DNA of 64,000 nucleotides from Albugo candida (GCA_040437565.1 JBDOQK010000005.1:806001-870000); one strand, 5' to 3'. Shown: positions 1 through 64,000, counted from the first letter of the stretch. The notes: a model not told the origin generated them from the letters alone. Numbers and translations are program-made.

Positions 1-1299
1 TATCGTCACAAGTCCAGCAAGGTTGTGAAGTGGATCCAAAAAAGCAATGGCGTTTGTTCAGTTCGATTTCTTTGTGCAGATGCTTCTCCTTCGCCCGAAC
101 ATCCGCAGCAAATTCGAATTGAGGGATATCGTTCAAAATATAGTAATATAATCGCATCTCTTGCTATAGCTTTCTTCACAGGAAACATCATTAAATACCC
201 AAATACCACACTCATTGATTTGAAGGGTAGGAGAGCGTTGATCCTGGCATTCGGATAGAACGTGCATAAGACTTCAGAATCGTATGCTCGACAAAAAAGT
301 GGATAGTAGCAAGTACAAAAATTGATTTCGTCATCACCCATCTCCAACCCAGCCATCGGATGTGCTGCAAATTATGTCGGCTTATTCTAAGAGATATTCT
401 AAACTTTTTTCATATGATAGATCAGAACTCAAGAATTCTTAGAACATTCAACGTCGCAATTGTACGTGTTATAGCGAATTTAATTCATATGGGCATGCTG
501 CATCCGCGTGACTACATTTCCACAGCATATATTTTTGAAAAATGGAGCGAACAGTCGGATGATTTTTTCTTTTATTGGATCGACAATAATCGAAAGGAGT
601 TAGTAGCATGATTCTCAGTCTGACTTGTACGAGAGCTCTCTCGGCCCTATAATCAGGATGATGATTTGAGAACTCTCTATTAGGAAGAATAGAACGAAAG
701 ACTTTGTGGCAATTCATCTATCCTTTCATCTTTGGTCTGAACGGACATCCTCATCGAATTATCTACATTTATGTAGCGTCGATCTTGATGACTCAGATTC
801 TTTGAAAAAGGCTAAAATTGCGCATTCATATCGACTTTGATGAAGTAACGTTTGATATCTTGAAGATTTCAAGTTTATTTGAGCGGAAGTGCCCGACCTG
901 CACGACACTATACCTTCTTCTACATTCCAGAACTTCTCGCTAGACGAGTTGGTACATAGCGAGTCGAGTGAGCGAAAGAAAAGACATGCTTTTTTGGTTT
1001 ACCTTGCCACACGATGAGAATTACGACATGAGTTTTTTAAGAAATTTTGTAGAATAACTTTGACATTGCTAGCATGCTCTTGCTTGACAAAGCGCTCCAT
1101 ATTCCTATCGAATCGTTTCAAGTCTTACATCGACCGTGGTCGATCGAACACGCTTCCCTTAAAGCAGTCGCGTATATTAGCGCGCGAAAGTCTTACGGCA
1201 CGAAATCTCTCGCAGCGTAGAGCGCCTTTACCAACGCAAGTACTGGTTGCGATTCGAAGCATTCTGTCTTTTGCTCTTTTAAGAATATAATTTCTTGTT

Positions 1300-3666
1300 T
1301 TAAAACATTTCCTGCAATTTCTGTTGTACGATCAGCTGTTTTTCTAGTGGTAGCCTTGATATCATATTCAGGATCAAAGCAATTGACGGTTCTTGAGATC
1401 TTCACAAAAATAGATTCAGCTCGTATCAGCAAGCTAATGAATGGAGCAATATACCGTATAAACGTGTTGTAGTAAACAGTGGTGAAGAGTGCTGTGATGA
1501 ACTGACAATCCATGCGGTCCATTACACCACCATGTCCCGGTATCACAGAGTCGAAATCCTACCGAATATCTGTAAAAAATATTGCTTTATCAACCAAATG
1601 TCACGAGGTACCTTTAGTTTGTATGTTCTTTTGATGGCGGAAGCATAGAAGCCACCGAATGGTGCAATGAGGGATGTAAATATCGAAAATACGATGGAAT
1701 GTAGCTACGAAACAAGAGATCTGGTTACATATTCCGAAATCTTCGTGCGTCTAATTACCTGAATAGGCATGAGCGTGATGGTTTCTTTTCCTAAATAATA
1801 TGCCACAAGCGATGGCAAGTGGTAATCTGCTGCTATGAATACCGGATTGGGGTGGCACGACAAGTCAGCTGGAATCAGCTACANNNNNNNNNNNNNNNNN
1901 NNNNNNNNNNNNNNNNNNNNNNNNNNNNNNNNNNNNNNNNNNNNNNNNNNNNNNNNNNNNNNNNNNNNNNNNNNNNNNNNNNNAGCTAATGAATGGAGCA
2001 ATATACCGTATAAACGTGTTGTAGTAAACAGTGGTGAAGAGTGCTGTGATGAACTGACAATCCATGCGGTCCATTACACCACCATGTCCCGGTATCACAG
2101 AGTCGAAATCCTACCGAATATCTGTAAAAAATATTGCTTTATCAACCAAATGTCACGAGGTACCTTTAGTTTGTATGTTCTTTTGATGGCGGAAGCATAG
2201 AAGCCACCGAATGGTGCAATGAGGGATGTAAATATCGAAAATACGATGGAATGTAGCTACGAAACAAGAGATCTGGTTACATATTCCGAAATCTTCGTGC
2301 GTCTAATTACCTGAATAGGCATGAGCGTGATGGTTTCTTTTCCTAAATAATATGCCACAAGCGATGGCAAGTGGTAATCTGCTGCTATGAATACCGGATT
2401 GGGGTGGCACGACAAGTCAGCTGGAATCAGCTACAATGGACATATGAATACACCATTCCGTACAGAATTTAAGGCACTTTACCTGCAAGGTTTCCAGAGG
2501 GCAAATCATCCATTGAAACTAGATACAAACGGTGGACGCTCAAGCACTCATCAATACGGACAGAGTAACCCTTCGTATACCTTTGAAAACACCGCACTTG
2601 TGAGTGCTCCAAAGACAATTGTACACAGAAATGCACCAACGAATCCTTCCCACGTTTTGTTCGGAGACAAGCGCAAGAAGGGAGTTCGGATGAATTTTCG
2701 GCCGAACACTTTCCCGCAAAAAAAAGCGAAACAATCATTACAGATGACCAATGATACTGGGAAAACAAACCAAAACAAGCCTGAAAACACAGAACAGGTG
2801 AATAACCGCTCGCGAAATCCAGTGATGACACTAGACCATTAAAAATATTGAACAAAACGTATTTCATCTGGAACACGATCAGCCCCAAAGTGACTATAGT
2901 CCATGTATACTGCCCTGTAAGTATGCATATATGAACACTTTCCGATAATGATACGCACAAGAACTCTCACCCATTTGATATTTGTAATAACCTATTGAGC
3001 GCTACATTAGCGTCAATTAAAATATAAGGATAACGGCCACACTTGCCTTTCTTAAGACTGAGTACTGACATGACAAAAAGCACAGCATATAAACTGAATG
3101 AGACCCACGTATGATACCCAAGGTAACGAACAACAAAGTCTGGGACAACTCGGATCTTGCGAGTCTCAACAAAAGTCGCAAACGAATCTCCATAATTGTA
3201 AATGAGTGCGACTAAGAACCATGACCACTACAAAATCAATGAAATATCGCTTCTCGCCTTCAAACATAGTCCAACTTGCCTGAATGGATCGAAACCACGG
3301 TATGTTTTTTTCCGCTGCTGCCCTGTAGCGAACATTGACTAGTTCTTTGAATATAAGCGTTTGTAGAACGACAACGAGTATCCAAGCGTAAAGATGTCCA
3401 CCATAAAGTATTGCAGAAAACGATGCAATCATGAGAGCTCCCATGGCGATACGGAGCCAGAACTTATTCCATGCTGACAGGGAGGATTTTTTTGAAGTTA
3501 AAGATGAGGAGGATCTGTGCTGATGCGATTTTGAGAATGAATTCGAATGTCTTGAGAAGAAAGAACGATGAGAACCAGAGTTATGCATAGTGGAAGATCT
3601 TCGTTTTCGTAGCATTCCCAGGGATACTTCATTACTCGGCTTGAGCGCTTTAGCGGAATCCGTCAT
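1300..3666 (-). CDS. CDS1: Phosphatidate cytidylyltransferase (CDP-diacylglycerol synthase), multi-exon
   Basis: Motifs across exons: 'CNDCFAFFCGKVFGR', 'LSPNKTWEGFVG', 'APFGGFYASAIKRTYKLK', 'IPGHGGVMDRMDCQ' (CTP_transf_1 signature). ATG at 3666. A last intron (1400-1454) gives the C-terminus 'RSQEPSIALILNMISRLPLEKQLIVQQKLQEMF*' with stop at 1300. The span includes an assembly duplication (1432-1883 = 1984-2435). Confidence 0.93.
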
Positions 3667-5054
3667 GTTGCAATCGATCTTACAGACCCGCAAAGTGTGT
3701 GGTCGACATCAAGTTTGAACTGGTGATCAGTTGGACAATTCGTTTAACAACCGACGGATGCTTCTGCCACTCAACGCTCAGATATGTGCGTATGGCTCAT
3801 CAGGTGGTGCCTTGAGCATTCATGGAGCACCATCAGCGGGTACTCGATACAAAAATTTAGCAGACTCGTAATGTCACATAGAAATCGAAGCGCTGCCATA
3901 CTTAGCCGGAGAAATGTAAAGTGCAAGNNNNNNNNNNNNNNNNNNNNNNNNNNNNNNNNNNNNNNNNNNNNNNNNNNNNNNNNNNNNNNNNNNNNNNNNN
4001 NNNNNNNNNNNNNNNNNNNNNNNNNNNTGATCAGTTGGACAATTCGTTTAACAACCGACGGATGCTTCTGCCACTCAACGCTCAGATATGTGCGTATGGC
4101 TCATCAGGTGGTGCCTTGAGCATTCATGGAGCACCATCAGCGGGTACTCGATACTCGTAATGTCACATAGAAATCGAAGCGCTGCCATACTTAGCCGGAG
4201 AAATGTAAAGTGCAAGGTGCACAAAGCTGGCTGATTAAAAGCCAATTGTTCCAAACAATCGTGATGATCAATTATCAAATCAGCGCCTCAATTTGGCGAG
4301 ACGGAAGGATAAAAGTGGCTTTGCAGGTGATAGTCTTAAGGGACAGCTTATTGATCGCTTGGTCTTTCACAAAGTGTCAAGGATAAAGACAGAGTCCAAA
4401 TCAATGCAAACGGATTTCATGTCTGTATAGATTTTTTCCTGAAATTGCTGAGCAATATGAGCCCGTTCACAAACCCCATCTAGGTGCTTGAGTCTATTTG
4501 TCACGGTTCAGTNNNNNNNNNNNNNNNNNNNNNNNNNNNNNNNNNNNNNNNNNNNNNNNNNNNNNNNNNNNNNNNNNNNNNNNNNNNNNNNNNNNNNNNN
4601 NNNNNNNNNNNNGTGATGATCAATTATCAAATCAGCGCCTCAATTTGGCGAGACGGAAGGATAAAAGTGGCTTTGCAGGTGATAGTCTTAAGGGACAGCT
4701 TATTGATCGCTTGGTCTTTCACAAAGTGTCAAGGATAAAGACAGAGTCCAAATCAATGCAAACGGATTTCATGTCTGTATAGATTTTTTCCTGAAATTGC
4801 TGAGCAATATGAGCCCGTTCACAAACCCCATCTAGGTGCTTGAGTCTATTTGTCACGGTTCAGTCCCTTCTGCGTACCCACGAAATCGTCACTGCGGCAA
4901 GAAAGAGGCATCGTCGCTATTATGTATATTTCGCACAAAATGGGATGGACTGTGGTACCATCTCAAAAATACATCGTGTACACAAAATTGCTTCAAGTAA
5001 AACCTAAGCAACATATTGCCTATGAGGTACTGCATTTTTCAGTGAATACGAGCC

Positions 5055-5997
5055 TCATAGCTTACGTTGTTTCTTATTGTAAGAAACGGCTTCCGTGTGT
5101 CCTGATAAATTCTGATTTACTTCTGCTCGCCCATTGTCTGCTTGTTCTCTTTCATTATTTGCGTTGCAGCTTCTTGCATTCCCTGCTTCGCTTCCATAAT
5201 TTTTAGGACTACATCCATTTCCGATATTATTCCCACTTTCATTTCCCGATGAACCCCAGTGTTTTGCCTCTGCAGCTTGGATACCTTTGAACTGCTCACG
5301 CTTCAACTTGACTCGGGTCTCAAATTCAAATCCGCTCTTGAAATAATCCAATCGAGATGGTGCAGAGATGTGCAGCAATTCTTCTTCGATTGCACAAGCC
5401 TATAAGCATTGAGATAATTAGTCACATTTGTCACACCAAAATGAGAAAACGTCTCGTTCATACCACTTGAAGTATATCGTCGTAGGAATTACACTTGTTT
5501 AAATATGCGTCCCGGATTTTCGATCGGACTGCTTGACGTTCCTCTATTGTTAAATACATTCTCCAATTCTGCATGTTTGAAGACGATCCACCGGGTGTTC
5601 GTCCAGATGAGGTAGGCAGTGTCGTACCAGCTGCTGAAAAATTTGTAGCTGATGATCCAGGCAACCGTGGGTTTGAAGCCATCGGATTGTTTGCATTGGG
5701 TCCAGTGTTGTGCATATTCATGGATCGATTATAGACACCTGTGGCGGTCACTGCACGCAGCATCTGCGGAGGCCCTGTGTTTGGTTCGTTATGCATAACA
5801 TTAGAATTTCCGTGGCCATGAACAAGTGAGTGCTGCGATAACCCGGCCATAGAATTCGGTCGATTATGATTGGATGGTTGATGCGATTGATTTCTTGCAT
5901 GTGCGTGTGGCAAATGTACTGCAGGCGCATTGGAAGCATTGGCTGAAAGTGTATGTTTAAGCGAAGGAATATTCGGACTCGCACCGGAGCTACTCAT
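5055..5997 (-). CDS. Small protein (about 290 aa) with a low-complexity N/H/S-rich N-terminus and a KIX-like (Med15/KIX_2-type) helical domain
   Basis: Two exons joined by GT-AG intron 5400-5463 give 'NWRMYLTIEERQAVRSKIRDAY...DILQV|ACAIEEELLHISAPSRLDYFKSG', which resembles the plant Med15 KIX pattern (DWR.....RQ..V.KI...FEEKI..AA.S.SDY). Family call by eye. Confidence 0.6.
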
Positions 5998-6364
5998 TTC
6001 TCTAATATAGAAAGTGTGCGAGGAATTCAAATACTGAGAATGAGATAAATGACTCCACAATATAGAACAAAAAGCACACGTACAAATAACACTAACTGTT
6101 AGCGTCGGATAGCTGGCTCCTTTACGTAATTACAATTCTTTTACATAGTGAAAGAAGGATAGCGTGCTTACGAATGGTGTTACGCTTCGAGCTGACAATA
6201 GAGAAGTCGAAAAGTTCTTCGATTTTCGCACTTGTCAATCGACAGGTAATAATTACTAATAAGGAATGCTGTTTGCTATTGCGCTTACCATATCGGCAAG
6301 AGAGTAGTTGAGCAAATTACTTATATGCAAATGATTGGCGACTATCGCCACCTTGATTGCAGCG

Positions 6365-7584
6365 TCAGCGTACGCAGTCTAATAAAGCTTGAGCGTTTGC
6401 CTGAGTATGTGACAGCCACTTTATTTCATCATCTAGACATCCAAGCATCTCTTCAAGCTGTGGTATCATGACTGTTGTGCTTGCATAGTCTACAATCTCC
6501 ATGTTTTGACCTCGTAGCGAGCTGAATATGATCAAATCAGATTGGATTTTGCATCAAAAATATGACTCGCATCGTACCACACACTACCAAGGACTTCACT
6601 CTTGCTGATGCAGCCATCGAGGAAGTTCTGCTGAGGCTTTTTGGTTTCGGAGATCTGGAAAGCCTCTATCAGTAATTCTCCGCGGTGAAGTGACATCTCA
6701 ATGACGACATCAGAAGGGAGTGCGGGTTGAAAACGCTACAGATTTATAAGTTGTAATGTCAGCCAATGATCATCTCGTGGACAAAGCTCGAGAAAGAGAT
6801 CATACCAAATCAGAGTGATTGTTGTAAGGAAATCGCCGTCGAGTCGGTAAACGTAAAACATCTCCCGCATTGCGCAAATGACGACACATTTCCCTTATTA
6901 TCTAGGGCCACGATAGCGTGATTCGTCTAGCCAAATACAAGCTCTACTCACCTCGTACAATCTATCTACGCGCTGAGCTAACTCCTTTGTCCCGTGTGAA
7001 AGAGTGTCATCAGCTACCTCCTCTGCGGGGCTATCGTCAACGCCAAACGAAAAAAGCCAAGCTTCCAACTCCCGTATCTGACTTAGTTGACTTTCAATAA
7101 TACGATGAAATTCCAATATCTGGTGCAACACACAATATTGCTGTAACCTACGATGCCACAAGATGAAATATCGATTCGATTGTCATATTCATGCAACCAA
7201 CACACTTTGTATTAACCGTGGTATTTCGTCCTGATTTGGTGAACTTTAGCTCGACATCGGCAGCAACGATAAGATGCCCCTTTATTCTAGGAATATGACA
7301 ACATTGATAATACATTTTACATAGATCAATGATACCTCCATCCGGATCTCTGTTTTGAAATTAGCGTTTGTGATGCATTTCTCAATGCGAATTTTTCCCC
7401 ATAAAAAATCTAAGCGTTCTAGTTCCTCCTTTGCATGAGTAATTGTATGCAACACATTCACTGTCAGAAAATTCTTTACTTCAGAGCTCTATGCAAGGAT
7501 GCGTTCAGCTGCTTTCTATCGCACAAATTCTGTATTTACCCATGCAGCGAGCTCTTCTTGAATTTGATAATCTGCATCCGCCAT
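6365..7584 (-). CDS. ROGDI: ROGDI / Rav2 family protein (RAVE/Rabconnectin-3 V-ATPase assembly subunit), 7 exons
   Basis: Manual splicing over six GT-AG introns gives 'MADADYQIQEELAAWSSEVKNFL...IRMEGHLIVAADVELKF...LRLPTRRRFPY..RFQPALPSDVVIEMSLHRGELLIEAFQI...RGQNMEIVDYASTTVMIPQLEEML...DCVR*'. This parallels recalled human ROGDI segments 'LQGDALSQADVNLKM', '[27 protein letters not shown]' and '[23 protein letters not shown]'. Confidence 0.8.
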
Positions 7585-7617
7585 TCGGTCAGTAGTAAAT
7601 AAATTATAGCGGTGCAA

Positions 7618-7631
7618 TGATTCGCCAATTT
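7618..7631 (+). promoter_or_regulatory. Possible oomycete INR-FPR core promoter element in the 76-bp divergent spacer
   Basis: TGATTCGCCAATTT versus consensus TCATTYYNCAWTTT (2 mismatches), 30 bp upstream of the ATG at 7661. Confidence 0.25.
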
Positions 7632-7660
7632 ATATCAAGAACGATTCACTAGCAATTGAA

Positions 7661-10141
7661 ATGTCACGACACTCTTCCGTCGACTCAATCGTGCGCCAAC
7701 TATTCGATATATGGAAAGATTCAAATGGTGTTATCAGGTATTTCAATCAGCGCAAGAGACAACTGCGTTTGTTTCACCATTTTGTCGCTCTCAGCTCACA
7801 ATGTTTGCTTGAAAAAATATACTTTTATCAGTCGCAATATTTTACTTTGCTGGAAGCAAAAACAATCATAAGGAAATCCTGCAGCAATAAAACGAATCTT
7901 ACAACACAAGAAAGTCTGTCCAGCGTTCTGTCAAACCTCGCTGTAGCCTGTATCGGCGATGTACATGAAGATTTGGACACAAGACATAAAACACTTCTTC
8001 TCATCGAAAACATCAGAGATTTACAGAAGATTCAACATACGTCGATGGATAGTGTTCGCAGACAAATCTGCAAATTGAGCAATCTGAGGACTTTGGAAAG
8101 TCATATATCGCTCTTAAAGGAAAACTTTCATCTATTTGGATCTAAAAAAAACGTAAATACTAATCTGTTCACTATGGGTAGCTGTAAAAAATCTGCTGAG
8201 ATACAAGTTCCGCTGACGATGTCATTGCCCGAGTTTACAAATTTTCTTGTAGCGTACTTTGAGTACAGCGATTTTTTCTCGTATGAGAATCTGAAACAGG
8301 TATTACTCTCATTCAAAAGCTCACTATAAGCGCCTGATCTTTGGCTGACAGACGTATTGCGAAATGAAGAGCACGTATTCTCATTCCGTTATAAGGCACA
8401 TGTTTGTCGAGCCATCTCGACAGGAGGATGCTCAAGTGACATGTCTCGCGGAAGCTAACGGTGATCTTGCATGGATGACATTTCCTTTTTACCTAGAGCT
8501 TTTCTGTCGTATTGCAATCCTCTACTCTTCCGCAACGAAGCAAGAAAATGAAGGTCAGGTCCGTGAAGTGGAGTCACAAAGCCCTTCAGAATTGGAAAAT
8601 TGTCTTGCAAATTTTTTTGTCAAATTTTTTCCTACTTCAGTTGGAATTCCTTACACGATGAGTAGAGTTTTGAACTCTCAATCGTCACCAATCAGTCAGA
8701 TGAATTTCTGCGTCATCAAACTGAGAGAGATGCTGGATACTACCAAGCTTTCTTCAGAGAAATTACTGAAGCGCTATTTATTCGAGCGCAGAGAAAACGG
8801 GCAATCATCTAACGCAGAAAGCATACGAGCAGCCTCGAGATTTTCTGCAAGTACTGAAGGTTATATTGGCGGCCGAAGGATGGATAGCGTTTCTGTGAAT
8901 GTGACGCTTATCAGAGAGATGCTGTTCATCCCAGAGTCACTCGGAAATCCTGAAGCGTACGCAAAAGTTCTGCGCGCTCAACATGCTAGAAACTTTGAGG
9001 TACTTTATCACCCAACGTATAATTTAATTTTCAGTATTTTGTTTCTAGCTTGCAATGACACAACTACATAGTTTCCGGGCTGAGTGCACAGAGTAAGCAA
9101 TTGTGAAATTGGATGCATATAGAAGCTCACAGCTTGTTCGGCTTTTTAGAAATCACGATCTGGGTTCAGAGAAGCGCCTTTTTTTTATTTTGTTGGAAGC
9201 CTCAATTNNNNNNNNNNNNNNNNNNNNNNNNNNNNNNNNNNNNNNNNNNNNNNNNNNNNNNNNNNNNNNNNNNNNNNNNNNNNNNNNNNNNNNNNNNNNN
9301 NNNNNNNAGGTACTTTATCACCCACCGTAAAATTTAATTTTCAGTATTTTGTTTCCAGCTTGCAATGACACAACTACATAGTTTCCGGGCTGAGTGCACA
9401 GAGTAAGCAATTGTGAAATTGGATGCATATAGAAGCTCACATCATGTTCGACTTTTTAGAAATCACGATCTGGGTTCAGAGAAGCGCCTTTTTTTTATTT
9501 TGTTGGAAGCCTCAATTCATGATAGCGCTTATAATGACACACAGGCTTTACAATTATACATTGAGGCTCTCGAAGTGATAGAAGACCTTTCTCCAGTGCA
9601 TCCAGGGTTAGCACTGGCTAAAGGTTGCGTAGGCACAACTTTGTACTATGCTGGAAAGTTTGACCTAGCTCAGGAATATCATCAAGCAGCTATTGCTGCT
9701 CGTATTTGGGCGATTATATCTTTGCATGGTAAAAGTACGGAAATCGTAAAGGAATTTATCGAGAGTGACAATTTCAATACAGCAATATCAATGAACAACC
9801 TTGCTTGCTGCCTCTATACAACAGGAGAAACGGAATGTCAAGATAGAGCTTGTTTTCTCATAGACCAGGTATTTCGTATTTACGGGAAAATATATGGGCC
9901 ACAGAACCCAAGAACTGTACAAGTTGCTCATAATATGGAGATGATTCATGCAAAACAACTCAGGCTGACGAAGAAATTGTCGCGTGTATCTAATTCAAAA
10001 GATTATGCCGATGTCATATCAAATGCTCTTCTTTTCAAAGCGGCGTCGATACTGCCTGCACCGACCAAAAAGAAGGCGCAAGGAGAAGCGAAAAGAACAA
10101 TCAGAAAGAGAACAGGCGAATCGAATCGAAAGCAAAAATGA
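7661..10141 (+). CDS. TPR-repeat protein (kinesin-light-chain-type TPR_10/12 repeats at the C-terminus), multi-exon
   Basis: ORFs 7661, 8364 and 9413 are joined by GT-AG introns (about 8300-8350, 9000-9048, 9093-9149). Motifs include 'HPGLALAKGCVGTTLYYAGKFDLAQEYHQAA', 'NTAISMNNLACCLY' and 'YGPQNPRTVQVAHNME'. The tail is basic. One gap duplication lies inside the gene. Confidence 0.7.
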
Positions 10142-10154
10142 GTGGATTTCATGC

Positions 10155-11093
10155 TCAGTTTTGCTTATATTTGGTGACTTGAGAGAACAACACCTGCTCT
10201 ATTCTACTTTTCGAATATTTGTTGAGTAGGATAAACGCCAACAAGAGATCAAGAAAAAGGGCTTGCAATCCAAACTGGGCGAGAAAACGTTGCTGGCTTG
10301 CTATGTACGCGATAACACCAGCCAGAGTTGCTGTGCACACCGAAGTTAGCATAGATGATAGTGCGCTCCGCAGAGCAACGGGTCGTTTACTGGAATCAGT
10401 GAGTGTGCACGCGATCACCTGAATCAAAAAGGCACTCGCAAATAGATTTGCTGTCATAACGAGCACAAAATGAATCGAATTTGCATCCTTTGCTTCTCCC
10501 CACGCAAGGGCTAATGATTTCGTTGTAATCGATTTATACCACGCTAAGGTGAGTCCAATGCCCGTCAGCACCAAATCCTTCGGAACCTTTAGGTAACCAA
10601 ACACCAGCTCGGATACGATGAAAAGCGGAACACATTTTGCACTGATTGCTCTGTAGTGTGGCCACTCATTGAAGATTGGCTGTATGACTGATGTTCCCGC
10701 ACAGCTCACTGCTATGACACATAAAAAGAGCTTCATTTCCGCCCAAATGAGCTTTGGTAACCGTGATTTTTGTCGTGTTTTCTTCGACAATGATGGTCCA
10801 ACAAGTGGCCATAATTTAGATCGACAAGTCATGCATACGTAGAATATGTACGTATGCTTCAAGAAAGACAGCAGCGAAGGCGAATTTGCATAGTTGCCAT
10901 GTGTCAAAAGTTCATAATATGCAGCCGCAATCGCAATGCATAAAATTAGTACGTTTGGTAGGAAAGTGATAAGACTATCGAGCAATGGAGAAAATTGAGG
11001 TTGTGAGCTATGCTGATCCGAAGATATCCGTCGTTTGCTGCTTTCTTTTGCCTGTGCTGCTCTATTGTGCTGCCGGCGTCGATGACGTGGCAT
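10155..11093 (-). CDS. Multi-pass membrane protein of unknown function (312 aa, single exon)
   Basis: Long ATG-initiated ORF with a basic N-terminus and about 7 hydrophobic segments. Confidence 0.7.
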   Translation of the reverse strand: MPRHRRRQHNRAAQAKESSKRRISSDQHSSQPQFSPLLDSLITFLPNVLILCIAIAAAYYELLTHGNYANSPSLLSFLKHTYIFYVCMTCRSKLWPLVGPSLSKKTRQKSRLPKLIWAEMKLFLCVIAVSCAGTSVIQPIFNEWPHYRAISAKCVPLFIVSELVFGYLKVPKDLVLTGIGLTLAWYKSITTKSLALAWGEAKDANSIHFVLVMTANLFASAFLIQVIACTLTDSSKRPVALRSALSSMLTSVCTATLAGVIAYIASQQRFLAQFGLQALFLDLLLAFILLNKYSKSRIEQVLFSQVTKYKQN

Positions 11094-11800
11094 GGTGTAA
11101 TGACCCCTTCCAAAGGCGATTACACTTAAGAGAGGTGGACATGCGAATGTAGAGGTCCGGACAGTATTTTAGATCAAATATTAGAAAGACCTTGGGAACG
11201 TTTGTAAACTTTTCTGTAGCTCATATGATTATTAGAGCTTCCATGTAATAGAGTTAAATGTATGTCTTATTTGAGTGGGAATTTTGAGCGCAACAGTACT
11301 CGGGAAGCGATGATAATGCCTCGCATTGCGAAAAACTCAAATTCGAGCGCTCACAGCAGGATTGCAATTTGTACTGGAATTATGCATTTCGCTATTCGGG
11401 AATGTCATATTCATGCTCCCGGAAGCTTCCATTTATAGTATAAGCTAAGATAGCATAATGAATTCTCCCCTACAGCAATCGATCTGCGTGCAAGAGCTTG
11501 TTAGTGCGTCGGTACCTGTCTAAACGATCAAGTAGCAGTTAAGAAGGAGGATTCTTAATAAAACTTGAAAGCTACTTTTGCGTCAGATACTTCTGTGCGG
11601 AGCATGCTGTATAAATGCGCACTGAGTGATACTATCGGTCGATCTCGGGACAGCTNNNNNNNNNNNNNNNNNNNNNNNNNNNNNNNNNNNNNNNNNNNNN
11701 NNNNNNNNNNNNNNNNNNNNNNNNNNNNNNNNNNNNNNNNNNNNNNNNNNNNNNNCCTCCTCTAAAAACTAATAAATTTGAAAGAGGGAAAAGCACTAAC

Positions 11801-13043
11801 ATGTGGTTCTGCATCACATTACTTGTCCTCGGTTTTCATCTGACTTCGCCTTCTAGAATTGCATTTCAAGTGTCATCAAATGCCGATGTAAGTGTAACAC
11901 AATGCACTGATGTATTCATTTCTCTCATTTCGCTTACACGGAATCTAGGACTGCTTTTACGAAGAAAATGCGGCACGCGCATCTGCAACTTTTATGACAA
12001 TGCGTTTTGGTATATTAAAAGGCTCAAAGAACGATAAACTGGCCGTGGCAATCCATAGTCCATCTGGAAGAGTCATAAAGAGCTGGAATGCCACTCAAGC
12101 GGAACACACTACATCAGTACTGCACGAATTTGGAATGTATGCAATCTGTTATCGACGGATACAAGGATCGTACAAGATCAATGTATTCCATACTGTGGAG
12201 ATCATACCATCAGGAATAGCCGTTATTCTTTTATATCCCACGATGACGGCGACGCTGCAGAAGCGGAACCTTGCAGGAGCGAATTACACAATATTTCAAA
12301 CGTCAGATGATGAGAAAGACATGCAGTTTGGTATCACAGAATTCAATATCGAATCACTATCACCTAGCATGATAACCGATAGAACGCGGGCACTTCTCTC
12401 GCTTTCTGTCCGGTACAATTCGACCTCGAATGTGGTACTTCAGGTTGCCCATATGACCGACACGACACAATACCCGTTGAAATGGTCGCAGTTCGAATCA
12501 CATATAGAAAACTTATCGCGTCGTGAGATTGATAGAGACCAAGCTGCTAGTGGAAATCATGTGTATTTCGATATCACCGAATCTATCGAGGAGGCCATCA
12601 AAGACGGCAAAAGAGCTCTCACTCTTACGGTACATTAGGTCCTGTTTACTTGAAAGTGTTTGATGTTAAATACTCAAGTAGTTTCACGCCAAAGGGGGGT
12701 CTATTGGATTAGACGGCGTAGGCCATGCGTCAAGCTCATTGTATCCCCGAATCTTATTCGAAGAGGAAGAAACTGAATCACTGGAACGAATCAAGTATCT
12801 GAAAAGTCGTATCCTTGATTTACGAGGTGAAGTCTCCTACATTATTCAAAGAGAAGAGCATAGTCGCGATGGTAAGGAGATCTCTGCTGACAATGCAACT
12901 TACTAAAGACTCATATATATATAGCTGCCGAAAGCGTCAACTCACGGGTCAAGTGGCTTTCATTGTTTGTCAATGCTCTTTTGATGTGCATCGCATTGAT
13001 CCAGGTCTTTTATGTCCGAAAAATACTAGAGGGAGGTTACTAG
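11801..13043 (+). CDS. emp24/gp25L/p24 (TMED) family protein with signal peptide, GOLD domain, extra inserted domain, coiled coil and TM
   Basis: Signal peptide 'MWFCITLLVLGFHLTSPS'. After an intron comes 'DCFYEE...HSPSGRVI...GMYAICY' (GOLD). The spliced C-terminus 'SYIIQREEHSRD|AAESVNSRVKWLSLFVNALLMCIALIQVFYVRKILEGGY*' is the p24 signature. Confidence 0.85.
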
Positions 13044-14513
13044 AGCNNNNNNNNNNNNNNNNNNNNNNNNNNNNNNNNNNNNNNNNNNNNNNNNNNNNNN
13101 NNNNNNNNNNNNNNNNNNNNNNNNNNNNNNNNNNNNNNNNNNNNNNTTACTAAAGACTCATATATATATAGCTGCCGAAAGCGTCAACTCACGGGTCAAG
13201 TGGCTTTCATTGTTTGTCAATGCTCTTTTGATGTGCATCGCATTGATCCAGGTCTTTTATGTCCGAAAAATACTAGAGGGAGGTTACTAGAGCAAGGCCT
13301 CGAACAGTATCACAGAGGCACGGTAGATAACTGTAGTACAATAGCGCGCAAATCTTTGCCAAAGCTTAATGTTGTCATCTATTTCTTCCTGTATCGGTTT
13401 ACGATTATTTGACTGCTGCAATCACGTTTTGCTGTCCTGAGGAACGTGTATGCTCCAACAATATGACTGCCCACGTGTAAGAAAAGAAGGACGAACTGTT
13501 TGCGGTCCGTTGCCGACTTCTTTAGTGGATGACTAGCGGCGTCACGAGTACTTGTATTGCTCTTATACGGTCATACGGCACGATATAAGTCTCTAGTCGA
13601 ACTTTTCGAGGGGAATGGCATTCAAATTTGCACAAAGAGAAAAGAATCAGTGCATAGATAAGGAGATCCGTATAGTCTGATTCCAGAAAATCACAACTCA
13701 AAGGAAACGGAGTATGAACGGATATATAGAAGCTCACCTAACGTGTGCATTCTGCTACATATAGCTGAACGCACATTTTCATTTGTGATGTTTGTTATTG
13801 TCTTGCCAATTTGGGAATCTTATGTAATTCGAATAAGACAACTTATTATCTGATCTAGTATGTTTTAAGTTGGGATAGATACGCTTATCTTCAGTATTCA
13901 TGACAAAAGCAATTCGACCGAATAAAATTTGCAAGCGAATTATGGCAGTCTTCATCTGTGTACAGGTTCACATACAAGGAGTCGCCAGTGCTGCCACATG
14001 TCTTATCCGTCGTTGCACATAAGACCCACCCTGATTGACATGACAAGCACCAAACATCACGAATATTTGCATGCATCGGGCTATACGTTATTTTCGTTCA
14101 TTTCGGTTTGCAACGATCTTGCAATAAGCATATGATTTAGTGTACTTGTCAGCTATCGAATGGTGGGAATATCGGGTTGCGTTTCGAGCAATTTGGAGTA
14201 TATTTCGTGATAGAACTGATGACACAACATGCTAATACTATACGGAAGCTATATGGTAAGTGCCATCATTATATCTATGCTTACTTGCGCGTCAAATGAT
14301 TCACATTGTCACGCACGGAACAAGACCAATACTAACAATTTTACATCATCGTACATTTTGTAGCTTATTAAAGGCAACTACCGTACCAATAGATCAATAA
14401 GAGAATTATCTTAACAATCGTTAGACGCACACGCAGTGGATATTCGCTCGATTCACATCCGCTGTGCGTTTCACACTCAGCGAATCAAATAGCTTCGTGG
14501 CTAGTCAGTTAAG

Positions 14514-16808
14514 ATGCGATTGCACTCGCCAAGCACCACTAATTTTACTCGTTGGGGTGACGCGCAACGTTCTTTCATTCATTCCTCTCGCAGAGAAAAT
14601 GTGTTGGTGGTTGGTGGTGGACCTGTTGGCTCAATCTTTGCCTATTTATGCCAGAAAATTTTCTCAGTACCCGTCCGCGTAATCGAGAGACAGATGCGAC
14701 CAACCAACCATCCTCAAGCTCATTTTATAAGTTTACGTACCATGGAGATATTGTATTCCTTATTACCGGAATTTCACTATCGTGTTCGCAAATTAGCCGC
14801 ACCAGTTTTGATGGTAAGTGGCAATAATGATAATGCACACAAACACCTGACTGCATCATGCTTTCGAATCAGTGGAAGGATTACGTGTATTGCAGTAAAG
14901 TGCAGAAGTTGCATGTGTTTGCAACGATTGATCAAATCCCAACGTCGCACATGTCGACATCGAAAAGGAAGAATGTCAGTAATATGCTTTCACCGACCCA
15001 ATTCGTTCATTTTCCTCAGAATCAGTTTGAGCAATTGTTGAGCGATGTTTTACGTGAGAATCAAGTAATAGTAGAGCGTGGGGTTGAGTTGGTGGATCTG
15101 ACGCCTTCCAATTCACCGGAGCTGCTACCTCAAGTAAAATTGCGGCATTTGTCTCGGTAAGAAGCAAATATGAAATTTTCAAAAGCTTATTCGTTATGCT
15201 AGTGTAGGAACAACCAGAGAATATGAGCACTGCACTCCGGATTATGTAATTGGTGCGGATGGAGCTCACTCGTTAGTGAGAAAACTGAGCAACATCGACT
15301 TGCTTGGAGCCAAAAATCTCCAAAGTTTAGTGAACATCCACTTTACTTGCCCTAAAGTCAGCAAAGTTATCATCGCTATTTCCAGACATTTCTTTGATAG
15401 TGTCTCTTGTACTCAATAGCTCGCCCAATATGCTCAACACAATGTCCCAGCAATGCTCTACTTCATATTTAATCCCGAGGTCATTGGAGTATTAATTGCG
15501 CACGATTATGGCAAAGGCGAATTTGTCCTTCAAGTGCCATTTTTTCCGCCTCACGAAAGTATCGAGCTAGACTTTACGAGGCAAAAGTGTTTCTACAAGA
15601 TCAAATCGTTCTTACCGAATGATATGAAGTTCTTGCCGGAAGATCTTTCGATTCATTCCATCGGCCAATGGCAGATGGCAGCTCGTATCGCAGAAAGCTT
15701 TCACGACAAAAGTCGACGAATTATACTGATGGGTGATGCTGCCCATCAATTTCCTCCTGCAGGTGGTTTTGGAATGAACACTGGCATCCAAGACGCTCAT
15801 AATTTGGCATGGAAACTTGGCTACATCATGCAAGGAGAAGCCGGAAAAATTGGATCAACTCGTGAAGAGATCCTTGATTCTTACCAGCAAGAGCGAATGT
15901 GCATTGCAAACATGACATTGAAGCTGAGTATTCGCAATGTTGATCGGACGATGCGTGTGCCTTCGGCACTTCAGCTTTCGCATAAAAGCGCCAAAAACTT
16001 GACACATTTCCTCAATAGTCCTACACTAAATCAGCTGCTTCCCAATTCGATGCGTCGAGGAATACTGAAAAATTTGATGGCTATTGGAACACTACCACTT
16101 CACTTGGCAAGTTCCAAAAACAACTTGGTTGGCCAATTATTACAGGCTGAGGCTCGAAAGATCGTGGAATCGCGGCAGAGCTTAGCTATGCTGTTCTATC
16201 ATTTCGACATAGGCTATTCGTATAGAACAACATACTGGTTCGAACGGGCTCGTACGTTGATGGAAGACAAAGTACTAAATTACTCGTCTTTTTATACTTT
16301 GAATAATACCGCCGAACGCTCCAGTGAACAACACATTTATAGACCGCTGTTCGAGATTGGTATGCGATTTCCGCATATATGGCTCTCCAAGAAGTCCTTG
16401 AATGGGGAGATCAGCATTCTCTCCTCCTTATCACTATACTGGGATATAATCCATAAACCCCGTGCGGAAATTCTGCATGAGGCCTCGGAAAAGCAGTTGT
16501 TACCATTTTTGTTGATACTGAACGAAGACCTCATACTTTCGCACATCACACAATCACTCAAGTCAAAGATCGAGCACATTGATGTGATAAGCATCAAAAC
16601 TGGTGAGGCGAAGGACCAGCCAGAATGCGAAACATTTTTTGCGAAGGAGAATGACATTTTGTGGAATGAGTTCCGGCGATCCTCACTTGCTATTCTTATT
16701 CGTCCAGATGGTCACATTGGGCATATCTGGCCACTTCCAAGTGAGACATTAACACTTGATGAAGTGAAGATCGCGATATGTAGCTCAATCAAGATGGCAT
16801 CAACGTAG
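14514..16808 (+). CDS. CoqF: FAD-dependent monooxygenase (FAD_binding_3), CoqF-type ubiquinone C6-hydroxylase candidate, 4 exons
   Basis: GGGPVG, 'HPQAHFI', 'YVIGADGAHS', 'MLYFIFNPEVIGVLIAHD..KGEFVLQVPFFPP', 'GDAAHQFPPAGGFGMNTGIQDAHNLAWKL' and 'IRPDGHI'. The Arg/Ser-rich N-terminus resembles a mitochondrial presequence. The family call is secure; CoqF orthology rests on recalled Arabidopsis At1g24340 motifs. Confidence 0.8.
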
Positions 16809-19284
16809 ACGGGCTAACATCATAAATGATGCACGAGAGGGTCAATCGAAAATCGGTTTATTAAAGTATAGGTGACTTCGATGGCGGAAAATAGGGAACG
16901 TTTTACAATGTGATAGGCTACGACGAAGACTGCATTGAGCACAAAAGAATACTGCCATGTGGAATGTGCCTTCGTAAGCTCGGACGATTACATCGAAACA
17001 TGATTANNNNNNNNNNNNNNNNNNNNNNNNNNNNNNNNNNNNNNNNNNNNNNNNNNNNNNNNNNNNNNNNNNNNNNNNNNNNNNNNNNNNNNNNNNNNNN
17101 NNNNNNCCCGTGCGGAAATTCTGCATGAGGCCTCGGAAAAGCAGTTGTTACCATTTTTGTTGATACTGAACGAAGACCTCATACTTTCGCACATCACACA
17201 ATCACTCAAGTCAAAGATCGAGCACATTGATGTGATAAGCATCAAAACTGGTGAGGCGAAGGACCAGCCAGAATGCGAAACATTTTTTGCGAAGGAGAAT
17301 GACATTTTGTGGAATGAGTTCCGGCGATCCTCACTTGCTATTCTTATTCGTCCAGATGGTCACATTGGGCATATCTGGCCACTTCCAAGTGAGACATTAA
17401 CACTTGATGAAGTGAAGATCGCGATATGTAGCTCAATCAAGATGGCATCAACGTAGACGGGCTAACATCATAAATGATGCACGAGAGGGTCAATCGAAAA
17501 TCGGTTTATTAAAGTATAGGTGACTTCGATGGCGGAAAATAGGGAACGTTTTACAATGTGATAGGCTACGACGAAGACTGCATTGAGCACAAAAGAATAC
17601 TGCCATGTGGAATGTGCCTTCGTAAGCTCGGACGATTACATCGAAACATGATTAATGCGCCGATCATTTAACATACAAAACATATCTTTATGTGATCAGA
17701 AGGCTGTCGATACTATGTCGTCACTGGAGCTTGAAACTTGAACGATATTTCTGCGTGCGTCAGCATAGTCTTAATTCTTATGATTCACAGTTACAATGCT
17801 CGTGAGAAGTAATGCTCCTCGCATTTACTCGTTTTGTTCTCATTCATCTATCATTAGGATCCTTACTGTCTAATCCACTAGTGGACNNNNNNNNNNNNNN
17901 NNNNNNNNNNNNNNNNNNNNNNNNNNNNNNNNNNNNNNNNNNNNNNNNNNNNNNNNNNNNNNNNNNNNNNNNNNNNNNNNNNNNNNACTATGTCGTCACT
18001 GGAGCTTGAAACTTGAACGATATTTCTGCGTGCGTCAGCATAGTCTTAATTCTTATGATTCACAGTTACAATGCTCGTGAGAAGTAATGCTCCTCGCATT
18101 TACTCGTTTTGTTCTCATTCATCTATCATTAGGATCCTTACTGTCTAATCCACTAGTGGACACCGCAGTCGAATTGTAAAGTTCATACTTTGATTAAGTC
18201 GTATGCCGGCATCAGAGATCAGGATGATAGTAGCATCCGGCAGCTATGTAACCCCATCATCATTCATATTTGCATCTTGGGACCAGACAAATAAATTTTG
18301 GTAGGGCTCAGCAATTTTTTTGTTGAGCAATAATTTTTTTGTTGAAGTAGGNNNNNNNNNNNNNNNNNNNNNNNNNNNNNNNNNNNNNNNNNNNNNNNNN
18401 NNNNNNNNNNNNNNNNNNNNNNNNNNNNNNNNNNNNNNNNNNNNNNNNNNNCTCAGCAATTTTTTTGTTGAGCAATAATTTTTTTGTTGAAGTAGGGATC
18501 ATTTGCGCTCATAGATGAGATGCAGGCGCATTTGATTGATGCTACATGCTAATCTGAGAGAAAAAGCCACAAGGGCCGCTTCGTCCCGATGTTCTACATA
18601 ACTGAGACGAATAGCGATCCTTCACATGTGACCTGAGTCGGCTGCTTTAGTGATTTACACGGAGATATTGATCAATTCGAGGTGTGAGTTGAGCACAATC
18701 ATTGAGGTCTGAGTAGTATTGAGCAATAACTTCGTCCTTCTCTTGTTTTGCCATGTCTTTTTGACGAAAGATCTCGTTCAAGTTTTATTTTCACACTCAA
18801 AAATATAACTTAGACTCTTTTATCTCAAGGCATCGCTAAGATGGTCTGGATACGAAATGTTTCAAAATTCACCCGAGCTGTATTCGCACTGTCCTGTGCG
18901 CTGACACTTTATTTCAACCACCTTACCATCGCACCTGTTGAATCCATCGATCTACCGCAAGAACGGCCTCGCCTTGTGTTTGCAAACGAATCGGTATAAC
19001 GCCAGTGTTCTGCAAGATGAAAGCATAAGTAGTATAAAATTGCAATGACGACCTGATCCATACAGTGGCTATGGAAAAATTGGATGAATGTGTGATCTCC
19101 AAGTGATCGTAATTCTGATTACGTAGGACTACAATATATTCGATTTTCTACTGCACAGTACACCAGAGAAGGCTGGAAGAGCTGTAGAGCATATATGATC
19201 TAAAATCGCCGTAGAAAATGAGCTTTCATGATACGAAAATGTATACTGAGGGGCTTGAACTCCAAAAGTGTATGGTCAAATACA

Positions 19285-20406
19285 TTATAGTTGGCATTTT
19301 GTAGCTGCTGTAAATAGAATTCCGTGGCAGCCTTTTGATAAACCCATCAGCCTTAGAAATAAGTTACATTCAAGTTTACTTACGACTGCGCTGAACGCAG
19401 GCCGTGCGATAGCTGGCAAGCTAGATTGCACGAGTCGAGTCGCATCAAGATGCTCTCGGATTCTGATAAAAATGTCTTCAACAATAGGTGCAAACATCTC
19501 CCCATGCTGCGGATTTTGCAATGCCTGTGCTAGCATGTCATCATCTAGATTGTACTTGAGGCAATATAATTAGTGATCCGGATATATGTTATTCATAGTG
19601 AGTGAAAAGAATTGGTTTACCTTACAAAAAAGCTCTTGAGGTAGGTAGGTCTGTTGTTGTGCGACATGGAATGGCACTGCACGTAGCAGATTTGACAGAC
19701 CTATTGCTACACCTGCATGACTTGCGATTCGATCTGCCGTCTCGTCACGAATTCCCAGTATTTCCAATGTCAGATACAAGAGCGATGCAGTAGTGTGCTC
19801 GGTGTAAAGCTCTAATTCTTCAAAAGTTTGGTACTCTGCAGTTTCAAGATCTCTTTCCTGATATATACACGATAAGGAACACTACCGTAAACGTACTACG
19901 AAGGCTTTCTTACTCGTGCATCCAAAATACGGTCAAACCATAACCTTGTCAATTGACCTTTTCTTATCGTCTTGGCAAGCTCTTCAAGAAGCACAGAATC
20001 ATATGGAAGGCTTTGTGAAGGAGACTTGAAAAGACTGTGAATCATTTCACGCCACCATTGCATTCGTATACTACCAGGAGCAAGTTTTCCATGTGCCATA
20101 TCTCTAATTCTAGCTGTTTCGACATTAAATGCTCTCTTTAATTGAAAATGAAAACTCAGATTTGACGGCAGCCATAGTCACATCTTTACGTACAACTGCA
20201 AAATACGCTTCACGATGGTCTTGTGGAAATAGAAGACCGCAGAAATAGTTTGTATAATCGTATTTTTTTACAATTTCTCGCAATGAATATGTAGTAGTAT
20301 GGGTATATCGTTGGTAAAAGGTCTTTCCTAGTCCATGTCGTCGCACTGGAAGGCGAATCATTGTTGGCTGTCGTCGTAACTTGATAATAGGCAGTAAGAA
20401 TTCCAT
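19285..20406 (-). CDS. NDUFAF6: NADH dehydrogenase complex I assembly factor 6 (squalene/phytoene synthase-like fold), 4 exons
   Basis: 'VKKYDYTNYFCGLLFP...YFAV|RAFNVETARIRD...IRMQWWRE', 'LTRLWFDRILDAR', 'ASHAGVAIGLSNLLRAVPFH..QQTYLP' and 'HLDATR...PAF'. The N-terminus resembles a mitochondrial presequence. Confidence 0.88.
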
Positions 20407-23151
20407 ATTTACAAACTAGATAACATAGATCTGTCAGGCGTCAGCGAAAGCTCGAGTCTAAAACGGACATGATGCCGCCGCAAAAGTGCTCATAATAATA
20501 GTAATAATATAGATCTACAGCCTCCGTTTGACAAAAACAATACATGCGGCATGGCACGAATCACCGAATACTAGAAGAGGGGACGCGTCGGCACTTTAAT
20601 GAACCTTATTATGCGCAGGTTATAAGTATCTGCATCAGTACGACCGGCTCATTCGCGCAAATCTTTGGCGATTCGGCTGATCCACACAAAAGCTGACTTG
20701 CATCGTATTAAGTGCTATAAGCATTCGTGAAGCCAGCCGATGCACTATTGCTGGCCATGTGCCATAGCAGACACACTCATCAGTTGACTTGGTATCCGTG
20801 TTGGNNNNNNNNNNNNNNNNNNNNNNNNNNNNNNNNNNNNNNNNNNNNNNNNNNNNNNNNNNNNNNNNNNNNNNNNNNNNNNNNNNNNNNNNNNNNNNNN
20901 NNNNTTCGGCTGATCCACACAAAAGCTGACTTGCATCGTATTAAGTGCTATAAGCATTCGTGAAGCCAGCCGATGCACTATTGCTGGCCATGTGCCATAG
21001 CAGACACACTCATCAGTTGACTTGGTATCCGTGTTGGCTGAAAGCCTCCACAGCAGATGTTTTTCCCTTCCAGAATTCCACGGTAAAATTAATTCATCGT
21101 AGTTGGTTTTCACGCCAGTGATCTAAACGGGTCAATGTCACAAAGAGTTATATCATGCTACATGTATTTGCAGATCACATGACTGGGATACGCTACGGAT
21201 CACAGTGTGAAAATTTTAGATTCGTACAATACTATGCCCTAGATGACCCACATGCACCCACTTTATCGTTTCTTTTGGTTGGAAAAAGCCGGTGTAAAGC
21301 ATATATGAGATCGAATTGAGAACAAGTCAGTCTAATAAGACGTACATACCGACAATTCTGGCGTGGAAACAAAGTATTTGCGCCAGGTTTGACCAGTTCA
21401 AGTATGGTTTACTTAGCCTTCTCGAATTTTAATCAGATTCTGGTCGGCATGGAAAAAAGTGAAGGACAGATGGTCGTGAAGCCCCCATAACGAATGCTAT
21501 ACGCTCTATCCAAGCTCTGGCAAGGGTATATTGACAATATCTTGCGCGACTTATACTACCGCGATGATGTGAATAGAACCTATCGGATGAAAATGCAGAT
21601 TTTGACTCGCCATGGATCTGTGATGTTCAGAGGTGCGGAAGAACGATGGTGAAGCTAACTCAAGTAGGGATGTATCAAACAATGTGTTCGGGACACGAGT
21701 TTGGTAATTTTCTTCTAGTGAACACAAAGTCTAACCTGCTGAGAAGAGATTCAATGATATTGCCTCATGTATTGGAGGCTTTTTATTCCAAAGGCGAACG
21801 AAGAATGGATCTGAGTGAACCAGAAAACTTTATAACAAACACAGAACCTGTTGCCAACTTCGGTCGACTTTTGAAAAAAGCTTCCGACCTAGCCGTTGCG
21901 GCACTACATGACTGGAACATGAGCGTGTTGTTTTGAGAAAGCTTCTTGAAAGCGTTTATTCAAAGACGATATTCAGTAGCCACTTGTTTCTCCCATGATT
22001 CTAGACGGTACCAAGCATCGTTTGAAATAAAAGTTTACTTCGATGTCGTGATCGCGCAGTGCAGTCAAGACGGAAATCAATTTACCTTTATTCCATATCA
22101 ATCGCATTCAGCTTCTGTTCCACTTTGCTGTTCAACTGCTCACCTTGCATATTTTCTCGCATAGTGGGCAAGTATCATTTTCATTCGGAGCATAGCCCGT
22201 AACCAAATAGAGCTCATTACTAATTTCAGTAGCTTTGCAATGTTATGCGTGACATACACACGCATGATATGCCTTTCGATCTACTTACACTATCTTAGTT
22301 GGCGCTATAGTAAACGCGCTCCAACTTGGTACGTTGTTATTGGGTATCTTGCTACAATTTGCATCAGCTTGCAAAGCCGGTAAGCGAGCAAGTGCGCCTT
22401 GACGATAATAAAATTTTGTCGTGTTTCCACCTTTGGAGTTGGGAAGCTGGTCATATAGCCATGAGCTTAGTGACTGCATCTCAGCTAGTAGTACAAGTAT
22501 AGAAGCCTACCTGCGTGCAGAATAGCTATGACAATATAGAGCATGTATGTAAGAGTACTTCCGTTGTGACAGCTTTTGGTCGGGCTACTTGTGATTGATG
22601 CGGAAGTAAAATCTATCCAACCATCCAACGTCAATAATGCTCAGCACTCCTTTGTGTATATGAGATATGACAACAGATGCGTGTGATGTAAAATGAATCA
22701 GCACAAGACAATTGTTGCAGGGACAAAGTAGCTAATTCTCGTATTTCATCTTTGTACAAAGTCGCAAGCGCAGGTATAATTTCTGGCAAGAATCATGCTT
22801 TTAAGTCTTCTATTCCGTACACTTGGTCAAAGGATTAAGCTGATGGGTGACACTGCGAGGATAAAAGCCTTCAACGTGAAAATGCGCATAAATTGCCAGG
22901 AATATATATACCACAAGTGACAGATNNNNNNNNNNNNNNNNNNNNNNNNNNNNNNNNNNNNNNNNNNNNNNNNNNNNNNNNNNNNNNNNNNNNNNNNNNN
23001 NNNNNNNNNNNNNNNNNNNNNNNNNGATAAAAGCCTTCAACGTGAAAATGCGCATAAATTGCCAGGAATATATATACCACAAGTGACAGATAGCATATAT
23101 TATCGCAATTACACTACCACATATATTATATCTTAATTCACAAGTCTTGAC

Positions 23152-26100
23152 CTACTGTACATTGTCACGATGCTTATGGACGTTTACGTCATCTGATGCT
23201 GCTATCGCTTCATCAAGAGTCTCCTCAATACGCATTCGGTCTTGTTGTTGACGTACTCTTCTTCTACCCAGAATTGATCGGATAGGTATTACATCACGAA
23301 GAGGCACTGGTGGTATAGCTGTATGATTTTGCATGATTCGTTCTATCTCGATTGGTATTTGTGTATTGTCAGAAGTATCCCGATGTTGGGAAAGATGTTG
23401 ATCGGATTCACTCGATGTGAGCATTTGCTTATCAGAATCGGACTTTCTCTTACTTGGATCAACTGACGACTCGCGTGTGTACAGGATCGCTGGTGTCGAT
23501 ACAACCTCACTCGATGATAGCATTTCTTGGCCCTTCGATTCAAATTCTACATATTCCCTTGTTTCGGCCTCATTGGTAGTACTCGANNNNNNNNNNNNNN
23601 NNNNNNNNNNNNNNNNNNNNNNNNNNNNNNNNNNNNNNNNNNNNNNNNNNNNNNNNNNNNNNNNNNNNNNNNNNNNNNNNNNNNNNTCTACCCAGAATTG
23701 ATCGGATAGGTATTACATCACGAAGAGGCACTGGTGGTATAGCTGTATACGTTTCACCAGGTCCACGCGATCTGCTTTTATCGTCTAATGTCTGATTTTG
23801 CATGATTCGTTCTATCTCGATTGGTATTTGTGTATTGTCAGAAGTATCCCGGTGTTGGGAAAGATGTTGATCGGATTCACTCGATGTGAGCATTTGCTTA
23901 TCAGAATCGGACTTTCTCTTACTTGGATCAACTGAAGACTCGCGTGTGTACAGGATTGCTGGTGTCGATACAACCTCACTCGATGATAACATTTCTTGGC
24001 CCTTCGATTCAAATTCTACATATTCCCTTGTTTCGGCCTCATTGGTAGTACTCGACACGGACATTAGTTGGCTGGATACTGTCTCGGTACGAACTTGCTT
24101 CGGAGAATCGAGTGAGGAAATTGCATCTATCTCCTCAACTGAGGTCGTGCTTCCCCGCCGTCCTTTCTTTGGTTTCATATCGCGCGATTTGATCTTGGGC
24201 ATCGCAGATAATGCATCTTGCTTGCTTGATCTGCGCATGAGTCTAGCCGAACTTGATAGATTCTTTCTTCGATGCAATGGATTCGCAGTCATATGGGCGA
24301 CCATCTCCAGACCATCTTCATCATCATCTTTACTCGGTGGTCTATACAGATCTGCTTCACGTTCCACATTTCGATCTCGTTTCCCAATTTCCGAGACTGG
24401 AGTCAATATACCACTTCCTGCAGCGACAGAGGCTGTTTTTGACCCACTCATCGATTTCTTAAATTCAAAAATTTTCTCGTACAAATCAGGGCGTAGAGCA
24501 ACTAGCAGTTCCGTTGAGAGCACAGCGGCGAAATAAGCACAGCTACCAAGTATCAACAATATTGTCCAGGCAGAAAGAAGTTGAGCTGGGACACTATTAA
24601 AACCGTCTTTTTCCGAGCCCAATTGACCGCTATCAAACATCACTCCACTCAAAAGGATCATACAAGAGCTAAACACCAATGTTGCATCGACAGAGTTATG
24701 ATCCCACAAATTCTCAGTAGATATAATTGGTTCGAGATTTATAGCTCCTATATTTGCTGTAGGAGTTTGTGCTGTTTTAGTGATTGTTGACATCGACCTA
24801 GTTTCATTTTCATTGCTGGTGAATGTACTTTGTATTCCTCGGTGTATAAACCACTTTGGGAATCGCTTGAAGAGCTGGAAGGAGGCGGGCTGGTCCAGTT
24901 TATCTTTCGATAAATTAGACTCGAAGTCATCAATCTTTGATTTATTGTGATTCTTTCGAAAATCAGTAGTAGGCTGTGTGACTATTTCATCTCTCTCAAC
25001 AAGTCTCAAATGCGCTGGCTGAATATATTTGTCACCACGTAATTTGGCCAGGCGAACTTCCTGCAATACGTGCTTGGAATAATCTTCTACTACCTTTTTC
25101 GTCTCACTTGCGCTCATGTACGGTTTATTACGCACCTGGAACGCATAATGGAGCAGGAGTAAGAGCATCACAGCCGCTAATTGGAATGTTGGATGTTGAC
25201 GAAAGAGAACTGCAATGACTACAACTAGGAACTTTCGAACAATAATGACCACCATCCAGAACCAATAACGAGGTTTGAATTGGTAATATAAACGCGAATA
25301 CTTTTTCCGAAAATCCCAACAGTTTGGATTCGTCTTCCTTGTGGTCCCACGTTGCATAGCACGTAATAATTGATCTTCCCTCACCAAATCCCTGTTTCTG
25401 TATAGCGTGTAAAAGACAAATAGTGGATAGCCTAGTGTGTAGACAAGAAACGATACCACTGCATACGGAAACAATTCCGAGTGCATTCCTCCGGGTTTGA
25501 AGCATTGTGCATATATGGATACCATGTACGTGTTTCCGTCAGCTGGAATAGGAGATACGCAATTGAATATTTCCAATGTAGTTCGGGTTAGATACAAGTA
25601 CATGTAATACAGCATGAGCAATGTGAAGCCAAAAAGTAGAGGTTTGTGCGTAGTCAATCGAGTGCGACGACCTTTGATATATCTTTTGAAGGCATATTTG
25701 GTGACAAAGATGATCACAGAAATAAGCGTGAGAGCCAGAGGCAATACCTCAATACCAATCCACTTCATCTTATATGTAATTGGAACACTTAGGCACTCTG
25801 GAGNNNNNNNNNNNNNNNNNNNNNNNNNNNNNNNNNNNNNNNNNNNNNNNNNNNNNNNNNNNNNNNNNNNNNNNNNNNNNNNNNNNNNNNNNNNNNNNNN
25901 NNNCCACGTTGCATAGCACGTAATAATTGATCTTCCCTCACCAAATCCCTGTTTCTGTATAGCGTGTAAAAGACAAATAGTGGATAGCCTAGTGTGTAGA
26001 CAAGAAACGATACCACTGCATACGGAAACAATTCCGAGTGCATTCCTCCGGGTTTGAAGCATTGTGCATATATGGATACCATGTACGTGTTTCCGTCAGC

Positions 26101-29100
26101 TGGAATAGGAGATACGCAATTGAATATTTCCAATGTAGTTCGGGTTAGATACAAGTACATGTAATACAGCATGAGCAATGTGAAGCCAAAAAGTAGAGGT
26201 TTGTGCGTAGTCAATCGAGTGCGACGACCTTTGATATATCTTTTGAAGGCATATTTGGTGACAAAGATGATCACAGAAATAAGCGTGAGAGCCAGAGGCA
26301 ATACCTCAATACCAATCCACTTCATCTTATATGTAATTGGAACACTTAGGCACTCTGGAGCGATGATCTCCAAATTGAGATTGAATACAGAAAGAGATGA
26401 AAATACAGTTCGGATCGCATTTGGCCATTGGAGCCGAGTATTTCCAAAAATCGATAGTGTCTGAAAGTAGTCGATTCCGATTGACAAAAGGCTGAGGCTT
26501 ACTCCCTTTCGAGATAAGAAGTACGACAAGACACAAAGAATGGATATCACTATCAATACGATCACCATTAAAACCCATTTTTGAGCAGGACAAGAGCGAC
26601 AAGTTCCGTTCAATCGATGGTAGCTTTCTTCACACTCACTGCAGCGAATGCCCTTGTACCCTTTACCACATACATTTCTTCCTAGGCAAGCATCAAGAGG
26701 GTCACATCCAAATATATNNNNNNNNNNNNNNNNNNNNNNNNNNNNNNNNNNNNNNNNNNNNNNNNNNNNNNNNNNNNNNNNNNNNNNNNNNNNNNNNNNN
26801 NNNNNNNNNNNNNNNNNCTCCAAATTGAGATTGAATACAGAAAGAGATGAAAATACAGTTCGGATCGCATTTGGCCATTGGAGCCGAGTATTTCCAAAAA
26901 TCGATAGTGTCTGAAAGTAGTCGATTCCGATTGACAAAAGGCTGAGGCTTACTCCCTTTCGAGATAAGAAGTACGACAAGACACAAAGAATGGATATCAC
27001 TATCAATACGATCACCATTAAAACCCATTTTTGAGCAGGACAAGAGCGACAAGTTCCGTTCAATCGATGGTAGCTTTCTTCACACTCACTGCAGCGAATG
27101 CCCTTGTACCCTTTACCACATACATTTCTTCCTAGGCAAGCATCAAGAGGGTCACATCCAAATATATATTCGCCTTCACGCCAATAACCAGCTTCCGCTT
27201 GAGGAGGAGAATCACCTCCATTACATCGAGCGATTGGTGGGCATACCTCACAAAATCGAACCTCGGTTTTGTAGTAGCCAGCGCTACATTGGAATCGGAT
27301 TTCTGTTTGTGACTTGGCGGCAAGTAAATTTCCCCCAACATCGAGCACAAGATTGGTGATACCAGCTTGAATCTTCGGAGTTTTCCACATTAGTGTGTTG
27401 GCACTCTTCCATGTGACATTACCATTTGTCACTGAAGTATTAGAGGCAGCAAGTCTTCGTTTTTTTCGGTATAATGCTGCCGTATCAGAGCTATCTTGCC
27501 TTGAAAGACGTCGATTTCCCACCGTTGATTCACCAGCACTTTCCAGAAAACCTAGAGTAATGGCTCGATTAGGGAAGCACCCAAAATCACTTCCGCGGAT
27601 CTCAACGGTATTCGCACTATTCGCATCCGCCAAGTTCGGTATCTGCGAGTCGATAACGGGCTGGTTGAAAGTAAATCTTAGGGAGTTGCTGCTCACATTA
27701 TCGACAATCACGTAGACAGGGATATCCTTTCCAAGACCTGGAGGAACTTTTGTCCTTATCAGGTAGTCCGAATGAAAGTCAAATGATTCCATGGCGTTCG
27801 GATCGCTAAGGTCAGCGCTGTTTGGTGAAGCACACAATCGTTGGAAATCAGGTGACGAACAAGATTCTTTGAAAGCGAATCGTGGTAACACATCATACTC
27901 GGAAGGATAACACACAAGGTTCTCTGCATCTAAGCAAGGGCCACTGGTACTGTACTGACAAGCGTCGGCTTCACAGGCGAGTGGATGGGACGATTTCATG
28001 TCCACACGAGCTTCGCTACCTCCAATTAGCACTTTGGAGCGCCTGGTTCCAAAGTTTTTTCCGTACAGCGATATGAAGAAGCCACCGCAAGTGGTTAGAT
28101 TATCAGTGTCAGTGCTCAACGCCAGCAATTTGGGTGCTTCATAAGAAAACAAAATGTCGGGGCCGAGCGCGGGCTGTTTTGATATAATCAATCTCAAGTA
28201 TCTTTCGGCACCTTGACCAGGAGGTAAATAGAACTGGATAATGTTGTGGTTGAACAAGATGACATCTTTTTCAAATATGTCTATCGTTTCAAGAACTGAC
28301 GAATTAGGTGAACTTGGAACGAGTTGAAGTGACCAGGTATCTTTCTGTCTACCAAAGTTGCGTCCAGTGAGTGTTATCTTTACGCGTTCACAGTGTGTCG
28401 TCTGTGGAGGACAAACCATAGATACATGACCAGGACAAGATCCTCTGATGACCTCTACATATGGGCTATTCATAAGAGATTGATCTTCCCATCCATGAGC
28501 TGGTGGGGCTAAGGAAGATTCAGCAGATTGGTACAAGAGTACATCANNNNNNNNNNNNNNNNNNNNNNNNNNNNNNNNNNNNNNNNNNNNNNNNNNNNNN
28601 NNNNNNNNNNNNNNNNNNNNNNNNNNNNNNNNNNNNNNNNNNNNNNATCTTTTTCAAATATGTCTATCGTTTCAAGAACTGACGAATTAGGTGAACTTGG
28701 AACGAGTTGAAGCGACCAGGTATCTTTCTGTCTACCAAAGTTGCGTCCAGTGAGTGTTATCTTTACGCGTTCACAGTGTGTCGTCTGTGGAGGACAAACC
28801 ATAGGTACATGACCAGGACAAGATCCTGTGATGACCTCTACATATGGGCTATCCATGAGAGATCGATCTTCCCATCCATGAGCTGGTGGGGCTAAGGAAG
28901 ATTCAGCAGATTGATACAAGAGTACATCATCATACATAATTTTCCATTTTCCAGTAGTAAACGATCTGATGAGTGATAAAGACCGATGATCTGAGCCAAC
29001 ATAAACTGGCATGTCTCCAGAGAACACGTTGAGCAATTCTGNNNNNNNNNNNNNNNNNNNNNNNNNNNNNNNNNNNNNNNNNNNNNNNNNNNNNNNNNNN

Positions 29101-32100
29101 NNNNNNNNNNNNNNNNNNNNNNNNNNNNNNNNNNNNNNNNNAGTTGCGTCCAGTGAGTGTTATCTTTACGCGTTCACAGTGTGTCGTCTGTGGAGGACAA
29201 ACCATAGATACATGACCAGGACAAGATCCTCTGATGACCTCTACATATGGGCTATTCATAAGAGATTGATCTTCCCATCCATGAGCTGGTGGGGCTAAGG
29301 AAGATTCAGCAGATTGGTACAAGAGTACATCATCATACATAATTTTCCATTTTCCAGTAGTAAACGATCTGATGAGTAATAAAGACCGATGATCTGAGCC
29401 AACATAAACTGGCATGTCTCCAGAGAACACGTTGAGCAATTCTGCTACTTGAGTGTAGATAGCATCCACAGACGAAATGTTTGCTTTAATGCAGTAATGT
29501 GACTTTGATTTATCTATAGAAGAATCGATCTGTTGGAAATTACATTCAAATGGTGCTGTTTGCGTAGCGCACGGTTTTTCTGGAATGCTAACACATCCAC
29601 ACGTATAGCCATGTGTTGGACCGCTTGTTTGACTAATATTGTGAAGCACTGGCTGATCGTATGAAAATGTTGCATTTCGCATCGTTTCCTCATTTGTGAG
29701 GCCACTCACATTGACCACTATGGGAAGGTCGCACCCTTGACCTGCTCCAATCCTGCATATAATTTCATTGTGGGCAACCGAGACAATGTGACACCTGTAA
29801 GTGTCATTAAATGACACGCTATGTTGATCCGATAAAGATTGTGATCCTAGATTTTCTCCTTTGATACGCATTTCGTCTCCACCTTCTGTCGAATTACCCG
29901 TTGTAAAGTACGTGTAAATTACGGGAGCTTTGTATGCAAACAAAGTCTCATCTACTTGATCACCGACAACAAGCGAGAGCTTATGTCCACCTCCTTCACC
30001 TGCAGGAATTATCACGTCCAGACGGGTATGAGAATGAGACAGTATCTGCAGACCAAGCGAATCTAGAGTGACCGCTGGGGCCGTTCCAAAATTTGTTCCG
30101 ACTAATGTGGTGACTTTACCCTGCGTGGGTGCGGTGTATGCATTCGTCAGATCCCAATCAGCCCGTGGTGGTATATAATCTATGAACCGTATAGCGCTCG
30201 GTGTGCTACCTCGCAAAACTACCAAGTGTTGTGAGCTACCCTGTCCAGCGGGTACAGTACAAGTGAGCAAAGTAATGCCTGTAACACCAGCTCCACTCGT
30301 CGTGAGTAGTTTGCTGGGTGGTAGAACGGGAGTAGTGAGCTGGATGTTTGTGCATTGGGCAGAAGAGCCGACAAGCACCTTAACTTTTGAAGAACTTCCA
30401 AGATATTTGACATACAGGTTGAGTGTTGCCCCACCTATAGTCGCCGACTGTTGTGTAGACCTTCCAGCGACAGAAGATGGCTTATCACGATATAATGACG
30501 GATCCCCAGTAAAATGAAAGGATGTGGTGCAATTTGTTGCGTCGCAATTAGCAAGTAACGTATACCAATCTAATATGGTCGGGCAGCTCCAAACAAATGT
30601 CGCTGAATTACTCAAGATCCGGTTTCCTAATAATATTGTAACGAAGCCTGTTTTCTCCACGTAATCCGAGATGACAAGAGAATGATGACTCCAAGACGCA
30701 ATAAATTGATCGGTTCGGGAAACCAGGTTTTGAGACTTTATGCTGCTAAGATCGGCCATGGTGACAGGCGTTTTGGAGATAAGCAGTGTGCCGCTAGTGA
30801 AGAAGTTCGATCCGAGAAGAGTTAAAGTCACGCAAGTCGGCGCACATACAGGTGATCCTTCGTCTGTGTAAACTTGTTCGATGATGGGTAAGTCATAGCT
30901 TATTGGGAAGAATTCACTCTGCTGATAGATGCCCAAGAATTGTCCAGTTTGAATAGAGATGAAGCCATCCAGTCCGAATCCTGCAGGTATTCTCACAGTC
31001 AAGATCTCTAAACGTTTGTTATACAATTCCCAGGATAAGATTGGTAGGATTTGGGTCCTCGCCTTGACGAAGGTCTGCATCTCTGCTGGAAGTGTAAATA
31101 CAACCTTACACCCCGATTCTGTAGAATTTGCTCCGAAATTATGTCCCCTAATATGGATATATGTTGTTCCATTCGTGCTTGCAGTTAAAGATGAAATAGA
31201 GTCAATCGATGGTGTCCCGTACGATGTATGTGCTTCTGAAAGAAGTGAAGATTGGCCTCCAACTGCGACAATCCAGCGCAAATTCATTCCAGTACCTGGA
31301 TTACTCAAACAACAAATCGTAGAATCATTATGAAAGATAATCCTTTCGACTTTGTATTCTCTCCCTGTTGGACCATATGTGACGGCATCAAGATCAATCG
31401 AACTTGGACCAAAATTTCCGCCTTGTATTATAATTTCCTGAAATCCAAAGGCAGACGCATTGATGGAGCCGTCACCGCCAATGGATGTAATATACGGTCG
31501 TGCGTAATTGATAGTAGGGTTGGTGCTTGTCAGTCCATCTATGGTCACAGCCCAAGATAGTCTAATTCCTACACCGGGAATAGTATTGCAAACGATCCAT
31601 TCATTGTCGACCACAATCACACAATTTGATGCGGAAAACTCGGTTCCCATTACACCGTACGTAACGCTGTTTATTATGCTGGAATTTTTCCTTCCGAAAT
31701 TGAGACCACTGATGATAACTTCCTCATTACCACTGGTTTGCAACACACTAGTTCCATTTGGTCGAAACACTTTTGTGACAATAGGACCAGCATAGGATGT
31801 GTTCTGTATAAGGAAAGCAGATGTCACGTTTTCAATTGTCACCCTCCAGAGATGATTTGCTCCGGTTCCAGCTGGAGAGATGCATTCAATAGTATTGTGA
31901 AGATCCTTATTCATATAAAGCCGTTTGCAATTGGTTGGAGTGTATACTGTGTCATGCCCAGATGTGAACTCCAGAACTGGATCCCGGAAGAGAGCCACAT
32001 CGGGCCCAAAATCAGCACCCTCTATGAGAAATCTTGTACCTCCTATAGTGGAAAGACTTGAGAAGCCGCGTATAGAAGTGATTCTTGGAGCTAAGTAAGA

Positions 32101-35100
32101 ATGCAAGGTATCATCACTAGGATAATAGGCTTCGCTGCTAACATTATTCACCACGATACGCCAAACGAAATTGTTTCCACACCCTGGTACTGTTTTGCAA
32201 TTTAGTTCCACATGATCTGTGGTGACTATACAATCAGTGATCTCGAATTTGTGCTCTGAATTGAAATAGGATACAACTCGGTGCATTGAGGAGGTTGCAG
32301 CACCAAATCCTGACCCCAATATGCGCAGTTGATCACCACCTATCGTACTCAACGCTCCAAATGAAATTATACTCGTGATAGTCGGAGCCTCATAATGACA
32401 CAGACTCTCCGATTCAGGTGTAAAATCGTTACTGATTTGGCCACTAATCGCTACAACAAATGAAAATCCTTGTCCACTTCCTTGCACACTGCTACATTTA
32501 AGAGTCTGTTTTTGAGGGAAACCAGTTTGGTCTTGACCGTCCAGGGAGCAATTTTTAGCTGTAAATGCCCCATTTCCATATTTGACTGCTATCAGCTGGC
32601 TTGAGATACCTACGTAACCAAAATTGAAGCCTGTGATCACAATATTTTTGTTCTGTGCGTCGTGTGCAGTGGGGAATCGGTAGTTACAAACCACTGAGTG
32701 GATAATTGGTGCACCATAGGAGAGAAGAGGAACACTTGATGTCGCAGTAAAACGCACTGATCCAAGTCTCGGTACCTTCATTATGAGCGTCACCGTCCAA
32801 TATAGAAAGTTTCCAGCTCCGGGTGATGAAAGACATACTACTCCTGTATTACCCAGAACCAAGGAGCAATTCATAGCATCGTATAATACCCCAGACCCAT
32901 ACTTTGTGTATTGTAGCGTGAGATCCTCGATCAAGACGTCACTACCCATCCGTTGCTTGAATCCAATATTGGTACCACGAGCAAGCAGAAATTCACCTCC
33001 TTCGGTATTTAACATCGACGATGATGCAGAAGTCTCTCCGTCACTAGAAAGGATAGTTACATCATCAATGGTTGTGTCTTCTACATCTAGTATGGTAAGG
33101 CGCAAGGCGGTGGAAATAGCTAGAGGTGATTTACTCTCATCCACAACTCTAATTGTAATTTCATACTCCATAATAGATTCGTAGTCTAACGATCCATTCA
33201 AATAGATATGGCCAGTGGAGGCATTAATTCGGAAACTGGTGTCAGATCCGGATGGATAAATGCTGGTGATGATATACGTCATGGTAGAATATGAAGCCGT
33301 CAGAATATCAGGGTCTTTGCTGGTTACTTTGAACAGAAGTTCATCAATTGCGGCATTTTCTGGTACATTTGCGGTTGTGGCGAAAGAACCGAACCATTGC
33401 AATTCATTGATGTCGATGATTTGCACACGTATATCAAGTCTAGACGACAAGCCATTGCGGTCCTGTACCACAAGCGCAAGAAAATATAACTGAGGCTGAT
33501 TTTCATAATCCAATGTTTCTTTTAAAATGAGTCTTGCACAATTACCAAGTGCTGTGTCTTTCTCAATGCGCAAGGCGAAAATGGAATCGCAATTGTACTC
33601 ATTAATGCACCGAATGGAATACTGGAGTGCAGAATTATCACCCCGGTCAGGGTCATGTGCCCCAAGGCAACGATCGACTGTTGTGTTTTCGGTATTTTTC
33701 TCGTCAATCTCAAAAACCACATTTGATGCATCCGTGAGACTTCCAAAGGATGGTGATTCATTAACGTCCCTGATGAAAATGTTGAAGTCGGTGTTGCTAC
33801 AGCTATCAAACGTATCACAAGCTGCGACCGTACAATAATAAAGACTATTTGATTCATAGTCAAGACTGTTGCTCGGCCGTAATGTAATCTCTCCTGTAGA
33901 CAAATCAACCATAAAAGTGTTCTCGCAATATCGATTTTCTTTTGACAGTAAGCTGTATTCTAAAGTCTGAGTATCAACCGCGTAATTGGAAAGTTTTGAG
34001 CTTGCATTACCCTCCACCGGTGTCCCAGATGGAACATTTTCTTTTATGGTAAAATTTGATGGCATATTTTCCAGCCACATTGGCGGCATATTTGTACGAA
34101 GCACAGAAATACGTACGGGAACAACGATTGAGCAACGCTGAGTGTAGACAATACTCGATGTTTTCCCAGAACTTCCTCCATTATCAGTGATGATAATGAC
34201 AATATCGTATACAAGCGGAGCGATCATTTCGAAGTTGGAAGGGCTTCTCGAAAGATAAAGTTGACCAGACCTGGAGTCTATGGCAAACAGACTCGACGAC
34301 GACATATTGCTTGGAGATGCAAGATTATACTCCAGAATGTCTTCAACATCTTCGTCAAGAGCAGGTATGGGATACCCTAATTGTAGGCGTTTAGTCCTCT
34401 GTGTGTGGGCGTCTACCTCACTGACCGAAAAAGAGATGACGGATGCACCTACTGTCGGACAATCATTGGCATCTCTGACGGTTATTACAATGTGGCCTGT
34501 ACTATATAGTCCATTAGATGAGTAATACTCATCAAAGACAAGTATTGGAATAGAGTAAACCGATTTCTTTTCATAATTCAGTACTTGAGCGTTCATGCTT
34601 GAGCTATTACGGTCGCTTCGGTACGCTGTTTGATTCACAAGGACCGTAATGCTGTCGGTAGTATAATATCTGGCATCAAGCTCAATCCAGGTTTGATTTG
34701 TTGACTGTAATGAGGCATCACCTGTGTCATTATATGACATTTGGTCCCTTGCTAAATAGAATAATTGTACATCTGTTGCCCCATGCACTAATTTATACGA
34801 AAAGGACGGATTCTTGTCTGGATCTTCCGCTAGCAATTTGCAAGTTGAGGTTAAGTCGGCGCTCAAAAGATCCATCGTATTTTCAATAATCGAACAATGT
34901 ACGACCGGCGGTAAGGGTGTTTCTGCTACATCAATGAGATCGATGCGTAAATATCCGTCGCTGCATAGTGTGGAAATTATATCGTCACAGACACGTATAG
35001 TGAGTGAGTAAGTTGAAATTTCACGCTCATAGTCCAGTACTTTGGTCGTGTAGACTTCACCTGTTTCAGCATGGACCGCAAACGGTGTTGTCGTATCCAA

Positions 35101-38100
35101 TAAAATAAAGTGATTTCGGGTCATATCAATTACATCTTTGTCAGGGTCTACAATATCAGTTCGCATGAAAACACTGCCAATGGCTAAGTTTTCGCGTACG
35201 AGACCAGTTTGTGGATTTGATACCAAATATGCTGCTTCATTGACGTTGACGATGATGACCTCGATGACGGTAAACGTGATGTATTCACCATCACTATATG
35301 TTACATTGATCGAATAGAGAGATTGGCTCTCATAATCAAATGAGATCAATGCCCTGAGCTGTCCCGTATTACTGTTAATACCAAAACACTCGCTCATATT
35401 AGCGAGACCGAATGCAGGGTCTGATAGAGCGTTTACGGGTGATGTAATTGTGTACTTTGTAGCAGGTCCATCTACATCCAAGACGACCAACGGAGTGCCG
35501 AAATCTAATCCTGCTACAAGGTTTTCGAGTATCTTGAATGAGGAGGGTACGATCCGTGGGGGATCATTCACATTGAGTATGGACAATGTAAGAACTGTCG
35601 ATACGGTCAACTTTTCACAGATACTTTTATCAGCATTCACATTAAAGGATTCAAGAACAGAGCAGTTCCGTCCATCATCTTCGACGCTTACTTGAATGTA
35701 CAAAATAGGTAACTGCTCGTACTTGAACATCTTTTTGGACACTAAGGACCCATTCGGACTCATATGGACCCAATCCGATGCGTTCATAAGTGAATGTACC
35801 ACGACCGATGATATGTCGGGATCCAATGCTGAAACCTGGCCGATTTTTTCTCCTGGAAGTGTATTTTCTTTGATCTCCAGTAATGTAATCGGAGTGAAGA
35901 ACGGTGCTTCGTTTACATCCACCAAGTTGACAATGATTGTTGCGGTCGCAGATAAAGCGTCTGGATATCCCGTGTCCGTAGCTCGTATAGCAAAAACATA
36001 ATGAGGTGTTTTCTCGTAATCTAGAAGCTCTGAATGCTGTACGACCAGGTGCGATGTCGAAGCATCTAGACGGAAAGGAAGTAAACCCATACCCAAGTTG
36101 AGCAACGTATATACCAGAGTATTTGTCTGCCCAAAGTCGGGGTCCGCAGCTCTCAGCGGTTTGGTCTGAAATACGCTCCCATCAGGAGAGTTTTCCTTAA
36201 CCGCAAATTCATACAGAGTGCTTTCAAAAAGTGGCGCTTCATTCACGTCTCGAATGTTTAATCGTATGGTGGTTTCGTCCGTGGNNNNNNNNNNNNNNNN
36301 NNNNNNNNNNNNNNNNNNNNNNNNNNNNNNNNNNNNNNNNNNNNNNNNNNNNNNNNNNNNNNNNNNNNNNNNNNNNNNNNNNNNTGCGGTCGCAGATAAA
36401 GCGTCTGGATATCCCGTGTCCGTAGCTCGTATAGCAAAAACATAATGAGGTGTTTTCTCGTAATCTAGAAGCTCTGAATGCTGTACGACCAGGTGCGATG
36501 TCGAAGCATCTAGACGGAAAGGAAGTAAACCCATACCCAAGTTGAGCAACGTATATACCAGAGTATTTGTCTGCCCAAAGTCGGGGTCCGCAGCTCTCAG
36601 CGGTTTGGTCTGAAATACGCTCCCATCAGGAGAGTTTTCCTTAACCGCAAATTCATACAGAGTGCTTTCAAAAAGTGGCGCTTCATTCACGTCTCGAATG
36701 TTTAATCGTATGGTGGTTTCGTCCGTGGCACCAGATGAGTCAGTAACGCGCACCAAGATATTAAAGAATTTTTGGATCTCATAATCAAAACTCGCGGTGG
36801 CTGCGACGGTGACATTACCATCAGGTGATACGTGGATTTCAGGACATATGCACACTTTGGAATATTGCAAGATATCATCGTAATCTGGGTCCATAGCACT
36901 TAGAGACCCGATCCACGCACCCTTCTGAGGGTTCTCAGCAATCTCAAATAAGGCATGATCTAAACGTGGTGGCTCATTTTCGTTCTCAACGTAAATATGA
37001 ATCAAGCCTTGAGACATCAAACCGCCAATGTCGGTAATTGAAACGCGAACTTCAATTTTTTCTATTTGGTGCACCATCATCAAGCTCTCATAGTCGATTT
37101 CACGGCTGCCTGAATGTGTTAGGCATAATTCGCCGCTTTTTACTTCGAACCATTCTAACGAGGTGACTTGTGGACTCCGAAAGTCATGCTGGCTCAAGGT
37201 ATACTCCAATGCTGCGGGTATGGCTGCGATAAAGGCGAAGTCTGGACTCGAGGAAGCCTGAGACGGGAATACAAGAAGTTCTTCCCTTTCAACGATTCTA
37301 GCAAACACCATAAAACCCACCATGTTCGAAGAACTTTGAGCCACAATACGGGATGGTATTGACGTTCGAACATCCGAGACCTCTTCAAAAAGTTTGAATC
37401 CAGACTCCTTTATCCAACTTGGAGTACCGATAGTGTCTTCACTGTATAGAAGCAAGAGTGTTCCCTTACTTGCAACTCTGACGGAGACATTACTCGAAAA
37501 AACCGAGGAGATAGATCTTGTAGGCGAAAGAACCACAAAGGCGTCACGCCATTGTTTCGGTATTGCCGACCATTTGAAGTCACTGGAATCAGTAAACAAA
37601 GATTTACCGGCACTCAGTCGGGCAACATCATATCCTTCTCCATTGTAGGAGCTGGACTTGCTGACTGTCATATACCGATAATCATCATGCTCAGGATCCT
37701 GTGCTTGTATAGGCCCCAGACATGTTCCTTCAACAGTGTTTTCCACAACCCTGAACGTTTGGTCAGTGATACTGGGAGGCTCATTTACATTGAGAACTCG
37801 AATAGTGAAATTCGCATAGACTTCGACAATACCATCTGAGCACGAAAATGCTAACTCATATTCACGTTTTACTTCAAAGTCAACATTTTTCATATTCATG
37901 TATAACCGACCGCTGCTGACTTCCACACTGCATATGTCAGCTGCTCCTCTTCCATCGGTGTTGAATATTTTGTACGTGAGATGGTCACCTGCATCTTCAT
38001 CGTGGCATGGTAGAGTTGTGACATATTGTAAGGTGGGATGCGGTGCATTTCTAGATGCAAAAAGATCCGTATTTATAAAACGCTGCTCATAAACAACCAG

Positions 38101-41100
38101 TTCTGGAATCTGTGGAATCATCGGATGATCATTTATGTTGATCATCTCAATTTTATAATCCGAAATAGTTTGTAAGCCTTGTCTGTCTTGGACTCGAACT
38201 TGAATGGAGAACGCATTCTGATGGCCTTCGTAGTTGTACACCGCTGAATTGTAGACAGTAATTTTACCACTATCTGGATTGATCAAAACGGGATCTCCGG
38301 GTATTGTCACCGAGAGCAACTCATATGTAATCGTATCATTGTAGTCCACGTCAAATGCATCGATGTACCCAATAACAGTATCCTGAGGCACATTTTCAGT
38401 AATACTATACTTGCTTTGCTTACTATACAATATCGGTGCCTCGTTGGTGTCAACAACCATAATGACAAGATCATTATTGCATGCGAGGGATGGTGTATCG
38501 GTTGTTGGTACATCGGATACTTGGTAGCGCAGTCGAAAGTAGTTTTTCGATTCGAAATCAACTGCGGCCATGCGTTTAGTTCGGATTTGTCCTGAATTGT
38601 AGTCTATTATGAATGGTGAATCGTATGCATCGTCATTTAAATTGGTGGTGCCTGCGATTGACAGCAACTGAAAATTGTGGGACTGATCAATGTCTCCATC
38701 GGTAACAGCGACATAGCAGGGTGTCTGAGACCCCACCATACCCAGATACACACTTTCTGAGTTTTCTAAAATCCAGCAGTTAATAACCTGGCAGCTTGGA
38801 GGTTCATTATCATCCACTACGACTACATGAACTGTGGTTGATGCTGATAATTGAGTGGAATCCGTCGCAGTGACATTTAAAGTGTACATATTTGCCAATG
38901 ATAGATTAAATTGCCCACTATAAGCTACATATAAGCAGCCGTTGTTCGGATTCACAGCGAACATAGATCCATTGGCAGTGAGTGCATATTCCAGCGTATC
39001 GTTTGTATCAACGTCGTGACCATTTACTACTCCGAAGATTGAGGAAACACGAGCAAATTCATGTACTGCCATGAAGTGGTCACGCTGTTGAAAGTACGGT
39101 GGCTCTGCCATGTTGCTGATCTGAATTGTAAACTCGAAAGGTACGAGAAAGCCGCTGTTATCTGAAGCTATAATCATTCCTCGTATCGAGAGTGCCCTAT
39201 TTTTCTCGTAATCACAGCAGTTAGATGCTGTGTGAATTTCACCGCTTTCCGATATTGTCACGCTGTCAGCAACAGGTTGGCACTCCACCAGTAGAAACTT
39301 GAATGGATCACCCTCTGGGTCTTTCCCACGTAGCTTTGTTACGTAGGTATTGGGTGACGTGTTTTCAGAAATCACTATATACGCAACCGATGATGGATCC
39401 AGAGCTGGAGGTTCATTGATGTTATTCACGAAAAGAGCTAGTGGCATTTGGTCTTTCAGTTGAGGGGTACCCGTATCAGTGACTTCAAGCATAAAAGAAT
39501 GCATTGATTGATTTTCATAATCTAGCGCATTATAAGCTGTTGAAAGTAGAAGATCGCACGTTCTATCGGTAGTCTGATTGATGCGTACAACCATATTCAG
39601 TATCGATGCAGATGTTGTAGAAGGGATAACAATAGAGTAGGCGAGCCTTTGAGTCGCATTATCATCAAAGTCGCGCGCGCTAAATTTCTCCATTAATGTT
39701 CCATCTCCTGAATTTTCGTTTGCATAGAGACAAAAATGTGTATTATCTTCAAGTTGGTTGGTCGCAACCCCTGTAAGCTCGTTCAGAGCACAGTTTCGAG
39801 CTAACTGAGGCCGTTCATTTTTGTCTATGAGGTGCACAGTCACTTCGGTTTCCGCTGTGTTGTTGGCCAAATCCTTCACTACAACAACCAGAGTATATAA
39901 AGCTTGAGATTCGAAATCAAGAACACCATTTACTGCCAAATTGCCCGACCCTGAGTCGATAACAAAAGGCGTTTGTTCAATACTGCTGACACCAGATTGT
40001 GTAGTTTTTAGTGAATATGTCAGAACATCTCCTGCATCAGGATCACTCGAGTAAATCGAAGGACTAATTATTGTAAATCTTGGAGAGTTTTCTTCAATGT
40101 ATCGTGTTTGCTTTGAGTCAACCACTGGAGGCTCGTTAACGCCTTCGATTTGGACTAGGATTGAGCATTTGGATGATAAGGAAGAAGTGAGTCGACTAGA
40201 GTCATCCGAATAAGTGAAGATGTCCTCTATGATGGCTTCCAAGGTATAAATGGATTGTTTCTCGTAGTCTAGCTTAGCTCTCGACGTCACAAAGAGTCCA
40301 AAATATGTGTCATTCAATGGTTTGATCGTGAACCATCCATCCTCTTGTGAGTTGTCAGAATTCAAGATAGCAAAATTTCCAATACGATTGCGACTTGATA
40401 AATCTGGATCTGACCAACTCAATATATGCAAAAAATTCTCAGCTACAGCATTCTCTGAAATACTCACTGTAGTATCGTGGCAGATGGGCATTTCATTCCG
40501 ATCGTTGACGTAAACTTGTAATGGATTTGCTAGCACACTACTAAGCCCAAGCATATCGGTTGCTATTACGGATACGTTGTAAGTTGACTCTCTTTCGTAA
40601 TTCAAAACGTCGTCGTACTTAAGTCTCATCTCACCATCACAAGAATGCATTGAAAATATGTCTTGACTCTTCCCGGTCGATACCAAAATTATGTCAAGAA
40701 TCGAGTAGCATATTTGATCATGTGCGTCTGGATCCATTGCCGGCGTAAGAGTCCCAACGTACGTATTCAAGGGTGAATTCTCATCCACATAGAATGGAGA
40801 TTGATCTCGATAGAATGAGGGAGGTTCATTCATGTCCAGGACTACAATTTGAATGATTGTGTTGGTACGTAAGGAACTAGGTACATCCTCACGTGCTTCT
40901 TTGGCCCATACGACAAATTCGTATAGCGATATCTGTTCATAATCAAGCTGTCTTGAAACTCTAATGAGTCCTGAAGTTGGCGATACTGAGAAATCCAAGG
41001 TGTTGTTTTGGGAAAGAGTTATCGTATCATTTTCAGGGTCCCAGAAAACGATAGTTTCGCTAGCACCCAACGGAGAGGCATTCGTTGATCTAGAAAGAGC

Positions 41101-44100
41101 AGAGCCGATTGGAGCTAATTCGCTTACATAGAATGGACTTTGTGAGATAATCACGGGTGGTTCATTGATATTGAGTATTTCCAGTACAATCGGTGCGGAA
41201 CAAGATAATCCGCCCCCGTCGATGCAGCGTGCCTCAATCTCAATGCGTTTACTGCGCTCGTAATCAAAGGGTAAAATAACACAAATCAAACCTGTGGTTT
41301 CATGAATTGTCAAAGAACCCGATGATGGTTGGGATACTTTTGAGACGAGGAAGTGAGTCAGATTACCCCAAAGCATACCTGATGTCGATGATAAATCGGG
41401 ATCGTACACGGCTATGTTACCAATGCAGCTCGCTTGATTCTCTTCAATCTGGAATAGCAATCGACTTGCATCGAAGTTACAGGCTTCGTTGACATCAGTG
41501 ATCTGAATCGAAATGTTACTCGTTGCGCTGAGGCGCGGATTACCGTCATCAAAAATGCTGACTAGCAAGATAATTCTGCGAACGGTTTCATAATCGAAAA
41601 TCGAAGCATCCCAAACACGCAAAACTCCTGTCGTAAGATCTAAATCAACGCTTTTGCTTCGATTGCCAACAGCAGCTGAATCGTCTTTGAACTCGTACGA
41701 GGTCTGATCGAGAATGAACACGTGATTCTGAATCTGATCCTGGTCTTGAAAATTGATTTTACCAATGAATGTGTTTTGTGCACAATTTTCTTCTATAAAG
41801 AAGGCAACCCCTTCATCGGAGTTCGTTGTGGTGATCACTGGTGCGTCGTTCCTGTCGAGAATATTCACAGTAAGAGTCGCACGAGACTCTAGCCCCATTG
41901 TGTCGCGAGTAGTTATCTCCATTGTAAAGGCTGACTGCCTTTCATAATCTAGCCGCTCATTGAGCATCACAGTACCCATTGTAGGATCTTGTATCACAAA
42001 CACCTTTGCGGGATCATTCAGAGTGTACGTCAAAATGTCATTTTCATCAGGATCATTCGCAGTATCAGCGATTTTGAAAATACTTGACAAATTGCGGGTC
42101 AAGAACAGGGAACTGAAAGTCAAAGCATCCTCTGGAATAAACGCAATTTGGTCCTGTAGCACCGGTGCTTCATTGACGTCGATTATTTGTATGATCACCG
42201 AAGTGAACGCACTAATGAAACCTGCTCCATTATCTGTTGCAGAAGCAATGATGCTGTACACCCGTTGTTTTTCATAATCAAGAGATGCTGCATCTTTGGC
42301 ATTGATGAGTCCTGTACCATTCACTGAACTAATCATGAATGTTTCTAACGTGTTGGCTCCCACTAGAGCATAGCTCAGAGTTTGATTTTGATAAGTATCC
42401 TCATCGATCGCTGCGATATGCCCAATCAATGTACACGCAGGTTGATTCTCTTGAATTTTGTACACATACTTCGTCGATGGAAACCTGGGTGCTTCGTTCT
42501 CATCAATAACATTTATCATCACTTTGGCCGAATGGCGAAGACCTGCTTGATCTGTCACCCCTACAAAAACTTCATATGCGGATTTTATTTCAAAGTCGAT
42601 CTCGCTACCATTTTTTACAATTACTGCGCCACTCGATAAAACTTCAAACGTATCCCTCTCACTGTAGTTTAGACCAGTTGTATCTGCGACTATATTTTCT
42701 CTATAATAGGTAAGCGATGTGGGATTCGATGTCGTATCTGAATCAAAAGCAGAGATAAATCCAAGTATGCTACCATTTCCGCTCTTTTCACTAACACTGA
42801 AGGTGAACAACGACTGAGAAAATCTGGGTGCTTCATTCACATCCTTGATTGTCACTGAGAGCAGAACGGAGTCATTGAACCTTGACTCTACATCGTAATC
42901 AGCTTTGATATTGACCAAAATTTGACAAGACGTTTGTGTCTCGTGGTCAAATATCTGACCGTCTCCTTGCAGAAGACGGATTTGCCCGCAAGATGGATCG
43001 ATGCTGAATGTTGCAGTCACGTTTGTGTAATACTGAGAGGCTACACCGCATGTTGTACTGATAAGTGCAAAGCTGGATGTCAGTAGTGGAGATGAACATT
43101 GATAATTGCCGGCGTGGGATGATAGCAAGTACCGACTTTCTTCATCCAGAACATAAGAACTAAGCGCACTTCCAATCAAATCACCTTCTCTAGCATCTTC
43201 AGAAATACTTGCGTGAACACTATCCAGGATGAAATATGGTGCCTCTACCACATTCAACAATTTAATCACCACTTTAACTTGGTCGGTAAGATTGTGCCTG
43301 TCTTGTACACATATATCGATATAGTGTATTGGAGTGATTTCGTAGTTCAGACTACTCTGATCCACCACGAGTAATTTTGCCACATTTGGAGAGATTCGGA
43401 GCACATTGAATGTATCGCTTTGTGTCTCTCCACACTCGTAGAATCTCAGCTCATCGTCTCTGTCACTATCGATCGCCGATATATGTGTTACTAGTGTGCC
43501 AGGCAACGCATTCTCCGAGAGTGTCAAAACATTAAGTCTCTTTGTACGGCTTTGTGTATCCAGATTTTGAAATTGAGGTGCTTCGTTCACGTCTATCAAA
43601 ATAATTTTTCCACTGGCCGTAGCCGTCAGTTCTCCATCGGTGACCTCAATTGTCAGGGGGTACGATGACTGGGCCTCGTAGTCCATTACACATCCGGAAC
43701 CTGTTGCCACCACAATCTGACCATCAATAGTATCAACCTCAAAGCAGTGAGAGTATGTAGATTCCAGCTTCTTGAATGTAATAGTGGAATTTTGATCAGG
43801 ATCGGAAGCGTTAAGAGGTGTACCCACTGGCGCCCCTGTCAAAGAGTTTTCCTCTACGTTGAAAATAAAAGCTTCCACGAATGGAGACTCATTCACGTCC
43901 AAAGTTTCAACGTAGAGGTAACTTTCAGACTCCAGTCCGCCATGATCTCTCACCGTGATGGTAAGAACATAGTGGATCTTCAATTCGTAATCGAGACCCT
44001 GGATGACGCTCAACTGTCCAGTTGATGGATTAATAAAGAATACTTGTTCATTGTTACCTGCAGTAATTTCAAACAAATACGTTTCGTGCATTTCTTCAGG

Positions 44101-47100
44101 ATCATGAACGAGCTCTATCAGGGGTGGAATGTACATGGTCAAATTTGAAGGAAACGCGATATCCTCCCGTAATCGCATTGATTGATAAGAGCCAAGAAAC
44201 AGTCTTGGCGCTTCATTGACGTCATTTATAGATATAGTCACATTTGATGTTGCGAAAAGAAGCGCAGGGTCAGTTACTCGAATCCCAACTAGGTATCGTC
44301 GGCATGACTCGAAGTCAATTGTAACATTATTTTCCTGAAAAAGAATGCCATCAAGTAATCCAATTCCGAATCTGGTACTTGATGATAACTCTATAGCGTC
44401 GGGCTCTATGCAGTCTTCAGTAATAACGCTGAAAGCCAATGTATCATTCTCTGGGTCAGTTGCGCTAATTGCTGGTAGTATTTTTGTCAGGGAAGGATCA
44501 TTTTCGTTTAGATTGAATGAGTAGTTCGATTTCAAGCAAGGGGCTTCATTGATATTCTCAACTACGACTTGGACATTGATTGAAGTACTTTTTAAACCTC
44601 GGGAATCCATGGCAACAACTGGCAATACAACCCCTATGATTGTATTGCCAGTTGTTGCCATGNNNNNNNNNNNNNNNNNNNNNNNNNNNNNNNNNNNNNN
44701 NNNNNNNNNNNNNNNNNNNNNNNNNNNNNNNNNNNNNNNNNNNNNNNNNNNNNNNNNNNNNNGGGCTCTATGCAGTCTTCAGTAATAACGCTGAAAGCCA
44801 ATGTATCATTCTCTGGGTCAGTTGCGCTGATTGCTGGTAGTAATTTTGTCAGAGAAGGATCATTTTCGTTTAGATTGAATGAGTAGTTCGATTTCAAGCA
44901 AGGGGCTTCATTGATATTCTCAACTACGACTTGGACATTGATTGAAGTACTTTTTGAGCCTCGGGAATCCATGGCAACAACTGGCAATACAATCATAGGG
45001 GTTGTCTCATGATCAAGAGCATCAGACTCGAGAAGCTGAATCCGATTTTCATGGATTCCGAATATACCTGATGGCATTCTGAGACTCACATTCCTGTCGA
45101 ACATGAAAGTTACAGTATCGGGAACACCATTAGGCAGTAAGTCAGGATCAAAAAATGTCAGCTGCCCCTGGGCTATTGTGCCTTTGGCGCTGTTTTCCAG
45201 CATGCTGACTATTACATGAGATTCGCCTTTTGTAGTGATGATTGTCGGTGGCTCATTCAGGTCAAGAATGTCAATGCGAACTCTTTGTACAGTTGAAATC
45301 AAGCCCCCCTGATCAAATGCTTGTACCTTTAGCGAACAGGTTGGAAACTGTTCGTAGTCAATTTTTTCGGGATATTTCATTATCACACTTCCGTTAAGCA
45401 GTACGTCGAACGGACAAATTTCGCTCTGTGTTGTCGAAGTCTGAAAATTGTGAATTCTCCAAGAAGATTCCAGACTACTACCGATGTCATCATCCTGCAC
45501 TTCGAGGTGACAAACTATTTTATTTGCGAACCGAAGTCGTTCCGACTGAGTCAATGTGTAATCCAGCTCATTAACATAGCACAGTGTAGGAGAGATAAAA
45601 GACGGTGCATCATTCGCATCTCCAATTATGATATTGACCTTGTTGCAGTCTATCAAAGGTGGGTAACCTCCATCAACGACACAAATTGAGTCCGTGATCT
45701 TCTGGAATTTTTCGTAGTCAAATGCACTCGCATTGGCTACGGTAATGACACCACTGATTTTATCAATTGCAAATGCCGTCGTTGCTTGCATGCCTTGTTC
45801 TGTTTGGAATGTGATTCCACCCGAATTTGTTTTGATGCTATCGGGATCAGTCGCCTTTGCCACACATATGTAATCACCTACACTAACGGAATCCTCACTG
45901 ATGAGGCAAAGTATTTCTTCAATAGCTGGTGGTTCATTTATATCTAGTATTGTAATGAATACCACGCACACAGCCTGTAAACCATCCTTGTCTTCTACTT
46001 TGACTTTGAGCTCGTACAGATTTTGAGACTCGTAATCCAGTAGCTGTATTGCAGTAGTAATTTGTCCCGTCTTAGGGTCTACTTGAAAAACCATTTTGTT
46101 CGGATCTGGGTTACCGCTCACAAGGCTGAATCGGCTACAATGTTCATCGCCAGCATCCACGTCATTGAACGTGACAATGGCATTAGAAATGTTGTAGTGT
46201 TTCGCCAAGCTAAATTGAAAGGTCACCGAGGGCGTGCCAGTTAATCTACTGTCAAACGAGTCTACTTCACCGACTCCACTTCCCTCAATTTTGAATACAG
46301 CGCTTTCCATGCTCATCCACGAAGTGATCGGATTGCGTTGGTCGGAATCAAATAGTCGAGCCAAATTTGGTGTCTGAATAATACGTGTGTATTGTTTTGA
46401 AGACAATGTCCATTCAACAAATGTCTCGGTGGTGTTTGCGCCTAGCTTATCGGTGCGGGTCCCCGTTTCAAGCACTTGGTGCAATCTATCAGCATTCAAC
46501 GTTGATATTTTGAGCGAGAATGGACCAATTTGACCAGATGGGACATGGAAATTCAGTTGTACATTCTCGAGGAAGAAAAAATCATCGCGTTCTTGAAAAT
46601 CAAGATCCTGAAAGATCAGAACAGTTTGCGCTTGATGTCGCGTGAATGCATCGTATCCCATACCAAGTGTTCTTCCATCAAACAGGATAGTACTATCAGT
46701 TCCTCCCGTATTGATGATGTCAAAGTCATCACGCGAATTCTTGACATAAAATGTAAACGCCTCTGAAGCTAATCCAGATTGAGAACGAGTACTTGGGGAT
46801 TCTTTCAGTGAGAATGACATCGAGGGGATTGTTGTTGGTGGTTCGTTCACATCTAGTGAAATGATTTCAACGTTGCATGTTGTTTGAAGAGAGTTTCTAC
46901 CGTCATGAGATATACCATCATCCCTCACTGTCACTGCTATACTGCTGGTATTTGGAAATCCATTCAGCGTCTCATAATCGAAATTTGGGTAAGCAGATAT
47001 ATAAAGTTGACCTGTTGCAGGCGCAACACCCAGAAATGGATGCTGAAGGTCAAAAGTGAAATGTGTTCCCGAGTCAGCATCGTGAACGTATTGAATCAAA

Positions 47101-50100
47101 GGAGTACCTATCAAAGTACCCAGTGGTGCGCTTTCATTTGTATGGAACAAGAATTCGGAGTTTCTTGCACTTGTATTCTCGCATATTGGAGCAGTATTTC
47201 CAGGGATCAGCTCCAAAATCATGACGGCGGTGTCACTTAGTGAGTACCGATCAATCACTGTTGCAAACATGATGCATTTGACATTTTCTCCATCAACTTC
47301 GTACAAATGAGACTGTAACGATACTGAACTGACGAATACTTCTCCAGAAGCAGCGTTTACACCAAAAGCACCATCACACGGAATTAAGGTGAAGTTACTA
47401 CTAGAACTAAATGTTGAGTAATTCTGCTCACTTGATGACACTAGAAACGTAGGAAAATCTGAAATGTCCGGATCAATTGCACACAACTTTCCAATGGTAT
47501 CACCTTTTTGAGCATACTTGGAAACACGGAAGTCCAAAAACACATATCCAGGAAACCAGTCCTTCGAAGTGATAGTATCATTTGACCTTACGAAAGCAGG
47601 TGCCTCGTTCATGTCGAGTACAGTCACTGTAACCTCCCCGGTGATGCATAGGGAAAGTGAGTCACAAACCACCACGTTGATCAATATGCCGTGATTTTCC
47701 ATGTTTTCCATTGTCTCAAAGTCCAAAGCTTGCTTTAATTGTAAGGCAGGGGAGTTTTCGTTACCAATTGTGATTTGGTGTAAAGAATTCCCACCGCTGA
47801 CCCCAACTATACGAAATGTTAAAGTTTGTCCATAATCAGGATCGACGACGGGGATGGTGAATATGGTGCTATTTATGGCAATATTTTCTGGAACACTCAC
47901 TGTCCATGACGAGCCGATAACTTTCATCGGTGGCTCATTTACATCTTCCATTAGGATTACAAGTGTCAAGAAAGAAGATAATGGCGGTGTTCCAGTGTCT
48001 GTGACACTGACTCTAATCCATGCTTGATGGCTGGGTAATGATTCATAATCTAATTCAGCAGAATCGAGAACATAGAGTTGGCCGCTTTTACCATCGATCC
48101 TGAAAGAATTAGGGATGGATTGAGTATGTAGGCTGTATGTCAAAGTTTTAGACTGCCCAAAGTCTTGATCTTTGGCAGTTGTGATAGTGTAAATCCAGTC
48201 TCCTGCAGCCGTATTCTCCTTCACTTGAAAGGATGCATCACTCACAAGTGGTTTTTCATTAATGTCAAGCACCACGATCCTTAGTTCACAATCTGTAGAG
48301 CAGGCANNNNNNNNNNNNNNNNNNNNNNNNNNNNNNNNNNNNNNNNNNNNNNNNNNNNNNNNNNNNNNNNNNNNNNNNNNNNNNNNNNNNNNNNNNNNNN
48401 NNNNNNAGACTGCCCAAAGTCTTGATCTTTGGCAGTTGTGATAGTGTAAATCCAGTCTCCTGCAGCCGTATTCTCCTTCACTTGAAAGGATGCATCACTC
48501 ACAAGTGGTTTTTCATTAATGTCAAGCACCACGATCCTTAGTTCACAATCTGTAGAGCAGGCACCGTGATGATCACATGCCTCGTACAATAAAGCGTACG
48601 ACGGAAATGTCTCGTAGTCTAGCTCAGCATTAACCATCACGAGATCCTTATCAATTGCAAATACACCATTTTCTTCTCGAAAGCGATAAAATATCATCTG
48701 GCCTTCATCTGCTTTGTCGGGGTCTATTGCTTTCAAGATGCCAGTGGACCTGGCACCAATCGGTGCGTCCTCAGAGAACGGCACATAGGCCACGTTGGCA
48801 CAGTAAGGTGCTTCATTGAGATCAATAATGTTGATGGTCACTTCTGTTGAAGCTGAAAGTCGCATTTTGTCCGTGACTTGCACAATGAAAATATAGGATG
48901 ACACTCGTTCGTAATCTAGGTGAGTATTATTAGGAAGGGATACTTCCCCGGACCATGCATCCACTTGAAACGGAACAGTACTTGGTCCGGCCTGAACTAT
49001 TGTGAACTTTAAAATATCGTTTCTGTCGGGATCCATCGCATCAAGATTTCCAACGAAGGTTTTGTTTGATCCGTTTTCGGGTATGGAAAACGTGTAGCGG
49101 GGAGCATAGAATACTGGCGGCTCGTTAATGTCTAGTATATGCAGGGATACGTTGATAGAGGTTGCCAAGTGGTTTTTTGTTCGTACTTCAGTGGCTAAGA
49201 CAGACAAGTAAATACCACCAATATAGTTTGCTTCGTAGTCAAATGGGTCTCTCGAGCGCAATTGCCCATGGCAAGCATCGAGATCAAAAAACGAAGACCA
49301 ATAGGATGATTCCAGTCGATAAGTAATTGTATCGTTCTCAGGATCCGAGACATATGTTGACAGTGCTGCTCCGATCGTATTCCCACTTGTCATCCCTTCT
49401 TCAATTTGGAAAACAATAGGGGTCACAGTATCCAGTACTGGTGCTTCATTTATATCTTCTACATCAATTATCACATCGGAAACAGAGCTCAATTTTTCTC
49501 CTGTTTCCAAGATCTTATAAATTTGCAGTTTGCATTGATATTTGGGCGTTTGCTCGAAATCCAAAGGCGAATTTAGTTGCAGCAATCCCGTAGCATAGCC
49601 AATCGAAATAGAATTACCAGCGCAAGCATTGATAACGCTATAACGTAGGAGCTGGCTCGATACGGAATCAGGATCTGTAGCATTAATTGCAAAAAGGTTG
49701 CGGGGCACTAAACCGTTCTCAGATACTGATACAGTGATCGATGGGTTGACGATTGGACTCTCAACTACATCCAGTATACTAACATAGACTGTGCCTTCGG
49801 TNNNNNNNNNNNNNNNNNNNNNNNNNNNNNNNNNNNNNNNNNNNNNNNNNNNNNNNNNNNNNNNNNNNNNNNNNNNNNNNNNNNNNNNNNNNNNNNNNNN
49901 NGAAAACGTGTAGCGGGGAGCATAGAATACTGGCGGCTCGTTAATGTCTAGTATATGCAGGGATACGTTGATAGAGGTTGCCAAGTGGTTTTTTGTTCGT
50001 ACTTCAGTGGCTAAGACAGACAAGTAAATACCACCAATATAGTTTGCTTCGTAGTCAAATGGGTCTCTCGAGCGCAATTGCCCATGGCAAGCATCGAGAT

Positions 50101-53100
50101 CAAAAAACGAAGACCAATAGGATGATTCCAGTCGATAAGTAATTGTATCGTTCTCAGGATCCGAGACATATGTTGACAGTGCTGCTCCGATCGTATTCCC
50201 ACTTGTCATCCCTTCTTCAATTTGGAAAACAATAGGGGTCACAGTATCCAGTACTGGTGCTTCATTTATATCTTCTACATCAATTATCACATCGGAAACA
50301 GAGCTCAATTTTTCTCCTGTTTCCAAGATCTTATAAATTTGCAGTTTGCATTGATATTTGGGCGTTTGCTCGAAATCCAAAGGCGAATTTAGTTGCAGCA
50401 ATCCCGTAGCATAGCCAATCGAAATAGAATTACCAGCGCAAGCATTGATAACGCTATAACGTAGGAGCTGGCTCGATACGGAATCAGGATCTGTAGCATT
50501 AATTGCAAAAAGGTTGCGGGGCACTAAACCGTTCTCAGATACTGATACAGTGATCGATGGGTTGACGATTGGACTCTCAACTACATCCAGTATACTAACA
50601 TAGACTGTGCCTTCGGTCGTAAGGAACCCACCATCGGTCACCATAACGTTTAAAATGAATTCTCGCTGACTCTCATAGTTCAACGAGAAGGATGACCGCA
50701 AAGATAATACACCACTTGAGAGGTCGATCGCAAAAATCGTGCTATTCACCAGATAGAACTGAAGCTTGGACCAAGAAGAGTTTGCTAACATCGTTGTTTT
50801 ATTCGCATCAGGGTCGACACAATTTACGACCATGATTGCTGTTCCCGCTGTGGCATTTTCGGCGATGTAGCCGTGCTGGTTCGGAGGAATGAGAGGTGGC
50901 TCGTTCATGTCTAGAACTGTGACCGAAACAGTCTGCAACGATGACAGGGGGAATTGAGCATCATTTATGAGAAGCACTTGGCATTTCAAAACCGGATGAC
51001 GCTCAAAGTCAAACAATTTGGGGTCACGAACTCTGAGAGCATGACTCACATTGTCAAATACAAATGGGCAAGGTGCTTGTGTCTCGCTCGAAATTCTATT
51101 TCGGATGTAAACAGCGACTTTATCTTTGGCATTCGATAGAACAGGATGGTAGTATGCAATGTGCTCGCCGGAAAGAGGGTTTTCGTTTATGCGGAAAATC
51201 AAGCCAGGTTCTGTCTTTCCGGGTGATTTGTATGCACTCCTGACATTGACATCGACAATACAGGAATCTGTCAAACCGTGAGAATCTGTTGCCGTTACAT
51301 TGAGTCGAAAATCCGAGTCACTTTGTCGATTGATCCAATTCTTAATGTATCCCAACTGACCTGTGTTTTGATCAATGAAAAAAGGTAGTGCGCGTGTGGA
51401 CTCGTCGAGTTGGAAAATAAGTTTATCCTCCCCGTATTCGGCATCTTGATCGATAGCTCGTACTTTATGCTGAAGATTCAAAATGGTCAACGGACTATAT
51501 ATCTCAATTTTCAAACAGGCTGCATCACCCGTCCAAGAGATTGGATAAATTCGCAACTGCACTGCAATAATATTTTGGACACTTACATTGTAAGAACTCA
51601 TACCGGAATAAGCTCCACGAGTCATGATATAATCTGACTCTGTTGAGGCAAAAGCTTCAGAGCTTTTCCATCCAAAACAATGCGCTCTGCCAGGATCATA
51701 CGGAGTAAATGGTGATGTCGAAGATGATCTATACCATAATTTGAATTCTGTGACTGTGGATGATACGCCGGTTATAGAATTAAAGCCCGAAGCGATAGTT
51801 ATCGTATCGATCATCGTTGAAGCTGGGAGAGAGAATTCAATGTAATTTGCTGGATCATTGGAAGTATTTGAACCACTGCACCACGAATGAGTAATATTGT
51901 TTTCAGCACCAATTCGAACGAAGTCAAGCCCGTAATGGCCATACCCATGCTCCTTCCTGTTGCCGAGATAGGAACTTGCATCAATTGTGGAAGCTTGAAG
52001 CAAAGCGGAGTTGGAGGACCCAACAAGTGCTATCTGTTTTGGATATGAGCAGCATGTTATAGATTCAGAGATTATTGATGTACGCCAAAAATGGTCTCCG
52101 AACGCTGAGTTTTTTTCATCAGTAGGTATTGAATTCTGCAAGTATCCCCAAGGCTCACAGAAGTGTAGGCCTTGTTTCGTGCAATAGTCGTGTAGTTCTC
52201 GTAGTGTTGCGTTAATCATTGTGGGCTCGGCATAGAATTTGGTTACTATAATCATACAAAACTGGTCAGAGGGGCTATGCAATGGGAATAGAATCATTCT
52301 ACCTGGATATGTAATGAGTTGAGCAAGCTGCTCAGGTACAGCGATAGTAGCTCCGACGTACTGAAATCGAGTAATCCAACCGTGAAATGGACGACTGGAC
52401 GATGATAATACCGCGGAAGAAGATGTTATCCACTTCTGAGAGTAAGCCGTGTAGTCATTTAATAAGGAACTTGTGTTGGTGCCTACTAAATTTTCATTGA
52501 CATAAATACGAGCTGATCGATCCGCAAATGTTATAATTACGGTAATATGAGCCCATTCACGCAAAGCTACGACTGGGGCTGTGATAATTGATAAAGTAGA
52601 CTGAGGCTCGACGATAATGAGTGAGATGGCATTATTGCGCAATACTGACAGGTTCAAGAATAACGAATCCATTGAATTTTCATTGGCGTGTCGCAATTCA
52701 TAGATATTCGAGTAGCCATCCGATTCTGGATAAATCGCGACACTCAGCGTGTAATCAAGATTAGTTCCGAACACAATTGATCCTTCATGCATCAAAGATC
52801 CAAGATCAAAACTTGTGTTCCCATCAAAATAACCTCCGGGTGCCTTAAATTCTTCGCTATCCCAACTACAATATGACTCTTCAACTTCTCGTAACAATCG
52901 ACAGCTGTTTGCATCCATCAAAGGGGCTTCGTTAACATCATCTACTTTGATAAGAAGTTTGCTGCATGCCTCCATATATGATAACATGTCGGTAGCGCAA
53001 ATCTTGAACTCAATGGTAGGCTCTGCTTCATGATCAAGTCCAAATTGGTAATTTGACGTTGACCCGATGAAAACGACATCCGCACTCAGCGCGTCGATAG

Positions 53101-56100
53101 ATTGTAGGATGAATCGTTTTGAATGTGGCACCAACGAGAAGTTCAGTACACTATCAATCCTCATTTTGGCATCCACAGTGCCAACTTTGCTACCCGGTAG
53201 GACATCTTCCGAAACGTTCAGCGTGAAACTGGCAAGAAGTGGAGGTTCTCCTCTTGCTACGGCTATAATCTCAACCATCAGTACATTGGTTGAAGACTTC
53301 CCAGCGCCGTATTCATCCACAGCAACGATTTGCAATCGATAAACGTCTTGTTTTAATGATGTGGAGGAGTTCGATATGTTGGTCCTTCTGAGGCATCTCA
53401 TATCTCTTATTGAGAATTGCATGGGATGGCTCGACCAAATAATATCGTATAGAATTCTAGATCCACGATTTTCCGGGTCGATTGCGCTGAAGTATGTGAT
53501 AACTTCGGTAGATGAAATGTTCTGGAGCACGCTCAGCTTTAAAGTACTAGGAGAAAAGTACGGGGCCTCGTTAACGTCCGCAATTTGAACTTCTAATTCC
53601 CAGCTAATGCTGTTGGAGTCTAGATCAACAACATAGAGATCCAGAAAAGCCGTTGAGACTTCTTCGTGGTCCAGCAGTGAAGAGTCGAGGACCGTGAGTA
53701 TCGCATCGTTGCTAGAAGTGCGATTGATTGCAAACATGCCTGCTCGCGGAAGTGAAGAAATTATTCTAAATGTCAGTTGATCATTCTTATCGGGATCATA
53801 GAAGTAAGAATTCAATCCTTGTAAGCTGACGACACTTCCGAATGGTGAATTTTCAGGTATAGATAAGGTCACACGATTTGGAATGCGAGTCGCATTGCGC
53901 AACTTTGGGGGCTCATTGACGTCTGTAAGCTGTATATTGAATGTCTGCGTTGATGAGAGACCGGTAGGCCCATGTATTGCAAGGTTAGTATTCGAGTATT
54001 CATAATCCGTGACCGTGACACAAATGTCAAAGACGGACTGATTTTCATAGTCGAGACTCCCATGAAGGAGCTCCAGATTTGCAGATGTATAAGATGTCGG
54101 CGTGATCCGAAATGCGTCTTCGTTACCATCGCCCAATGTCGATCGATGAGAAAATGACAAAGTCTGATTTTCGGGATCTACCCCAATGATGTTCATAATG
54201 ATAGTTCCACCAATTAAGTTTTCGTAAATTGGATTCGAGATGATGACAGAGAAGTCTGGCGCCTCATTCACGTCCAGTATATCAATGATCAACGAGCAAT
54301 AAGTCGCTCGCTCTTCTCCTTCTTCTGTGACTGAGATTTGATACGAGTATTGGTTTTTGCGCTCATAGTCTAATACAGAGTCTGAACCGCTACCGCCAGA
54401 AACAAAAACTTGCCCCGAGTCGACACCTATTGCAAATATCGGAGAGTTCTCGTTGGTCAAAAGCTTAAATTGGAAAACCTTATTGTACCCGTCAGGGTCT
54501 TTAGGGGATAGAGGAGAGCCAACAAATGTCATGGGTGGGGAATTTTCGCAAACGGTGCGATAAATTGGACCCGTTATCTCAGGTGGCTCGTTCACATTCA
54601 AAATGTTGATATGGACCCATGCGGCTGCATTTAGAGGATTCACTGGATCTGAGTCTTTTACCTGAGTGAGAATTGCGTACTGCTGTTTAACTTCGTAGTC
54701 AAGATGAGCATGGGCAGATACAAAGATCTGTCCATTGTCACTATTAATATCAAATTGCGCAGGTGAAGATTGTTCCAAGATTGAGTAGGTCAAATTCCCG
54801 TAAGTCAATGCTTTTGGACCATCCAAGTCCTGATCTGCAGCAACTAATGGGCCCCCGACAAGACTTCCAGGGCCTTTATCTTCTGCAATACTGCGACTAA
54901 GTGTTTCATTTCCAATAATCGATAGGCTCGATTTCGTGACGGTGCGCCAAAGCTCGTCATTTAATCGAAACTCAATGGTGACCGAGTCACTTTCAGAAGC
55001 AATCACATAAATAAAGATATCATGAACCCNNNNNNNNNNNNNNNNNNNNNNNNNNNNNNNNNNNNNNNNNNNNNNNNNNNNNNNNNNNNNNNNNNNNNNN
55101 NNNNNNNNNNNNNNNNNNNNNNNNNNNNNTGATATGGACCCATGCGGCTGCATTTAGAGGATTCACTGGATCTGAGTCTTTTACCTGAGTGAGAATTGCG
55201 TACTGCTGTTTAACTTCGTAGTCAAGATGAGCATGGGCAGATACAAAGATCTGTCCATTGTCACTATTAATATCAAATTGCGCAGGTGAAGATTGTTCCA
55301 AGATTGAGTAGGTCAAATTCCCGTAAGTCAATGCTTTTGGACCATCCAAGTCCTGATCTGCAGCAACTAATGGGTCCCCGACAAGACTTCCAGGGCCTTT
55401 ATCTTCTGCAATACTGCGACTTAGTGTTTCATTTCCAATAATCGATAGGCTCGATTTCGTGACGGTGCGCCAAAGCTCGTCATTTGATCGAAACTCAATG
55501 GTGACCGAGTCACTTTCAGAAGCAATCACATAAATAAAGATATCATGAACCCCCCGATGCATCTTTTTCTGAACGAATTCCTCATGAATATTACCATAAA
55601 AGGAGGTGTTTGGTCTGACCAATATCCCGTTGATCACAACTATGGCATTTGCCAATTTATCAACTGAACGTATGCGCACCGCAAACGCTGCCGGTAATGG
55701 TAGAAGAACATTCCATGTTAAGGACAAGATTTGAGGTGTGATTGGTCCTTGAGGGCATAGATTCTGAAGTCGGAGGTTATTAGTGGAAATCTGGAAGTCG
55801 TCGATAGTGCAATAAGCACGAAGACCACCAGAAATAACCTCTTCGATGATGGCTTGAACAATGAAGTAAAAACGAACGCTACTTGTCTCCGACCACTCGA
55901 GCAAAGTAGAAGGAACATATACGTTGTTCAAAGATACGTTAAGAGGTAGTGTCCTGATACGTAAAGTCTGGTTGATAGCGAATAATGGGACTTCATTCAC
56001 ATTCTCAACAATAATGCTGGCATTTAGTTGTGTAGATTGGGCTGGATGGCCGCTATCTTCTACCCTTATGGATAGCAAGTGAAGATTTCTTGACTCATAA

Positions 56101-59100
56101 TCCAAAACCTCGGATCTTCTGACTAGTAATTGACCCGTGCTTTCAATGATCCCAAAAATTTCATCTTCATTACCATAGGTGATCGAATAGCTGAGAAATT
56201 GACCAACATCAGGGTCTGTAGCCACTACTGGTTCTCCAACAAAGACCCCGGCAACTTCATTTTCATAAACATGAAATATAGAAGCAGAGGCAACTGGAGC
56301 CTCATTCACGTCCAAGATTCGTATTGTGAAAATGGAGGTACTGCAAACATTGGAAGGATCGCAACCTCTTAGCATTACATCATAAATTGGTGTAGCTTCA
56401 TAATCCACCACTTCATCCATACTTGTAATAATGCAATAGGACTGATGCTCTATTATGACAGTGAATGGTTGAGAGGAATTGCTCTCATTCAATTCGAGTA
56501 AATATATATGCACGGGTTGTTTCTCAGGATCAATTGCTATCGGAGTGGCTGATGTGTTGACAATAACGGTACCCCCGGGACTGTTTTCAACGACACTGGC
56601 GGTGTTGAGTATAAAATAAGGTGCTTCATTCAGGTCATTCACGTTGATATCAATATATTCTTGCGCTGATAAACCTAGGGGATCCGTTACCTTCACATGA
56701 ACTGTATACTTTTGTACCGACTCGTAATCGAAAATTTTGCTGTCTGTTGCAAATATAAAGCCTGAAACTTGGTCTACTCGGAAGAGAGAGCTATTTTCGC
56801 TAGGTACCATCTCGAACAGCAAATTATCCGAGTCGATATCAACCGCAATGATACGTGCTATAGCTTCGGATAGCTTTGGCGATGCTCCAGGTATGAATTC
56901 ATCAACATTACCAGTAAGGTGAGACAAGATCGTGGGAGCTTCATTGACATTAATCAGATGAATGTATACAGACGAATTACTAGTGCAAACCGGAATTCCA
57001 TCATCTGTAGCATAAACATCCACAACCACCATTGACGCTCTCTCAAAGTCAAGTAGTTCAACCGACAAGACCGCGATCTGACCGCTTATTTGATCAATTG
57101 TAAAGGTCCCAGTTTCATCGATAAGTTTGTAGTGGATCCTTGAACTAGGCGTAGCAGTACCAGTTGCGTGGTCTTGATCTGTCACGGCAATTGGGGATCC
57201 TATGAATGTTCCTGCTGCGCTGTTCTCGGGTACACTCCTCTCTGATCTTCCTGTTGAAGCGGCTTCAGGAAAAATTGGGCAATCATTTATATCAACGACT
57301 TTGAGAGTAGGAGTGCAACTAACGATGTTGCTTCCATCAGTTGCGCGAACTTCAATGCGATATAATGAAACTTTCTCATAGTCAAGAAGCGCTTGGTTTT
57401 GTAAATACAGATCTCCTTCTGTTCCTATACTGAAAATGCTCGTACTTTCGTGCGAGTCTACAAAGTAAGAGACCCTTGCACCTTCGGGATCAATCGCAGA
57501 TACTCTTCCGAGATAGAATTCCATCTGAGGGCCGTTTTCCTCAGCTGACGCTGTAAATTCATCCATACAAATCGGTGGCTCATTTTGATTAATAACATTG
57601 ACGCTCATATCGCAGAAGATAGTTTGGTATGTTTTCACAGTAGCAGAATATTGCAATCGGTAGGTGTTTTGGGTTTCATAGTCGAGAGTTTGGCCAGGTC
57701 GGAGTAAGAACTCACCGCTTGACTCGTTGACGGTAAATGACGTCAGAACATGTTTGTCTGTGCTAATAAGAGTATAAAAGTCAGCAAAGATACTTGCACT
57801 TTGTTTTGGTGTGGATGCATCGATAACTTCGAGAAACCCGAGGGACACATCACCCGTATTCTCCAGAGCCTCCATAACTTTTGGAGGCGTGGGGCATGCA
57901 ATGGTTACAGCTACCGCCATTCCAGTAAGCGCACATCGAGCTTTGATGGTATGCATGCCATCACTTACGTCAAGTATAAGGGTGTAAGATACCAATTCGA
58001 GGTTTGAAAATCCTCCCGTTCGGTTTATGAACAAGAAGCCGTCATTACTTACATCGAAGGGCAAAAGGGTAAGTGCATCACTACTATTTCTTGTTGCTGA
58101 ACTGATTGAATATGACATCCTCCGTTGTTCAGGGTCTTGCAAGAGCAATTTGATAAGCCGATCACCGTATTTGGCGTCTTGATGATAAGTTACATTGTAG
58201 ATAGTACTGCCGAATGGAGGTTCATCAAAATCAATGATATTTATCACTGCGACGCATGTTGTTGTAGCTCCATGGCTATCTTTTGCCAATACTTCAACAT
58301 AGTGGATAGACTGTGTCTCGAAATCCAGATTAACCCTTGTATGAAGTCGACCGAGATCATCTATCCTGAAGGTTGATGTCGCGTTCAACAACTGATACAC
58401 AAATGACAGATCAGTGGCGTCTTCATCGGACACAATCACACCAGTTTCTGATATGATTGATTCTGGTGCCGCTGTCTCGCTTATCTGATAGTGTGGACAG
58501 GAGGCTTGAGGTGCATCATTTTCATTTTTTATTTGCACATCGAAATTGATGAAAGCACAGAGGTCGTAATCAATAATTTGAACCGATATAGTGTGCTTTG
58601 GGCGAGATTCATAATTGATACCAGTGGAGCCTACCATCAGCGAATTATTTTGTATGTAGAAAGCTCCTTCCACACTCTGATTTCGCAAAATAAACTTAAG
58701 ATCACGACTTTCTTCTGGATCCCTGACAATCGTATTCAAGGGAGCCGCATGATCAACCTCAGTGCCTTCAGCACTATTCTCAGAAACCGATATTTCTTCG
58801 GTTGGCAGAAGCATTGGAGCTTCATTGACATCATTGACAATGACTTTATACAGACATTGTTTTGATAAAGCCTCTGGTGACCAGTCCTGGACTGAAACTA
58901 TGACTCTTATTGATTTCTGTAACATCGATACATCGAATACTCGTACCCAATCGCTATTTTTGTAGCGGAGATAGAGAGCCTCTTTGCTTGATGGGATCTT
59001 GATTGACATGATTCCGTCGAATATTACACCCCTTCCGATCCCAACATGATGCGAGCTGACTTTGATTACGAGGGAATTCGATGCATCGCCATTCGACGTT

Positions 59101-62100
59101 CGTAATGCTAAGGCGTCTTGAAGCATAGACAGCAATGTTTCTTTGCTTAATTCGGTAGCGGGAAAGTCTTGGGAATTCCTATAATTGAATGATAATTGCG
59201 CTTGTGTTGAGCCTGACGTATCCATGAGTAATCGCACGCTGGAGACGTTAAGCTCTGAATGCCCATCTTCTATACGCATAAAAAGATCCAGTGCATCGAA
59301 TGCTAGCGACTCATAGTCGAGGCAAGCGCTTGAGTAGACATAAACCTGTCCTGTCACCTTATCAATAGAGAAACAGCCGGCTATGTCTTGACTTGCGATT
59401 GCATAAAATACTCCTCCGTCGAGGTCTTGGTCGTGAGCCAGGATTGCCGATCCAATAACACTTCCTATCGGTGAGTTTTCATCTACATATGCATTGGTAT
59501 GTTGCGTTGTTGAGAAATTGGGTGCTTCATTCACATCCTGTATCATGATAGATAAATTAGCTGGCGAAGAAATCAAGCCACCTCGATCGATAGTAATGAA
59601 TGTGAGAATATGATGATTTTGTTCTTCATAATCTAACGGACGAAAGTTCCAGATCCTGTAGCTCGCATCCAAACTGAAAAAGCACGGGGACGGGCTGCAT
59701 TTGATCAATTCAATTGTATGTTCGTCATCAACGTCTTCGTCTTGTACAGAAGCCAGTGATCCTTCAAGTTGCACTGACACGTTTGTATTTTCTTTAACAA
59801 ACGTACCGGAAGTGATTTGCAATGATGGAGCCTCATTGATATCCAGTACGCTAACAATGACTGTAAAGTTGCTACTAAGTGGAGGGTTACCCGAATCCAT
59901 TGCATTGATCACGAGAGTCGTACTGTTTTGTCTCTCAAAATTTAGCTCACTATGGCGACGGTATACGCTTAAATGATTGCTGCTCGTGCTACCGCAGCTT
60001 TCTCCTTCGAAGCAGCGAGCATCACACGACGCATAATTCAGTGCCTCTGACGAGATTGCAGGTTCTTCGTTTGTGCACAGGCACCTTAAATCGACCTCTC
60101 TCTGAATGGTCATAAATTGGTGCATTTTGCATGCAACTGAGCAATCTGCTAGCATTCTGGATGGTAAAGTAGAATTGATCAGAGCCAAATTTCTCTTGAG
60201 TATTCTGAAACACCCAATAAAGACGTTCTGAGGCCCATTACCGACGCTCAGCTGACCGGTCAGAGAGTTAATTGTAAAGAATTCTTCTTCGTTTCCATCA
60301 ACCAGCATGAATGAAATGGTTTGCCATGTATCAGGGTCTGTTGCAAGGAGTTGATCGTGCACGATGGTCCCTTGCCTCGAATTTTCTGGTATTGTGCGCA
60401 TCTGATTGTATACTATAGGTGGTTCATTCACATCTTGGACGAGTACAGTCAAGGTCATAGTGGCATATTTGGTATCCATTTTGCTTTTACTGACCAAAAT
60501 AGTTAGCTGATAAGTGGCAGTGACCTCATAATCAAGTCGTGCCTTTGCAACCCATAGTGATCCATTCGCCAAAACAAATATGCCATTTTCGTTCCCACCA
60601 GTTATGTTGTAGAAAAGATTGCCGTTCTGTACATGACTAGCACCAAGAAACCCAACGAATTGACCTACCTGAGTGTTTTCAGCGATTGTGAAGACGGATG
60701 TATTACTAATTACGGGTAATTCGTCCTCATCAACCACAGACAAAGTGACAAGGGACGGATTACTTGTCAGATTACTTGGATCTTGAACTGTGACTTGAAA
60801 AGCGTACTGACTTTGTCGTTCATAGTCCAAACTCGCGTCTTTTCGTAATCGAATAGCTCCAGTGTAGGGCTGAATTTCCAATATACGAACAATGTCGTCA
60901 GCCGTACCATCTGCGAATGAGTAAATTAAACCAGAATTTCCTGTGTCATCGTCATCTGCAACAATATGATCAACCGCTGCAAAAGAGACTACATTAGTCT
61001 GTGAGAGCTCCAGGCCGTTCAGGTATCCAACTGTGTGCCATGACTTGTGTAGTGTGTTGTAGTATCGAATCGCGATGGTAGATACGCAATGATTTGGGCT
61101 TTCGGAAGACCTTATCATGATTTTTGAGGCATCAACGACTTGAGAAAAATATATATCAATACTAGCTCCCATGTCGTCCCCATTGATCGATTGGAATGTA
61201 TAGGTAGTGTCTCGATCATTGTCTATTGCCTTTTTCAAACTATCAAATGTAGCGCCGTCGGAAGAAGTCATATTTGAGACTACCTCCATAAGATGCAAGC
61301 GTTTGCGCTCTGAAAACCATACTATTTCACTGATTGAGAAGGACTCGATTCCTTTATCTTGAACCACTAGCAGCTGCCACCTCGAACTATACTGTCTTGC
61401 TTCGCCTCGTACCGGTGCTCCATCAACAAGTAATGAACTAACAGAAGAGCTGCTGGATACATTAGGAATGATATAGTGACTGTAATTTCTTCGCACCAGT
61501 TCATCACTCTCAAATCTACAATAGAGCGATTATTAAATATATGAGAGCACGCCAAATCGTCATGGTACCTGTGGTAAGAAATCAGAGAAGCGTCGGGGTA
61601 TGTGATCACTTTGTTGTATACATTCCGCAAAAATTCATGTGTTTTCTCTTCAGACCAGCACCTTACCTCATCAATCCAAAAGGAAAAGGGTTTGCTAGGG
61701 CACATAAGCTCATCAAAGCAGGTACCAAAAATAATGACTTCCGGATTAAGAGGCACCCCAAACAGTGGGAGCACCACCGAAGTCGGTAGGTTTTGTTGAA
61801 TCACGCGGGATCCATCGATATATATATTTAACATACCAGTGTCAGAACTGAACGTAGTTGCTATATGATACCATACGCTCTTATCCATGCGATATCGCGT
61901 ATCCAGACTTGCACTACCAAGTGTGATTTGCAATGTGTCTGCAGAGTAGATCCACTGTAAGAATAACAACTTTTCTGACCTATTCGTTTGTTTGAGGTAC
62001 AAAGTCAGCAAACTCCCTTCGTTTTGCTGCAAATTTATCCAACCATCCACGGTGAACTTACTTAGTAAAGGCCATGACTCTAGATGCATAAGAGTATATG

Positions 62101-64000
62101 GGTGAAAAGGCATCTTTATCGACAGGGAATGCATTGAGATTAAAGCTGCTTTTAACGGAGCATCATTTGTCAAATAGCTGTCCTGCTGGATCAATTCTCC
62201 CGGTGCTGTAGGCAAAAGCCTCTCAAACATTTCACAATCAGCGCACGGAACGGTGCAACCCGCTCCGTCTTGTAAAATACGGTCTGTCAGACGACATATC
62301 GCCTTTTCTGTCTGGTACACGCCTCCAAAACATTCAGAACGAGATGCGCAAGCGCTCATGCAGGATGGGAGGCTATTGCAATGCGACACAAGCGCTATCG
62401 CGGTAGTTGTTAGGTCACAAGCTCCGCGCTGATTGAATAGAGTTTGAATGAGTTGACCCGCTTTTGCGCTTTCTTCGATAAAAAAATGCTGATTTGGTAG
62501 AATCCACGGCTTTTCATTCACGTCTGCGATGATAATGTCAAGCGAGCTCTTCTTCAGTGCACCTTCATGATCCCAAGCGACAATACTAATATTGTAAAAT
62601 TCTCGCATCTCATGATCAACAAAGCCTCCAAGCAATATGTAATGCGTAGTAGCATTGATATGATCAAGTCTGAATGTCGTGGTGGTAGTTGATAAAGAGG
62701 CATCGAGTGTCTCATTGATGTCTTCGTCGTACAGAACCAGTTGTGCAATCACCGTTCCAATTCCAAGATTCTCAGGTACAATAACGCTTGTCAGCTCGGA
62801 AGTACCCTCTGCAGTTAGAAATTTTGCTTCAGGAGGATCATTCCTATCGTCGACCATAATACTTACACTCATGTATGTGAAGTGAAGAGAAGATTTCGCA
62901 TTTCGGACCACCACGGTGAGATTGGGGTAATATGACTTGGCCTCGTAGTTGAGATTACTCATAACGGAAATTTGCCCTGACGAATTTGAGATAGTGAACG
63001 GTATATCCGCTGTCATTGTTCGGGCGAATTCAAACAGAAAAAAGTTGGAGCTACCACGTTTTCCGCTGTCTTCATCCCTGCAATGATTCCATAACGCTTC
63101 ACCCACTGGAATTTCGATTACGGCATCCTCGGGAACATTGAAGTCCGCAGTTTGATCACATTGGGGAGACTCTATCTCATTCAAGATCCAAATAGTCGCT
63201 GTGCAAGTGCCAATTAACGGTACAACGGTATCGTCTCTCACTTCAATCTCCAGGATGAATTTTGTTGCTGTTTCAAAATCGGATGTATTCGTACCGACCG
63301 AGAGATCACCGGTCGATTTGCTAATGCGAAACATGTCATACTCGTTGCCATTGAATACTGAATATTCGACCGCATTTCCACCAAGCCCGTCCACAGCGAT
63401 CACATTGCCAATCCAGGATCCAGTCGGAGAGTTTTCAAGCAGAGAAAAGCTCATATCAAAACACTCGGGTGGATAATATGCACCAAAAAGAGCCACCTCA
63501 AGCGTTATCTCTGAGTACATTTGATCAGTTCCACTACTCAGGAAATCAGTCACTTTGACCGTTACATTGTAGCATGTATTGACCTTGATCGTGACAGTTG
63601 GTCGTACCACAAGAACACATAACGTCGGATCCACTTGAGCTTGCAGTTCGAAGCTGGATGCCACATCTTGAGATATTGAGCATTTTCCTCCAGTTTGATC
63701 AACATCTGGATCTACGACGTGTAAGCGAATGGTTGAATACGATTTGGTCCCAAAAAGAAGCTGGGTGATGTTGATTTGGTAGTTCTTCTGGTTGAATACT
63801 GCGTCTGCAAAATAAGGCGGATCAGGGTAGTCTAAAATGACGACATCAAAGCTTGGTTTTGATAAAGCATACAAACCATCAGAATCAACCACTTTTATCA
63901 CGAGTTTGTAGATGTTTATACTATTGATGTCCAACTGACCCGCAACGGAAATAAGGCCGGTATCAACGTTTATACTAAAGTGCCCCAATGGGTCACCACT
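23152..64000 (-). CDS. Giant 9-TM (nonagonal-type) cadherin, 5' end beyond the window; about 12,058 aa encoded here
   Basis: About 70 repeats carry the cadherin Ca2+-binding motifs (xE, DxD, LDYE, DxNExP), followed by IPT/TIG repeats, a Cys-rich region and nine hydrophobic helices. The ORF fragments join in frame once ten gap-flank duplications (4619 nt total by my count) and intron 61516-61568 are removed, leaving 36177 nt = 12059 codons including the stop. Confidence 0.93.
27300..33070 (-). repeat. About 14 IPT/TIG-like repeats (protein-level)
   Basis: Recurrent 'T.GG..i.I.G.NFG ... C ... C...pG.G....W.V.v.g..S ... Y..P.I' units, for example LSTIGGDQLRILGSGFG, LQTSGNEEVIISGLNFG and NSTEGGDEMRIKGENLG. 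Confidence 0.8.
33080..64000 (-). repeat. Array of about 70 diverged extracellular cadherin repeats (protein-level repeat)
   Basis: Manual non-redundant count of about 71 linker motifs of the DVNEAP/DINEPP/NVNEPP type, roughly 110 aa apart, each usually preceded by (L/F)D(Y/F)E and DPD/DxD motifs. Confidence 0.9.
61516..61568 (-). other. 53-nt GT-AG intron; the only intron needed in the 41 kb of the cadherin gene seen here
   Basis: CACAG|GTACCATG...ATTGTAG|ATTTGAG joins ORF 61367-63988 to ORF 55020-61496 as 'LISYHR|FESDEL', restoring a LamG-like C-terminal 'Y.RFE' motif. Confidence 0.85.

Follow-up and report, generated by a model that had tools for sequence, protein, structure and literature searches.

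A very large probable nonagonal-type cadherin gene of an oomycete-like stramenopile, split by assembly gaps, with a membrane module weakly resembling Flc/Pkd2 proteins

Do the large open reading frames (ORFs) that fill one strand of a 64-kb stretch of DNA (hereafter the window) belong to separate genes or to a single one, and what might the product do? The initial annotation of this locus proposed one non-animal gene for a receptor of more than 12,000 aa, with about 70 cadherin repeats, IPT repeats and nine membrane helices, which could act as a Ca2+-stiffened adhesion or mechanosensing rod. Below we show that the structural part of this proposal stands, and we weigh what the sequence suggests about function.

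A single reading frame interrupted by assembly gaps

Eight stop-to-stop ORFs of 216-5282 aa tile positions 23570-64000 of the minus strand. The window contains 21 runs of N, each exactly 100 long, ten of which fall within 23152-64000 (unstranded, 23587..55552; starts at 23587, 25804, 26718, 28547, 29042, 36285, 44663, 48307, 49802 and 55030). At all ten of these gaps the contig end that precedes the run is directly duplicated after it (157-716 nt, 97.5-100% identity, one duplication with a 45-nt indel and one with 32 nt of inverted junk). The N run plus the duplicate is a multiple of three at three gaps and shifts the frame at seven; these seven shifts, together with one intron, account for nine ORF pieces.

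When the N runs and one copy of each duplication were removed by script, 36,311 nt were left, holding one 11,237-codon ORF and an open-ended ORF of 877 codons. These two reading frames are joined by a 53-nt GT..AG intron (61516..61568, minus strand), and splicing leaves 12,043 codons and a stop in one continuous minus-strand frame (36,132 nt, frame 0 from base 64000), which bears out the claim of a length divisible by three and in frame with the window edge. None of the 12 gap-free blocks has a stop in the joined frame. The first exon (61569..64000, minus strand; residues 1-811) ends at the 5' splice site and is open at the window edge, where it begins within a cadherin (EC) repeat whose match covers only positions 46-96 of the profile; the second (23152..61515, minus strand) has 11,232 codons after the collapse and ends with the stop codon at 23152-23154. 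A frameshift in place of the intron at 61516-61568 was rejected, as the spliced product aligns to the Phytophthora nicotianae fragment P0156 with zero gap at the junction itself. Ten of the 11 junctions, all but the last one at residue 11900, were compared with orthologues; none had more than 10 gap residues in the 25 residues to either side.

The possibility that internal duplication is the source of the length was also rejected, since self-blastn of the collapsed DNA gave no non-self match. Together with a median identity between EC pairs of 22.5% (maximum 37%), this indicates that the EC repeats arose long ago and have since diverged. Scanning the window for Rfam families and tRNAs returned no matches. 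We are highly confident that the locus belongs to a single, very large gene of an oomycete-type stramenopile, which has at least 12,043 codons, a 5' end outside the window and an architecture of the nonagonal cadherin type. As part of this structural reading, the assembly would have split the gene into ORF pieces through 100-N gaps placed between contigs with overlapping ends.

Oomycete orthologues and the nonagonal cadherin family

Among named relatives, the best matches are Phytophthora and Pythium proteins of the same architecture, with E values down to 0, in agreement with the non-animal assignment; one 401-aa database entry matches a part of the gene with complete identity. Named Phytophthora fragments are colinear with the window protein and jointly extend from residue -505 to 11,913, with about 3416-3679 left uncovered. 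Residues 506-3749 of P0156 correspond to window residues 1-3415 (32% identity), P0279 and P0283 match from window residues 3680 and 4039, and residues 9-6175 of P0007 correspond to 5380-11868 (39% identity). The extension of P0156 to residue -505 and the frame left open at base 64000 both place the N-terminus beyond the window edge, as had been suspected. All orthologous gene models found are fragments, none with a true N-terminus or signal peptide.

Nonagonal cadherins of stramenopiles were reportedly described by Fletcher, van West and Gachon in Gene in 2016, and their features include IPT/TIG repeats between the cadherin array and the membrane. The window protein fits this family, judging from its cadherin repeats, IPT/TIG repeats and C-terminal nine-helix module (an arrangement that a citing paper terms 'tri-modular') and from its closest named relatives, which are Phytophthora, Pythium and Cafeteria proteins. 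The family itself is already known, as the initial annotation had stated, being cited as Fletcher et al. 2016; PPTG_11709 of P. parasitica is among its published members (PMC7409359). What sets the window protein apart is its size: it has at least 12,043 aa and 71 EC repeats, while the longest relatives listed have 7,816, 7,614 and 7,516 aa (lengths of 3,448-10,973 aa searched). No description of a giant oomycete cadherin was found in the literature searched.

Domain content of the ectodomain and tail

The EC array spans 33073..63997 (minus strand; residues 2-9491) and is broken by non-EC spacers. A hidden Markov model grown from one Pfam-positive repeat recognized 71 repeats at i-E<1e-3 and 74 in all, close to the anticipated number of about 70, while the reversed and five shuffled sequences gave no match at i-E<1e-3. 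A second model, built from 29 repeats beyond residue 6000, found 40 repeats in residues 1-6000, and Pfam matched Cadherin in 49 stretches that are each significant, a figure in which up to about five may be double-counted at block overlaps. Ca2+ motifs are widely conserved among the repeats: the motif residue E11 is present in 58/63, the LDYE-type motif has its E in 61/63 and its D in 52/63, and the DxD motif is present in 58/63 and 49/63. The linker motif D-x-[ND]-[DE] occurs in 43 of the 71 linkers. This conservation lends support to the idea of a Ca2+-stiffened rod; the full linker motif is missing from the other 28, and the rod may therefore be kinked or flexible in places.

Two further domains interrupt the array, a Laminin_G_3/concanavalin-like domain at 61637..62077 (minus strand; residues 642-788; Pfam E 6e-10) and a second Laminin_G_3 domain at 52367..52765 (minus strand; residues about 3554-3686; E 1.1e-6, 29.3 bits against a cutoff of 27.6). 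Pfam detected no WSC domain in the window protein; one is present in the P. nicotianae orthologue. The EC array is followed by the IPT/TIG array (27661..33042, minus strand; residues 9502-11033), with 11 repeats at i-E<1e-3 and 13 in all (Pfam TIG matches at E 3.7e-26 and 1.1e-13), and by a Cys-rich stalk directly before helix 1 (26590..26706, minus strand). The stalk resembles DUF7630 at 21.5 bits, below the cutoff of 27, and a DUF7630 match also occurs in 10 of the 51 homologues.

At the other end of the protein, a cytoplasmic tail of about 290 residues (23155..24493, minus strand) is rich in Ser, Arg and Glu. It is predicted to be largely disordered, being modelled mostly at low confidence by AlphaFold with two long helices. 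Neither a WW domain nor a PPxY motif was found in it; WW domains are present on the tails of 7 of the 51 homologues. No cadherin cytoplasmic-domain family was matched by Pfam in the window blocks or the 51 homologues.

A conserved nine-helix membrane module

The membrane module occupies 24494..26580 (minus strand; residues 11244-11753), a span in which the 25804-25903 gap and the copy duplicated at it also fall. On the minus strand, helices 1-2 are found at 26443-26580 and the next five (3-7) at 25127-25774; a cytoplasmic loop at 24701-25126 separates these from helices 8-9 (24494-24700). The helix count, which was derived from hydropathy, AlphaFold models and charge bias, agrees with the nine helices proposed: family-averaged hydropathy over 68 sequences has nine main peaks, the AlphaFold model of the window's own block contains helices 3-9 (mostly pLDDT above 90), and that of homologue P0010 contains helices 1-7 (pLDDT 82-97). 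Counts of Lys plus Arg are consistent with an N-terminus outside and a C-terminus inside, and the loops on the outside hold the conserved Cys residues.

The module is 42-58% identical to its relatives, compared with 32-39% over the whole length. Among 50 sequences, certain Pro, Cys, Gln, Trp, Arg and Lys residues of the module are invariant. Searching with the module returned 1614 representative clusters at E<=0.001 with quite different ectodomains, some of the long members having no EC repeats at all. Against the sequences of solved structures, its profile found only low-complexity noise (best E 0.078). In a fold search of both AlphaFold models against the PDB there was no match at E<=0.001, a GPCR fold included, so the fold provides no independent hint of function; TRPA1 and TRPML1 structures appeared only at E 6.6-7.3. 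No Pfam match to a 7TM, GAIN or GPS domain, nor to a six-helix ion-transport or PKD-channel domain, was obtained in the window blocks or the 51 homologues.

A weak but recurrent resemblance to Flc/Pkd2

Helices 5-7 (25106..25465, minus strand) match the Pfam family PF06011 ('TRP') over profile positions 232-343 of 426 with E 1.1e-6, at a score of 28.2 bits that is just under the Pfam cutoff of 28.5. At E<=0.01 the same family is matched by 18 of the 51 homologues and not by the other 33, and precomputed PF06011 labels are attached to P0003, P0009 and P0306. Scores of Atlas clusters reach 0.94, and in the top ones 18-25% of the members carry PF06011; with PF06011 clusters excluded, the best score is 0.77. 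The ML-like outer domain (PF14558) was matched by none of the 12 window blocks or 51 homologues. Overall, the module resembles the Flc/Pkd2 family weakly but repeatedly, and it may be a distant relative.

Members of the fungal Flc/Pkd2 family include Schizosaccharomyces pombe Pkd2 and Saccharomyces cerevisiae Flc1-3, which have an ML-like lipid-binding outer domain (PF14558), and the evidence for channel activity in this family comes from a few studies. Flc proteins carry PF06011 (PMC9600462), were initially described as flavin carriers and have Pkd2 as a homologue (PMC6727746); in Pkd2 of S. pombe, an Ig-like domain on the outside is combined with nine helices and a disordered tail (bioRxiv 10.1101/2022.08.11.503631), and the protein passes Ca2+ upon membrane stretch (PMC9727806). 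The window protein shares with this family an outer beta-sandwich domain, nine helices with the N-terminal domain outside and a disordered cytoplasmic tail, besides the weak recurrent match over helices 5-7. It differs in the score below the Pfam cutoff, in lacking the ML-like domain, in an ectodomain of about 11,000 residues with cadherin, LamG and IPT repeats, and in a cytoplasmic loop of 140-150 residues between helices 7 and 8. No paper linking oomycete or stramenopile cadherins to polycystin, TRP or mechanosensing was found in the literature searched.

A tentative tether-to-Ca2+ mechanism and its alternatives

At about 4.5 nm per EC repeat, the ectodomain could form a Ca2+-stiffened tether of roughly 0.35-0.4 micrometre if straight. 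We speculate that the far end of this tether binds the wall, the matrix, a substrate or another cell, that tension or displacement would travel via the IPT repeats and the Cys-rich stalk into the nine-helix module, and that the module, as a putative distant relative of the Flc/Pkd2 'TRP-like' proteins, would respond with Ca2+ entry or altered Ca2+ homeostasis. The binding partner, the transmission of force and the permeation of ions are each steps that we infer. The PF06011 likeness supports this reading without proving it, and the earlier suggestion of mechanosensing by the membrane module gains indirect support because the module resembles that family. We regard the mechanism as a whole as tentative and somewhat more likely wrong than right, and structure and mechanism taken together as evenly balanced. 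A bolder version, in which the module is a divergent Flc/Pkd2 member, a cation channel gated by its own tether, and the giant form of more than 12,000 aa is ancestral, seems to us unlikely. If true, a Ca2+-stiffened cadherin/IPT rope about a third of a micrometre long would be fused to the channel that it pulls, and one non-animal polypeptide would be the counterpart of both the tip link and the transduction channel of hair cells; the giant form would then be a conserved ancestral state of peronosporalean oomycetes, obscured by fragmented gene models.

The same architecture might instead serve only as an adhesin or spacer, with the rod attaching cells, cysts or hyphae to one another or to surfaces and the module acting as a firm multi-pass anchor or in trafficking, with no signalling. 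This alternative is possible, and only a little less probable than the tether mechanism. The lectin-like LamG domains, the WSC domain of the P. nicotianae orthologue and the weakness of the PF06011 likeness all favour it, and one study discusses cadherins as adhesion candidates in the aggregation of P. parasitica zoospores, where expression of the family member is low (PMC7409359). However, the module is the best-conserved part of the protein, has invariant positions and occurs on varied ectodomains, and thus an active module fits better than an anchor.

We consider it quite doubtful that the nine-helix module is a transporter or homeostatic factor, or belongs to a receptor that signals via its tail, rather than a force-gated channel. 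Roles in transporting FAD and heme and in osmotic and Ca2+ homeostasis have been connected with Flc proteins (PMC6727746), but what a rod of about 0.35 micrometre would do in the transport of small molecules is not obvious. Similarly, the WW domains of some homologues suggest protein-protein signalling, whereas the tail of the window protein has neither these nor a PPxY motif.

Two or more genes, such as one coding for a secreted cadherin (about 5,400 aa) and a second, after it, for a receptor (about 6,600 aa), are very improbable. Four orthologous models (P0007, P0009, P0277 and P0280) do start at window residues 5380-5392, after a non-EC spacer of about 200 residues, but all four begin inside an EC repeat and without a signal-peptide-like start. 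Moreover, the 12,043 codons contain no stop, the spacer and its flanks lie within the uninterrupted block 44763-48305, and other Phytophthora models are colinear through residue 5380 from residues 3680, 4039, 4456 and 4695. Least probable of all is that the length is an artefact of haplotigs or repeats scaffolded in tandem, or that the gene is a decaying pseudogene: the assembly is poor (21 gaps in 64 kb) and the duplicates at 4 of the 10 gene gaps are only 97.5-98.1% identical, which suggests two haplotypes, yet no internal DNA repeat is left once the gap duplicates are removed, EC repeats are diverged, colinear orthologues span nearly the whole length, and 36 kb free of stops is not expected of a pseudogene.

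Returning to the single giant gene, its recognition would bear on how such genes are counted. Public oomycete annotations cut them into pieces, and every Phytophthora model found starts mid-repeat. If the present structure is right, oomycete genome papers would have counted too few cadherin genes and EC domains (1-17 EC domains per gene; 2-17 in Pythium ultimum and 1-7 in Phytophthora according to the 2010 P. ultimum genome paper, PMC2926784). For a family without an established function, the possible Flc/Pkd2 link offers a concrete, testable hypothesis, and would tie it to Ca2+ signalling, the importance of which in oomycete spores is stated in the title of PMC5322657.

Comparison with animal cadherins

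If the repeat count holds, the window protein would be among the largest cadherins known to us in any organism, given the 27-34 EC repeats of the giant cadherins of animals. With FAT, Dachsous, cadherin-23 and protocadherin-15 it shares a long EC array and the same Ca2+ motifs; FAT, whose FAT4 proteins match at 22-26% identity in a search of proteins of 3,725-5,000 aa, has LamG inserts too. Animal cadherins cross the membrane with a single helix and end in catenin-type or other tails, and the tip link of cadherin-23 and protocadherin-15 pulls on a separate channel complex. In contrast, the window protein has nine predicted helices, with the putative transducer within the same polypeptide, and it further differs from classical metazoan cadherins in having no match to a catenin-binding cytoplasmic domain. 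Its arrangement of cadherin repeats ahead of a multi-pass membrane domain recalls the CELSR/Flamingo adhesion GPCRs, from which it is set apart by nine helices instead of seven and by the lack of 7TM, GAIN and GPS matches. One Phytophthora orthologue carries a CELSR/Flamingo-type label.

One reading frame across the giant gene

Eight minus-strand ORFs of 216–5282 aa (stop-to-stop listing) tile positions 23570–64000 with overlapping ends, and the initial annotation had assigned the minus-strand ORFs to a single gene in frame with the window edge. This assignment holds once the assembly gaps are collapsed and one intron is removed. Removal by script of the N runs, and of one duplicate at every gap, left 36,311 nt. 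In this collapsed DNA, an ORF of 11,237 codons running from 61529 to 23155 and a second one of 877 codons, in a different frame and open-ended, are connected by a 53-nt GT..AG intron at 61568–61516 on the minus strand. When the spliced product is aligned with P0156, a Phytophthora nicotianae fragment, there is no gap at the intron junction itself. The joined frame spans 36,132 nt, made up of 12,043 codons and the stop codon. It is in phase with the outermost base at the window edge (64000) and is otherwise free of stops in all 12 gap-free blocks (12/12). Chance cannot keep a frame of this length open. A 221-codon plus-strand ORF (23871–24536) overlaps the part encoding the membrane module and tail in antisense orientation; it has most probably arisen by chance opposite such a long coding sequence.

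Gaps of exactly 100 N occur 21 times in the window. Ten of them lie inside the giant gene, and at all 10 the sequence preceding the gap recurs after it, in copies of 157–716 nt with 97.5–100% identity. The duplicates represent overlaps between the ends of neighbouring contigs, left unmerged by the scaffolder. The copies differ by 1.9–2.5% at the gaps starting at 23587, 28547, 29042 and 44663, a pattern suggesting that contig ends from two haplotypes meet there; at the six remaining gaps they are 99.3–100% identical. One duplicate, at the gap starting at 23587, carries a 45-nt indel, and the choice of the copy kept there alters the protein length by up to 15 residues. Continuation of the frame across the gap at 44663 requires trimming of 44631–44662, the final 32 nt of the left contig end, which are the reverse complement of the sequence just past the gap and probably represent a chimeric or hairpin contig end. 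Some ORFs span gaps while others break, because the N run plus duplicate is a multiple of three at 3 gaps and shifts the frame at 7. The same artefact is seen at the 11 other 100-N runs (window positions 1–23025), with perfect end overlaps of 45–252 nt at six, near-perfect ones at two, and none within the 400-nt flanks of the gaps at 1884, 11656 and 17007. The whole scaffold seems to consist of unmerged overlapping contigs.

Length and conservation in Phytophthora

Recent or assembly duplication as the source of the cadherin-repeat (EC) array is ruled out: no non-self blastn match was found in the collapsed DNA at E ≤ 1e-5, and pairwise identity between EC repeats has a median of 22.5% and a maximum of 37%. 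The array is therefore old and diverged.

Named Phytophthora proteins are colinear with the window protein, whose residues are counted from the window edge. In P0156 (3811 aa, occupying the whole of a 12.5-kb contig), residues 506–3749 align with window residues 1–3415, while P0279 (P. pseudosyringae, labelled partial), P0283 (P. idaei), P0282 (P. cactorum) and P0278 (P. nicotianae) align from window residues 3680, 4039, 4456 and 4695, respectively. P0007, P0009, P0277 and P0280 align from residues 5380–5392 to about 11,870–11,910. Of the 11 junctions, 10 fall within the range of the orthologue alignment, namely the intron and the nine gaps other than the last; none of these 10 shows more than 10 gap residues in the flanking 25 residues on each side. 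Since the Phytophthora models examined begin inside repeats, with no signal-peptide-like start in those listed, the giant gene seems, as judged from these alignments, to be conserved in Phytophthora and annotated there in pieces only. P0006, a database protein of 401 aa, has 100% identity to the giant gene at about 23920–25120 (residues 229–627 of block 23687–25801), and what is publicly annotated here apparently amounts to a small piece of the gene.

A non-EC spacer of about 200 residues (5171–5373) lies at about 46200–46850, and four independent models, P0007, P0009, P0277 and P0280, all begin right after it. This shared start at 5380–5392 could stem from a limit of the gene caller, or an internal start or an intron could be conserved there. 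Two genes, or an artefact, are lesser rival accounts of the locus. A single gene remains our preferred reading. P0156 reaches 505 residues past the window edge, and the window protein starts mid-repeat; the complete protein must therefore exceed 12,043 aa, with its N-terminus further right, as had been proposed.

Ectodomain anatomy

With Pfam Cadherin, 49 stretches were significant in their own right across the blocks; a few may have been counted twice at block overlaps. Other Pfam matches were Cadherin_4, two Laminin_G_3 domains, IPT/TIG, DUF7630 and PF06011 ('TRP'), together with a weak one to F5/8 type C. An HMM grown from one Pfam-positive repeat detected 74 EC repeats, 71 of them at i-E < 1e-3, matching the initial count of about 70, and the reversed sequence and five shuffles gave no EC match at that threshold. 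An HMM from only the 29 repeats past residue 6000 recovers 40 repeats in residues 1–6000. Ca2+-binding positions are conserved among the 63 near-full-length repeats: E11 in 58, DxD in 58 and 49, the LDRE-type motif's D in 52 and its E in 61, and D80 in 54. The linker D-x-[ND]-[DE], mostly 'DVNEAP', occurs in 43 of the 71 repeats. IPT repeats, also anticipated in the initial annotation, number 11–13 (residues 9502–11033) and are followed by a Cys-rich stalk. A WSC (carbohydrate-binding) domain is present in P0156 at its residues 1692–1770, equivalent to window residues about 1232–1310; the window gave no WSC match, and an EC repeat seems to be split there at 1242–1290.

A nine-helix membrane module weakly resembling Flc/Pkd2 proteins

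Nine transmembrane helices had been predicted from the DNA, and nine main peaks emerge at residues 11244–11750 when hydropathy is averaged over 68 family members. For the window itself, an AlphaFold model of a 705-residue block contains helices 3–9, mostly at pLDDT > 90, together with some 70 residues of disordered loop and a tail modelled at low confidence; the model of an 850-residue homologue, P0010, contains helices 1–7 at pLDDT 82–97. K+R-rich loops alternate as for an N-outside, C-inside orientation, and the invariant Cys pair falls in an outside loop. The module is widespread, its relatives numbering 1614 representative clusters at E ≤ 0.001, of which 379 remain at E ≤ 1e-30; the named sources are Phytophthora, Pythium and Cafeteria. 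It forms the C-terminus of long proteins with varied ectodomains, some without EC repeats by our HMM and others labelled Kelch, FN3 or discoidin. WW domains, presumably on cytoplasmic tails, occur in 7 of 51 aligned homologues (best E 1.9e-26); none was found in the tail of the window protein.

PF06011 is the only named family that the module resembles. With 28.2 bits, the window falls just below the cutoff of 28.5; 18 of the 51 homologues match at E ≤ 0.01, and precomputed PF06011 labels are attached to three relatives. Atlas feature matches of 0.94 are to clusters with PF06011 on 18–25% of members, and the best match falls to 0.77 with PF06011-bearing clusters left out. PF06011 is described as the TRP domain of fungal Flc proteins (PMC9600462), of which Schizosaccharomyces pombe Pkd2 is reported to be a homologue (PMC6727746). 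Nine helices are predicted for Pkd2, together with an Ig-like domain on the outside and a tail that is disordered (bioRxiv 10.1101/2022.08.11.503631), and membrane stretch is reported to cause Ca2+ passage by the reconstituted protein (PMC9727806). Neither sequence nor fold comparison returned a solved structure resembling the module, and a six-helix TRP channel and a seven-helix receptor were both rejected as its identity. Within the literature searched, we found no paper linking the nonagonal module to Flc/Pkd2; the link is visible in precomputed Pfam labels, and specialists may know it.

Scale and possible function

The window protein has all three features by which the nonagonal cadherins of stramenopiles are described, namely cadherin repeats, IPT/TIG repeats and nine helices, and we consider it a member of this known family that stands out by its scale. 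It has at least 12,043 aa and 71 EC repeats, whereas the longest relatives among the matches listed, in a search limited to ≤10,973 aa, have 7,816, 7,614 and 7,516 aa. The Pythium ultimum genome paper gives 2–17 EC domains per gene.

In sum, the analysis shows a continuous gene whose product carries an EC array with Ca2+ motifs, IPT repeats and a nine-helix module weakly similar to Flc/Pkd2. At roughly 4.5 nm for each cadherin repeat, the ectodomain may form a Ca2+-stiffened tether of about 0.32 micrometre from its EC repeats, plus the IPT repeats, broken up by lectin-like inserts and linkers without the full motif. A pull on this tether would act on the nine-helix module and alter Ca2+ flux. 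We propose this mechanism tentatively and consider it less likely than not. Its main rival is adhesion without transduction. A transporter or tail-signalling role of the membrane module is a lesser rival.

With no evident link to the giant gene, neighbouring plus-strand ORFs match TPR_12 (9407–10141), emp24/GOLD (weakly; 11949–12638) and FAD_binding_3 (15420–16808) in Pfam.
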